Positions 1-64,000 of a stretch of 64,000 nt of DNA are shown here, piece after piece. Under the pieces are notes generated by a model that did not search any database, was not told where the DNA came from, and saw only the letters and a program-made list of their open reading frames with translations. How positions within the stretch are numbered: the stretch's first letter is position 1; each line of letters begins with the position of its first letter. The position numbers were made by a program, and so were the translations under genes. The stretch is taken from assembly GCF_023055435.1 (NCBI RefSeq), contig NW_025963879.1, positions 1-64,000 on the forward strand. The letters run 5' to 3'. The stretch comes from Haliotis rufescens (lineage: Eukaryota).

Positions 1-179
1 GAATGTTGCTGACAAACAAAATTTATTGACACTGAGTTCAAGGAATGATAGGCAAAGCATTTGGCATCCAGTGGGTTAGTGTGCGTGTATATTGTGTAGG
101 TCAGGTTTCGAGTGCTTGTTAAGTTTGTGTGTAGGTAATGTTTTTTTTTGTTTTAGTTTGTTTCCTTATTAGAGTGATT

Positions 180-325
180 GAGTTGGAATTTATCCAGCTT
201 TTAGCAATATTTTTGCAAACGGCGGGGGACACCAGATATAGGCTACACACATTGTACCTTTGTGGGGAATCGAACCGGGTCCTGAGCGTGACGAGCCAAC
301 ACTTTAACCACAAGGCCCAACCCCC
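180..325 (-). mobile_element. SINE family A copy, diverged
   Basis: GGGAATCGAACCGGGTC..GTGACGAGC..TTTAACCAC. Confidence 0.7.
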
Positions 326-494
326 CTTAACAACTTATGCTGGTCTAAGAGACGAAGTAACTGATCGGGTGGTCAGACTCGGTGAGATGTGAAGATGATA
401 AAAAGGAAAGATAATTTGAGATGTTTAACATCAAAACGCATCAAAATGGATGATTTTTCTGTCCTAAGTTTATCTTTTTAAGTGTTATACTCAT

Positions 495-750
495 CCCGTG
501 AACATCCGGGGTAGAATAGGTCTCCAGCAACCCATGCTTGCCGTAAAAGGCAACTATACTTGTCGTGAGACGGGATCGGGTTGTCAGGCTCGCTGACTTA
601 GTTGATGTATGTTATCGCATCCCAATTGCGTAGGTCGCTACTCTTGATGTCAATCACTGGATAGTCTGGTCCAGACTCGATTATTTACAGACAGTCGTCA
701 TATAGCTGGACTATTAGTGAGTGCGGCGTTACACATCAAACCAAACCAAA
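495..750 (+). mobile_element. SINE-like family M (non-tRNA head)
   Basis: CCCGTGAA.ATCCGGGGTAGAATAGGTCT head and a tail like ..GCGGCGTTA(AAC)n shared with the other SINEs. Confidence 0.8.
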
Positions 751-1122
751 CCCTGTGCTTGTATTATTCCACACCACGTCAAAGCCTTACACATCCTTTA
801 TTTCGCAGGTGAGTTTTGTTTTACGCCGCTTTTAGCAAATATTCCAGAAACATCCCTCGCCTTCTGCGAGACTAGCGAACACTTTAACATATATATTATG
901 TGCAAACAAATCAATAATATTTGCACATCCATGTATTGACATATGGCGAACGATAATTTTAATGCACAGTGCTATCACTTTCATAACCATAACTATCTGA
1001 AAATAAGTATTCGCATTATTGATAAAGATATATCCGATGGAGCAAGGCATTGAGAAGCTAGTCTCTGTAAGAAACAGACTCCAGAGATATATTTAATACA
1101 TCATTCACAACATTCCACTCTC

Positions 1123-1348
1123 ATCCCCTTTCCAGCTCTAGCAGCATACACCCACCCCTTTCCACCTCTAGCAGCCTATACCCACCCCATTCCAGCTCTA
1201 GCAGCCTATACCCACCCCATTCCAGTTCTAGCAGCATACACCCACCCCATTCCAGCTCTAGCAGCATATGCCCACCCCTTTCAGGTCCAGCAGCATATAC
1301 CCACCCCATTCCAGTTCCAACAGCATACACCCACCCCTTTCCAGCTCG
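1123..1348 (+). repeat. 30-bp minisatellite, ~7.5 copies
   Basis: Unit ~CCACCCC(A/T)TTCCAGCTCTAGCAGCATATAC. Confidence 0.92.
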
Positions 1349-2036
1349 AGGGTTCATTCAAAGAATTATTTTTACTAAACCTTATACACAACTTATTTCA
1401 GGAACTAGACATGTATGTTTTTCTACTGAGAAGCGTACTTACCCCTTTGCGCTTGGCGGGGCTGCGTTGATCTGTAACGAGATACCGAGAACATGAAATT
1501 TCCATGGCAACAGATAGCTATCATGTATATGCATATTGCTCATAAATTTCAAGCGCTCTTTAACACCTGTTCCCTATAAACTATCTCCATCGCCACACCG
1601 ATAGCGTAAACAGTCCCGCAACAGCTTATTGCGTACATTATCGATCCTGTTTTACAGCGACTATATAATCACCATTATGACAAACATACGTACCTACACT
1701 TAACAAATAGCTAGAACAAAATAAATGTTCCCGTTTCTGCACTGACGAACGGATATTATATCGAAAAGAAAATGCCTGAAAGAGTTACTATGCTTGAGAT
1801 TGTTGAAAATAATATTTAGGCTTATAAAATTAATCTACAAAATATTTAGTCTCCATGCAAAATCCCATAGAATTTATACAGTCGAAGGGCTACGACTCTT
1901 AACAATGACAGAATGTGTCCATTTGAATTGCCGCTATTAAGTGTGGCTGGATGGACTACCTTAAGTAGAGCCTGTGGGGTAGGAGGACGGGGAGATGGAG
2001 AGGGGAGAGGGGAGGGGGGAGATGGAGAGATGGAGA

Positions 2037-2063
2037 GGGGGGGGGGGGGGGGGGGGGGGGGGG
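2037..2063 (+). repeat. Poly-G run in a purine-rich tract
   Basis: ~27 consecutive G. Confidence 0.95.
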
Positions 2064-3404
2064 TCGTGTTGCGCTGTGTTGCCTCTCTGCGGAATTGCAC
2101 CGTCTCTCTCTCAAGGACAGCCACACCCGTCTGGTACAAGTCAGCATAGAAACACTACTATCGCATGTGTACGCGTTTCCTTAGCCGTCGCGACAGTGAG
2201 GTCGCGTTTCCTCAACCACACAGTATTTCATAGGTCAGGGGTTACTGGTCGAAGGTCACATTTTAATTACTTTAGTCTGGCTACAAGCGACCAGTGCAGT
2301 GGCCCTTGTGACTACACGGAAAGGCAAATATCGCGACTGTTACCTTCTTTGTCGTCCGCCATTTCGGGAGAGCGGTCTGCTCGTGGTTTATGAAACGTCC
2401 ATGCTTCTTGCCAATCTGTTTACACCCCAGGCCGTGGAATTCCACATCCGCTACAGTGTGCCAGCCGACCTCATCACAGCGGAGAAAGGAACGCGTGCAC
2501 AAGCGAAAATAGTTCCTCATGTAGGAAGACGTCACTCGCCATCATCGATTGCAGCGAGCGCAGACGTGCTGTTGGGTTGAATGTAGCAGGCCGACTCTCT
2601 CCCTCGTTCATTAACGAGCGTTCCGAAACCATTCATTCAGCGCGTGTTAACCGAGTATCATATTTTCGATTGATCTTTTTGCATATCAGTGACATACTGA
2701 AATGCTTTCACTGTAATCATTATCATGAATGAATGGGTATTTGAAGGAATTAACCGAATTAATAGTTGGGGAATGACTGGTTGAATGAATGAATAAAATA
2801 TAAGAATTTGAGTTGAATAATGGATAGTTATAATAAATAGAATGTTGTGAAATCCCGTTAATCTGGTCGGTGGATTCCAAGTACAAATATTGAGATTATC
2901 ATATGTCCTGATTAATCAATGGCCGGATAAACGAATGGTTGTTACTGTAAAAGTTCTCTGGTGTATCGTCATTCTAATGTAAAACAAAAGGCCCATTGTA
3001 TAGACGTTTATCAGGGGGCCTTTTCTTTAACATGTTTTGTTCAATGGTTGTTTTTAATTAAATCCATTGGGCGGGGTATTAATGTAGCGCTTTGAGTATG
3101 TTTCAATGAAAAGATATGGCACACTATAAATATACGTTGTTGTTGTTGTTGCGTCTGTCCCCGTCTTTTCTATTTGTGACAGTCAGTAGGCAAGGGTGGA
3201 AGGTGGGGATATGGATGTAGTGGGTGAATGTTGTTTGACGCCGCATTTAGCAATATTTCAGCTATACAGCGGCGGCCTGTAAATAATCGAGTCAGGACTA
3301 AACAAGCAGCTGAAGCCTACGCAACAAGTCACTTTGACTGATCACCAAATATATTTTAGTTGTCTTAAGTGAAGAATGGAGATAAGATACCGTCCGTGGG
3401 GTGC

Positions 3405-3670
3405 ATTGTTTGTTTGTTCGTTGTTTGACACCGTACTCGGCAATATTCCAGCTATTTGACGGCGGGCTGTAAATAATCGAGTCTGGTCCAGACTTTCCAG
3501 TGACTGGCATCATGAACATCGATCTACGCAATTGTGATGTGATGACATGCATCAACCAAGTCAGCGAGCCCGACCACCCGATCCCGTTAGTCGCCTCTTA
3601 CGACGAGCATAGTCGCCTTCTAACATCAAGCATGCGTTGCTGAAGACCTATTCTAACCCGGATCTTCACT
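3405..3670 (-). mobile_element. SINE-like family M copy
   Basis: Reverse complement match to the family consensus. Confidence 0.8.
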
Positions 3671-4397
3671 GGTATTGTGGTTGATTGGGATTAAAGACAG
3701 TTTGGGCTGTACCCTTTTAGCAGACCCTGTAACTTTGAAATGTAAACATATACTTTTTTATATATAAGAAAAGCAGTAATGGTTTTAATACGAACGGGTT
3801 GGGCAAAAGAAGCCATAGCAACGAGACTGCATTGGGACATAAAACCTGGGAAAACGTTAATTTTGTAGCATGTATGTCGACATGTTTGTTTATTTGAAAT
3901 TTCAAGCCACGCATTTACTGAAACAAAACATACAAATCATGTGCGTGGAATGTTGATACTGTTCTTTTCCAGCAATAAGAGATACTTCAAAATCGTCTTT
4001 ATGTAGTTAATTGATGCATCTGACTGTTTCTGGTCATTAACTGATATTATTAAACCATTCATGTGTAATCAGATGTCCTTTTTTCCTCAAGGACTAATTT
4101 TCTGATTTTCACGGTCTATACAAAAGAAGAACTGTACTCCGGAGATCGTAAATAACAGCATAATATAAAATATGTTCTGAATATGCTTATTCATGAACAA
4201 CGACGACATCTCAATTTAAATGTAATATGGCTGAATTCCACATTCTACATACCACACTTTTGATTTTTTGGATGCTCATGTTCACTGGAAATAGTTGGAA
4301 TAGTTATATTCCGTATCAGTCCCCCGAGTTTTTTAATCACTGCACCGCACATAGCCACATGTGAAACGTTTGGTAAAAAAGTCAAAGCAAAATCGGA

Positions 4398-4950
4398 GTA
4401 GTGGTGTCGGCGAATTTGCATCAAGGCTGTAGTAATTTTCAACCGTTTAATGGAATTCAATGTAGAGCCGTAGCTCTGGTCACTATCATATTTTGTGTCC
4501 CATGGCTCAAATCTATTTGCGTCTGTACCGTGTTCCACTGACCTCGATAATCTGTTGGATGAAGGCACAGCTCTCTACAGTCGCATAGTTAACACCGAAG
4601 GCTATGAGGGGTATTTAGGTTACAATCAGCTCCTAGCAGCCACTGCCTCAAGCGATACTGTCTACATAACAGATCAGATTTATGGCCCCATCACAGGTGC
4701 TCCAAATATTGAAGCGGGGAAAAATAATTTCATAGAATCACTTCAACAAGCAATATTGATATCCCTGTCACTTTTGGTAACTTTTAATGATGTCTCCATT
4801 GCAATCTTTACGGATTTTGATTCGTATGCATTATTTGACTCTCATCAGCGGAATGGTTTGGGTCAGATTGATCCGAATGGACAAGCAGTTTTACTTATGT
4901 TTAGTAGTATGGATGAATTGTTATGTTACATCTTAACAGTATATCAGGCG
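4398..4950 (+). pseudogene. Herpes-tegument-like (VTD/peptidase C76) deubiquitinase domain relic, probably transposon-derived
   Basis: One frame reads VVSANLHQG..F..NGIQCRAVAL (Cys at 4461). After a frameshift it reads DLDNLLDEG...LFDSHQRNGLG..PNGQAVL..F. A SINE begins at 4953. Confidence 0.7.
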
Positions 4951-4952
4951 AA

Positions 4953-5135
4953 TATGCTTGTCGTAAGAGGCGACAAACGGGATCGGGTGGTCAGGCTTTG
5001 GTTGATGCATGGCATCGATCCCAATTGCGTGGATCGATGCTCATGATATTAATCACTGGATTGTCTGGTCCAGACTCGATTATTTACAGACCGCCGTCAT
5101 ATAGCTGGACTATTGCTGAGTACCGCGTCAATACC
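4953..5135 (+). mobile_element. SINE-like family M, 5'-truncated
   Basis: ATGCTTGTCGTAAGAGGCGAC through to the tail. Confidence 0.8.
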
Positions 5136-5612
5136 GAGTGCGGCTTCATCATCATATGAACTCAAACCAGTCATTGTTACAAGTAAACCACATTCCACAA
5201 CAGTTACTGACACTGGATAAAAAACAGTACATAGAAAAAGACCAATTAACTCAACTCATCATGATCACAATTACTATTATTTGAAAGAAAGAAATACAAA
5301 AAAGAAACTGACCAAAAAACGTTATACAAGAGACGAGGAATCTCCGTTGTTGATTATTTATACGTGATAATATTTTGGGTATGTGCATCTGTGGTTGTGA
5401 CAAAAAGACCTTATCTAGTATGACTTTTTTGCCATATGGAGCCCTTAGTATTTTCATTTACATTATTATAACCAAATGCCAAGTGTAAAAAGAATGTGAT
5501 CTATTATTTGAGTATGTGCATCTGCAAATGTGGTTGGCAGTTTTGATACTATTTCCACATGTTTACGTTTGTGCCAGAAATTGCTTCCATTTCCTTCGAT
5601 CTCGTTTTAAAT

Positions 5613-5836
5613 AAAGACCCAGGTTAAAATAGGTCTTCAGCAACCCATGCTTGCGGTAAGAGGCGACGAACAGGATTGGGTAGTCAGGCTCGCCGATTTG
5701 GTCGATGCATAACATCATATTCCAATTGCGTAGTTCGATGCTCTTGGTGTCAATCACTGGATAATCTGGTCCAGACTGGATTATTTACAGACCGCCGTCA
5801 TATGGCTGGAATACTGCTGAGTGCGGCGTTAAACAA
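5613..5836 (+). mobile_element. SINE-like family M copy
   Basis: Match to the family consensus. Confidence 0.8.
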
Positions 5837-6407
5837 GAAACTATTTTTAAATAGACCTACCCTATGCAAATGAATCAACTGTATTGCCCAATACTCAAAA
5901 TAAATAGTATTTTTTTCAACAACAGCGTTGTGTTATTTGTGGTAAATATAGTTATGCTCCTTCATGCCTTTCAGTAACATCATAATTATGCGTTTTGTGA
6001 GGCATCACATATGGCGGGGAACTTTGATGCTCTGCATCAATGTTTTCTTGTACATTCGTAACGAAAGGTTAATTCGTTGGTGTTACAGTTCAAAACAAGA
6101 CGATTACATATATTTTATGAGCGCTTGTTACATTAAAATGACACTGATATACAGGCTGCTTCGGTCAGATGTTAGCGTTACAAGCATTGCTTATCCGAAA
6201 TGTGATTCTTCATGTATCTTAATACATTTCTTATATATATTACCCTAAATTTAGCTGTTTCAGAGTTGGGTGTGTGACATTTTTCGGATTTTCTAGAAAC
6301 CTATACTCTCTTAGAATTATTTGACGTGATAAGTGTGTTCATGTAGGTGGTTGAAAAAAATATGAAAATCAATATAGAGAAATTATTTCTTGCCTTTATC
6401 TATAATA

Positions 6408-6468
6408 TGTGTGTATGTGTGTGTGTGTGCGTGCGTGCGTGCATGTGCATGTGTGTACGTGTATGTAT
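6408..6468 (+). repeat. (TG)n compound microsatellite
   Basis: Visible directly. Confidence 0.9.
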
Positions 6469-7036
6469 GAACAGCCAAAGACAAATTGCGATTGGTTTTT
6501 TAAGTCTTGAGCCGACAGTCCTATTCAACGTGGGGGGTAGGTGCCCAGTCAAGAACAAGTTCAAGTTCTTTATTTCTCCAAAACCACTCACAGTGGTATA
6601 CTGTACAATTCAGTAATTATATCTATACCACTCAACATTTGTCAGGGGCCATATATTTGACTATATATGGCTATTTTGGTTCTTAGAAAGTGTTGAGTAG
6701 TATATTTATGTGAGGCAGTATCACAATACCTTTGCGAACTCTTGAAGTCAACAAATAAACAACACATTTTTTTTTCTAACTGTCAAACCCCGAAGGACAA
6801 AAATATGATCTGTCGTTGCGCAGCCCTTTTAGGGAAGCCCGTCGTTAACTGTGCCACTGTTCGCTGTGCAGTTCTGATCTATTGTCGGGACTCGCTTATT
6901 CTGGATCCAGATTTGTCCCGAGTCCCGAGTCCCGAGTCCCGTAGCCGCACTGCTAATCCTATCATTAATAAACCTATGAAATATTGAACGTTTTCGGTTT
7001 AGACTGTGGAAAGGTTAAGTCAACCACAGCAACAGA

Positions 7037-7545
7037 ACAATCTCATTAAAATCAGATCTTAGTTCTCGCTATGCTAAACAAAGATCTTAGGACATCCCAT
7101 TAAGGGTCACGTCAGAACGACCTTTCATCCAACCAATCAGAGCGTCGCTTACCAGATCATGAAAGTGGCAGTTGGAATGTGTTTTCTAATCATACAACCA
7201 CGAAATATTTAACACGGGCTATTCCGAACGACAGTTACGGGTTTTATGATTATATCCACACAATCTAGGCCACCCAAAAGCCATTCCAAAATGTTCTTCT
7301 TATCTGTTTTATTTTTTTTAATCGAGAATACGTCAAATTGTTTCGAAGCGTAGTCGGCAGTTTTAAACTAGTGTCGTAAAGCTCGAGAAAGCTGACTTCT
7401 GATTGGCTAATGTCGACCTCTTGTCAGTCATTTCATTGGTCGGTCAAAATTCGCGAACGGTCCTTCTGACGTGACCTGTAATGGGATGTCCTCAGATCTT
7501 TGTTTCGCGGTAGCGAAAACTAAGATCTAATTTTAATGAGATTGT
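7037..7545. mobile_element. MITE with ~90-bp TIRs and 8-bp TSD
   Basis: ACAATCTCATTAAAATCAGATCTTAG... is inverted at the right end. GCAACAGA occurs at 7029-7036 and 7546-7553. Confidence 0.85.
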
Positions 7546-8306
7546 GCAACAGAAAATTGTGTAAGAGATCGATGTAATGACGGTTTGAATATTTTTTTCA
7601 CAGCGTGTTTTCTGAAGTGATGCAGATCGTTTTCACTTACCCGGAACACGGACATGGTGCTCACAGATCCGGGGTCATAACCGCGTTCCATCAGAGGATC
7701 CTGGCACGGACAACTCCGCACAGCGAACGGCCATGTCTCAGACAACCGAGCCATCTCCAGCACATGCAAATGCACATCTGAGGGCGATTTATAAAAAACG
7801 AACAAGATAAATTTAACTTTGAACCAAATCGCGACAGTGACCATAATTTATTCACTATCCATTCGTCATTCATTGTCGATTATTCACAAAATAATATGTT
7901 TTCTGTCACCAAGATCTGTCGCATCCAAGACCATTGCCATGGTATAACGACGTGCATGCGTGACTGCTTGTACTAGTCCGGACTGATGTCGATTTATAGT
8001 GCTAGCCCACTGAGATACCATGCCGCAGTTTAACATGAATACCCCTCTCAGACACAGTATATACTGACTCCGAGCAGACCAGTCCTTGATTTAGTTGAGT
8101 GCTAGACAGGATAACAAGAAGTCTATCTTTTAACATCTTTTGGCATGACGCGAACGCTCTACCACTAGACCACACAACGATAGGTCATGGCTTGGAACGT
8201 GTGATGCGTTGTTGAGGAAGGGTTCATCTTGCATACCTCTTCCGCTTGCTGTTGTGAGTCACACCACCTTAGGGCAATGTTGGATCACCCGCTTTCTGTT
8301 GTCTGC

Positions 8307-8851
8307 CATCTTCCCGAGACAAGGGAGTTTACTGACTGTAAAAGTCCAGTTTTCACCCTTGCCGAAATAGGCTGGAATTTCTGGGCTTGATCGTAGCGCC
8401 ACCAGTGGTTATTACGAGGTGTGTCCCTCCTATGCCTCTCCTATTGACCAATCAGATTCCGCCCCTTGGATCCCTTGCATTTGCTTCTAACAAAATGGCG
8501 GTGCCCAGCCATGACGATCTGATCAATTATCAAGATCTATATTGTGATAAAACGGGTCTTACATCGCAAAGGGCATCAAATGACGTGAGCACCTTGATTA
8601 AAAACATGAAAAGATTTGGAAAATATCTGCTGACGCCCAGTTGACGGTACACATGCTTTGCAAATCCTGCAATCGACCGAAATCTGCACGACAGTTTACG
8701 AACAGGATTTCGATTTCATTACGCGATTTTGATTGGACTATGCATAGACTCGTTAGTACAGCCAAAATTTAACTGCATAATACCAGCCTAGTTCGGCAAG
8801 GGTGGAAACTGGACTTTTAAAGTCAGTGAACTCACTTGCCTCGGGAAGATG
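8307..8851. mobile_element. MITE with ~70-bp TIRs and 8-9-bp TSD
   Basis: CATCTTCCCGAG.../...CTCGGGAAGATG, flanked by (G/A)TTGTCTGC. Confidence 0.85.
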
Positions 8852-9020
8852 ATTGTCTGCATGTCGTGTTGCACAATCGCGTCTGGCGATGGTCCAATCC
8901 CTGTCAAAAATAGGCTGTTTCTGAAAACCGATACCACTATTGTTCGTTGCAGATTGTACAAAGTGGAAAGATTGGAAATAGAGAATTAACAGTGCTGGAA
9001 ATGTGCTTATCCTACATATG

Positions 9021-9280
9021 AGTGAGTTAGTTAGGCGTAACGCCGGTTTAAACAGTATTCCAGTACAATACGGCGTGTCAGCTTAATGTGGGAGGAAGGC
9101 CCGAAGTCACTTTGGTGAAAACTACGAGCATGGGAATAGTGCTGACAAACCTAGAAACATAGTCGGGGAGAACCAGGACTCGAACCCACAATCACAGGCT
9201 TCTGGCGTTCCCAAGGGAGACAACTCTGCACAGCGAATTGCGGCGCCTTAGACGACTTGGGAAACTGTTCCTCGCAGATT
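9021..9280 (-). mobile_element. SINE-B copy, diverged
   Basis: Reverse complement of family B, including the tail and B box. Confidence 0.75.
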
Positions 9281-9516
9281 TTGTGAAGATTTTATGTCCT
9301 GGAGCAACTTATTCCATTGGATGGCTGCTGCATATATAAAAGGATATCTTTCGAGAATTGGAGGCTTCTATGTGTAGAACAGATACAACATCTTTCCCTA
9401 AGACTGTACCAAGAAGAACATAATTAATTTACTACGATGTCACGTGAAGTGGATAGGCAACAGTCGGCCTCGTGGTCCTATGAGACATCACTTTTCATGA
9501 AAATAGTAGTAAAATC

Positions 9517-9737
9517 GACCCGTGAAGATCCGGGGTAGAATAAGTCTTCAGGAACCCACGCTGGCTCTAAAAAGCGACTCTGCTTGTCGTAAGAGGCGGC
9601 TAACGGGATCGAGTGGTCAGGCTCGCTGACTTGGTTGATGCATGTCATTGTCTGGTCTAGACTTGATTATTTACAGACCGCCGCCATATAGCTGGAATAT
9701 TGCTTAGTACCGCGTCAAACAACAAACAAACAAACAA
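9517..9737 (+). mobile_element. SINE-like family M copy with intact head
   Basis: GACCCGTGAAGATCCGGGGTAGAAT...(CAAA)n. Confidence 0.85.
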
Positions 9738-9919
9738 TGCACCACACGGGCGGCATCAAGTTATCTTATTTCTATTCTAGTCTTAAAACAATATTTATAT
9801 AACCTAAAATCAGTCAAGCAGGATCACCGAGTCATATTTCCTACAATTCACACCATATAAAATACTTACCCCCACGCACTAATATATTATATAGCACCGC
9901 TAATACATATACACAGTCC

Positions 9920-9974
9920 CCACACCCACACCCACGCCACACACACGCACACGCACGCACACGCACACGCACAT

Positions 9975-10004
<30 letters not shown>
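9920..10004 (+). repeat. (CA)n/(CACGCA)n microsatellite
   Basis: Visible directly. Confidence 0.9.
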
Positions 10005-10007
<3 letters not shown>

Positions 10008-10716
10008 TGTATCTGGCAATTTCCCATGTATATGGTGTGCATAAACACGACCAATTATATATCTTGCTCGTGATGTGTACACTCCATTACCATTTGGTAT
10101 TCCTTTACACTGAATGATAATAACACCAATTAAAGTTTCACTGGTGGATAGCTTTCTTCAAAATCTGAACACAAGTAACATTGACACAACACTTAAAAGA
10201 AGAACACTGGATTGTTACCCATTACAGGTCGCTGATCACTGTAGATTCAGTTGGAAAGTGACAATAAACCATTAGAACCATGGGTGTACCAAATATATAA
10301 TTACACGTCACTAATGGGATGACTTTCACATCACCTACCTCTTAACATCAGCGCACTTATATATTGTGTGAATATGGATTAGAAGACAGTTATGCTGACA
10401 TCCATTTGGTTGTTCGTTTGTTCAAGTGATCTGACGTGCCTTATTAAGAATGGTCAATATAGACATAAATCCTCTCATTACCTTATGATAAAAACCTAGG
10501 GCTGCATCAAATGATGCTCTTGTTTACCAGGCAATGTCATTGTAACAATGGCATTTCGTTGACGTCAAAAATTTGCTAATTGCCGATCTGCCAATAGAGT
10601 ACTGATTTACTCATTAGTTTAATATCACTTCATCTTATCTTTGAAATTGAAGGTATAAATATCACGTGTCCATGCATTCGGTTGTCTTTAATAAAAATTA
10701 CCAAACACAACACAGC

Positions 10717-11934
10717 ATGTTAAAGAAGACATTTGTTGTGATGTTTCCAGTGGTTTTGTTGTTATCAGCCTGTGTTGACAACGTAATGGCTGACACCCAA
10801 GAAAGCCAAAAACAGCTGAACTCGTATCTTGAAACCCGCTTCAATCCCGACGTTCCTCCCATCGACCCACATACCAATGCCATTGATGTACAAATTGCCA
10901 TTGGGCCAGTGCAGGTTCAGGATCTGGTTGATGCTACCCAAGTACTTAAATGCAGAGTGTTTGTGGTGATGAGTTGGAAGGACACATCACTTGCCTGGAA
11001 TGCGTCGGACTACCCCAACGTTGTTCAGACAGAAATCGCTCCACATAAAGCTTGGTCTCCTAATGTGATGTTGTTAAATGCAGCGTTTGGTGATGGTCCT
11101 TTATCGACAACGATGCCCATCACATTAGTCATGGATGGTTCTCTGTATTGGCAGAACATAATCATGGTGTATACAATCTGTAAGACTGATCTGTCCAGAT
11201 ATCCCTTCGATAACCAGACGTGTGACATAACATTCTCATCAGCAATAGGATATCCTGTCATTCTCAATCCATCGGTAATTTCACAAACTCGGGGCCTGAA
11301 GATAAACGCTAACGGAGAGTGGGAAACTAACAATATAACACAGTCGATTCATTCACGTGAAAACGGGACATCATACCAAGCCGCGATCTTTCACATCCAT
11401 CTGTCCAGAAAGTATCTTTTCCACATTTTGAATCTCATCTTCCCGATGTGCCTTCTCTCCTTTCTCAACAGCTTCGTGTTCCTGCTTCCAGCAAGCTCCG
11501 GAGAAAAGATGGGCTACCTCATGGCTGTCTTTGTCTCGAACGCTCTCTTCCTGAGCCTCATCCACGACACTATGCCATCAACCTCTGATTCTGTTTCTAA
11601 CCTCTCTATCTACCAGGTGGCTATCCACATGCAAGGCTTTCTCGCCATCGCTGCCACCATCTTGGTTCAGAACATCTACCACCGACAGCAGAAAACTATG
11701 GAGGAAGGTGCGCATGTAAGATCAAACCACACAAAAGCCATACCTCTTGGCTCCACTGACAATATGGGATCTAGTACCCCAACGCTTCTCAAAGATGGAT
11801 GCAGTCAACCTTCAAATGGACAGAACAGGATCAGGAAGCCTAATGTACCACTGGACATACTTCTGGATGGTATTTTCTTTATTTGTTCTATTATTTTTTC
11901 CATTATTAGCTTATTGTGTCTTCTCCTGGCTTAG
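10717..11934 (+). CDS. Intronless divergent nAChR-like Cys-loop ligand-gated ion channel subunit (paralogue A1)
   Basis: Single ORF with signal peptide (MLKKTFVVMFPVVLLLSAC), WxPN, Cys-loop CKTDLSRYPFDNQTC, NGEW, TM1-LPASSGEK-TM2-TM3, short loop and terminal TM4. Alternative ATG at 10672. Confidence 0.93.
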   Translation: MLKKTFVVMFPVVLLLSACVDNVMADTQESQKQLNSYLETRFNPDVPPIDPHTNAIDVQIAIGPVQVQDLVDATQVLKCRVFVVMSWKDTSLAWNASDYPNVVQTEIAPHKAWSPNVMLLNAAFGDGPLSTTMPITLVMDGSLYWQNIIMVYTICKTDLSRYPFDNQTCDITFSSAIGYPVILNPSVISQTRGLKINANGEWETNNITQSIHSRENGTSYQAAIFHIHLSRKYLFHILNLIFPMCLLSFLNSFVFLLPASSGEKMGYLMAVFVSNALFLSLIHDTMPSTSDSVSNLSIYQVAIHMQGFLAIAATILVQNIYHRQQKTMEEGAHVRSNHTKAIPLGSTDNMGSSTPTLLKDGCSQPSNGQNRIRKPNVPLDILLDGIFFICSIIFSIISLLCLLLA

Positions 11935-12459
11935 AAGCTGTACTGATAGAGCAACATGACCCATTTCAAGGTTTGCAAGTCTGACATTTGATAAAGGACA
12001 TATTTGCTTTCTAGGAACTTCGGGTCTTATGGGACCATATAATACTATATATTGTTTCTTATAAAAAACTGTCCAAAATATCATTTAACAAAGAAGGATT
12101 GGTCAGACCACAAAGCATTCTGCAGCCTTAACAGAGAAACTATGCCCCTTGTCTGGTGCCCACTTCCAGTCTAGATCTAGACGTTGTAATTAGTGCCACG
12201 TGTGATATTTAAGCATTTTCTCAATATAGTTGAGATAGAATTTAACAGATAGATTTATCTACGTGTATAATTATGAAAATACAGACACTAGACAAACAAA
12301 GTGGTGTTTAACATTTTGAATCAATCGCGCTGGGACTGCCAAAATTGGCCCGAGTCTAGTTCCCCTTTTATGCAAATTACATTTACAGATGTTGTCCGTG
12401 TGGTCTGCTCTGCAAACTTTCTCGCTTTGCTTTACATTACCATCACCAAACCGAAGCAA

Positions 12460-12870
12460 AGGAGTTAATTGCCTGTAAAAGTCCAATTTCTAGGCTAGAA
12501 CATATACTTTGGCTGGCCTAACGAGTCTATGTCCAGTCAAATAAAGAATCGGAAACATAATGCCGAGCAGATTTCGGTCGATTGCAGGATAGAGCATATG
12601 TGTCGTCAACTGGGCGTTGACATATATTTTCCAAATCCTTTCATGTTTTTAATCAACGTGCTCAAGTGATTGGATGCGCTTCATTATAGTTTGGTTTTGA
12701 TAATTGATCAGATCGTTTTGACTATGTGCCGCCATTTTGTTTGAAGCAATTACAATAAAATGAGAGGTAGAATCTGATTGATCAATCGGAACGACAAAGA
12801 AGGGAGATACTCGTAGTAGTCCCTGGTTCGGCGGGAGTTGAAACTTGACTTTTATCCCTTGCCTTAGAAG
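12460..12870 (-). mobile_element. Diverged, inverted relative of the 8307-8851 MITE
   Basis: Shared internal blocks in reverse complement (AACAAAATGGCGG, GATCTGATCAATTATCAA, CCTGCAATCGACCGAAATCTGC). Confidence 0.7.
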
Positions 12871-13894
12871 ATGCTTTACCGATTGACAGTGATTCATAAA
12901 CACATGTTTTGAGGTCGGAATTTTGCAATGGTCTGTGCTTTTAGCAAAGATGTTTTATGTTTTAAAGAAATGCGTTTGTCGCTTTTATTTACGTTATTGT
13001 GCGTGTTGTACGTGCCCCTCATCGTTATATTGCTCGAATATTGTGAAAAGCAGCGTAAAACCATACTCACTCACTCACTCTTGATGACGAAAGTTGACAG
13101 GGAAAGAGAAGAACAATGGTCTACCCAGTTTGGAAAGCTGTTTCTAAAAAGTGACAGATCTAGTCACAACATGCACGCAACGCTTCTGTAGTTTAATAAT
13201 ACATCATTACCTTATGTTCAACCAGTGTTATCGACAGACATAGTTCACACATTTTGAGCTCATGAGGTTTTTTTTAGCATAATGGTAAATGACGTTTTGG
13301 TAAGGTAGCTCAAGATATCGGTAGTGGTGGAACATTCCTGACCAATGTTCACACTTGTATTCATGTTTCATTTATTATGCTGGGATGTCGGCTTTCGCTT
13401 CACAATCCTACATTACAAACGTAACTAATATACAAATAATTAGGGCATTTTACAGGTTAAAGATTAATTTACTTAATTTAGAATCACTATGCTCCTTAGC
13501 GAGATAGTGTGGAGAGCTAATATGCATTATGTTCGCATTGTAAATACCTGAACATTATGGATGAACTATGAAAGGATATCTATCAATTGTTGATTGTTGA
13601 TGTCATTCAAATATAATTTATTAATGTGAAGATATACGGCTTTCCCATTGGACGAGAAGCTCCGACGTTCATACAGTTTAGCCCTCACTCTATGAAGGTT
13701 TATACTCCAATGAACTCACACAAAGTGAAAGTCAAACTAATTGTGACGTAAGGGCGAAATGACAAAACGTCTCACACTCGTTTCTTAAAATCAGTATGAC
13801 ACACATGCTTGTATAATAATATCTACGTACGAAGCTCGTGGTGAGTATATATATATATATGTATATGACAAACGTGTTATATGTAACTAATGTA

Positions 13895-15387
13895 TACTGA
13901 ACCGCAAAAGAAACGTCACTATGGATAGATATATGAGAAACCGTATTTGTCCAAACACTGTAAACATACTTTAGGACATGAAACTTGGCAAAACTGATCA
14001 TCAAGGTTGAAATAAAAGTGTCAAAAGTTCTTAAAGAGAAACACAACTCTAGTCTCTGAGAAAATGGCATCACAAGTCAGTATCTCGTCTGTCCGCCATG
14101 TGCATTGATGACTGCCGTGCAACGTCGATACATGGAATGGATGAGGCGATTGATAAAGGCCATAGGCACTTGAGCCCACACTCTGAGAAACGCCTGACGC
14201 AGTTCAGCTGCAGTTGTCGGCCTTGGTCTTTGAATCTCGTCCCACAGGTGCTCAATGGGATTTAAATCGGGACTAAGGTCAGACCACTGCATGGTTCTGA
14301 TGCCATTCTGCTGGAGGAAGTCTCTTGCTGTATCATACTGTATCATGTGGTTCCGGCGACGTGCCAAATGAGATATGGCGTGTGGTCTCAAGACTTGATC
14401 AATGTACCGAGCTGCTGTGACAACATTGCCTCTCCCTTGACCGATGTCCTGGAAGACCACAGGGCCGACCCTCTGTGCAAGACCAATTCCACCCCACCAT
14501 GATGCTCGGACCACCCCACGAGTCTCTCTCAACAACACAAGCATCCGAATAATGTTCAGCACGGCATCGCCAGACTCTCACTGCCATCTGCTGTTGATAT
14601 ACAGTAACGGCTCTCGTCTGAGAAGAGGACTCTTCTCCACTGCTGGTGGCGCCAATGCTGGTGCTGTGTTGCCCACTGAAGACGGTCCCGGCGATGACGT
14701 GGTGTCAGAATGGGTCCTCGGTGTGGCCTGTGACAGTTGAGGTGTCTGTTCGTCAATCGTCGACGCACGGTGTCTGCACTAATGTGTCGCTGATGAGTCT
14801 CCATGGTCTGTCGAGCAGTTTCCCCAGCAGTAACAAAGCGATCTTGAAGATGCTGTCGCATAATCTGACGATCCTGACGATCCTGACGTCGGGTGGTGAC
14901 CCTTGGTCTTCCACTACGTGGTCGGTCATCTGTAGTGTTGGTGGTCTGGTACCGTTGTTGGGGCCTGTATATGGTCCTTACGTGGACTTGAAATGCATTG
15001 GCTGCTTGCCGGGCGGTTTGTCCAGCTTAAAATCGTCCAAGGGCTTGGTGTCGCTGATTTCTTGTCAATCTTGGCATGTGGTAGCAATTCAATAACGAAT
15101 GAATGTTATCCGATCTGGGTGGATTTTTATAGGGCAAGAAATGGGGGAACGCATGTGCATTTCAATTTGCTCTGAAGTCACGTGCATCGGGTTACCATGG
15201 CCGTTGCCCTGATGCGTTTGGGCGATCTGTTTTATTGTCATCTGCTTTGGGGGTTTTTAAATCAAATTTCATTATTACGGTCAAGATAATGTTAAATTTT
15301 AGAAACTTTGACAAAAATTTCCCAAATATTTAAATGACAACTTTTCATGCAATGTTACTTTGGTGACGTTTCTTTTGCGGTTCAGTA
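13895..15387 (-). mobile_element. Tc1/mariner DNA transposon, full length, frameshifted transposase
   Basis: Perfect 25-bp TIRs (TACTGAACCGCAAAAGAAACGTCAC) flanked by TA. Transposase ~15077-14077 with FSDESR, SPDLNPIEHLW and GGQTRY. Confidence 0.93.
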
Positions 15388-15929
15388 TAAATATATTATT
15401 ATTACTTACATGTTATCTGGCGCTAATGGGTAAATGTAGCTTAAGGGTACAATTGTGTATGATTGCAGTGCTAAAGAGTATTGAACTGTTCCACAAAATT
15501 GAAATCTGAAATCTTATGAAGCAATATGCAAGACATGAACAACATGCGACATGTGAATAATGTGCTTACTTTCGCAGGCTATATAAACTAAGTAGGCCGT
15601 TTAACACCCGTTACAAAATGAAATTAATATGCTTATGTCTACAAACGGGAAAAAAGTAACTGTGCTTCACATAAAGTTCAACAATACAGTTATTCTGAAA
15701 TTAAATTATGCATCTCCTCGACTTCAAAGGTCGTGATTCACAATTTGCACCAGAGTGATTGTTGGGAGCATGATGTTGTTTTTATATGAATAGCACACAA
15801 TGATTTCTTGGCTATCAGGTTCTGATACATATATTTTTGTTATATCGTAAATAACGTTTACACAGTACTTATACGCGCATTAAAATCAACGTATACGCGT
15901 CGTGGGTATGCTGTAAACAGGAATTGCAC

Positions 15930-16215
15930 GAACGAAGTTGCCAGACATCTCAAAGTTCACCAAAACACAATATTATATCTCATGGCTTGCCATGTGTGAC
16001 CCCTCGCCCGTTGATGTCTGGGGTGATGGAACGACGCCTACTACAGGACCAGAACCAGCCAGTAACGCTAGCTCGGTCAGGCCAATATTTGGTTGACATT
16101 CGTTTCAACATCCACTGGATTATTTTCAATCATCTGGCGTCTTCAATGCTGCACCGCTGCCTTGCCTGTATCAACGCTGTTGGTGGTCACACCCGATATA
16201 GACGTTGTTAATTGA
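15930..16215 (+). mobile_element. Degenerate Tc1 transposase C-terminal fragment
   Basis: Reads SSMLHRCLACINAVGGHTRY. Confidence 0.7.
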
Positions 16216-16471
16216 GTTGTTACATCCCCGTCCTTTAGGGCTTGTCATTCTGTCTCCTGTTACCTGGTATGGATTTAGTTAATGAATTTGTTATGATAAA
16301 ACATTGACCAGACGAATGACCAAAAAGTTGTTGTTATTTTCAAAAACATAACATTTACATGTAATTTGTTTCTGTAATCCATGTATAACTTGCATTACGC
16401 CAACATCGAAAGTAATTATGAAAGTTCCCTATGCAGTTATACATTCACTCTATTTTAACTCTTTGTATGGC

Positions 16472-16750
16472 GGGGGCACGGGTGGCCCAGTCGTTTCAGG
16501 CGCCGCGATTCTCTGTGCATAGTTGCGTCCCTTGGGCACGCCAGAAACCTATGATTGTGTGTTCGAATCCCGGTTCGCCCCGATTGTGTTTATAGGTTTG
16601 TTAGCACCATACCCGTGCTCGTGGGTTTCACCGAGGTGGTAAACGTCTGATACCTGCATCACTTCGGGCTTTCCTCCCACATTAAGCTGACACGCCGTGA
16701 TATAACTGTAATTCTGTTAAAAGCGGCGTTAAACCCAACTCACTCACTCA
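16472..16750 (+). mobile_element. tRNA-derived SINE family B (tRNA-Leu-like head, V-domain-like core), full length
   Basis: A box GGTGGCCCAGTCG, B box GTTCGAATCC, TTTCCTCCCACA core, (TCAC)n tail and TSD ACTCTTTGTATGGC. Confidence 0.88.
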
Positions 16751-17294
16751 CTCTTTGTATGGCCTGTGGTACATTTATTGACGTGGTTTAGAATCAGGAA
16801 AGCCATTCCTGTGCAAAAAGATTCAAAGTACCTTTCAGTCATTCCCACAGGGACTCTAGAAAAACAGTTGTTAAAGCATCTTCTATTCATTATCTATTTT
16901 ATAGTGTTACACTAGATTACTCGTAACTGTTCAGCATTACCCCTTTGACCATACTGTGTAGATTCCATTACCGGCTGTATTAATAACTGTAGCTTCTTAA
17001 CCGTTGTTGGTTCTGTGGAATCGATGTACAGCGTTAATTCGTTCACCTCCCCATACCTTTGATGTTGTAATGGTTTTACTGGTTGCATTAGACGGGGCGA
17101 TTGTCGATGGGGCAATAACAATCTGACAATGACATTTCCTTCATTGAAAATGGAGATACGAATTTAATGTGCGTGGTAATGCTTTCAATGACTATTCTAC
17201 AATAAACATCACTTAATTTCATAAGTACACAAAATGAGTAAGAATAAATATCGCGTGCCTATGAACCTCCGGCTATTTGTGCACTGGCAGAGCG

Positions 17295-18521
17295 ATGTTG
17301 AGGGGGATGAAGCTGCTGGAGATGTGTGTTGTGCTTGTGTGGTTGTCATCAATCTGTGTTCATGTTGTGGCTGACACCCGAGAGAGTATAAAACAGCTGA
17401 ACTCGTATCTTGAAACCCGCTTCAATCCCGACGTTCCTCCCATCGACCCACAGACCAATGCCATTGAAGTAGATATTATGATTGGGCCAGTGCAGGTTCA
17501 GGATCTGGTTGATGCTACCCAAGTACTTAAATGCAGAGTGTTTGTGGTGATGAGATGGACGGACACATCACTTGCCTGGAATGCGTCGGACTACCCCAAC
17601 GTTGATCAGATAGAAATCGCTCCATATAAAGTTTGGTCTCCAAACGTAGCTTTGGTCAATTCTGCCTCTGGTGATGGTACTTTATCGACACTGATGCCCT
17701 TGATGCTGTTAATGAACGGATCTCTGTTTTGGCAGAACATAATGACTGTCTCTACAATATGCAAAACCGATCTATCTAAATATCCATTTGATAACCAGAC
17801 ATGTGACCTTACATTTACATCGACCTTCGGATATTCCATTATCCTACATCCATATGTGGATTCAAACACATATGGTTTAAAGATAAATGCTAACGGAGAG
17901 TGGGAAACTATCAATATAACACGGTCGGTCTCTCCACAGGATGATCACCAACTACACCAACCTGCAACGTTTTTTATCCATCTGTCCAGAAAGCCTCTTT
18001 TCCATATTTTGAACTTCATTTGTCCGACGTGCCTAGTCTCTTTCCTCAACAGCATCGTGTTCCTGCTGCCAGCAGGCTCTGGAGAAAAGGTGGGCTACGT
18101 CATGGCCGTCTTTGTGTCGAACGCTCTCTTCCTAAGTCTCATCCACGACATCATGCCATCAACCTCTGATACTATTTCTTACCTGTCCCTCTACCTCCTT
18201 GGGATTCAACTCCAAGGCTTTCTCGGAATTGTTGGCACAGTCGTGGTACAGAACGTATACTGTCACCAGCAGAACGCCAAGGAGAATGGAGCACACGTAG
18301 AACCAAATCGAACACCTGCAAGATTGAAGCCGACACAAGTTGTGCCTCTTGACTCGCCTGACACGGTGGAGGATCTCAAAGATCAGACCAGACATCAGTA
18401 TTCAAGAACGAGGGCATGCATGAGACTCCGTAATCTCCCACTGGACAGGGCTTTGGATGGTATTTTCTTCATATGCTCCTTTGGCTTTGCTTTGATCATC
18501 TTTCTCTTGCTAGTTGTATAA
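17295..18521 (+). CDS. Intronless divergent nAChR-like Cys-loop subunit (paralogue A2)
   Basis: Signal peptide, Cys-loop CKTDLSKYPFDNQTC, LPAGSGEK and 4 TM helices. First in-frame ATG is at 17295. Confidence 0.93.
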   Translation: MLRGMKLLEMCVVLVWLSSICVHVVADTRESIKQLNSYLETRFNPDVPPIDPQTNAIEVDIMIGPVQVQDLVDATQVLKCRVFVVMRWTDTSLAWNASDYPNVDQIEIAPYKVWSPNVALVNSASGDGTLSTLMPLMLLMNGSLFWQNIMTVSTICKTDLSKYPFDNQTCDLTFTSTFGYSIILHPYVDSNTYGLKINANGEWETINITRSVSPQDDHQLHQPATFFIHLSRKPLFHILNFICPTCLVSFLNSIVFLLPAGSGEKVGYVMAVFVSNALFLSLIHDIMPSTSDTISYLSLYLLGIQLQGFLGIVGTVVVQNVYCHQQNAKENGAHVEPNRTPARLKPTQVVPLDSPDTVEDLKDQTRHQYSRTRACMRLRNLPLDRALDGIFFICSFGFALIIFLLLVV

Positions 18522-18609
18522 ATGGTACAACCATATAGTTTAGTCTTTTAGTGCGTGGCTTTCTAAAGAAATATATAATCTCAGTTTCAGTTTCGTTTGA
18601 CGTAGGATT

Positions 18610-18825
18610 GCCGCACTCAGCAATATTCCAGCCATATGACGGCGGTCTGTAAATAATCGAGTCTGGGCCAGAAAACCCAGTGATTGACATCATGAGCATC
18701 GATCCACGCAATTGGGATACGATGACATGCAAGTCAGCGAGCCTGACCACCCGATCCCGTTAGTCGCCTCTTACGACAAGCAGAGTCGCTTTTTACAGCA
18801 AAAGTTGCTGAAGACCTATTCACGG
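18610..18825 (-). mobile_element. SINE-like family M copy marking the left edge of the tandem array
   Basis: Its right half and downstream flank recur at each unit junction (26839-27072, 35762-36000, 44039-44278). Confidence 0.85.
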
Positions 18826-20345
18826 ATGATTTGACGGAGGAAAAATACTGGGATGTTTTCTACTTTATCAAACATTGATTATTTATATGATATCAAAAGG
18901 CTCGAGGATGAGAGTATATTTATTATCCGATTACCCGGAATCAATTATCACAAACATATTTGATTAAGTTGGTGAGAACATGAAATTGTGTTGATCGTTA
19001 GGACGCACGGAAGAGCAAAAAAACATTCACATGTAGCACTTATTTTATTCGACTAACTTTTGCGGCCTTACCGTTTAGTGCGAAACCAATATGAAATCAC
19101 TGTCATTATATTTACATACGGCTATTAATCCTAAACATAAAGTTAACCAAGTTCTCTGAAGAAGATTAGGGTAAGAATTACATCTGTTGAGAAAGACCGT
19201 GGGCATCGGGCTGCAAATGTAAGACAGATATTATCTAAATGTGGTTATGGATGAATAAACTTACTCAGTTCTATTAACTCTTGCACACAAAGTTAAAGGA
19301 TATGTTCGCAAAACTAATGTCAATTTTATTCTTCATCTCATAGATTTCTGTGTACTGTGTTCTATGTGTCATCGTACCCGACAACGAGTAACGGGATCGG
19401 GTGGTCAGCACATGTTTGATAATAACGTTAAAACATTTAGACATTTAGATGTTCTTCATAAGAGCTTGGAACTGAAGTTGGACCGTCCACTGATATGACA
19501 AGGAATACGGGAATATGTACACAGCGCAACCTTCATAGAGTGGAAGATATGTATCCTGGCATGTCCATTCTTAGTCTTGCACCATGACTATAAAAACATA
19601 TCTAGAAACGCATACAAAAGCAAGTCTAGACAGCTCCAGCTAGCTCTATTCCACATGAAATCAGCTTAGGGAATTTTTTAATTCAAGAAGGATATTGTGT
19701 AATATAAGATTTCATGGACTAAATGTTAGTCTAGTCCATACTATACTCCCTTAGAAATAAGATATACCATTTTAGTATATCCATATACTAGTATATATAT
19801 ATATGGCTTTGTTAAAAAGTTCTAATAATTGTGTTTGGGTGTGTTGGTGTGTGGGTGTGTGGGTTGAGTAAGTGAGTGACTGACTGAGTTTAATGCCACT
19901 TTGAACAGTATTTCAGTGATGTCATGACGTGTCACTGATTTTGAATTGTTGTCTATTTCTTTTTGTTCATGGTTAAATAAGCATTCTGTAAATGTAGTTT
20001 TGTGGACATATTTATCCATGAGTTTTGGCTTCAGTATGTTTTAGCGTCTATTGAGTTACAAGCGTACACGTCAGTGTGCGCAATGCCGCTTCCACTCTAC
20101 ATTCTACAACTATCCCTCCATAAACAGAACTGAAGTATAAAGTTTTAGGAATTCGCATATAAATGATGGCTATGGATTACTTTACCACCTGCTGAAGATG
20201 ACACTGAGATCTGTTTAACTGCCAAGTGTTTCTTTAAATTGAGTTCATGTTTAAAGATCGCCCATGAATTGTGTTAGAAGCTTTTATTGTCTTCACAAAA
20301 CTTTAAATAGCCACTTCCTATGCCAATTTACCGGGCGATGCTAGT

Positions 20346-20670
20346 GGATTTCTCATTTGATTTGTGAATTGTGTTGCAAAACATGTATATATTTATGTGG
20401 GTTATAGTCTAGAAACACGATTCTGATGGATTTCTCATTCGATTTGTGAATTGCGTTGCAAAACATGTATATATTTATGTGGTTTAAAGTCTAGAAACAC
20501 GATTCTGATGGATTTCTCATTCGATTTGTGAATTGCGTTGCAAAACATGTATATATTTATGTGGGTTATAGTCTAGAAACCAGATTCTGGGGGAATTCCC
20601 ATTCGAATTGTGAATTGTGTTGCAAAAAGGTATTGATGTAAATGTATGGGTTTATATGTCCAGAAACAGG
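20346..20670 (+). repeat. 82-bp minisatellite (~4 copies; ~3 at 29628-29870; ~4 at 37549-37870)
   Basis: Unit starts at 20346, 20428, 20510 and ~20592. Confidence 0.88.
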
Positions 20671-21139
20671 ATAACACCTATATGTATTAAACTGTTAGTG
20701 CGAGTTTCATTCAATGTCATTTAATATATATCACAACCAAAGAGTTAGTAAGTGGGTTCGCATTGACTAGTATATCATTAGATTCGTGTCAGCTTGTGGG
20801 TGGAAAGACTGAAGGGATGCAGGTCTTAGACGTTTACCGCTTTGTGAAATCTACGAGCACAGCTATAGTGCTGACAAACCTAGAAACATAATCAAGCAGA
20901 CCTGGGATTAATACCATGGATAATATATATATGGCACGCCCAAGGGACACGCGTCTCTGCACAGTTGGTTGGTTGGCTGGTTTGTTGTTTAACGCGACAC
21001 TCAGCAATATCCCATCTACATGACGGCGGTCTGTAAATAATCGAGTCTGGACCAGACAATCCAGTAATTAATATCATGAGCATCGATCAACGCAATTGGG
21101 ATGAATGACATGCATCAAACCTCGTCATTGAACCTATGA

Positions 21140-21669
21140 ACAAACCTATGATTGTGGGTTCGAATCCCGGTTCGCCCCGATTATGTATCTAGGTTTGTCA
21201 GCACCATACCCGTGCTCGTGGGTTTCACCGAAGTGGTCAACGTCTGAGACCGCTTTCTTCCCACATTAAGCTGACACGCCGTGATATAACTGGAATACTG
21301 TTAAAAGCGGCGTTAAACCCAACTCACCCACTCACTCACACAATTGGCTACCATACACACATCAATATGTTGTGGCTTGGTCATTAGTGAAAGGGGGCAC
21401 GGGTGGCCCAGTCGTCTAAGGCGCCGCGGTTTGCTGTGCAGAGTTGCGTCCCTTGGGCACGCCAGAAACCTATGATTGTGGGTTCGAATCCCGGTTCGCC
21501 CCGATTATGTTTCTAGGTTTGTCAGCACCATACCCGTGCTCGTGGGTTTCACCGAAGTGGTAAACGTCCGAGACCTGCATCACTTTGGGCTTTCCTCCCA
21601 CATTAAGCTGACACGCCGCGATATAACTGGAATACTGTTAAAAGCGGCGTTAAACCCAACTCACTCACT
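21140..21669 (+). mobile_element. Pair of SINE-B copies (first 5'-truncated); repeated at ~30340-30870, ~38343-38872, ~47626-48229
   Basis: The second copy has TSD ATTAGTGAAAGG. Same arrangement in all four units. Confidence 0.85.
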
Positions 21670-21932
21670 GATTAGTGAAAGGTGCATCTCCCAAGGGAGA
21701 TGATCATCCATCTGTGACGCCACCATAAACATTATTTTATTTTATGTCTTTATTTCGTTCATCGTAATCCCCGCGTGTATTCCGGGACAGAATGGATCCC
21801 ATCACAAACTGCTTCTCCCGTGAGCCGACAATTATAGGGATAATGTGATTACAGAGTACGACCAGTTTGATTGTGCGGTCGAGTCCGGATCGTTGTTATC
21901 TACTATATTGCCTATCCCTGATCTGAATAATC

Positions 21933-22090
21933 GGGTAGCCTAGTGGTTAAAGCGTTCGCTCGTCACGTTGAAGACCCGGGTTCGATTCCCGACATGGGAA
22001 CAATGTGTGAAGCCCATTTCTGGTGTCCCCTGCCGTGATATTGCTGGAATATTGCTAAAAGCGGCGTAAAATCAATCTCACTCACTCACT
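21933..22090 (+). mobile_element. Short tRNA-derived SINE family A (also ~39137-39293)
   Basis: TAGCCTAGTGG A box, GGTTCGATTCC B box, shared 3' tail and TCTGAAT direct repeat. Confidence 0.85.
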
Positions 22091-22387
22091 CTGAATTATT
22101 AGAGGCCGCTCAGATATAATATAGTTGACTGCATCGCAAAACAGTCACCCTTTCAAGTTAACATTTGAGTCATTAAGCGCTTCTCATACCTGTTATCCCA
22201 AATCAGTTCCGTATAGATTCCATTACCTGTAATTTGCCTTTCAAAATTGGATGTATCCTTAATTATGCTGTTAGTGAAATTCAACAAATGCAACATAACC
22301 GATGTCCTGATAGTGACAAAAATCATTTCTGGTAATGCCTTAAGTTAGTCTGACAGTACATGTTATCAGTTTGGGTAGTAGATACTA

Positions 22388-23783
22388 TACTCACACACAA
22401 AATAAACGCAAGTGGTTTTAAGCAAATAGGTAACAAACACGGAACCATAAATTGAAACGAGTTTTAGCATGTAGTGAAGCCTGATGGTGTTATCAATATT
22501 TTTGGTTGCATTTTGGAAGCCCCGAGTAAAAACGCAACATAAAAAACACATCGCCAAAATGCACCATTTCAATGAATATATGGGTATCATGCACCCATTT
22601 CTCGCGAAATCAAAAATGCACGAACTGTCACGAACTGTAGTGGGTATAAAAGTGTGGCCGATTCTTGGACCTACCACTCCTTGGTTAACAATGCCACGCC
22701 TAACTCAAATTCAGAGAAACCAGGCTATCGGACGTTTGGAAGCTGGAGAGTCTGTCCAAGATGTTGCCCGTCATTTCAACGTTAACATAACCACAATTTA
22801 CCGTCTCCTGCATCGATACAATGCTACACAGACCACAGATGACCTTCCTCGGAGCGGTCATCCTAGGGTCACCACACCTCGACAAGATCGGCAGACACTG
22901 CGATCCGACGTCTCCGTTCCAACAACCTCAGATGTCGCCGACCAGCACGTCGTCCTGTTCTCCAACCACGGCATCGACAAGCACGACTTCAGTAGGCACA
23001 GGGTCATCGCAATTGGCGTCATCGTAAGTGGAGGCGTGTCATCTTCTCTGATGAAAATCGCTTTTGTGTCTCCCATGCAGACGGAAGAGTCAGAATTTGG
23101 CGACGTCGAGGTGATCGTTTCGCTGACAGAAACGTTGTTGAAAGGGATCCATGAGGTGGACCTAGCGTCATGATATGGGCATGGATTGGACTTAATGCGA
23201 GACTTGGAACCCTGTGCTTTCTGAATGTTGGTCAAGGTCGGGGACACAGCGTCACTGCTCAGCGGTATATCGACAAAGTGATCAGACCCATTTTCAAGCA
23301 GGACAATGTTCGTCCCCATGTTGCCAGAGCTACCATGGCCTTTCTGCAACAACACAACATCCGTGTTCTACCGTGGCCAGCCCTGAGGCCTGATCTGGGA
23401 TGAGGTTCAAAGGCGTCTGCACAATGTGCGCCCAGTCCCTACAACTGCCCATGAACTACGCACAGCTGCTCTGGATGTGTGCAGGAGGATCCCTAGGGCC
23501 TTCACAAATCGTCTGATCCACTCAATGTACAGGAGATGTGTGGCAGTGATCAATGTTAATGGTGGTCACACCAGGTATTGACTGACATTTTGGGTATTGA
23601 CCCTAAAATGCTGTGTAAGCCCTTAACATTTGAAAAAAATAATTATGTCATCTACCTTTTAATCAATTATACTGTCTTCAGTCAATTTTTTGTCAATCTT
23701 GCCCTATTAGTATTTCTTGTCTTTACTGTTGAAAATAAATAACATGTAAACTGCACACCCGACGTTTCTTTTGAGTGTGAGTA
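22388..23783 (+). mobile_element. Tc1 transposon (unit 1 copy), defective
   Basis: ~21-bp imperfect TIRs with TA TSD. Transposase starts MPRLTQIQRNQAIGRLEAG at 22691 and ends GGHTRY at 23581, with frameshifts and a stop. Confidence 0.9.
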
Positions 23784-24574
23784 TATTTTATGCCAAATAA
23801 ACAATGAAATCTGTATCATGTAACCCCACTTACAATTTCACAAAGCTTTAGCACATGAACTTCTCCGTAATTATAGGTGGCACAGACACAATACACAACA
23901 ATAACCAAAAAACACAAATATACATTTTTATATGTTATTACCATTTTCATTTTTACCATCCCTTGGGAAACAAAACTTAAAAGGAACATATTAGCACCAG
24001 CATTTATAAATATATGTGAATACGTTTTCCCATTCTAGCACTTAACACTATTTACACTTTGAAGACATAAACAATTGACAATTACACGATACGATTCCTA
24101 TTGCCTAATTCCGTGATAGTTATGTTTACATTCTATTTCCACCTGTTGTACAGGTAACCATTTCAACAGCAAACGTGTCCAGTGGAATGCGTTAATTTGT
24201 TTGTTCGCTTAAGACAATGCAATGCTGGATAATGATCGGCACCGACCAACCTCATAGCATTAAAAAACATTCATTTTCTGATTGATTTTTGTTCACGTGG
24301 CGCATTAATGATTTAAGAAATTCAGTTTTGTGCACATCTAGACCAAACAGTTCACCATGGATGTGGATATGAGAAATTGATTTGCACCGACCAAACCCAC
24401 CTTAAAACATTCTTATACATTCATTATCTGATTGATTTCGTCAATTCATGTGAGGCACGAATGATTTAAGACAAGCAGCTTTGTGTAATCTTCACAAAAC
24501 AGTCCATCATGCTTGATGTGGAAATATAATTCTGTACGTACATTGTAGTTAAACAGACGGAGGTTGTGTTGAAA

Positions 24575-25784
24575 ATGAGCTGCAGTACACTCGCATTCCT
24601 TGTGGCTACATCTCTTGTGTCACTCAGTGCTACTGATGTTGAAGCTGACCGGAGGCAGAGTCTGAAGACCCTCAAGTCTCATCTTGAGACTCTTTTAGAT
24701 CCAGAATTACCACCGATAAATCCACATTCGAATGCTATTGACGTAGCTATTAAAATCGGGCCAGTGCAGGTTCATGATTTGGTTGATACAACCCAAGTTC
24801 TCACACTGGGAACCAATGTGATAATGCATTGGAAAGATGGCTCTAGTTTGGAATACATCTGACTATTCGGACATCAGTAAAATAGAGATATCTCCAGACA
24901 AGGTATGGCAGCCTAATGTGGTTTTGGGGAGCAAGGCTTTTGATGACGGTCCCTTACGGACAACGATGCCCATTCAGTTGAAAAGTGACGGCTCAGTGTC
25001 TTGGCACAACGTCATGACGATTTCAGTGATATGCAAGACCTTCCTCTCAAGATATCCATTTGATAGCCAGATTTGTCCAATGACATTTACCCCAGGAATG
25101 GGATATGACGTAATCCTGCATCCATCCGTCACTTTTTTCACTCGTGGTTTGAAGGTAGACACTAATGGAGAGTGGGAGACTGTCAACGTTACGTCCTCAA
25201 CATCACCCTATGCCGATGGAAGTACATTCCAGGGTGCAATATTCTATGTTCATCTGTCCAGAAAATACTTGTTCCACATCTTGAACCTGGTTTTCCCAAT
25301 GTGCCTACTATCTTTCCTGAACAGCTTCGTTTTCCTTCTGCCGGCTAGCTCGGGGGAGAAGATGGGCTTTCTCATGGCTGTGTTTGTGTCAAACGCACTG
25401 TTCCTCAATCTGATCCACGCTTCCATGCCGTCAACGTCTGATACTGTTTCTAACCTCTCTCTCTACCTCGTCGCAATCCAAATTGAAGGTTTTCTCGCCA
25501 TCGCTGCCACCATCTTGGTACAGAACGTTTACCACTGCCAGATGAACAGGAAGGAGAGCGGTGCAAAGATGACACAGGTTGTGCCTCAGGATTGCCTCCA
25601 GAATGCCATGGCTAGTCCTATCACTGCTGAGACCCCTACCGTGCATACGGATCGCCAACATGGGGAGACAATGAATTACTCAAAAAAGATAATCCCTTCA
25701 CTGGACAGAAAGCTGGATTGTGTTTTCTTTGTATGTTTCACTGTTTTCGCCATTGTAGGCTTATTGTGTCTCATTTTTGGATAA
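24575..25784 (+). pseudogene. nAChR-like subunit copy B1, frameshifted
   Basis: Near-identical to B2-B5, but a 2-bp (AT) deletion at ~24837 (AAAGATGGCT vs AAAGATATGGCT) splits it into ORFs 24566-24862 and 24837-25784. Could be a sequencing error. Confidence 0.85.
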
Positions 25785-27948
25785 ATGTGTACATGAAAGT
25801 GACACAGATCCCGCTTCAAAGCAAAAAGACGCACGCTTTTTTCAAGTCAACAAAAGTCACGTGATATTGCACAAAGTTACCCTCAGATCCATCGAACAGC
25901 TGTTTTCTAACAATTTTGAATTTGTTTTTATTCTTTTACAATGTCATATTAAAACATGTCAGTAAGATAAATGCGTTGTGGCAGTATCACTCGGGGTACA
26001 TGGGGTTTTATGCGTCTGGTTCGTGACGTAACACCTAACGCAGGACGAATAAAACCACATCTACCCCTCATGATACTGCTACAAATTATATGACACCTTC
26101 GGATACATGATGGCGTGAAATCTGAAAATATCCTCACGCATCCTTGATAATATATTCATTGCACACTGACGTCAAGGCTTCCTTGCATTTAATGGCTAAT
26201 ATATTGTTTCTTCAATATCCTTGACACTATATGTTATTTTCGTTTGTTTTATTTCCAGATTATTTCTTCACTTTGATATTTTAACAACGTGAGACAAATT
26301 GTCTGACATGGCACTTCTCGTTAACTGCATTTGTTATTCAGGGATGTGTTTGGTTTCCTATTCAGGTGGAGTAAAAGATATTGCTACTTACTTTTGTCCT
26401 TAAATTGCTTTCAAATGTTCGCTTTGCAGAGTTGCGTTCCGTGGGGGAACCAGAAAATATGATTATTGGCATGTGTTTTATCACTGCATTTGTTACGAAA
26501 CATTATGACCAAATATTATGTTTATATCAATAACATAACATTTACGCCACTCTCTATGAATCACGGTTACTTTTTTCGCTATTATGTTATATATTTATGT
26601 GCAGATGTGTAATGTGTGTTGTTGGTTTTAAGTAATTATTAAAGTTCCCTATACCGTGATATATTTAACCTCGTTGTATGGTCTATGGTACATAAATTGA
26701 CATGGTTTAAATGATAAGCAGGAAAGCCATTACTGTGCATTAAGAAGTTGCATAAGAAATGGATTTTGTTGATGGGACAATAACAATCTAACAATTGATA
26801 CTTCGTAATTGAAACTGGAGATACTAATGGTGTTACTGTTTGCTTGTTGTTTAACGCCGCACTTTGCAATATCCAAGCTATATGACGGCGGACTGTAAAT
26901 AATCGAGTCCAGACAATCCAGGGATTGACATCATGAACATCGATCCACGAAATTGGCATCGATGACATGCATCAACCAAGTCAGCGAGCCTGACCACCCG
27001 ATCCCGTTGGTCGCCTCTTACGACAAGCAGAGTCGCTTTTTACAGCAAAAGTTGCTGAAGACCTATTCACGGATGATTTGACGGAGGAAAAATACTGGGA
27101 TGTTTTCTACTTTATCAAACATTGATTATTTATATGATATCAAAAGGCTCGAGGATGAGAGTATATTTATTATCCGATTACCCGGAATCAATTATCACAA
27201 ACATATTTGATTAAGTTGGTGAGAACATGAAATTGTGTTGATCGTTAGGACGCACGGAAGAGCAAAAAAACATTCACATGTAGCACTTATTTTATTCGAC
27301 TAACTTTTGCGGCCTTACCGTTTAGTGCGAAACCAATATGAAATCACTGTCATTATATTTACATACGGCTATTAATCCTAAACATAAAGTTAACCAAGTT
27401 CTCTGAAGAAGATTAGGGTAAGAATTACATCTGTTGAGAAATACCGTGGGCATCGGGCTGCAAATGTAAGACAGATATTATCTAAATGTGGTTATGGATG
27501 AACAAACTTACTCAGTTCTATTAACTCTTGCACACAAAGTTAAAGGATATGTTCGCAAAACTGATGTCAATCTTATTCTTCATCTCATAGATTTCTGTGT
27601 ACTGTGTTCTATGTGTCATCGTACCCGACAACGAGTAACGGGATCGGGTGGTCAGCACATGTTTGATAATAACGTTAAAACATTTAGACATTTAGATGTT
27701 CTTCATAAGAGCTTGGAACTGAAGTTGGACCGTCTACTGATATGACAAGGAATACGGGAATATGTACACAGCGCAACCTTCATAGAGTGGAAGATATATA
27801 ACCTGGCATGTCCATTCTTAGTCTTGCACCATGACTATAAAAACATATCTAGAAACGCATACAAAAGCAAGTCTAGCCAGCTCCAGCTAGCTCTATTCCA
27901 CATGAAATCAGCTTAGGGAATTTTTTAATTCAAGAAGGATATTGTGTA

Positions 27949-28982
27949 TTATCATATAATGGGTAGGTTTCTCGGCAGGATAAAGCCAACGGATAAAAAC
28001 GATATCCGTTGGGGTCATATGCGGATAGAGATGCAAATATCAAAGGTCAAGTAGGGACTACTTTCACTGTTTATAAACAAACATGGCGTCGCCCTCGTCA
28101 TTCGGCGATCGAGTCAGAATTAACCATCGGGAATCTGGATAAACTACAGGGATAATTGCTATCATTATCAAAAGAACAGTCTAATACACTAAAAATCAGT
28201 GTCTAACTGTGACGTAGCTAAGGCATTTTATAAGTTTTTGCCAATATATAAATGGTGATATAAATTTCGAAACAATTTTGCGAGGGCACGAGGCCTAGCC
28301 AAGCGGGATCAGTAGCCATATCTGTGCTTGTACACCTCTGCGGCTTGAAACCTTCTCCACAAATTAAAACAGTTGGATTTGGCCGAAATATGTTTGAATT
28401 GTTACCTTGTTTCGTTTTGTCGCTGTGTGAACATCTGACTACACTTCTGAACGTTATGACAGGACAGACCGACTGTCAACAACGTCTGACCGTGGCCGTG
28501 ACGTCTTATAGACTAGGGTTAGAGTAGCTTCCCTTTGACAAAAGGCAGTTACTCTAGCTGACAGACCGATGGATTGCCGCGAAAGGCAATTAAAAACAAT
28601 TGTTGTTTTGCGTATATGCTGCTTCGCCACTGTATAAGATTTATAAGAAACAGATTTCAGTTGGAACTATATTGGCTACTGTCATTGTCCGACTGACACA
28701 TAACTTACCCTGTGACGTAATAAATATTAATGCGCGCATTCCAGGAAAACTCGCAATGTTTCGGTAATGGTTGTGAGAGAGGGAACGCGATTTTCAAGCA
28801 CAGAATTAAAGAATGACATTATATGATAAAGAGGTTATCACGCTTGTGTGTTTGTGGATGGTGAATATCCTGTATTAGGAATAAACACTGTATTTAGCTC
28901 GCCAAGGCTCGCTAAATACAATGTTTATTCCTAATGCAGGATATTTACCATCCACAAACACACTCGCGTGATAACCTCTATA
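27949..28982. mobile_element. ~1-kb insertion specific to unit 2, with terminal ~150-bp palindrome
   Basis: Absent at the equivalent sites of units 1 and 3. TTATCATATAATG (27949) is inverted at 28817, followed by a hairpin at 28830-28980. Confidence 0.8.
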
Positions 28983-31310
28983 TATAAGATTTCATGGACT
29001 AAAGGTTAGTCTAGTCCATACTAAACTCCCTTAGAATTAAGATATACCATTTTAGTATATCCATATACTAGTATATATATATATATGGCTTTGTTAAAAA
29101 GTTCTAATAATTGTGTTTGGGTGTGTTGGTGTGTGGGTGTTTGGGTTGAGTAAGTGAGTGACTGACTGAGTTTAATGCCGCTTTGAACAGTATTTCGGTG
29201 ATGTCATGACGTGTCACTGATTTTGTATTGTTGTCTATTTCTTTTTGTTCATGGTTAAATAAGCATTCTGTAAATGTAGTTTTGTGGACATATTTATCCA
29301 TGAGTTTTGGCTTCAGTATGTTTTAGCGTCTATTGAGTTACAAGCGTACACGTCAGTGTGCGCAATGCCGCTTCCACTCTACATTCTACAACTATCCCTC
29401 CATAAACAGAACTGAAGTATAAAGTTTTAGGAATTCGCATATAAATGATGGCTATGGATTACTTTACCACCTGCTGAAGATGACACTGAGATCTGTTTAA
29501 CTGCCAAGTGTTTCTTTAAATTGAGTTCATGTTTAAAGATCGCCCATGAATTGTGTTAGAAGCTTTTATTGTCTTCACAAGACTTTAAATAGCCACTTCC
29601 TATGCCAATTTACCGGGCGATGCTAGTGGATTTCTCATTTGATTTGTGAATTGTGTTGCAAAACATGTATATATTTATGTGGGTTATAGTCTAGAAACAC
29701 GATTCTGATGGATTTCTCATTCGATTTGTGAATTGCGTTGCAAAACATGTATATATTTATGTGGGTTATAGTCTAGAAACCAGATTCTGGGGGAATTCCC
29801 ATTCGAATTGTGAATTGTGTTGCAAAAAGGTATTGATGTAAATGTATGGGTTTATATGTCCAGAAACAGGATAACACCTATATGTATTAAACTGTTAGTG
29901 CGAGTTTCATTCCATGTCATTTAATATATATCACAACCAAAGAGTTAGTAAGTGGGTTCGCATTGACTAGTATATCATTATATTCGTGTCAGCTTGTGGG
30001 TGGAAAGACTGAAGGGATGCAGGTCTTAGACGTTTACCGCTTTGTGAAATCTGCGAGCACAGCTATAGTGCTGACAAACCTAGAAACATAATCAAGCAGA
30101 CCTGGGATTAATACCATGGGTAATTAATATATGGCACGCCCAAGGGACACGCGTCTCTGCACAGTTGGTTGGTTGGCTGGTTTGTTGTTTAACGCGACAC
30201 TCAGCAATATTCCATCTACATGACGGCGGTCTGTAAATAATCGAGTCTGGACCAGACAATCCAGTAATTAATATCATGAGCATCGATCAACGCAATTGGG
30301 ATGAATGACATCCATCAAACCTCGTCATTGAACCTATGAACAAACCTATGATTGTGGGTTCGAATCCCGGTTCGCCCCGATTATGTATCTAGGTTTGTCA
30401 GCACCATACCCGTGCTCGTGGGTTTCACCGAAGTGGTAAACGTCTGAGACCGCTTTCTTCCCACATTAAGCTGACACGCCGTGATATAACTGGAATACTG
30501 TTAAAAGCGGCGTTAAACCCAACTCACCCACTCACTCACACAATTGGATACCATACACACATCAATATGTTGTGGCTTGGTCATTAGTGAAAGGGGGCAC
30601 GGGTGGCCCAGTCGTCTAAGGCGCCGCGGTTTGCTGTGCAGAGTTGCGTCCCTTGGGCACGCCAGAAACCTATGATTGTGGGTTCGAATCCCGGTTCGCC
30701 CCCATTATGTTTCTAGGTTTGTCAGCACCATACCCGTGCTCGTGGGTTTCACCGAAGTGGTAAACGTCCGAGACCTGCATCACTTCGGGCTTTCCTCCCA
30801 CATTAAGCTGACACGCCGCGATATAACTGGAATACTGTTAAAAGCGGCGTTAAACCCAACTCACTCACTGATTAGTGAAAGGTGCATCTCCCAAGGGAGA
30901 TGATCATCCATCTGTGACGCCACCATAAACATTATTTTATTTTATGTCTTTATTTCGTTCATCGTAATCCCCGCGTGTATTACTCACTCACTCTGAATTA
31001 TTAGAGGCCGCTCAGATGTAATATAGTTGACTGCATCGCAAAACAGTCACCCTTTCAAGTTAACATTTGAGTCATTAAGCGCCTCTTATACCTGTTATCC
31101 CCAATCAGTTCCGTATAGATTCCATTACCTGTAATTTGCCTTTGGAATTGGATGCATACTTAATTGAAATTGGATGTATACTTAATTATGCTGTTAGTGA
31201 AATTCAACAAATGCAACATAACCGATGTCCTGATAGTGACAAAAATCATTTCTGGTAATGCCTTAAGTAAGTCTGACAGTACATGTTATCAGTTTGGGCA
31301 GTAGATACTA

Positions 31311-32705
31311 TACTCACACACAAAATAAACGCAAGTGGTTTTAAGCAAATAGGTAACAAACACGGAACCATAAATTGAAACGAGTTTTAGCATGTAGTGA
31401 AGCCTGATGGTGTTATCAATATTTTTGGTTGCATTTTGGAAGCCCCGAGTAAAAACGCAACATAAAAAACACATCGCCAAAATGCACCATTTCAATGAAT
31501 ATATGGGTATCATGCACCCATTTCTCGCGAAATCAAAAATGCACGAACTGTCACGAACTGTAGGGGGTATAAAAGTGTGGCCGATTCTTGGACCTACCAC
31601 TCCTTGGTTAACAATGCCACGCCTAACTCAAATTCAGAGAAACCAGGCTATCGGACGTTTGGAAGCTGGAGAGTCTGTCCAAGATGTTGCCCGTCATTTC
31701 AACGTTAACATAACCACAATTTACCGTCTCCTGCATCGATACAATGCTACACAGACCACAGATGACCTTCCTCGGAGCGGTCATCCTAGGGTCACCACAC
31801 CTCGACAAGATCGGCAGACACTGCGATCCGACGCCCCGTTCCAACAACCTCAGATGTCGCCGACCAGCACGTCGTCCTGTTCTCCAACCACGGCATCGAC
31901 AAGCACGACTTCAGTGGGCACAGGGTCATCGCAATTGGCGTCATCGTAAGTGGAGGCGTGTCATCTTCTCTGATGAAAGTCGCTTTTGTGTCTCCCATGC
32001 AGACGGAAGAGTCAGAATTTGGCGACGTCGAGGTGATCGTTTCGCTGACAGAAACGTTGTTGAAAGGGATCCATGAGGTGGACCTAGCGTCATGATATGG
32101 GCAGGGATTGGACTTAATGCGAGACTTGGAACCCTGTGCTTTCTGAAAGTTGGTCAAGGTCGGGGACACAGCGTCACTGCTCAGCGGTATATCGACAAAG
32201 TGATCAGACCCATTTTCCAGCAGGACAATGCTCGTCCCCATGTTGCCAGAGCTACCATGGCCTTTCTGCAACAACACAACATCCGTGTTCTACCGTGGCC
32301 AGCCCTGAGGCCTGATCTGGGATGAGGTTCAAAGGCATCTACACAATGTGCGCCCAGTCCCTACAACTGCCCATGAACTACGCACAGCTGCTCTTGATGT
32401 GTGCAGGAGGATGCCTAGGGCCTTCACAAATCGTCTGATCCACTCAATGTACAGGAGATGTGTGGCAGTGATCAATGTTAATGGTGGTCACACCAGGTAT
32501 TGACTGACATTTTGGGTATTGACCCTAAAATGCTGTGTAAGCCCTTAACATTTGAAAAAAATAATTATGTCATCTACCTTTTAATCAATTATACTGTCTT
32601 CAGTCAATTTTTTGTCAATCTTGCCCTATTAGTATGTCTTGTCTTTACTGTTGAAAATAAATAACATGTAAACTGCACACTCGACGTTTCTTTTGAGTGT
32701 GAGTA
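31311..32705 (+). mobile_element. Tc1 transposon (unit 2 copy), defective
   Basis: Same element and flanks. FSDESRF and QQDNARPH are present. Confidence 0.9.
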
Positions 32706-33496
32706 TATTTTATGCCAAATAAACAATGAAATCTGTATCATGTAACCCCACTTACAATTTCACAAAGCTTTAGCACATGAACTTCTCCGTAATTATAGGT
32801 GGCACAGACACAATACACAACACTAACCAAAAAACACAAATATACATTTTTATATGTTACTACCATTTTCATTTTTACCATCCCTTGGGAAACAAAACTT
32901 AAAAGGAACCTATTAGCACCAGCATTTAAAAATACATGTGAATACGTTTTCCCATTCTAGCACTTAACACTATTTACACTTTGAAGACATAAACAATTGA
33001 CAATTACACGATACGATTCCTATTGCCTAATTCCGTGATAGTTATGTTTACATTCTATTTCCACCTGTTGTACAGGTAACCATTTCAACAGCAAACGTGT
33101 CCAGTGGAATGCGTTAATTTGTTTGTTCGCTTAAGACAATGCAATGCTGGATAATGATCGGCACCGACCAACCTCATAGCATTAAAAAACATTCATTTTC
33201 TGATTGATTTTTGTTCACGTGGCGCATTAATGATTTAAGAAATTCAGTTTTGTGCACATCTAGACCAAACAGTTCACCATGGATGTGGATATGAGAAATT
33301 GATTTGCACCGACCAAACCCACCTTAAAACATTCTTATACATTCATTATCTGATTGATTTCGTCAATTCATGTGAGGCACGAATGATTTAAGACAAGCAG
33401 CTTTGTGTAATCTTCACAAAACAGTCCATCATGCTTGATGTGGAAATATAATTCTGTACGTACATTGTAGTTAAACAGACGGAGGTTGTGTTGAAA

Positions 33497-34708
33497 ATGA
33501 GCTGCAGTACACTCGTATTCCTTGTGGCTACATCTCTTGTGTCACTCAGTGCTACTGATGTTGAAGCTGACCGGAGGCAGAGTCTGAAGACCCTCAAGTC
33601 TCATCTTGAGACTCTTTTAGATCCAGAATTACCGCCGATAAATCCACATTCGAATGCTATTGACGTAGCTATTGCAATCGGGCCAGTGCAGGTTCATGAT
33701 TTGGTTGATACAACCCAAGTTCTCACACTGGGAACCAATGTGATAATGCATTGGAAAGATATGGCTCTAGTTTGGAATACATCTGACTATTCGGACATCA
33801 GTAAAATAGAGATATCTCCAGACAAGGTATGGCAGCCTAATGTGGTTTTGGGGAGCAAGGCTTTTGATGACGGTCCCTTACGGACAACGATGCCCATTCA
33901 GTTGAAAAGTGACGGCTCACTGTCTTGGCACAACGTCATGACGATTTCAGTGATATGCAAGACCTTCCTCTCAAGATATCCATTTGATAGCCAGATTTGT
34001 CCAATGACATTTACCCCAGGAATGGGATATGACGTAATCCTGCATCCATCCGTCACTTTTTTCACTCGTGGTTTGAAGGTAGACACTAATGGAGAGTGGG
34101 AGACTGTCAACGTTACGTCCTCAACATCACCCTATGCCGATGGAAGTACATTCCAGGGTGCAATATTCTATGTTCATCTGTCCAGAAAATACTTGTTCCA
34201 CATCTTGAACCTGGTTTTCCCAATGTGCCTACTATCTTTCCTGAACAGCTTCGTTTTCCTTCTGCCGGCTAGCTCGGGGGAGAAGATGGGCTTTCTCATG
34301 GCTGTGTTTGTGTCAAACGCACTGTTCCTCAATCTGATCCACGCTTCCATGCCGTCAACGTCTGATACTGTTTCTAACCTCTCTCTCTACCTCGTCGCAA
34401 TCCAAATTGAAGGTTTTCTCGCCATCGCTGCCACCATCTTGGTACAGAACGTTTACCACTGCCAGATGAACAGGAAGGAGAGCGGTGCAAAGATGACACA
34501 GGTTGTGCCTCAGGATTGCCTCCAGAATGCCATGGCTAGTCCTATCACTGCTGAGACCCCTACCGTGCATACGGATCGCAAACATGGGGAGACAATGAAT
34601 TACTCAAAAAAGAGAATCCCTTCACTGGACAGAAAGCTGGATTGTGTTTTCTTTGTATGTTTCACTGTTTTCGCCATTGTAGGCTTATTGTGTCTCATTT
34701 TTGGATAA
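33497..34708 (+). CDS. Intronless nAChR-like Cys-loop subunit copy B2
   Basis: Intact 403-aa ORF from ATG. Cys-loop CKTFLSRYPFDSQIC, GEK and 4 TM helices. Confidence 0.93.
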   Translation: MSCSTLVFLVATSLVSLSATDVEADRRQSLKTLKSHLETLLDPELPPINPHSNAIDVAIAIGPVQVHDLVDTTQVLTLGTNVIMHWKDMALVWNTSDYSDISKIEISPDKVWQPNVVLGSKAFDDGPLRTTMPIQLKSDGSLSWHNVMTISVICKTFLSRYPFDSQICPMTFTPGMGYDVILHPSVTFFTRGLKVDTNGEWETVNVTSSTSPYADGSTFQGAIFYVHLSRKYLFHILNLVFPMCLLSFLNSFVFLLPASSGEKMGFLMAVFVSNALFLNLIHASMPSTSDTVSNLSLYLVAIQIEGFLAIAATILVQNVYHCQMNRKESGAKMTQVVPQDCLQNAMASPITAETPTVHTDRKHGETMNYSKKRIPSLDRKLDCVFFVCFTVFAIVGLLCLIFG

Positions 34709-37700
34709 ATGTGTACATGAAAGTGACACAGATCCCGCTTCAAAGCAAAAAGACGCACGCTTTTTTCAAGTCAACAAAAGTCACGTGATATTGCACAAAG
34801 TTACCCTCAGATCCATCGAACAGCTGTTTTCTAACAATTTTGAATTTGTTTTTATTCTTTTACAATGTCATATTAAAACATGTCAGTAAGATAAATGCGT
34901 TGTAGCAGTATCACTCGGGGTACATGGGGTTTTATGCGTCTGGTTCGTGACGTAACACCTAACGCAGGACGAATAAAACCACATCTACCCCTCATGATAC
35001 TGCTACAAATTATATGACACCTTCGGATACATGATGGCGTGAAATCTGAAAATATCCTCACGCATCCTTGATAATATATTCATTGCACACTGACGTCAAG
35101 GCTTCCTTGCATTTAATGGCTAATATATTGTTTCTTCAATATCCTTGACACTATATGTTATTTTCGTTTGTTTTATTTCCAGATTATTTCTTCACTTTGA
35201 TATTTTAACAACGTGAGACAAATTGTCTGACATGGCACTTCTCGTTAACTGCATTTGTTATTCAGGGATGTGTTTGGTTTCCTATTCAGGTGGAGTAAAA
35301 GATATTGCTACTTACTTTTGTCCTTAAATTGCTTTCAAATGTTCGCTTTGCAGAGTTGCGTTCCGTGGGGGAACCAGAAAATATGATTATTGGCATGTGT
35401 TTTATCACTGCATTTGTTACGAAACATTATGACCAAATATTATGTTTATATCAATAACATAACATTTACGCCACTCTCTATGAATCACGGTTACTTTTTT
35501 CGCTATTATGTTATATATTTATGTGCAGATGTGTAATGTGTGTTGTTGGTTTTAAGTAATTATTAAAGTTCCCTATACCGTGATATATTTAACCTCGTTG
35601 TATGGTCTATGGTACATAAATTGACATGGTTTAAATGATAAGCAGGAAAGCCATTACTGTGCATTTAGAAGTTGCATTAGAAGGGGCATTGTTGATGGGA
35701 CAATAACAATCTAACAATTGATACTTCGTAATTGAAACTGGAGATACTAATGGTGTTACTGTTTGCTTGTTGTTTAACGCCGCACTTTGCAATATCCAAG
35801 CTATATGACGGCGGACTGTAAATAATCGAGTCCAGACAATCCAGGGATTGACATCATGAACATCGATCCACGAAATTGGCATCGATGACATGCATCAACC
35901 AAGTCAGCGAGCCTGACCACCCGATCCCGTTGGTCGCCTCTTACGACAAGCAGAGTCGCTTTTTACAGCAAGCATGGGTTGCTGAAGACCTATTCACGGG
36001 TGATTTGACGGAGGAAAAATACTGGGATGTTTTCTACTTCATCAAACATTGATTATTTATATGATATCAAAAGGCTCGAGGATGAGAGTATATTTATTAT
36101 CCGATTACCCGGAATCAATTATCACAAAAATATTTGATTAAGTTGGTGAGAACATGAAATTGTGTTGATCGTTAGGACGCACGGAAGAGCAAAAAAACAT
36201 TCACATGTAGCACTTATTTTATTCGACTAACTTTTGCGGCCTTACCGTTTAGTTACCGTTTAGTGCGAAACCAATATGAAATCACTGTCATTATATTTAC
36301 ATACGGCTATTAATCCTAAACATAAAGTTAACCAAGTTCTCTGAAGAAGATTAGGGTAAGAATTACATCTGTTGAGAAATACCCGTGAGCATCGGGCTGC
36401 AAATGTAAGACAGATATTATCTAAATGTGGTTATGGCTATAATAGAATGAACAAACTTACTCAGTTCTATTAACTCTTGCACACAAAGTTAAAGGATATG
36501 TTCGCAAAACTGATGTCAATCTTATTCTTCATCTCATAGATTTCTGTGTACTGTGTTCTATGTGTCATCGTACCCGACAACAAGTAACGGGATCGGGTGG
36601 TCAGCACATGTTTGATAATAACGTTAAAACATTTAGACATTTAGATGTTCTTCATAAGAGCTTGGAACTGAAGTTGGACCGTCTACTGATATGACAAGGA
36701 ATACGGGAATATGTACACAGCGCAACCTTCATAGAGTGGAAGATATATAACCTGGCATGTCCATTCTTAGTCTTGCACCATGACTATGATAAAAACATAT
36801 CTAGAAACGCATACAAAAGCAAGTCTAGCCAGCTCCAGCTAGCTCTATTCCACATGAAATCAGCTTAGGGAATTTTTTAATTCAAGAAGGATATTGTGTA
36901 ATATAAGATTTCATGGACTAAATGTTAGTCTAGTCCATACTATACTCACTTAGAATTAAGATATACCATTTTAGTATATCCATATACTAGTATATATATA
37001 TATGGCTTTGTTAAAGGGTTCTAATAATTGTGTTTGGGTGTGTTGGTGTGAGGGTGTGTGGGTGGGTTGAGTAAGTGACTGACTGTCTGAGTTGAATGCC
37101 GCTTTGAACAGTACTTCAGTGATGTCATGACGTGTCACTGATTTTGTATTGTTGTCTACATCTTTTTGTTCATGGTTAAATAAGCATTCTGTAAATGTAG
37201 TTTTGTGGACATATTTATCCATGAGTTTTGGCTTCAGTATGTTTTAGCGTCTATTGAGTTACAAGCGTACACGTCAGTGTGCGCAATGCCGCTTCCACTC
37301 TACATTCTACAACTATCCCTCCATAAACAGAACTGAAGTATAAAGTTTTAGGAATTCGCATATAAATGATGGCTATGGATTACTTTACCACCTACTGAAG
37401 ATGACACTGAGATCTGTTTAACTGCCAAGTGTTTCTTTAAATTGAGTTCATGTTTAAAGATCGCCCATGAATTGTGTTAGAAGCTTTTATTGTCTTCACA
37501 AAACTTTAAATAGCCACTTCCTATGCCAATTTACCGGGCGATGCTAGTGGATTTCTCATTTGATTTGTGAATTGTGTTGCAAAACATGTATATATTTATG
37601 TGGGTTATAGTCTAGAAACACGATTCTGATGGATTTCTCATTCGATTTGTGAATTGCGTTGCAAAACATGTATATATTTATGTGGTTTAAAGTCTAGAAA

Positions 37701-39590
37701 CACGATTCTGATGGATTTCTCATTCGATTTGTGAATTGCGTTGCAAAACATGTATATATTTATGTGGGTTATAGTCTAGAAACCAGATTCTGGGGGAATT
37801 CCCATTCGAATTGTGAATTGTGTTGCAAAAAGGTATTGATGTAAATGTATGGGTTTATATGTCCAGAAACAGGATAACACCTATATGTATTAAACTGTTA
37901 GTGCGAGTTTCATTCCATGTCATTTAATATATATCACAACCAAAGAGTTAGTAAGTGGGTTCGCATTGACTAGTATATCATTAGATTCGTGTCAGCTTGT
38001 GGGTGGAAAGACCGAAGGGATGCAGGTCTTAGACGTTTACCGCTTTGTGAAATCTACGAGCACAGCTAAAGTGCTGACAAACCTAGAAACATAATCAAGC
38101 AGACCTGGGATTAATACCATGGATAATTAATATATGGCACGCCCAAGGGACACGCGTCTCTGCACAGTTGGTTGGTTGGCTGGTTTGTTGTTTAACGCGA
38201 CACTCAGCAATATCCCATCTACATGACGGCGGTCTGTAAATAATCGAGTCTGGACCAGACAATCCAGTAATTAATATCATGAGCATCGATCAACGCAATT
38301 GGGATGAATGACATGCATCAAACCTCGTCATTGAACCTATGAACAAACCTATGATTGTGGGTTCGAATCCCGGTTCGCCCCGATTATGTATCTAGGTTTG
38401 TCAGCACCATACCCGTGCTCGTGGGTTTCACCGAAGTGGTAAACGTCCGAGACCGCTTTCTTCCCACATTAAGCTGACACGCCGTGATATAACTGGAATA
38501 CTGTTAAAAGCGGCGTTAAACCCAACTCACCCACTCACTCACACAATTGGCTACCATACACACATCAATATGTTGTGGCTTGGTCATTAGTGAAAGGGGG
38601 CACGGGTGGCCCAGTCGTCTAAGGCGCCGCGGTTTGCTGTGCAGAGTTGCGTCCCTTGGGCACGCCAGAAACCTATGATTGTGGGTTCGAATCCCGGTTC
38701 GCCCCGATTATGTTTCTAGGTTTGTCAGCACCATACCCGTGCTCGTGGGTTTCACCGAAGTGGTAAACGTCCGAGACCTGCATCACTTCGGGCTTTCCTC
38801 CCACATTAAGCTGACACGCCGCGATATAACTGGAATACTGTTAAAAGCGGCGTTAAACCCAACTCACTCACTGATTAGTGAAAGGTGCATCTCCCAAGGG
38901 AGATGATCATCCATCTGTGACGCCACCATAAACATTATTTTATTTTATGTCTTTATTTCGTTCATCGTAATCCCCGCGTGTATTCCGGGACAGAATGGAT
39001 CCCATCACAAACTGCTTCTCCCGTGAGCCGACAATTATAGGGATAATGTGATTACAGAGTACGACCAGTTTGATTGTGCGGTCGAGTCCGGATCGTTGTT
39101 ATCTACTATATTGCCTATCCCTGATCTGAATAATCGGGTAGCCTAGTGGTTAAAGCGTTCGCTCGTCACGTTGAAGACCCGGGTTCGATTCCCGACATGG
39201 GAACAATGTGTGAAGCCCATTTCTGGTGTCCCCCGCCGTGATATTGCTGGAATATTGCTAAAAGCGGCGTAAAATCAATCTCACTCACTCACTCTGAATT
39301 ATTAGAGGCCGCTCAGATATAATATAGTTGACTGCATCGCAAAACAGTCACCCTTTCAAGTTAACATTTGAGTCATTAAGCGCTTCTCATACCTGTTATC
39401 CCAAATCAGTTCCGTATAGATTCCATTACCTGTAATTTGCCTTTCAAAATTGGATGTATCCTTAATTATGCTGTTAGTGAAATTCAACAAATGCAACATA
39501 ACCGATGTCCTGATAGTGACAAAAATCATTTCTGGTAATGCCTTAAGTTAGTCTGACAGTACATGTTATCAGTTTGGGTAGTAGATACTA

Positions 39591-40986
39591 TACTCACACA
39601 CAAAATAAACGCAAGTGGTTTTAAGCAAATAGGTAACAAACACGGAACCATAAATTGAAACGAGTTTTAGCATGTAGTGAAGCCTGATGGTGTTATCAAT
39701 ATTTTTGGTTGCATTTTGGAAGCCCCGAGTAAAAACGCAACATAAAAAACACATCGCCAAAATGCACCATTTCAATGAATATATAGGTATCATGCACCCA
39801 TTTCTCGCGAAATCAAAAATGCACGAACTGTCACGAACTGTAGTGGGTATAAAAGTGTGGCCGATTCTTGGACCTACCACTCCTTGGTTAACAATGCCAC
39901 GCCTAACTCAAATTCAGAGAAACCAGGCTATCGGACGTTTGGAAGCTGGAGAGTCTGTCCAAGATGTTGCCCGTCATTTCAACGTTAACATAACCACAAT
40001 TTACCGTCTCCTGCATCGATACAATGCTACACAGACCACAGATGACCTTCCTCGGAGCGGTCATCCTAGGGTCACCACACCTCGACAAGATCGGCAGACA
40101 CTGCGATCCGACGTCTCCGTTCCAACAACCTCAGATGTCGCCGACCAGCACGTCGTCCTGTTCTCCAACCACGGCATCGACAAGCACGACTTCAGTGGGC
40201 ACAGGGTCATTGCAATTGGCGTCATCGTAAGTGGAGGCGTGTCATCTTCTCTGATGAAAATCGCTTTTGTGTCTCCCATGCAGACGGAAGAGTCAGAATT
40301 TGGCGACGTCGAGGTGATCGTTTCGCTGACAGAAACGTTGTTGAAAGGGATCCATGAGGTGGACCTAGCGTCATGATATGGGCATGGATTGGACTTAATG
40401 CGAGACTTGGAACCCTGTGCTTTCTGAATGTTGGTCAAGGTCGGGGACACAGCGTCACTGCTCAGCGGTATATCGACAAAGTGATCAGACCCATTTTCCA
40501 GCAGGACAATGCTCGTCCCCATGTTGCCAGAGCTACCATGGCCTTTCTGCAACAACACAACATCCGTGTTCTACCGTGGCCAGCCCTGAGGCCTGATCTT
40601 GGATGAGGTTCAAAGGCGTCTGCACAATGTGCGCCCAGTCCCTACAACTGCCCATGAACTACGCACAGCTGCTCTGGATGTGTGCAGGAGGATCCCTAGG
40701 GCCTTCACAAATCGTCTGATCCACTCAATGTACAGGAGATGTGTGGCAGTGATCAATGTTAATGGTGGTCACACCAGGTATTGACTGACATTTTGGGTAT
40801 TGACCCTAAAATGCTGTGTAAGCCCTTAACATTTGAAAAAAATAATTATGTCATCTACCTTTTAATCAATTATACTGTCTTCAGTCAATTTTTTGTCAAT
40901 CTTGCCCTATTAGTATTTCTTGTCTTTACTGTTGAAAATAAATAACATGTAAACTGCACACTCGACGTTTCTTTTGAGTGTGAGTA
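39591..40986 (+). mobile_element. Tc1 transposon (unit 3 copy), defective
   Basis: Same element and flanks. Confidence 0.9.
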
Positions 40987-41777
40987 TATTTTATGCCAAA
41001 TAAACAATGAAATCTGTATCATGTAACCCCACTTACAATTTCACAAAGCTTTAGCACATGAACTTCTCCGTAATTATAGGTGGCACAGACACAATACACA
41101 ACAATAACCAAAAAACACAAATATACATTTTTATATGTTATTACCATTTTCATTTTTACCATCCCTTGGGAAACAAAACTTAAAAGGAACATATTAGCAC
41201 CAGCATTTAAAAATACATGTGAATACGTTTTCCCATTCTAGCACTTAACACTATTTACACTTTGAAGACATAAACAATTGACAATTACACGATACGATTC
41301 CCATTGCCTAATTCCGTGATAGTTATGTTTACATTCTATTTCCACCTGTTGTACAGGTAACCATTTCAACAGCAAACGTGTCCAGTGGAATGCGTTAATT
41401 TGTTTGTTCGCTTAAGACAATGCAATGCTGGATAATGATCGGCACCGACCAACCTCATAGCATTAAAAAACATTCATTTTCTGATTGATTTTTGTTCACG
41501 TGGCGCATTAATGATTTAAGAAATTCAGTTTTGTGCACATCTAGACCAAACAGTTCACCATGGATGTGGATATGAGAAATTGATTTGCACCGACCAAACC
41601 CACCTTAAAACATTCTTATACATTCATTATCTGATTGATTTCGTCAATTCATGTGAGGCACGAATGATTTAAGACAAGCAACTTTGTGTAATCTTCACGA
41701 AACAGTCCATCATGCTTGATGTGGAAATATAATTCTGTACGTACATTGTAGTTAAACAGACGGAGGTTGTGTTGAAA

Positions 41778-42989
41778 ATGAGCTGCAGTACACTCGTATT
41801 CCTTATGGCTACATCTCTTGTGTCACTCAGTGCTACTGATGTTGAAGCTGACCGGAGGCAGAGTCTGAAGACCCTCAAGTCTCATCTTGAGACTCTTTTA
41901 GATCCAGAATTACCGCCGATAAATCCACATTCGAATGCTATTGACGTAGCTATTACAATCGGGCCAGTGCAGGTTCATGATTTGGTTGATACAACCCAAG
42001 TTCTCACACTGGGAACCAATGTGATAATGCATTGGAAAGATATGGCTCTAGTTTGGAATACATCTGACTATTCGGACATCAGTAAAATAGAGATATCTCC
42101 AGACAAGGTATGGCAGCCTAATGTGGTTTTGGGGAGCAAGGCTTTTGATGACGGTCCCTTACGGACAACGATGCCCATTCAGCTGAAAAGTGACGGCTCA
42201 CTGTCTTGGCACAACGTCATGACGATTTCAGTGATATGCAAGACCTTCCTCTCAAGATATCCATTTGATAGCCAGATTTGTCCAATGACATTTACCCCAG
42301 GAATGGGATATGACGTAGTCCTGCATCCATCCGTCACTTTTTTCACTCGTGGTTTGAAGGTAGACACCAATGGAGAGTGGGAGACTGTCAACGTTACGTC
42401 CTCAACATCACCCTATGCCGATGGAAGTACATTCCAGGGTGCAATATTCTATGTTCATCTGTCCAGAAAATACTTGTTCCACATCTTGAACCTGGTTTTC
42501 CCAATGTGCCTACTATCTTTCCTGAACAGCTTCGTTTTCCTTCTGCCGGCTAGCTCGGGGGAGAAGATGGGCTTTCTCATGGCTGTGTTTGTGTCAAACG
42601 CACTGTTCCTCAATCTGATCCACGCTTCCATGCCGTCAACGTCTGATACTGTTTCTAACCTCTCTCTCTACCTCGTCGCAATCCAAATTGAAGGTTTTCT
42701 CGCCATCGCTGCCACCATCTTGGTACAGAACGTTTACCACTGCCAGATGAACAGGAAGGAGAGCGGTGCAAAGATGACACAGGTTGTGCCTCAGGATTGC
42801 CTCCAGAATGCCATGGCTAGTCCTATCACTGCTGAGACCCCTACCGTGCATACGGATCGCAAACATGGGGAGACAATGAATTGCTCAAAAAAGAGAATCC
42901 CTTCACTGGACAGAAAGCTGGATTGTGTTTTCTTTGTGTGTTTCACTGTTTTCGCCATTGTAGGCTTATTGTGTCTCATTTTTGGATAA
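41778..42989 (+). CDS. Intronless nAChR-like Cys-loop subunit copy B3
   Basis: Intact ORF, near-identical to B2. Confidence 0.93.
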   Translation: MSCSTLVFLMATSLVSLSATDVEADRRQSLKTLKSHLETLLDPELPPINPHSNAIDVAITIGPVQVHDLVDTTQVLTLGTNVIMHWKDMALVWNTSDYSDISKIEISPDKVWQPNVVLGSKAFDDGPLRTTMPIQLKSDGSLSWHNVMTISVICKTFLSRYPFDSQICPMTFTPGMGYDVVLHPSVTFFTRGLKVDTNGEWETVNVTSSTSPYADGSTFQGAIFYVHLSRKYLFHILNLVFPMCLLSFLNSFVFLLPASSGEKMGFLMAVFVSNALFLNLIHASMPSTSDTVSNLSLYLVAIQIEGFLAIAATILVQNVYHCQMNRKESGAKMTQVVPQDCLQNAMASPITAETPTVHTDRKHGETMNCSKKRIPSLDRKLDCVFFVCFTVFAIVGLLCLIFG

Positions 42990-44909
42990 ATGTGTACGTG
43001 AAAGTCACACAGATCCCGCTTCAAAGCAAAAAGACGCACGCTTTTTCCAAGTCAACAAAAGTCACGTGATATTGCACAAAGTTACCCTCAGATCCATCGA
43101 ACAGCTGTTTTCTAACAATTTTGAATTTGTTTTTATTCTTTTACAATGTCATATTAGAACATGTCAGTAAGACAAATGCGTTGTAGCAGTATATCTCGGG
43201 GTACATAGCGTTTTTATGCGTCTGGCTCATGACACCTAACGCAGGACGCATAAAACCACATCTACCCCTCATGATACTGCTACAAATTATATGACACCTT
43301 CGGATACATGATGGCGTGAAATCTGAAAATATCCTCACGCATCCTTGATAATATATTCATTGCACACTGACGTCAAGGCTTCCTTGCATTTAATGGCTAC
43401 TACATTGTTTCTTCAATATCCTTGACACTATATGTTATTTTCGTTTGTTTTATTTCCAGATTATTTCTTCACTTTGATATTTTAACAACGTGAGACATAT
43501 TGTCTGACATGACACTTCTCGTTAACTGCATTTGTTATTCAGGGATGTGTTTGGTTTCCTATTCAGGTGGAGTAAAAGATATTGCTACTTACTTTTGTCC
43601 TTAAATTGCTTTCAAATGTTCGCTTTGCAGAGTTGCGTTCAGTGGGGGAACCAGAAAATATGATTATTGGCATGTGTTTTATCATTGCATTTGTTACGAA
43701 ACATTAAGACCAAATATTATGTTTATATCAATAACATAACATTTACGCCACTCTCTATGAATCACAGTAACTTTTTTCGCTATTATGTTATATATTTATG
43801 TGCAGATGTGTAATTTGTGTTGTTGGTTTTAAGTAATTATTAAAGTTCCCTATACCGTGATATATTTAACCTCGTTGTATGGTCTATGGTACATAAATTG
43901 ACATGGTTTAAATGATAAGCAGGAAAGCCATTACTGTGCATTAAGAAGTTGCATTAGAAGGGGCATTGTTGATGGGACAATAACAATCTAACAATTGATA
44001 CTTCGTAATTGAAACTGGAGATACTAATGGTGTTACTGTTTGCTTGTTGTTTAACGCCGCACTTTGCAATATCCAAGCTATATGACGGCGGACTGTAAAT
44101 AATCGAGTCCAGACAATCCAGGGATTGATATCATGAACATCGATCCACGAAATTGGCATCGATGACATGCATCAACCAAGTCAGCGAGCCTGACCACCCG
44201 ATCCCGTTGGTCGCCTCTTACGACAAGCAGAGTCGCTTTTTACAGCAAGCATGGGTTGCTGAAGACCTATTCACGGGTGATTTGACAGAGGAAAAATACT
44301 GGGATGTTTTCTTCTTCATCAAACATTGATTATTTATATGATATCAAAAGGCTCGAGGATGAGAGTATATTTATTATCCGATTACCCGGAATCAATTATC
44401 ACAAAAATATTTGATTAAGTTGGCGTCTATTGAGTTACAAACGTACACGTCAGTGTGCGCAATGCCGCTTTCACTCTACATTTTAAAACTATCCCTCCAT
44501 AAACAGAACTGAAGTATAAAGTTTTAGGAATTCGCATATAAATGATGGCTATGGATTACTTTACCACCTACTGAAGATGACACTGAGATCTGTTTAACTG
44601 CCAAGTGTTTCTTTAAATTGAGTTCATGTTTAAAGATCGCCGATGAATTGTGTTAGAAGCTTTCATTGTCTTCACAAAACTTTAAATAGCCACTTCCTAT
44701 GCCAATTTACCGGGCGATGCTAATGGATTTCTCATTCGATTTGTGAACTGTGAAGGGATGCAGGTCTTATATAGACGTTTACCGCTTTGTGAAATCTGCG
44801 AGCACAGCTATAGTGCTGACAAACGTAGAAACATAATCAAGCAGATCTGGGATTAATACCATTGATAATAAATATATGGCACGCCCAAGGGACACGCGTC
44901 TCTGCACAG

Positions 44910-45160
44910 TTGGTTGGTTGGCTGGTTTGTTGTTTAACGCGGCTCTCAGCAATATTCCATCTACATGACGGCGGTCTGTAAATAATCGAGTCTGGACCAG
45001 ACAATCCAGTAATTAATATCATGAGCATCGATCAACGCAATTGGGATTGATGACATGCATCAAACCAAGCCAGCGAGCCTGACCACCCGATCCCATTAGT
45101 CGCCTTTTACGACAAGCATGGGTTGCTGAAGACCAATTCTACCCCGAGTCTTCACGGGTC
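44910..45160 (-). mobile_element. Full SINE-M nested in a minus-strand SINE-B
   Basis: TSD GTCTCTGC(A/G)CAG on both sides. Truncated in the other units. Confidence 0.82.
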
Positions 45161-45310
45161 GTCTCTGCGCAGCGACTAACGGGGCCTTTAGACATTTAGG
45201 TCACCCGTGCGGCCGTGCACCATAATACAAGGGTAGGATTTTCTCTCTTGCAGACAGTTAAACCTGTCGTACGTAATTAAGTTAAACAATCTACACATGT
45301 TATATTACTT

Positions 45311-45470
45311 GAGTGAGTGATGTGTTACGCCGCTTTTAGCAATATTTCAGCAATATCACGGCGGGGGTCACCACAAATGGGCTTCACACGTTGTACCCAT
45401 GTCGGGAATCGAACACAGGTCTTCAACGTGACGAGCGAACACTTTAACCACTAGGCTACCCAACCGCCCC
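45311..45470 (-). mobile_element. SINE family A copy
   Basis: Reverse complement of 21933-22090. Confidence 0.85.
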
Positions 45471-46672
45471 TAATATGACTTGAAGGTAACGCTAAGCCAT
45501 ACTATTACAATAGGCTGTCATGGATGTTCATGCAGCCAGTGGAAACATATAATTATCCCATATTGTATCTTAATTATATATCGGATTTAAAAGTAAACTT
45601 GAGCACCCATCCTTGACCCTGCTTACGTTTCTTTATATATCAACACACTCGTGATATGGTTGGTTGAGAGTGGATGTTAAGAGCAACATAATTTTCTTTT
45701 GAAATCGGGACTTTTATCAGATTTGTATTCAAATTATCTAATAGAAATTTGTTTTATATAAATATACCATTAAGCGAATCGTGTGGACTCGAACTCGGGT
45801 TAGAATGGGTTCCCTACTGCTTGTCGTGAGAGGCAACTTAATTTAATGGGGTGGTCAGACTCGGTGGCTTGGTAGATTGCGTGACATCGGACCCCGACTT
45901 TGGCCAAAATTAAACTGCAGGTTTTTATCTGACCTAGTCTCTGTTTATCACAGATAATCGTAATATTGCTGGAATGTTGCTGCTGTGGGGCGAAACACGC
46001 ACAAACAAAACCTTTAGGACAACTTTCCCGTATGGCGCTTAAACCTAAATTAATGATTTACGTAACTGACAAGAATACACCAACCATAAAACAAGCTAAT
46101 CTTATATATATAAGCGTTTCGTCGTTAATATTTTTTTTACTTGAATTAACATCTGGGAAATCCATATAAAGTCACTTATATACATATATAACCGGTATGT
46201 GTTTCAATAGAAATTCATTCTGTCGAAATTACAGGTGTTTAACATTCATTCTACAATGATTTTGAAAAACTGGATTCTGACTGGTCAACCAAAGGTTGCA
46301 ATTCACAATAACAACCGCTGAAAAAGTTAGTTGATTTAGAGACCACTTCAGCGCGGAAGTAAACCTTTTTTAAAGAAAGGAACTTTCTCAATCATTGTCG
46401 ATATGCATTTTGAAATATGAATGTTCAATTATATGTTCCGAAATACAGACAAGCGGTTACTAAAAATTCAACACAGAAGAAAACTGGACAGAAATCGACT
46501 AAGAGAATGTATAATACGTTTTAGAGTCTGAAATTTGGCGCTTTTCTACATCCAGCTGAGACATCTGATCTTTTCCGTATCAATAATCTGCGTGACTTCA
46601 CAATAGCCACAAGAGCGGTGTAGACCTACAACTTGCAACACCATGAACAGTAAATTATATTTTGCCTTTCAC

Positions 46673-46912
46673 TTGTTTATTTGTTTGTTGTTTGACGCCG
46701 TTCACAGCAATATTCAAGCTATATGACGGCGGTCTGTGAATAATCGAGTCTGGACCAGACAATCCAGTGACTGACATCATGAACATCGATCCACGCAATT
46801 GGGAAGCGATGACATGCATCAACCAAGTCAGCGACCCTGACCACCCGATCCCGTTAGGCACCTCTTACGACGAATATAGTCACCTTTTACGGCAAGCCTG
46901 GGTTGTTGAAGC
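46673..46912 (-). mobile_element. SINE-like family M copy
   Basis: Match to the family consensus. Confidence 0.8.
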
Positions 46913-48669
46913 TTAATACATTGCATTGAATAAAATGGGATATTACAAATGTACTCATTCTATAATTATGTCAATTTTTTCCAACGTGCCATGTGTACAC
47001 TTAATTCATACAGTGTGTTTCACTTTTAATATCTGTATCCTCATACCTTTACCTGTCTACATGGATGTATACCTATTTCTGTTCCACTGTGACAAGTGTG
47101 AACTCAAGGTTCCTACGCATAATCTGGATGGTTTCTAAAACCCTATATTGGATCCTGGGACTTGCCCACGTGGTGAAGATACAAGTGGTGAGATACAACG
47201 TCTGTACCTTACACGTGTGCCGTACAAGGCTGAATTCGTTTGGATTGGATAACTGTGACCTCGGTCGCATCGGGACTACCTTTTGTATTCATAAACAATC
47301 ACAGAAACGTCATTCACTTTACAACATTTTACTTCTACGAGCTAGAACTGAAGGAATCTCACGAAAACGAGAGACATTTACAAACAGTATATTAAACCAA
47401 ACAAGATATTCACACGCGTCAAATTCGCTTAGCATTCTATATTGGTTATGTATCGAGATGCTACAGACAAAATGAACTATTTCCATTACCATGTGAACGA
47501 CGTCATAGCTGAAGTTTTGCTGAGTGCGACTATAAGCAACAAACAGAGATTACCATGTGTGACTACAGATAGATGTGGTCTATGTGAGCGTGATACACCC
47601 GACCACTTTCCCTCAATTCAAAGAACGGGGGAACGGGTGGCCCAGTCGTTTAAGGCGCCGAGATTCGCTGTGCAGAGTTGCGTCCCTTGGTCATGTCAGA
47701 AACCTATGATTGTGGGTTCGAATCCCGGTTCGCCCCGATTATGTATCTAGGTATGTCAGCACAATACCCGTGCTCGTGGGTTTCACCGAAGTGGTAAACG
47801 TCTGAGACCGCTTTCTTCCCACATTAAGCTGACACGCCGTGATATAACTGGAATACTGTTAAAAGCGGCGTTAAACCCCACTTACCCACTCACTCACACA
47901 ATTGGATACCATACACACATCAATATGTTGTGGCTTGGTCATTAGTGAAAGGGGGCACGGGTGGCCCAGTCGTCTAAGGCGCCGCGGTTTGCTGTGCAGA
48001 GTTGCGTCCCTTGGGCACGCCAGAAACCTATGATTGTGGGTTCGAATCCCGGTTCGCCCCCATTATGTTTCTAGGTTTGTCAGCACCATACCCGTGCTCG
48101 TGGGTTTCACCGAAGTGGTAAACGTCCGAGACCTGCATCACTTCGGGCTTTCCTCCCACATTAGGCTGACACGCCGCGATATAACTGGAATACTGTTAAA
48201 AAGCGGCGTTAAACCCAACTCACTCACTGATAAGTGAAAGGTGCATCTCCCAAGGGAGATGATAATCCATCTGTGACGCCACCATAAACATTATTTTATT
48301 TTATGTCTTTATTTCGTTCATCGTAATCCCCGTGTGTATTACTCACTCACTCTGAATTATTAGAGGCCGCTCAGATGTAATATAGTTGACTGCATCGCAA
48401 AACAGTCACCCTTTCAAGTTAACATTTGAGTCATTAAGCGCCTCTTGTACCTGTTATCCCCAATCAGTTCCGTATAGATTCCATTACCTGTAATTTGCTT
48501 TTGGAATTGGATGCATACTTAATTGAAATTGGATGTATACTTAATTATGCTGTTAGTGAAATTCAACAAATGCAGCATAACCGATGTCCTGATAGTGACA
48601 AAAATCATTTCTGGTAATGCCTTAAGTTAGTCTGACAGTACATGTTATCAGTTTGGGTAGTAGATACTA

Positions 48670-50048
48670 TACTCACACACAAAATAAACGCAAGTGGTTT
48701 TAAGCAAATAGGTAACAAACACGGAACCATAAATTGAAACGAGTTTTAGCAGTGTAGTGAAGCCTGATGGTGTTATCAATATTTTATGTTGCATTTTGGA
48801 AGCCCCGAGTAAAAACGCAACATAAAAAACACATCGCCAAAATGCACCATTTCAATGAATATATGGGTATCATGCACCCATTTCTCGCGAAATCAAAAAT
48901 GCACGAACTGTCACGAACTGTAGTGGGTATAAAAGTGTGGCCGATTCTTGGACCTACCACTCCTTGGTCAACAATGCCACGCCTAACTCAAATTCAGAGA
49001 AACCAGGCTATCGGACGTTTGGAAGCTGGAGAGTCTGTCCAAGATGTTGCCCGTCATTTCAACGTTAACATAACGACAATTTACCGTCTCCTGCATCGAT
49101 ACAATGCTACACAGACCACAGATGACCTTCCTCGGAGCGGTCATCCTAGGGTCACCACACCTCGGCAGACACTGCGATCCGACGTCTCCGTTCCAACAAC
49201 CTCAGATGTCGCCGACCAGCACGTCGTCCTATCTCCAACCACGGCATCGACAAGCACGACTTCAGTGGGCACAGGGTCATCGCAATTGGCGTCATCGTGA
49301 GTGGTGGCGTGCCATCTTCTCTGATGAAAGTCGCTTTTGTGTCACCCATGCAGACGGAAGAGTCAGAATTTGGCGACGTCGAGGTGATCGTTTCGCTGAC
49401 AGAAACGTTGTGGAAAGGGATCCATGGGGTGGACCTAGCGTCATGATATGGGCAGGGATTGGACTTGGAACCCTGTGCTTTCTGAATGTTGGTCAAGGTC
49501 GGGGACACAGCGTCACTGCTCAGCGGTATATCGACCAAGTGATCAGACCCATTTTCAAGCAGGACAACGCTCGTCCCCATGTTGCCAGAGCTACCATGGC
49601 CTTTCTGCAACAACACAACATCCGTGTTCTACCGTGGCCAGCCCTGAGGCCTGATCTGGGATGAGGTTCAAAGGCGTCTGCACAATGTGCGCCCAGTCCC
49701 TACAACTGCCCATGAACTACGCAAAGCTGCTCTGGATGTGTGCAGGAGGATGCCTAGGGCCTTCACAAATCGTCTGATCCACTCAATGTACAGGAGATGT
49801 GTGGCAGTGATCAATGTTAATGGTGGTCACACCAGGTATTGACTGACATTTGGGGTATTGACCTTAAAATGCCGTGTAAGCCCTTAACATTTGAAAAAAA
49901 TAATTATGTCATCTGCCTTTTAATCCATTAAACTGTCTTCGGTCAAATTTTTGTCAATCTTGCCCTATTAGTATTTCTTGTCTTTACTGTTGAAAATAAA
50001 TAACATGTATACTGCATACTCGACTTGTGTTTCTTTTGAGTGTGAGTA
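48670..50048 (+). mobile_element. Tc1 transposon (unit 4 copy), defective
   Basis: Same element. Lacks the internal stop seen in the other copies (DPWGG). Confidence 0.9.
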
Positions 50049-51324
50049 TATTTTATGCAAAATAAACATTGAAATCTGTATCATGTAGCCCCGCTTACAA
50101 TTTCACAAAGCTTTAGCTCATGAACTTCTCCGTCATTATAGGTGGCACAGACACAATATTATTTGCAGAATTATCAGCCACAGAAAGAAGGTAGTTTTGG
50201 ACATAAACACTAATTGAAGGAACATAATAGCATCCACCTTAAAATCTCCACGAACCTATATAATGTGGGGACATTTGTACCCATGCAGAGATACAAGTGA
50301 TAAAGATGCGCTGTGTCCGGGTGGCGATCCTTCTTGTTGTTGTTGTGGTGGTGGCGTTCCTTTTTGTTGTTGTTGTTGTTGTTGTTGCACCTCTAGAGTC
50401 TCTCCGATGTTCCGCCTGACAGTCTGAAACGAATTTGGGGAGCATCGTCAAGAAGTGAAGGATATGGCGCTACTTCTGGAACAAAACGAGTCTGAAGGAA
50501 TGAACGTGTTACCTATAGATCTATTGACACAGAGGAGCGTTTACCGACATATTGATACATCTTCACTGGCAAGAACAATTTGAAGAAACAACTTTTTTTC
50601 ACCACTGCCAACAACAAATATAGCTGGCACATTGAGTTTGGCGTTAAACAATAACCAAAAAACACAAATATACATATTTATATGTTATTACCATTTTCAT
50701 TTTTACCATCCCTTGGGAAACAAAACTTAAAAGGAACCTATTAGCACCAGCATTTATAAATACATGTGAATACGTTTTCCCATTCTAGCACTTAACACTA
50801 TTTACACTTTGAAGACATAAACAATTGACAATTACACGATACAATTCCTATTGCCTAATTCCTTGATAGTTATGTTTACATTCTATTTCCCCCTTTTGTA
50901 CAGGTAACCATTTCAACAGCAAACGTGTCCAGTGGAATGCGTTAATTTGTTTGTTCGCTTAAGACAATGCAATGCTGGATAATGATCGGCACCGACCAAC
51001 CTCATAGCATTAAAAAACATTCATTATCTGATTGATTGTGGTTCACGTGGCGCATCAATAATTTAAGAAATTCAGTTTTGTGCACATCTACACAAAACAG
51101 TTCACCATGGATGTGGATATGAGAAATTGATTGGCGCCGACCAAACCCACCTTACAACATTCTTATACATTCATTATCTGATTGATTTCGTCAATTCATG
51201 TGAGGCACGAATGATTTAAGACAAGCAGCTTTGTGTAATCTTCACGAAACAGTCCATCATGCTTGATGTGGAAATATAATTCTGTACGTACATTGTAGTT
51301 AAACAGACGGAGGTTGTGTTGAAA

Positions 51325-52536
51325 ATGAGCTGCATTACACTCGTATTCCTTGTGGCTACATCTCTTGTGTCACTCAGTGCTACTGATGTTGAAGCTGACC
51401 GGAGGCAGAGTCTGAAGACCCTCAAGTCTCATCTTGAGACTCTTTTAGATCCAGAATTACCGCCGATAAATCCACATTCGAATGCTATTGACGTAGCTAT
51501 TAAAATCGGGCCAGTGCAGGTTCATGATTTGGTTGATACAACCCAAGTTCTCACACTGGGAACCAATGTGATAATGCATTGGAAAGATATGGCTCTAGTT
51601 TGGAATACATCTGACTATTCGGACATCAGTAAAATAGAGATATCTCCAGACAAGGTATGGCAGCCTAATGTGGTTTTGGGGAGCAAGGCTTTTGATGACG
51701 GTCCCTTACGGACAACGATGCCCATTCAGTTGAAAAGTGACGGCTCACTGTCTTGGCACAATGTCATGACGATTTCAGTGATATGCAAGACCTTCCTCTC
51801 AAGATATCCATTTGATAGCCAGATTTGTCCAATGACATTTACCCCAGGAAAGGGATATGACATAATCCTGCATCCATCCGTCATTTTTTTCACTCATGGT
51901 TTGAAGGTAGACACTAATGGAGAGTGGGAGACTGTCAACGTTACGTCCTCAACATCACCCTATGCCGATGGAAGTACATTCCAGGGTGCAATATTCTACG
52001 TTCATCTGTCCAGAAAATACTTGTTCCACATCTTGAACCTGGTTTTCCCAATGTGCCTACTATCTTTCCTGAACAGCTTCGTTTTCCTTCTGCCGGCTAG
52101 CTCGGGGGAGAAGATGGGCTTTCTCATGGCTGTGTTTGTGTCAAACGCACTGTTCCTCAATCTGATCCACGCTTCCATGCCGTCAACGTCTGATACAGTT
52201 TCTAACCTCTCTCTCTACCTCGTCGCAATCCAAATTGAAGGTTTTCTCGCCATCGCTGCCACCATCTTGGTACAGAACGTTTACCACTGCCAGATGAACA
52301 GGAAGGAGAGCGGTGCAAAGATGACACAGGTTGTGCCTCAGGATTGCCTCCAGAATGCCATGGCTAGTCCTATCACTGCTGAGACCCCTACCGTGCATAC
52401 GGATCGCCAACATGGGGAGACAATGAATTGCTCAAATAAGAGAATCCCTTCACTGGACAGAAAGCTGGATTGTGTTTTCTTTGTATGTTTCACTGTTTTC
52501 GCCATTGTAGGCTTATTGTGTCTCATTTTTGGATAA
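51325..52536 (+). CDS. Intronless nAChR-like Cys-loop subunit copy B4
   Basis: Intact ORF, near-identical to B2. Confidence 0.93.
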   Translation: MSCITLVFLVATSLVSLSATDVEADRRQSLKTLKSHLETLLDPELPPINPHSNAIDVAIKIGPVQVHDLVDTTQVLTLGTNVIMHWKDMALVWNTSDYSDISKIEISPDKVWQPNVVLGSKAFDDGPLRTTMPIQLKSDGSLSWHNVMTISVICKTFLSRYPFDSQICPMTFTPGKGYDIILHPSVIFFTHGLKVDTNGEWETVNVTSSTSPYADGSTFQGAIFYVHLSRKYLFHILNLVFPMCLLSFLNSFVFLLPASSGEKMGFLMAVFVSNALFLNLIHASMPSTSDTVSNLSLYLVAIQIEGFLAIAATILVQNVYHCQMNRKESGAKMTQVVPQDCLQNAMASPITAETPTVHTDRQHGETMNCSNKRIPSLDRKLDCVFFVCFTVFAIVGLLCLIFG

Positions 52537-53596
52537 ATGTGTACGTGAAAGTGACACAGATCCCGCTTCAAAGCAAAAAGACGCACGCTTTTTTCAAGTC
52601 AACAAAAGTCACGTGATATTGCACAAAGTTACCCTCAGATCCATCGAACAGCTGTTTTCTAACAATTTTGAATTTGTTTTTATTCTTTTACAATGTCATA
52701 TTAAAACATGTCAGTAAGACAAATGCGTTGTGGCAGTATATCTCGGGGTACATGGCGTTTTTATGCGTCTGGCTCATGACACCTAACGCAGGACGAATAA
52801 AACCACATCTACCCCTCATGATACTGCTACAAATTATATGACACCTTCGGATACATGATGGCGTGAAATCTGAAAATATCCTCACGCATCCTTGATAATA
52901 TATTCATTGCACACTGACGTCAAGGCTTCCTTGCATTTAATGGCTAATACATTGTTTCTTCAATATCCTTGACACTATATGTTATTTTCGTTTGTTTTAT
53001 TTCCAGATTATTTCTTCACTTTGATATTTTAACAACGTGAGACAAATTGTCTGACATGACACTTCTCGTTGCTTGTTGTTTACTGCATTTGTTATTAAGG
53101 GAAGTGTTTGGTTTCCTATTCAGATGGAGTAAAAGATATCGCTACTTACTTTTGTCCTTAAATTGCTTTCAAATGTTCGCTTTGCAGAGTTGCGTTCCGT
53201 GGGAGAACCAGAAAATATGATTATTGGCATGTGTTTTATCATTGCATTTGTTACGAAACATTAAGACCAAATATTATGTTTATATCAATAACATAACATT
53301 TACGCCACTCTCTATGAATCACAGTTACTTTTTTCGCTATTATGTTATATATTTATGTGCAGATGTGTAATGTGTGTTGTTGGTTTTAAGTAATTATTAA
53401 AGTTCCCTATACCGTGATATATTTAACCTCGTTGTATGGTCTATGGTACATAAATTGACATGGTTTAAATGATAAGCAGGAAAGCCATTACTGTGCATTT
53501 AGAAGTTGCATAAGAAATGGATTTTGTTGATGGGACAATAACAATCTAACAATTGATACTTCGTAATTGAAACTGGAGATACTAATGGTGTTACTG

Positions 53597-53851
53597 TGTG
53601 TTTGTTGTTTAACCCCGTACTTAGCAATATTCCAGCTATATGACGACGGTCTGTAAATAATCGAGTCCAGACAATCCAGTGATTGACATCATGAACATTG
53701 ATCCACGAAATTGGGATCGATGACATGCATCAACCAAGTCAGCGAACCTGACCACCCGATCCCGTTAATCGCCTTTTACGACAAGCATAGTCGCCTTTTA
53801 CGGCAAGCATGGGTTGCTGAAGACCTATTCTACCCCGGATCTTCACGGGTC
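53597..53851 (-). mobile_element. Full SINE-M marking the right edge of the tandem array
   Basis: 11-bp TSD TGGTGTTACTG at 53586-53596 and 53852-53862. Confidence 0.88.
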
Positions 53852-54954
53852 TGGTGTTACTGATGCCTATTGTACTATAAATATCATTGAACCACCTTAG
53901 TTAACATTGGTTTGTTGTTTTACGTCGCACTCAGCAATATTCCAGCTATATGACGGCGGTCTGTAAATAATCAAGTCTGGACTAGACAAGTGATTGATAT
54001 CATGAGTATCCTTAGTTTACAAAATGAGGCCTCAGTTAACAAAATGAGTAGGTACAAATACCGCGTGCCTATGTACCTTCGTCAATATGTGCACTGGCAG
54101 AACGATGGGCGTCTCCACTCGCCTGTTTCCGTGACCTACAGCAAGGCTCGTCCCCTTCTCGAAGGCCGCCATGCGTCGACACGCTGCAAGCCAATCAGAA
54201 GGCGCGGCAGGATTGGTACTTCGATCAATATAATCCCAAGTATTTATATTAATTTTTGGAATACGCTTTTGTTTATAAAATGTGGAAAAATATAGATTGT
54301 CAGTTCCACACCACAGTGTATACGGAGAACAGAATTGTGTTATATTAATTGATGTTGTTACTTACTAGGGCCATGTTCGTTGATCGATTCAATATGCACG
54401 TGCGTTTGTTTACATTCAGGAAACGGCTCCCATGACTGCGACATCCGGACATTTGATCCATTACTTGTCTTGGCTTTCCAAAACTACTACATTCAGTGCA
54501 GTATGAATTTTGATGCTATACCAATAGGTTAACAATGTATCAAAGTAAATAAAAATTTCAAAACAAACATACACGGTAAAAGGTAATTCAATAATTTGTT
54601 TTTAAATAGCTAATCACTTTGATATTATGATGTGGACATTTTAGTCTACATGTACTTGAGATATTAACAAATTTGTTTGTGACAGACCAATAGAGTTCAT
54701 ACTTAAAAAAAGCCATAAAAAATATAAGTATATTTCTTACTTTCCATTAAAAGAATATGTAAAATTAGAAAAGTGAACTTTTGAGATGACTGTATTTGCT
54801 CAGGCCATTCATAATTTCCATAGTATTCATGGCCCCTGTCAAATGTACAAAATTAGGGTCAATGTAAGCTCAGTTGAGTTTATTTTGTGTACTAAATGAT
54901 AGCTTTTATTAACTATCTAGAGATATGACTTATGTATACCAGCTAGCACTGACA

Positions 54955-55800
54955 TAAACTGAACGGCAAAAGAAACTTTGCAGCAGATTGATGTGACTGT
55001 AATTAATAAACTAAAAATAAAAAAAGTTTGAGGTAAAGTATATTTAATAAACCAACAATTCCACAAAGTATTGAACAACTCAAACTTGACATTTTGTTGT
55101 TAAATATTGTACACAAGACAAACAGTGGGAGTTGAAAATTCAGTCGTCCAGATTTTCACTGCAATTCATTCAAACACGGAAATTGTCACAGACACAAAAA
55201 ATGTCACTTTAATACCGAATGTGGCCACCCCGTGCCTCCATACATACAAAGACTCAAAAGTCTGATCAGGTCACGTGGCAAGCGGTTCCATTCATCTTGT
55301 AGCGCTTGTATCAACTCTTGTCTGTCGGCGGGAGGGTGTGGTCGGACTCTAACTCGCCTGTCCAAGACGTCCCAGAGGTGTTCTATGTGTGATAGGTCAG
55401 GAGAACATGCCGGCCACGGTAAGACGTTGACGTTGTTGTTGGCAAGGACGTCAACTACGATACGAGCTGTGTGGGACCTGGCGTTGTGGTGTTGGTACAG
55501 AACACCTCGGGGTTGTTGCTAGAGGTAGGGCAGCACTACTGGACGTAGGATGTCATCTCTAAAGTGCTGCGCATTGAGTTTTCCATTGATGGCGACGTGT
55601 GGCGTTGTCTGGTCTGCACAAATTCCACCCCAAACTTTAACGCCACCTCCACCGAACGACTTCTTGAACGCAGCTAGCAGCTGTCCGTTCACTTCTGCGA
55701 CGGTAAAAACGTTGTCTGTCATAAACTGTATACTAACATAACATGTTTTCGTCCGTAAAGACCACCGGATGCCAATCCCGACGCTGCCACCGTCGCACTG
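54955..55800 (-). mobile_element. Partial Tc1 element
   Basis: TIR-like AACTGAACGGCAAAAGAAAC at ~54957. Minus-strand GGGGVKVWGGI..LNAQHFRDDILRPVV, then WPACSPDLSHIEHLW. Confidence 0.75.
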
Positions 55801-56909
55801 TATTATTTTCTATAGGTCCATGTATATGTTACATGGAAAATTGCTTGTTTGTTTAGGTGGACCTGAAAGTGACAACATCACCCCTGCATAGGTATGTAAA
55901 TAACTAAAGCTAAGATGGCCAGTTCAAGTGATCTCACAAGTGTGTCATTGACACAGGAGGATGACCCTGAGGAAGAGACGATGGAGCTCATCACCTCAGA
56001 AGATATTTCGCTGACCGCAAACCCGATTGTGTTTACCGTTTCATCTAACACAGCATAAGTAAATGAGCCGAGTTTCATGACCCAGTTTAATCCATAACTA
56101 ACTTTAAAATATAACATGAGTAAAACACCCGAAGCCAACATTAAGTATTACCTGTATCGCAGAGATGTCTGACTCCATTCTATTTTTAAATGACTCAAAA
56201 TATAACAAAAGACTAGCCACTGTTTAAAAAGTTATTATTTGTAGGTATTTGTATTTCTAGCAAGGGCCAAAATATCATTAAATCCTACATGGACACCAAT
56301 GTGAAAGACGAAAAGACGATGTGATATTATGTAGAACGAAAATAAAGCTTTTAATGAAATAATGTGACTACAAGCTTACGGCATCATTATAATCTCAATA
56401 ATATGATTAGTTAAACTTTCATGATTTAACAAGACACAAAGCCATGCCTAATAGAAATTAATTTTATTTACTCTTTGGAAGTAAGATACACATTCAGGAT
56501 ATAAAGAAACAATCTTGTCTTTGAGTTTAAATCACGTCTTATATGTATCTGAAAATAATTATCACTGCTGTATATTTTAAGTAGATGCATGTGATTAGAT
56601 ACACATACATTATTACTACTACATGCATCGATAATAGTGTCACACCAAGTTGAACCCTTTCATTTACTATTCATTGTCACTGGTATATTAGTTCCAAACC
56701 CGATGGCAATATGACCTTATTCATAATGATATGATCATAGTAAATTCGTTATGGCTGTAACGATACACTCCCTTGTGATAAGACACATCTCCCGATAGGT
56801 AAGTTGCAATTGTTTGTTATTTACGAAAAATACGCATCTCTGCACAGCGAATCGCGGCGCCTTAGACGACTTGGACACCTGTGCCCCGTAATCATAAAGA
56901 GAAACGTAC

Positions 56910-57980
56910 ATGCCAAAGTTCAGCTTCCTCGGTGTGGACAAATATCCTGGAAATGTAACCACATGTGGTGCTTCAGGAGAAGGCAAAACAACAGCAGCTC
57001 TAGTGCTCGGTTCACAGTATAGAAAAAGGGGGTACAAACTTGCACTGGTGGACAGAGCTGAACAGTTTGTTTTGGACAGCTTCTTCAGTTCACGAGTTGC
57101 ATTTAAATAGGTATTTGATTTATTACTTGCCGTCTAAAACCTTTATTTTTAGAATTTCAATGTCGTGTGTGAATATAGGAAGATATCTTCGCGATCCACG
57201 TCACAGTAGAATCCAATTGAGTTTAACAAAACAATACTTCAAACATGTCAAAAGTTGACACGTATTAATTTAATACCATGCACCGTCCACCTTAAGAATT
57301 CAGGGTTCCTTTCCAAAAAAATATCATAGGGCTAAGGTTATCAATAACTCCCCAATACCTGGACGTACAAGTTTTAAACGGCAAGTAATAAGTAAAATAC
57401 TAAACTCGCTTTCGCTCTTCAGAAACCAGAACTATTCAAAAGTTGCATCAAATTGGTATTACAAGGGAGCTCGTTTAGCATAGTATGACATCAGTCCAAC
57501 ATTTGTGCTGACTCATTGCAGTGACAATTTTATATTTGACCGAGTGCAACCGCAACCAGTGGAGGAAAGCAAAATTGGTTATCATCTCCACCTGATCTAT
57601 GTCTCTGAAGTATATTACGATTTCCAAACAACTCGAATTGCAGAACAAATAAAGCAAGGGCAGTTTTCGGAATCAGTGACACACCCAATCCTCCGACAAG
57701 AAAAGGTAGCGCTTCAATTGCTAGAAAAACTGAAACCTGACGGATCGATAGATGGCTGTTGGTTGCACAAGACAGATACGGTGGGTTGTTTTCTGTTCTG
57801 GGCTGTTTGTTCAAGAAATATAAAATGTAACTGGAGAAGAATTTACTCAAACAGAGATCAGTGAAGCCATGCCAGATTGCTTGCTTTACTACTGATGAAG
57901 ACAAGAGAAACATCATACATATAGCATGCATGCATGGACACAAGAAAACATTAACGGTACTAAAAAACATAACAGCAAAC
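56910..57980 (+). pseudogene. Decayed P-loop (STAND-like) NTPase plus ankyrin-repeat gene
   Basis: Walker A GASGEGKTT at 56967-56993 followed by YRKRGY. Ankyrin-like DEDKRNIIHIACMHGHKKTLTVL at 57894-57962. Stops and frameshifts lie between them. Confidence 0.55.
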
Positions 57981-58052
57981 TATTTAAAGATGAGGTGAGC
58001 TGAGGTGAAATTGGGTTTAACGTCGCGTCCAAAATTTATGCACTTATAATAN

Positions 58053-58243
58053 NNNNNNNNNNNNNNNNNNNNNNNNNNNNNNNNNNNNNNNNNNNNNNNN
58101 NNNNNNNNNNNNNNNNNNNNNNNNNNNNNNNNNNNNNNNNNNNNNNNNNNNNNNNNNNNNNNNNNNNNNNNNNNNNNNNNNNNNNNNNNNNNNNNNNNNN
58201 NNNNNNNNNNNNNNNNNNNNNNNNNNNNNNNNNNNNNNNNNNN
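58053..58243. other. Assembly gap
   Basis: N run. Confidence 1.
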
Positions 58244-58447
58244 ATGCCGCAGTTTAACATGAATACCCCACTCAGACACAGTATACTGACTCCGAGCCGA
58301 CCAGTCCTTGTTTTAGCACCTTAATGCCGAGTGCCAGACAGGGTAACAACAAGTACCATCTTTAAACGTCTTTTGGTATGACGCGGCCAAGGATCGAACT
58401 CCGGACCATCCGCTCTCCGGGCAGACCACTAGACCACGGAAGCGGTC
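58244..58447 (-). mobile_element. tRNA-derived SINE family C (related copy at ~7960-8175)
   Basis: Minus strand reads GTGGTCTAGTGG..GAGTTCGATCC..GTCATACCAAAAGAC..GGTACTTG. Abuts the assembly gap. Confidence 0.75.
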
Positions 58448-59083
58448 ATTTAATGATGATGTGAAGCAAGTTGTAATGAACTCGATAACGAAGGAATGAC
58501 TCCACCTATGATTGCAGCATACACAGGATCTCAGTGATAACACAGTGCTATCAGCTATTGCACACAATATCAAACAAGAAAGCGTGAATACTGCTGCGGG
58601 TGGCATTAAACAACAAACAAACCAAACAAATACACATATTTGGATCAATTTACACGGTATATGAATAGTCTTATAAAACACCCCTTGGGACAATACAGTC
58701 TAATCAACTAATGGTATCAGCGTTGAAAATCAGGACAATCCATGTAAATACGTTCTAATAGTAATTGAGACTTACACATTAAAACCAGTTGCATTACCTA
58801 GTTTATTGATAGTTAATTATGTTTACATTCCATTTCCCCCTTTTGTACAGGTAATCGTTTCAAAATCAAAAATGGATAGTGGAGTGCGTTAAGTGGGTTC
58901 TTTAATATATGGGACAATGACTGCCACCGACCAACCTCACAATAGTATATATATTCAATATAGGAGTTCGTCCTTCCATGGATAAGCTTTGTGCACATCT
59001 CCAAGAAACGGTCCACAATGCAAGGTGTGGTTAGGTAATACTGCGTGTAATTTTGAGTGATACAGACGGAGGTTGTGTTGAAA

Positions 59084-60295
59084 ATGAGCTGCATTACACT
59101 CGCATTCCTTATGGCTACATCTCTTGTGTCACTCAGTGCTACTGATGTTGAAGCTGACCGGAGGCAGAGTCTGAAGACCCTAAAGTCTCATCTTGAGACT
59201 CTTTTAGATCCAGAATTACCACCGATAAATCCACATTCGAGTGCTATTGACGTAGCTATTACAATCGGGCCAGTGCAGGTTCATGATTTGGTTGATACAA
59301 CCCAAGTTCTCACACTGGGAGCCAATGTGATAATGCATTGGAAAGATATGGCTCTAGTTTGGAATACATCTGACTATTCGGACATCAGTAAAATAGAGAT
59401 ATCTCCAGACAAGGTATGGCAGCCTAATGTGGTTTTGGCGAACAAGGCTTTTGATGACGGTCCCTTACGGACCACAATGCCCATTCAGTTGACAAGTGAC
59501 GGCTCACTGTCTTGGCACAATGTCATGACGATTTCAGTGATATGCAAGACCTTCCTCTCAAGATATCCATTTGATAGCCAGATTTGTCCAATGACATTTA
59601 CCCCAGGAATGGGATATGACATAATCCTGCATCCATTCGTCAATTTTTTAACTCATGGTTTGAAGGTAGACACTAATGGAGAGTGGGAGACTGTCAACGT
59701 TACGTCCTCAACATCAACCTTTGCCAATGGAGGTACATTCCAGGGTGCAATATTCTACGTTCATCTGTCCAGAAAATACTTATTCCACATCTTGAACCTG
59801 GTTTTCCCAATGTGCCTACTGTCTTTCCTGAACAGCTTCGTTTTCCTTCTGCCTGCTAGCTCGGGGGAGAAGATGGGCTTTCTCATGGCTGTGTTTGTGT
59901 CAAACGCACTGTTCCTCAATCTGATCCACGATTCCATGCCGTCAACGTCTGATACAGTTTCTAACCTCTCTCTCTACCTCGTCGCAATCCAAATCGAAGG
60001 TTTTCTCGCCGTCGCTGCCACCATCTTGGTACAGAACGTTTACCACTGCCAGATGAACAGGAAGGAGAGCGGTGCAAAGATAACACAGGTTGTGCCTCAG
60101 GATTGCCTCCAGAATGCCATGGCTAGACCTATCACTGCTGAGACCCCTACCGTGCATACGGATCGCAAACATGGGGAGACAATGAATTACTCAAAAAAGA
60201 GAATCCCTTCACTGGACAGAAAGCTGGATTGTGTTTTCTTTGTATGTTTCACTGTTTTCGCCATTGTGGGCTTATTGTGTCTCATTTTTGGATAA
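59084..60295 (+). CDS. Intronless nAChR-like Cys-loop subunit copy B5 (most divergent B copy)
   Basis: Intact ORF. Differs from B1-B4 mainly in extracellular loops and at the M2 20' position. Confidence 0.93.
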   Translation: MSCITLAFLMATSLVSLSATDVEADRRQSLKTLKSHLETLLDPELPPINPHSSAIDVAITIGPVQVHDLVDTTQVLTLGANVIMHWKDMALVWNTSDYSDISKIEISPDKVWQPNVVLANKAFDDGPLRTTMPIQLTSDGSLSWHNVMTISVICKTFLSRYPFDSQICPMTFTPGMGYDIILHPFVNFLTHGLKVDTNGEWETVNVTSSTSTFANGGTFQGAIFYVHLSRKYLFHILNLVFPMCLLSFLNSFVFLLPASSGEKMGFLMAVFVSNALFLNLIHDSMPSTSDTVSNLSLYLVAIQIEGFLAVAATILVQNVYHCQMNRKESGAKITQVVPQDCLQNAMARPITAETPTVHTDRKHGETMNYSKKRIPSLDRKLDCVFFVCFTVFAIVGLLCLIFG

Positions 60296-60345
60296 ATGTG
60301 TACGTGAAAGTGACACAGATCCCGCTTCAAAGCAAAAAGACGCAC

Positions 60346-63300
60346 TGTTACGACGTAAATTGTAATAAAAAGGTAAATTGTAATACTTGCAGCAAATTGT
60401 AATAATTTTGACGTAAATTGTAATAACAACGTTAATTGTAATAATATTTGACGTAAATTGTAATACGCAAATTGTAATAAAAATTGACGTAAATTGTAAT
60501 AATCTCTACTTGCGGTAAAATGTAATAAATTCTTACGTAAATTGTAAAAACCTTTCTACCGTAGTGTCCAAGACGCCAATTGACTAGAAATGATCTTTGT
60601 CAGTTGAGCTTGCGTTTCACATGTACAATTCGAGAAATACTGTGTATGATGACAACCGTACAAAACTGTTAAGTTAGGGATGGTTGGTATAGGCTTTATC
60701 GTACAATCGTCATTAAAGGGTGGTGTCTACATCGATAAATTTAAATGACTGAAAGGTCCATCCACGGGTTCAAAACGATGGGTTATACAACCGTATATTC
60801 GACAAATAACTTAATTGTGACATATTGGTCAATACTCTTATAAGGCTATTCAAGATGTTTTTTGCATGACTTGCTTCAACAGTACGTTGACCAGTTCGAC
60901 ACGACTGAACGAGTGATGACGAAGGGTACAAAAACAGGCTGATCAACCAGTGTGTCGATTTGCAGTAGAAATGCTATACAAGTTGATAAGGAGTACATGA
61001 TCATTTTCTTGAAACAAACGAGGGAATTTAATCATATTTATACAATTCATTTTATTTTGACGAAGAATTCAAATACAACAAATGAGTTGACAGATCCCGT
61101 GCATACACAAATAACATCCGGTATCTTCGGATAACTCTTGTACAGTTTCAAAGAGTATACGAATTATCATAAATTTCTTGCAATCAATTGCTGAAATATA
61201 TCTGCTTGTATCCAAATAGAAAGGAATTGAAAATTTTATAATGAAAATATGTTTGTCACTAAAGTAAATTTTCTCTTTGACCTTGAAACGTACTTGAAGA
61301 TCATTAAACTCGACAGTCGTTGGTGGATTGCGCCAAGAAACATTGATACGAAATATATACATACAATAATCCCCTGAAAACATAACCTCCTCTGAAAGAT
61401 TAAGAGGATTAAAGTAATTTGGGCTAACATCAAGCACTGTAATAACATACCCTCTTAAAATTCCAATAAAATGACTGGTGACTTACCAAAAAGTCAAATC
61501 CGATTTTTTTTTTACCTAGTTCTAATTGCCTACCCTTATCACTGAAATTGAGGTAAAACTTCTAAATTTGAGACTGCAATATATGTCTTCAGAGGGTATT
61601 TCATACACTATGTAACAACTGTTTTACCCCATTTCAAATTTGGTTTCATGCTGAATCGCTCTTTTCAACTACTGCTAACACACTTTAAATGCAAGGAAAG
61701 CATCCCAAACATATATTTTTATATATAAATACATTGTGTTGATAACCACGTACTTAACCTACAGAAATAACATTCCAGTGAGTTTAAATATATATACAAC
61801 AATGTTCGATATATCAAGTTTCAAGTTCTCACACCCCCCACTAAGTCATATTTAATGACGATTGTACGATAAATGCTATATTCGTACCGAAAAATTATAT
61901 ATATCGAGCTATATTCGTACCGTAAAATTATATATATAATTGTTCGGTACGAATATAGCTCGAGATACTTTTGTCATGCAGTGAGAAAACATGCATGTTT
62001 GACACACACAGTTATTATATTTGTGAACAGTAATCCTTATACAACTATTGATATGTAAAGGGACCTTGAATAGTAAACTTTGATATATACATCTTTACTT
62101 TATCCGTTACTTGTTGGGGACATGTCAAGTCAGTTGAATGTTTGCTTTTATGTGTTCACCAGTGCAAATTGCTTTTCTTTCTGATTATTATACCAATGAC
62201 ATAGAGCTCATATTTACTGTCATTACATANNNNNNNNNNNNNNNNNNNNNNNNNNNNNNNNNNNNNNNNNNNNNNNNNNNNNNNNNNNNNNNNNNNNNNN
62301 NNNNNNNNNNNNNNNNNNNNNNNNNNNNNNNNNNNNNNNNNNNNNNNNNNNNNNNNNNNNNNNNNNNNNNNNNNNNNNNNTTTTGTCCCTATATATGTCA
62401 CAAATTAGTGATAACTTATGAAAAACGTAATTATCTGTTTCGAAAATTATGAACCGCATTATACGTGAGGTACCAAATTTGGTATCAAGGTTGCTTGGCG
62501 CAATCCACCAACGATTGCCGAGTTTAATGATTTTAGAATACTCTTCGTATAAGGTCAAAGAGAATATTTACGTTTTCATTATAGATTTTCCATCCTTTCA
62601 ATTTTGATAAAAACAGATATATTTCAGCAATAATTGATTGCAACAAATTTATTATACATTCTGATGCTCTTTGAAACTCAACAAGACATGCCCGAAGATA
62701 CCGGATATTATTGTGTATGCTTTGAATTATGATTTCTTGCCGTTATCATGAGGGATTCTGTTTTTGTTGTTGGGGCAAGGAGTTATTATCCCAGCAAAAG
62801 TTGTCAGTAAGTTGTTGTTAGTTCTACATGACATATGAAAGGAATCCAGACAGTTACATTTATTCATTTATTTCATTAAATATACTTCTTCCTATGAAAG
62901 GAAATATTTTATGTTATATTAATGATCCATATGTTAATCATACATTGCTACAAATATTGCAAAAGTTAACATGGTTTGCATTTATTTATTATTATTTCTT
63001 TATCTGTGAGAAGTTCACATAGATCGAGAATACACAATATCTAATAGTATATGCAATGTAGGTAAAGAATATCCACGCCCCTCTTTTGATATTAATAAAA
63101 ACATTGTATATAATGTTATGTATTAAGTATTCTCCTTTCCCATGCATGGGGAATCTATGCTGCATTTGCTGACGACTGTTTTTTTCCCTTTGATATTGCA
63201 CAGGAGATCTGTCACTCATTTGTTGTATTTTTTTAATTCTTCGTCAAAATATAATGTATAAATACGATTGAATTGTCTCGTTTGTTTCAAGGAAACGGTC

Positions 63301-63800
63301 ATGTGCTCCTTATCAAATTAAGTAAACCTCCAATGCAAATCGACATAATTTCAGGGTCCGGTTGCACAGAGCTCTCTTCGGTAACTCGTAACTCAATGTT
63401 ATTGCAATGGACTCCTAGCTAAGCTACTATTGGATGATAAATCAATTAACCTATTTGTCGAATAGACGTACCTAATGTTATCCATCATTTTTAACCCGAG
63501 GATGGATCTTTCAGTCATAAATTTCGATGTGTACAGTTGTTAGAGTATCATTCTAACAATACAGACATGACACAAGCTGCACGTAAAATAATTGATAAAG
63601 GTAGTCCTTGCGGGTTCACATACCTACATGTACATCGCCCAGGACATTGTCATTATTTGCTTTACATCCTCCGAGCAACGTTAAAAAATTGAAACTTTAT
63701 TCAAGTTTAAATAAATTGATATTATGTATATGAACATGTATAAATCAGCTTGCACACAGACTACTGCAGAATGACATGTCAATCATTTGCTAGTTTAGTT
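60346..63800. mobile_element. Putative foldback-like element(s) with tandem terminal motifs
   Basis: ~9 copies of GTAAATTGTAATA at 60350-60550. Region 60570-61260 is a diverged inverted match of 62560-63800. Confidence 0.5.
62230..62380. other. Assembly gap
   Basis: N run. Confidence 1.
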
Positions 63801-64000
63801 TAGTTTAAACATATTTTATTCACAGAACAAAATGAGAATTGTATTGGGGACAAGTTCTTGCAACTTAGTAGCCCCTCTCCGCATAAAATATGTACAAATA
63901 TACAGTTGCAAAATAAATAAATTTGCTTCAGTCAGTAAATGTCAGACTTTCCACATTTACACATCAATATATTTGTGTAAGTTTGTTACGTCATAATTAT

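What the first reader, a model, noticed from the sequence alone, without database searches (positions are those of the whole stretch)
10810..11060. Gene-conversion-like tract between A1 and A2 in which all differing codons are replacements
10810-11060 and 17391-17641 are identical at silent sites. By hand I count 10 differing codons, all amino-acid changing (H/Q, D/E, Q/D, A/M, S/R, K/T, V/D, T/I, H/Y, A/V), several in beta1/beta2 (loops G and D). Outside the tract the two genes differ at many silent sites, for example in the Cys-loop codons. This suggests recent homogenisation combined with selection keeping or creating different ligand-facing residues.
Basis: partly seen in the sequence, partly recalled or inferred. 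Interest (0 to 1): 0.7.

Follow-up and report, generated by a model that had tools for sequence, protein, structure and literature searches.

The report
Gene-converted abalone receptor pair re-diverging
Two neighbouring abalone genes for nicotinic-receptor-like ion channels share a 250-base stretch that one copy likely overwrote in the other by gene conversion; all ten codons that differ there change the amino acid, but at least three are not fixed in the species and only three sit at fast-evolving predicted ligand-pocket positions, so selection for new ligands is plausible, not shown.

Summary
Observation confirmed. Two intronless Cys-loop genes (A1 10717-11934, A2 17295-18521) differ at 13 bases in 10 codons over 83 codons, all replacements; silent differences are 0 of 69 inside versus 67 of 183 outside (permutation p~1e-5). 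Public contigs of two species split at the tract edges, so it is real gene conversion, not mis-assembly.

The selection claim is weaker. dN/dS>1 is borderline (p 0.015-0.07; 0.15 counting one silent step). H53, Y111 and A113 are not fixed in the species, a mixed R87-K89 haplotype exists, and a related species adds two silent changes (11 replacement : 2 silent, p~0.3). Only V104D and T106I are seen as paralog differences in both species.

In favour: codons 60, 62 and 87 carry 6 of the 13 changes and map to loop G/D columns that evolve fast across 49 young paralog comparisons in this genome (loops G+D+E omega~1.56).

Such tracts are common in the family (46 of 284 pairs), mostly over the channel domain. 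This is a new instance of known processes; the scan noted similar pairs in a mussel and a scallop.

The parts
10717..11934 (+). Gene A1: single-exon Cys-loop channel subunit, 405 aa, lacking the acetylcholine-binding aromatics and loop C cysteines
   Evidence: Open ORF; Pfam PF02931 + PF02932; alignments to nAChR alpha1; fold matches nAChRs
17295..18521 (+). Gene A2: tandem paralog, 408 aa, same orientation, 6.58 kb downstream
   Evidence: same protein as P0002
10809..11060 (+). Conversion tract, A1 copy (codons 33-115 in A2 numbering: helix 1 to just before loop A)
   Evidence: 0 of 69 silent differences, permutation p~1e-5; class-blind borders; contig breaks at the edges
17390..17641 (+). 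Conversion tract, A2 copy
10885..10899 (+). Codons 58, 60, 62 (beta1, loop G region; alpha1 30/32/34): 6 of the 13 base differences; A2 copy at 17466-17480
   Evidence: strand E30-45 of the model; family omega 0.33, 1.58, 1.26
10972..10980 (+). Codons 87 and 89 (beta2, end of loop D; alpha1 59/61); all four S/R x K/T combinations occur across runs; A2 copy at 17553-17561
   Evidence: family omega 1.68 and 0.19
11023..11031 (+). Codons 104 and 106 (start of beta3): the only two paralog differences seen in both organisms; A2 copy at 17604-17612
   Evidence: X15, X17, X7, X3
10870..10872 (+). Codon 53: H in the reference and X3, Q on the A1-like path of X1 and X7; not fixed
17625..17627 (+). A2 codon 111: Y in the reference and X5, H in X3, X7, X15, X17; not fixed
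11050..11052 (+). A1 codon 113: A in the reference, X1 and X5; V in X14, X15 (listed) and in X3, X7, X17 (inferred from letter counts); not fixed

Best explanation
The block is a real, recent sequence exchange between two old tandem paralogs, most likely interlocus gene conversion, and its all-replacement differences are likely a mixture of a few pocket-lining changes favoured by selection (codons 60, 62, 87), unfixed variants (53, 111, 113) and a low draw of silent changes. Shown: the duplicates are old (silent divergence 0.50 outside) while 83 codons are silent-identical. Inferred mechanism: homologous repair of one gene from the other, 6.58 kb away in the same orientation, copied helix 1 to beta3 at about or shortly before the split from organism B (about 5% silent divergence). 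The restored 44-74 base perfect matches likely allow further very short exchanges, such as the R87-K89 haplotype. The receptors lack the acetylcholine site and likely detect another ligand. The outward face of beta1/beta2 is predicted to line the subunit-interface pocket, where the family as a whole diversifies. Direction of transfer is not resolved.
For: Conversion: 0 of 69 vs 67 of 183 silent differences. The same region is not silent-constrained against B2 (24 of 45 and 22 of 43). No third A-like copy was found in G000. Contigs of 7 runs from 2 organisms hold the shared block, and in 6 of them it is a separate contig starting at the same left edge. Such tracts are common in the family (46 of 284 pairs). 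Age: organism B differs from A1 at 7 of 143 silent sites outside the tract; 104 and 106 differ between paralogs in both organisms. Short exchange: S-K, R-K, R-T in X7 at depths 8, 5, 15.9, and S-T in organism B. Selection at the pocket: columns 60, 62, 87 rank 19, 25, 17 of 201 in 49 young-paralog comparisons that exclude A1/A2; 3 of 10 in the top-25 set P 0.035; loops G+D omega 1.41 (P 0.015), G+D+E 1.56 (P 1e-4), inward positions 0.36. Codon 62 is K/A/T/K/T in the five young B copies. 10:0 is unlikely at the family's omega 0.5 for this region (P 0.004-0.009). Codon 62 likely corresponds to octopus CRT1 L37, whose mutation abolishes responses (offset; passage).
Against: Tract omega is not significantly above 1 after removing unfixed codons or adding organism B. 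With the A-B silent clock it is about 1.3 for the reference pair and 0.6-0.75 over four lineages (rough, contigs undercount). The five beta1/beta2 codons as one set have family omega 1.0; 58 and 89 have 0.26. The loop sets were defined from canonical numbering but after I had seen the ranking; the comparisons are not fully independent and use simple counting. The two differences shared by both organisms (104, 106) are not pocket positions. The 2- and 3-base codons could be single multinucleotide mutations (10.1101/165969, start of abstract seen). The R-K haplotype rests on one contig of depth 5 in one run. No ligand, expression or functional data.
Confidence: 0.55

Rival explanations
1. One conversion followed by near-neutral drift in a weakly constrained extracellular domain; the lack of silent changes is chance, and several replacements are transient polymorphisms.
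For: P(0 silent of 10) is 0.04-0.07 at omega 1 and 0.02-0.03 at 0.76. The young B copies have extracellular omega 0.76 (20 N, 8 S); 10:0 vs 20:8 gives P 0.08. At least 3 of 10 are unfixed. Organism B has 2 silent changes in the tract. The region was picked for looking striking. The ten sites are variable columns anyway (3.6 vs 2.3 residues in 7 outgroups).
Against: Family omega for this region is 0.5, not 1. Six of 13 changes fall in three columns with family omega 1.3-1.7. Both ORFs are intact and the transmembrane part is constrained.
Confidence: 0.27
2. Repeated conversion keeps wiping silent differences while selection rejects events that cover old functional differences, so the replacements are retained rather than new (the red/green opsin pattern).
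For: Zero silent differences where about 2.8 are expected if exchange stopped at the A-B split (P 0.06). 104 and 106 persist in both organisms. Codons 58-62 hold 6 differences in 13 bases, like unconverted sequence. All four 87/89 combinations exist. Depth of the shared contig is near full two-gene depth in X15 (0.92) and X7 (1.07).
Against: Organism B carries D58-D60-A62 and S87-T89, mixtures of the reference A1 and A2 states, so some differences arose after the split or were exchanged in pieces under 10 bases. Unfixed H53, Y111, A113 are absent from organism B. Depth is noisy (X17 0.67 with the same path as X15).
Confidence: 0.14
3. Assembly artefact: reads of one gene were polished into the other.
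For: Tandem paralogs near a contig start; the B array beside them is 95-98% identical.
Against: Independent short-read contigs from 7 runs and 2 organisms show the same shared block with gene-specific flanks; X3 reproduces all 9 A1 letters in 17390-17604 at the expected depth (0.72 vs 0.75).
Confidence: 0.02
4. Silent sites are held constant by a DNA- or RNA-level constraint rather than by exchange.
For: None beyond the silent identity itself.
Against: The same codons differ silently from B2 at about 50%, and organism B has two silent changes there.
Confidence: 0.02

Closest known systems
Expanded intronless, tandem nAChR-like genes of molluscs (Jiao et al. 2019, PMC6896357; passages read)
   Same: Single-exon genes in a tandem array with a divergent ligand-binding domain; 142 further hits in this genome, 130 with ORFs of 330 aa or more.
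   Different: That paper's main text has no mention of gene conversion, positive selection or Haliotis (one search counts). Here conversion tracts and pocket-focused divergence are measured.
Cephalopod chemotactile receptors, e.g. octopus CRT1 (10.1101/2025.10.28.685082 and 10.1101/2025.03.03.641191; passages read)
   Same: nAChR-derived, without the acetylcholine aromatic box; fast evolution at pocket positions, including the beta1 positions likely matching CRT1 L37/Y39.
   Different: A1 is no closer to CRT1 (E 1e-30) than to vertebrate nAChRs (E 5e-37); no CRT1 entry among the 33 rows shown by the fold search. Expression, ligand and function untested.
Interlocus gene conversion with selection-maintained differences, e.g. 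red/green opsins (review PMC3924837; passages read)
   Same: Old paralogs with a locally homogenised block in which the remaining differences are amino-acid changing.
   Different: In opsins the functional exon escapes conversion and is shared across species. Here the converted block itself covers half of the predicted pocket, and only 2 of 10 differences are seen in both organisms.

Membership tests
Cys-loop pentameric ligand-gated ion channel | Ligand-binding domain with Cys-loop plus four transmembrane helices | tested here: met
   PF02931 and PF02932 above cut-off; invariant C129/C143; model pLDDT 85.8 matches nAChRs, TM about 0.77
Acetylcholine-binding nAChR alpha subunit | Loop A Tyr93, loop B Trp149, loop C vicinal cysteines and tyrosines, loop D Trp55 | tested here: not met
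   L/V at 93, no Trp at 149, no vicinal cysteines, F at 55
Molluscan intronless tandem nAChR-like expansion | Coding sequence in one exon, in a tandem array | tested here: met
   Full ORFs for A1, A2 and four B copies within 50 kb; introns in untranslated regions not tested
Cephalopod chemotactile receptor clade | Phylogenetic grouping with CRs | tested here: inconclusive
   No tree with CRs was built; similarity does not favour CRT1
Cephalopod chemotactile receptor clade | Sensory-epithelium expression and gating by non-acetylcholine ligands | not testable with these tools
   No RNA holder listed; no assay possible
Interlocus gene-conversion tract | Sharply bounded loss of silent divergence between paralogs, not shared with outgroup comparisons, present in independent data | tested here: met
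Tract under positive selection | dN/dS significantly above 1 among fixed differences | tested here: inconclusive
   P 0.015-0.07 in the reference; 0.11-0.16 for 7 codons; 0.26-0.38 with organism B

The most novel reading that the evidence does not exclude
Abalone's 130-plus intronless nAChR-like genes are an independently evolved ionotropic chemoreceptor repertoire. Gene conversion usually standardises their channel half, but in A1/A2 it reset half of the ligand pocket, and selection rebuilt two specificities within about 5% silent divergence through three residues (60, 62, 87). That would give a natural minimal pair for mapping ligand specificity.
Probability: 0.2. Interest if true: 0.62.

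Novelty: new member of a known kind. Interest (0 to 1): 0.33.

Why it matters
As it stands it is a clean case of gene conversion in a known expanded family, and a caution: an all-replacement tract in one haplotype overstates selection, since several differences are unfixed. The more useful result is family-wide: young paralogs diverge fastest at predicted pocket loops while conversion mostly covers the channel domain, the signature expected of orphan chemoreceptors. If A1 and A2 differ in ligand through codons 60, 62 and 87, the pair is a small experimental handle on gastropod ionotropic chemosensation, which a 2026 preprint names as untested (10.64898/2026.05.05.723003, passages). Three searches of the open library found no paper on these genes in abalone (by listing, 0 papers); subscription journals and bioRxiv supplements were not searchable.

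Tried and rejected
No RNA holder was listed; this says nothing on expression. Orthologous A1/A2 pairs from other named species were not found: only an H. rubra fused model with an A2-like ectodomain (P0001) and an H. asinina protein (P0003), so no codon model across species could be run. Direction of conversion is unresolved: A1 and A2 are each 64 of 83 identical to P0001 in the tract. Contig depth as a test of full homogenisation in organism B was inconclusive (X15 0.92, X17 0.67; reference-like state expects about 0.73; controls X3 0.72, X1 0.73; X7 1.07). My first reading that organism B has H at codon 60 came from a truncated table and was corrected to D. A third-paralog donor was rejected: the next closest copies are 67-68% identical in DNA. 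Other converted extracellular blocks do not all show the excess: silent:replacement codons 2:5, 4:6, 0:4, 0:9 in four pairs, two of which share a gene. In the family analysis 12 of 142 loci were dropped for ORFs under 330 aa, and the frameshifted B1 was not included. GENECONV, RDP and codeml were not run; permutation and counting tests were used instead. No complex prediction was attempted.

Full report
What the genes are. A1 (10717-11934, 405 aa) and A2 (17295-18521, 408 aa) are single-ORF Cys-loop channel subunits, followed by five more distant B copies. Named relatives are abalone proteins; P0007, labelled Haliotis rufescens, is 98% identical over a third of A1. The AlphaFold model (pLDDT 85.8) matches nicotinic receptors. 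The acetylcholine-binding Tyr93, Trp149, loop C cysteines and Trp55 are absent, so the ligand is likely something else. Codon numbers below follow A2; alpha1 mature number = codon minus 28.

The observation. Silent-informative codons differ in 0 of 69 inside and 67 of 183 outside; 100,000 permutations never reached that run. A finder blind to mutation class gives the same borders on the extracellular domain. Against B2 the same codons differ silently at 24 of 45 and 22 of 43, so silent sites are not constrained. No closer third copy was found in G000. Contigs from 7 public runs of two organisms hold the shared block between gene-specific flanks, which excludes an assembly artefact. Gene conversion is the straightforward reading.

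Is dN/dS above 1? In the reference alone, the chance of no silent event among 10 codon events at omega 1 is 0.04-0.07, or 0.015-0.03 counting 13 bases; Fisher's test gives 0.03-0.15 depending on how the three-base codon is scored. That is borderline. It is clearly above the family's omega of 0.5 for this region, but the young B copies already show 0.76 in their extracellular domain.

What other animals show. Contigs collapse simple bubbles, so they show presence of a haplotype, not absence. In organism A, the A1-like path has Q53 in X1 and X7 but H53 in X3; A2 has H111 in X3 and X7 but Y111 in X5; A1 has V113 in X3 and X7 (inferred from three rather than four differing letters) but A113 in X1 and X5. 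So three of ten differences are unfixed, and none lines the pocket. X7 holds S87-K89, R87-K89 and R87-T89 at depths 8, 5 and 15.9; X5's contig breaks at the same place (17554), which fits but does not resolve it. Organism B (X14, X15, X17) carries Q53-H55-D58-D60-A62 and S87-T89, mixtures of the reference states, plus silent changes at 10926 and 11016; its two genes differ at 104 and 106 as here and agree at 111 and 113. With 7 codons left P is 0.11-0.16; with organism B added (11 replacement codons, 2 silent) it is 0.26-0.38. Organism B is about 4.9% from A1 at silent sites outside the tract (7 of 143 listed), which predicts 2.8 silent paralog differences if exchange stopped at the split (P of none 0.06). 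All four 87/89 combinations require a very short exchange or a repeated mutation.

Family test. All 142 other hits in G000 were taken; 130 had ORFs of 330 aa or more. Of 284 pairs at silent divergence 0.15-0.65, 46 have long silent-free runs; by my grouping most lie over the transmembrane domain (7 clusters) and fewer over the N-terminal ectodomain (4 clusters including this one) (pairs are not independent). In 49 comparisons among young paralogs, omega is 0.23 in the transmembrane part, 0.5 in the tract region and 0.7 in the rest of the ectodomain; the fastest columns fall in loops C, E, B, D and G by alpha1 numbering (loop labels recalled; loop D and G roles seen in passages of PMC4006026). 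Loops G+D give 1.41 (P 0.015) and G+D+E 1.56 (P 1e-4), inward-facing neighbours 0.36; these sets were drawn after seeing the ranking. Codons 60, 62 and 87 rank 19, 25 and 17 of 201 and hold 6 of the 13 tract changes; 58, 89 and the other five rank 73-151. Codon 62 takes three residues among the five B copies and likely matches CRT1 L37, inferred from alignment offsets only.

Mechanism. Shown: old duplication, local loss of silent divergence, unfixed variants, fast family columns. Inferred: homologous repair copied helix 1 to beta3 around the time of the A-B split; later short exchanges use the restored identity; selection likely drove change at 60, 62 and 87; drift and polymorphism supply the rest. 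Multi-base codons could also be single multinucleotide events (abstract start). Ligand, tissue and direction of transfer are untested.

Comparison and verdict. The genes belong to the known intronless tandem expansion of molluscan nAChR-like genes (PMC6896357), work plausibly like octopus chemotactile receptors without shown membership, and follow known conversion-plus-selection theory (PMC3924837). Unreviewed scan notes describe similar converted pairs in a mussel and a scallop. I found no paper on these abalone genes in the open library; only main-text passages were read, no supplements. Verdict: real conversion tract, overstated selection claim, new member of a known kind; interest 0.33.

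Noticed in passing
window 24575-25784, 33497-34708, 41778-42989, 51325-52536, 59084-60295: Five B-type copies, four of them in 8-9 kb units 95-98% identical including flanks; the first has a 2-base deletion at codon 88. Extracellular 20 replacement: 8 silent changes, transmembrane 2: 5.
   Followed up: yes
G000 clusters, e.g. L023/L083-L085, L036/L046-L049/L056/L057, L028/L032/L121/L122: Conversion-like tracts over the transmembrane domain, up to 101 codons with no difference at all, between paralogs whose ligand domains are 20-40% diverged at silent sites.
   Followed up: partly
L129/L131, L148/L149, L026/L037/L038: Other N-terminal ectodomain conversion-like blocks; L037/L038 has 9 replacement and 0 silent codons in 46, a second candidate of the same kind.
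   Followed up: partly
window 11308-11379 and 11536-11598: Shorter A1/A2 runs without silent differences (11 and 10 codons; exact runs of 22, 17, 18 bases), possibly older or smaller exchanges, not significant alone. At 11330 organism B and X5 carry the A2-like base.
   Followed up: partly
P0001, P0007: Public gene models are wrong here: the H. rubra model fuses an A1-like C-terminus to an A2-like gene (same order as in the window), and the model of A1 skips the Cys-loop to TM1 although the ORF is open.
   Followed up: no
window 17757-17759: X3 and X7 appear to carry Met instead of Ile at A2 codon 155, next to the first Cys-loop cysteine (loose-end consensus).
   Followed up: no
window 14077-15026, 22478-23403, 31401-32289, 39681-40376: Broken ORFs resembling Tc1/mariner transposase (recalled resemblance, not searched); 14.0-15.4 kb is high-copy in the laid runs.
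   Followed up: no

What the first reader, a model, noticed from the sequence alone, without database searches (positions are those of the whole stretch)
10717..60295. Tandem array of seven intronless, probably ACh-insensitive nAChR-like channels: candidate chemosensory receptor family
Seen: seven same-strand single-exon ORFs with signal peptide, C-x13-C Cys-loop, four TM helices and a short M3-M4 loop. Known: canonical nAChR genes are intron-rich, whereas cephalopod chemotactile receptors are intronless, tandemly arrayed nAChR derivatives lacking the ACh site. Intronless nAChR expansions are also reported in other molluscs. Inference: this is a lineage-specific, possibly retroposition-founded and still expanding array of ionotropic sensory receptors, apparently in a non-cephalopod mollusc. 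It could detect contact chemicals such as food or settlement cues.
Basis: partly seen in the sequence, partly recalled or inferred. Interest (0 to 1): 0.9.

Follow-up and report, generated by a model that had tools for sequence, protein, structure and literature searches.

The report
Abalone tandem array of nicotinic-like channels
This is a cluster of six intact genes and one broken gene for nicotinic-receptor-like ion channels that have lost the acetylcholine site; it is one of dozens of such clusters in this abalone genome, a gene expansion already described in molluscs, and nothing yet shows what the channels sense.

Summary
There are seven same-strand, single-exon Cys-loop receptor genes, but copy 3 carries a 2-bp deletion that puts its first 88 codons out of frame, so six are intact and one is broken.

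The assembly gap at 58052-58243 is intergenic. It lies 5.5 kb after copy 6 and 841 bp before copy 7. It interrupts no receptor ORF, but copy 7's linkage to the array rests on that join.

The genome is a Haliotis, probably H. rufescens. It holds well over 100 such single-exon genes in many arrays, so this is a new member of a known kind (Jiao 2019, PMC6896357).

Shown here:
- Copies 3-6 lie in 8.2-9.6 kb DNA-level repeat units that are 95-98% identical and bounded by SINE copies.
- The coding sequences have undergone gene conversion.
- The clade contains only Haliotis sequences.
- Loop A Tyr, loop B Trp, the loop C Cys pair and loop D Trp are all lost.
- The -1' Glu and the gating core are kept.
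- Differences between the young copies cluster in the binding loops (omega about 1.5, against 0.16 elsewhere).

There is no special kinship with cephalopod chemotactile receptors. The scan's first readers noted two other such arrays in this genome.

The parts
10717..11934 (+). c1: intact single-exon Cys-loop receptor gene, 405 aa from the ATG at 10717
   Evidence: Pfam LBD 9.8e-30 and TM 3.1e-13. Signal-like N-terminus, Cys-loop and M1-M4. 57% identical to c4. A public spliced model, P0011, overlaps it.
17322..18521 (+). c2: intact single-exon Cys-loop receptor gene, 399 aa; alternative upstream ATGs at 17295 and 17307
   Evidence: Pfam. P0005 is this gene. It groups with the H. rubra model P0003. 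It shares a conversion tract with c1 at 10807-11030.
24575..25784 (+). c3: frameshifted copy; a 2-bp deletion after 24836 splits it into 24575-24836 and the ORF 24837-25784
   Evidence: It is otherwise 99% identical to c4.
33497..34708 (+). c4: intact gene, 403 aa; used as the reference copy here
   Evidence: AlphaFold2 model with pLDDT 78.9. Best structural match is alpha7 nAChR, Z 27.8.
41778..42989 (+). c5: intact gene, 403 aa
   Evidence: dS 0.011 against c4.
51325..52536 (+). c6: intact gene, 403 aa
59084..60295 (+). c7: intact gene, 403 aa; the coding sequence is 95.5% identical to c3-c6 but the flanks only 73-75%
   Evidence: This pattern points to gene conversion of the coding sequence. 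Of its 19 replacement differences from c4 in the mature protein (signal peptide left out), 14 lie in the binding loops.
18610..53830 (+). Block of four tandem repeat units, 8.2-9.6 kb each and 95-98% identical, each carrying one gene (c3-c6). It starts 89 bp after the c2 stop.
   Evidence: Self-BLAST and alignment of the downstream regions.
18730..18761 (+). SINE core at the first unit junction. The same core occurs at 26977, 35900, 44177 and 53735.
   Evidence: A 32-mer gives 10 matches in the window against 0 expected, five of them at the junctions. The copies after c2-c5 share the same truncated 3' end.
22484..23173 (+). Transposase-like helix-turn-helix ORF (Tc1/IS630 type), a remnant carried inside the repeat unit. 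It is repeated at 39687-40376, with shorter copies at 31407-31949 and 48767-49300.
   Evidence: Pfam HTH_23 1.8e-07 and HTH_Tnp_IS630 1.2e-04. ORF list.
58052..58243 (.). Assembly gap, intergenic between c6 and c7
   Evidence: Its letters were neither filled in nor looked up.

Best explanation
The region is a birth-and-death tandem array of single-exon genes for divergent nicotinic-type Cys-loop receptor subunits. Six are intact and one is frameshifted. The genome is an abalone's, and the array belongs to a very large intron-poor 'nAChR-like' expansion of the kind already described in molluscs.

The array has three old lineages: c1, c2 and the c3-c7 group. The c3-c6 part grew recently, by unequal crossing-over between SINE copies that flank a unit of about 8.5 kb. 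Coding sequences are partly homogenised by gene conversion.

The proteins keep everything needed to build a pentameric cation channel: the signal peptide, the Cys-loop with YPFD, the pre-M1 Arg, the SGEK motif with the -1' Glu, a hydrophobic 9' Val and the M2-M3 Pro. They have lost the loop A Tyr, the loop B Trp, the loop C vicinal Cys pair and the loop D Trp that bind acetylcholine.

Inferred, not shown: they form cation channels gated by something other than acetylcholine. After duplication, selection preserves the channel scaffold while the orthosteric loops are free, or driven, to change. The ligand and the tissue remain unknown.
For: Domains.

Anatomy.

Fold: alpha7 nAChR Z 27.8, and all top hits are pentameric ligand-gated channels.

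Residue mapping onto alpha1 and delta nAChR chains, with family-wide columns:
- Y93 becomes G, A, L or V.
- W149 becomes G, A or T.
- C192/C193 are absent.
- delta W57 becomes N or F.
- The -1' Glu is kept.

Purifying selection: omega is 0.17-0.25 between the old lineages, and 0.16 outside the binding loops between c4 and c7.

Differences cluster in the binding loops. 17 of 18 variable LBD sites fall in loops A-G (binomial p = 8e-6). With narrower loop limits it is 14 of 18 (p = 4e-5). Loop omega is 1.5 against 0.16 for the rest (Fisher p = 0.012).

Tandem units and SINE junctions.

Gene conversion.

Haliotis-only clade.

Genome-wide family: 150 scored LBD matches out of 502 candidates, mostly whole domains in open frames of 385-450 aa.

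Published precedent: PMC6896357.
Against: - There is no expression or functional evidence of any kind.
- Loop omega is not significantly above 1 (14 replacement against 3 silent changes, where neutrality predicts about 13 to 4; p = 0.38). Relaxed constraint fits as well as diversifying selection.
- I set the loop boundaries after seeing the variable sites.
- Non-alpha subunits of real nAChRs, such as beta1, also lack binding residues. Loss of the site in one subunit therefore does not prove that the assembled channel ignores ACh.
- One copy is already broken.
- No transcript-derived protein clustered with c3-c7 in the protein database. The P0001 cluster has 6 members on 1 contig. This is only weak evidence.
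Confidence: 0.75

Rival explanations
1. Chemosensory receptors. The channels sit in the peripheral sensory epithelia of tentacles, epipodium, osphradium or larvae. They are gated directly by environmental chemicals such as food, biofilm or settlement cues, and arose in parallel with cephalopod chemotactile receptors.
For: The ACh site is lost. The genes are single-exon and tandemly arrayed, with fast turnover. Differences between young copies concentrate in the ligand-binding loops while the scaffold is conserved. In octopus chemotactile receptors, positively selected sites likewise concentrate in the pocket (PMC11526382). A 2026 preprint proposes this role for divergent gastropod clades (PMC13174522).
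Against: No expression data could be obtained. The proteins are no closer to CRT1 or CRB1 than to alpha7 or Alpo4. The same features are shared by more than 100 paralogues here. In bivalves such genes are reported from early development and from immune and stress responses rather than from sense organs.
Confidence: 0.25
2. Non-sensory signalling channels. As reported for the expanded bivalve genes, they act in early development or in immune and stress responses, gated by an endogenous non-ACh ligand or modulator.
For: Jiao 2019 reports that expanded, intron-poor molluscan nAChR genes are expressed in early development and are up-regulated by infection and stress. The scaffold is under purifying selection.
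Against: An endogenous ligand would predict conserved binding loops. Here the loops evolve at or near the neutral rate: omega is 0.7-0.9 against the C556 paralogue and about 1.5 among the young copies.
Confidence: 0.2
3. Accessory or structural subunits. They co-assemble with ACh-binding subunits encoded elsewhere and tune conductance, trafficking or desensitisation. The assembled channel is still ACh-gated, and the subunits' own orthosteric loops are unused and drift.
For: The best PDB sequence match is the Torpedo delta chain, a non-alpha subunit. Non-alpha subunits lack the Cys pair, and delta also lacks the loop B Trp (alignment). Near-neutral loop evolution alongside a conserved transmembrane core and gating core fits unused pockets.
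Against: Over long spans the loops are still constrained: omega is 0.25-0.49 between the old lineages. It is hard to see why more than 100 accessory subunits would be needed. Comparable orphans that lack the motifs (octopus chemotactile receptors, Alpo4) do not respond to ACh (PMC10338036).
Confidence: 0.15
4. Mostly redundant by-products of an unstable SINE-rich locus. The young copies add little function and are on their way to becoming pseudogenes.
For: c3 is already frameshifted. Whole-gene omega among the young copies is 0.4-1.8, based on very few changes. No transcript-derived cluster members were seen. Jiao 2019 notes that more intron-poor than intron-rich genes have no or low expression.
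Against: Outside the loops omega is 0.16 between c4 and c7 (5 replacement against 9 silent changes). Six of the seven ORFs are intact, and all core residues are invariant.
Confidence: 0.15

Closest known systems
Expanded intron-poor nAChR-like genes of molluscs (Jiao et al. 2019, BMC Genomics 20:937, PMC6896357)
   Same: The coding sequences are intronless, the genes sit in tandem arrays of up to 7-12 genes, and paralogues cluster by lineage. Sequence divergence is high and includes the ligand-binding residues. This abalone genome holds more than 100 such ORFs.
   Different: That study analysed other molluscs and does not mention Haliotis. Here the recent growth is demonstrably DNA-level, by SINE-bounded units, rather than by retroposition. 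Binding-loop-focused divergence is shown between near-identical copies.
Cephalopod chemotactile receptors CRT1 and CRB1 (PDB 9e6b, 8eiz)
   Same: Both are nAChR-derived pentameric-channel subunits without the ACh signature motifs. Both have single-exon coding sequences, occur as tandem families, and vary most in the binding pocket.
   Different: There is no closer relationship than to ordinary nAChRs: 22% and 19% identity at Z 21.3 and 20.9, against 24% at Z 27.8 for alpha7. Neither appears among the 60 best PDB sequence matches. Expression in sensory cells and gating by hydrophobic ligands are unknown here. I could not obtain chemotactile receptor sequences for a joint tree.
Alpo4, orphan nAChR-like channel of the annelid Alvinella pompejana (PDB 8bx5; PMC10338036)
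   Same: It is a lophotrochozoan expansion member that lacks the agonist motifs and has no known agonist. Distance is similar: 24% identity, Z 23.6.
   Different: It comes from a different phylum and clade. Alpo4 has been purified and its structure solved, whereas these proteins are only predicted.
Non-alpha subunits of heteromeric nAChRs (for example Torpedo delta, PDB 2bg9_C)
   Same: This is the best sequence match, E = 3.7e-34. It has no vicinal Cys pair and no loop B Trp, and it shares the SGEK cation-selectivity motif.
   Different: Delta keeps the complementary-face Trp57, which is Asn or Phe here. The vertebrate genes are intron-rich single-copy genes with long M3-M4 loops.

Membership tests
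Cys-loop (pentameric ligand-gated) receptor superfamily, cationic nicotinic-type branch | Neur_chan_LBD plus Neur_chan_memb domains above Pfam cut-offs | tested here: met
   All seven copies: LBD 66-111 bits (cut-off 26) and TM 51-52 bits (cut-off 28.1).
Cys-loop (pentameric ligand-gated) receptor superfamily, cationic nicotinic-type branch | C-x13-C Cys-loop, four transmembrane helices and the pLGIC fold | tested here: met
   Cys-loop at 154-168 and hydropathy peaks for M1-M4. AlphaFold2 model with pLDDT 78.9. alpha7 nAChR match at Z 27.8 over 337 residues.
Cys-loop (pentameric ligand-gated) receptor superfamily, cationic nicotinic-type branch | Cation-selectivity signature: Glu at -1' (SGEK) and no Pro-Ala-Arg motif | tested here: met
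   'SGEK' precedes M2 in all copies. Ion selectivity itself was not measured.
Acetylcholine-gated nAChR subunit with a working agonist site | Principal face: loop A Tyr93, loop B Trp149, loop C Tyr190, Cys192-Cys193 and Tyr198 (alpha1 numbering) | tested here: not met
   Y93 becomes G, A, L or V. W149 becomes G, A or T. The Cys pair is absent. Only the Y190 and Y198 positions keep Tyr or Phe in c3-c7 (alignment to 9avu_A).
Acetylcholine-gated nAChR subunit with a working agonist site | Complementary face: loop D Trp (delta W57 / alpha7 W55) | tested here: not met
   Asn81 in c3-c7 and Phe in c1 and c2 (alignment to 2bg9_C).
Acetylcholine-gated nAChR subunit with a working agonist site | Current evoked by acetylcholine | not testable with these tools
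   This needs heterologous expression.
Cephalopod chemotactile receptors (CRs) | Membership of the CR clade | tested here: inconclusive
   No chemotactile receptor sequence could be brought into a tree. Proxies show no affinity: CRT1 22% and CRB1 19% identity against alpha7 24%, and neither is in the top 60 PDB phmmer hits. The nearest relatives are all Haliotis.
Cephalopod chemotactile receptors (CRs) | Expression in sensory epithelium and gating by poorly soluble ligands | not testable with these tools
Cephalopod chemotactile receptors (CRs) | Diversifying selection focused on the ligand pocket | tested here: inconclusive
   Loop omega is 1.5 against 0.16 for the rest (Fisher p = 0.012), but it is not significantly above 1 (p = 0.38). 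The loop limits were chosen post hoc.
Molluscan intron-poor nAChR expansion (Jiao 2019) | Intronless coding sequence, tandem arrays and lineage-specific clustering of paralogues | tested here: met
Molluscan intron-poor nAChR expansion (Jiao 2019) | Retroposition hallmarks at the copy (poly(A) tail, homology limited to the transcript) | tested here: not met
   The c3-c6 units include 7 kb of intergenic DNA. c7's homology ends 50 bp after the stop codon with no A-tract, and its flanks are still 73-75% alignable. Target-site duplications were not looked for. An ancient founding retroposition is not excluded.

The most novel reading that the evidence does not exclude
Abalone, and perhaps gastropods generally, recruited nAChR-derived channels as ionotropic chemoreceptors independently of cephalopods. 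On this reading the array is a young, actively diversifying receptor cluster whose binding loops are being tuned to environmental ligands such as algal, biofilm or settlement cues.
Probability: 0.2. Interest if true: 0.75.

Novelty: new member of a known kind. Interest (0 to 1): 0.35.

Why it matters
If the channels proved to be sensory, they would show that neurotransmitter-gated channels were turned into chemoreceptors at least twice within molluscs. They would also give abalone biology, including larval settlement and feeding, a candidate receptor family.

As it stands, the array is a clean, datable example of how such families grow. SINE-mediated unequal crossing-over and gene conversion act together, the channel scaffold is kept under purifying selection, and change is concentrated in the binding loops. 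The copies differ at few enough sites that chimeras between c4 and c7 could map ligand specificity once any agonist is found.

Tried and rejected
- **Joint phylogeny with octopus and squid chemotactile receptors.** Two protein searches, one with a single sequence and one with a 35-sequence profile, returned 17 and 24 hits and no cephalopod. The CR papers PMC10228259, PMC7605239 and PMC10262778 are not held. No chemotactile receptor sequence was available by reference, so that tree was left out.
- **ESM Atlas.** It gave only generic nAChR clusters.
- **Recent retroposition as the origin of c7.** Rejected: there is no poly(A) tail and the flanks are still alignable.
- **A receptor ORF crossing the gap.** Rejected.
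- **Other ORFs in the window.** Only transposase-like remnants had Pfam hits.
- **Complex prediction.** Not used. A pentamer exceeds the size limit, and no binding claim in this report depends on it.
Full report
**Observation**

The window holds seven + strand ORFs of 315-422 aa. All seven match Pfam Neur_chan_LBD and Neur_chan_memb well above the curated cut-offs. From the first plausible ATG the genes are:
- c1 10717-11934
- c2 17322-18521
- c4 33497-34708
- c5 41778-42989
- c6 51325-52536
- c7 59084-60295

Every copy has the C-x13-C Cys-loop (154-168 in c4) and four hydropathy peaks placed as M1-M4. The M3-M4 loop is about 65 residues. The six intact copies also have a hydrophobic N-terminus.

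The third copy is not intact. Relative to c4 it lacks 2 bp after 24836. Its first 88 codons (24575-24836, signal peptide included) are therefore in another frame from the 315-aa ORF at 24837-25784. So there are six intact genes and one frameshifted copy, unless the deletion is an assembly error.

**The gap**

The N run at 58052-58243 lies 5.5 kb after the c6 stop and 841 bp before the c7 ATG. No receptor ORF touches it. The minus-strand ORF on its right stops before reaching it, and the one on its left begins 81 bp short of it. Frame continuity is therefore not an issue for the genes. However, c7's linkage and orientation relative to c1-c6, and the completeness of its upstream region, rest on the scaffold join. 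A second gap at 62230-62380 lies outside the array.

**Source genome and the wider family**

The best named relatives are all Haliotis proteins. A public H. rufescens model, P0011, maps onto c1, exactly over its first 131 residues, and lies on a contig of the same length as the window's. The genome is therefore very probably red abalone.

The window is the first 64 kb of a 25.7 Mb scaffold. Searching the whole genome with c4 gave 103 scored matches out of 374 candidates. Searching with the Pfam LBD model gave 150 scored matches out of 502 candidates. Most of these are whole domains inside uninterrupted frames of 385-450 aa, grouped in many tandem clusters.

I cut out 20 such places. They yielded 22 complete single-exon ORFs, each with a Cys-loop. 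This array is therefore one of dozens in the genome. The scan's first readers have flagged two others, s1-814391 and s1-816349. The second is the pair I sampled as L004.

**How the array is built**

Self-comparison shows that c3-c6 sit in repeat units that are 95-98% identical over their whole length, intergenic DNA and a transposase remnant included. The block starts 89 bp after the c2 stop.

A SINE core occurs at every junction: 18730, 26977, 35900, 44177 and 53735, spaced 8.2-9.6 kb apart. Five further copies lie elsewhere in the window, against none expected by chance. The junction copies after c2-c5 share the same truncated 3' end, whereas the one after c6 continues differently. This is the signature of unequal crossing-over between SINEs, which is DNA-level duplication and not retroposition.

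c7 shares only the coding sequence plus about 99 bp upstream and 50 bp downstream at high identity. No A-tract marks that boundary. Its flanks still align to c4's at 73-75%, while the coding dS is only 0.045. This points to gene conversion of the coding region.

c1 and c2 show a second conversion tract at about 10807-11030, with no synonymous and 8-9 replacement differences, against many synonymous differences elsewhere.

**Age and selection**

- c1 against c2: dS 0.61, omega 0.39.
- c1 or c2 against c3-c7: dS 1.4-1.9 (saturated), omega 0.17-0.25.
- Among c3-c6: dS 0.004-0.022.
- c7 against c3-c6: dS 0.03-0.056.

The array therefore combines three old lineages under purifying selection with a very recent burst.

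In the maximum-likelihood tree a Haliotis-only clade with 99/97 support holds all the window genes. c2 pairs with an H. rubra model, which is itself a fusion of two adjacent genes, so the c1/c2 part of the array is old. c3-c7 are sister (100/99) to a singleton on another scaffold (C556, 67% identical), which has orthologues in H. cracherodii and H. rubra.

Outside Haliotis, identity falls to 43% for an unnamed protein and to 38% or less for named ones. There is thus no one-to-one orthology to a conserved subunit.

**The agonist site and the pore**

The tool-printed alignments to muscle alpha1 and Torpedo delta allow direct mapping:
- alpha1 Y93 becomes G119 (A in c7, L in c1, V in c2).
- W149 becomes G175 (A in c1, T in c2).
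- C192-C193 are deleted.
- Y190 and Y198 become Y or F, and F, in c3-c7.
- delta W57 becomes N81 (F in c1 and c2).

Both faces of a canonical ACh site are therefore dismantled.

None of the 22 sampled genomic paralogues has the Cys pair, and only some keep the loop B or loop D Trp.

The channel machinery is intact. YPFD in the Cys-loop, the pre-M1 Arg, SGEK with the -1' Glu, a hydrophobic 9' Val and the M2-M3 Pro are all present, and 16 core positions are invariant across 35 sequences. From established pLGIC knowledge this predicts a cation-selective pentameric channel. Insensitivity to ACh is an inference. It is supported by the published behaviour of other motif-less members, the octopus chemotactile receptors and Alpo4 (PMC10338036).

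**Where the young copies differ**

Among c3-c7, 18 LBD positions vary. Of these, 17 fall in the seven classical binding loops A-G, which cover 91 of 209 LBD residues (binomial p = 8e-6). With narrower loop limits the count is 14 of 18 (p = 4e-5).

Between c4 and c7 the loops carry 14 replacement and 3 silent changes (omega about 1.5). The rest of the mature protein carries 5 and 9 (omega 0.16; Fisher p = 0.012). One beta1 (loop G) codon reads K, A, T, K, T in the five copies.

Against the C556 paralogue the loops have omega 0.7-0.9 and the rest 0.33. Between the old lineages the loops are constrained, with omega 0.25-0.49.

Two caveats apply. I fixed the loop limits after seeing the data. Loop omega is also not significantly above 1 (p = 0.38), so relaxed constraint on the loops fits as well as diversifying selection. 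What is firm is that the young copies are not drifting as a whole, because their scaffold is strongly conserved.

**Comparison with known systems**

The AlphaFold2 model (pLDDT 78.9; the loop at 333-373 is disordered) matches several structures:

| Structure | Z | Identity |
|---|---|---|
| alpha7 nAChR | 27.8 | 24% |
| muscle nAChR subunits | 27.0-27.2 | 21-22% |
| beta2 nAChR subunit | 26.0 | 24% |
| Alpo4 | 23.6 | 24% |
| octopus CRT1 | 21.3 | 22% |
| squid CRB1 | 20.9 | 19% |

By sequence, 60 nAChR and 5-HT3 entries rank above any chemotactile receptor. So the family resembles chemotactile receptors in kind (motif-less, single-exon, tandem, pocket-variable) but shows no closer descent.

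The general phenomenon is published. Jiao et al. 2019 describe 11-120 intronless nAChR genes per mollusc, arrays of up to 12 genes, lineage-specific clustering, and expression in development and in immune and stress responses (PMC6896357). A 2026 preprint describes a 'CR-like' clade in gastropods, bivalves and chitons. It explicitly proposes that divergent nAChR clades may be ionotropic chemoreceptors of gastropod sense organs (PMC13174522). I found no paper on these genes in abalone.

**What could not be done**

- No chemotactile receptor sequence could be obtained by reference for a joint tree.

Expression, transcript structure and orthologous loci in other abalone therefore remain untested. 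The only hints are weak ones. A public spliced model of c1 uses GTAAGA donors inside the ORF. The 90% protein cluster of c3-c7 has no member from any other contig.

**Verdict**

It is an ordinary member of a known molluscan gene expansion. The chemosensory reading is reasonable but untested, at about one chance in four. The new elements are local: SINE-mediated growth, gene conversion, and binding-loop-focused divergence between near-identical copies.

Noticed in passing
window 18730, 26977, 35900, 44177, 53735 (+); also 569(-), 3557(+), 9602(-), 45066(+), 46824(+): An interspersed SINE-like element marks every junction of the tandem units. The copies after c2-c5 share one truncated 3' end, whereas the copy after c6 does not. 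This fits unequal crossing-over between SINEs as the duplication mechanism.
   Followed up: partly
window 10807-11030 (c1) and the matching part of c2: A tract of about 75 codons has no synonymous and 8-9 replacement differences between c1 and c2, while the rest of the genes has dS of about 0.6. It looks like a recent conversion tract followed by amino-acid change, including in the beta1 (loop G) region.
   Followed up: partly
window 33674-33676 and the same codon in c3, c5, c6 and c7: Codon 60, in the beta1 strand, reads K, A, T, K, T in five copies that are otherwise 95-99% identical.
   Followed up: partly
window 10786-11981: A public H. rufescens protein model (P0011, 230 aa) splices c1 as 10786-11178 + 11491-11718 + 11913-11981. 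It uses GTAAGA donors inside the ORF, removes the Cys-loop and M1, and ends out of frame. It could be an annotation artefact or real aberrant splicing.
   Followed up: partly
window 22484-23173, 39687-40376; shorter copies at 31407-31949 and 48767-49300; also 14077-14562(-): Remnants of Tc1/IS630-type transposase are present. A helix-turn-helix ORF is carried inside each repeat unit, and there is a weak DDE_3 hit between c1 and c2.
   Followed up: partly
window 60353-60547: A degenerate satellite with a unit of about 18 bp (ACGTAAATTGTAATAATA) starts 58 bp after the c7 stop, just after c7's homology to c3-c6 ends at 60345.
   Followed up: no
G000: C594 40.50-40.61 Mb and 46.32-46.57 Mb; C124 13.60-13.73 Mb; C301 0.45-0.50 Mb; C246 5.60-5.86 Mb; C113 6.30-6.38, 7.91-7.99 and 10.03-10.07 Mb; C23 0.31-0.36 Mb: There are many larger tandem arrays of single-exon Cys-loop receptor ORFs, with 10 or more genes each in several places. 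Some of these lineages keep the loop B and loop D Trp and a 9' Leu.
   Followed up: partly
G000:C101:3518500-3518952: A fragment 67% identical to c4 residues 188-349 carries an in-frame TGA. It is probably a dead relic of the same clade, 3.5 Mb away on the same scaffold.
   Followed up: no
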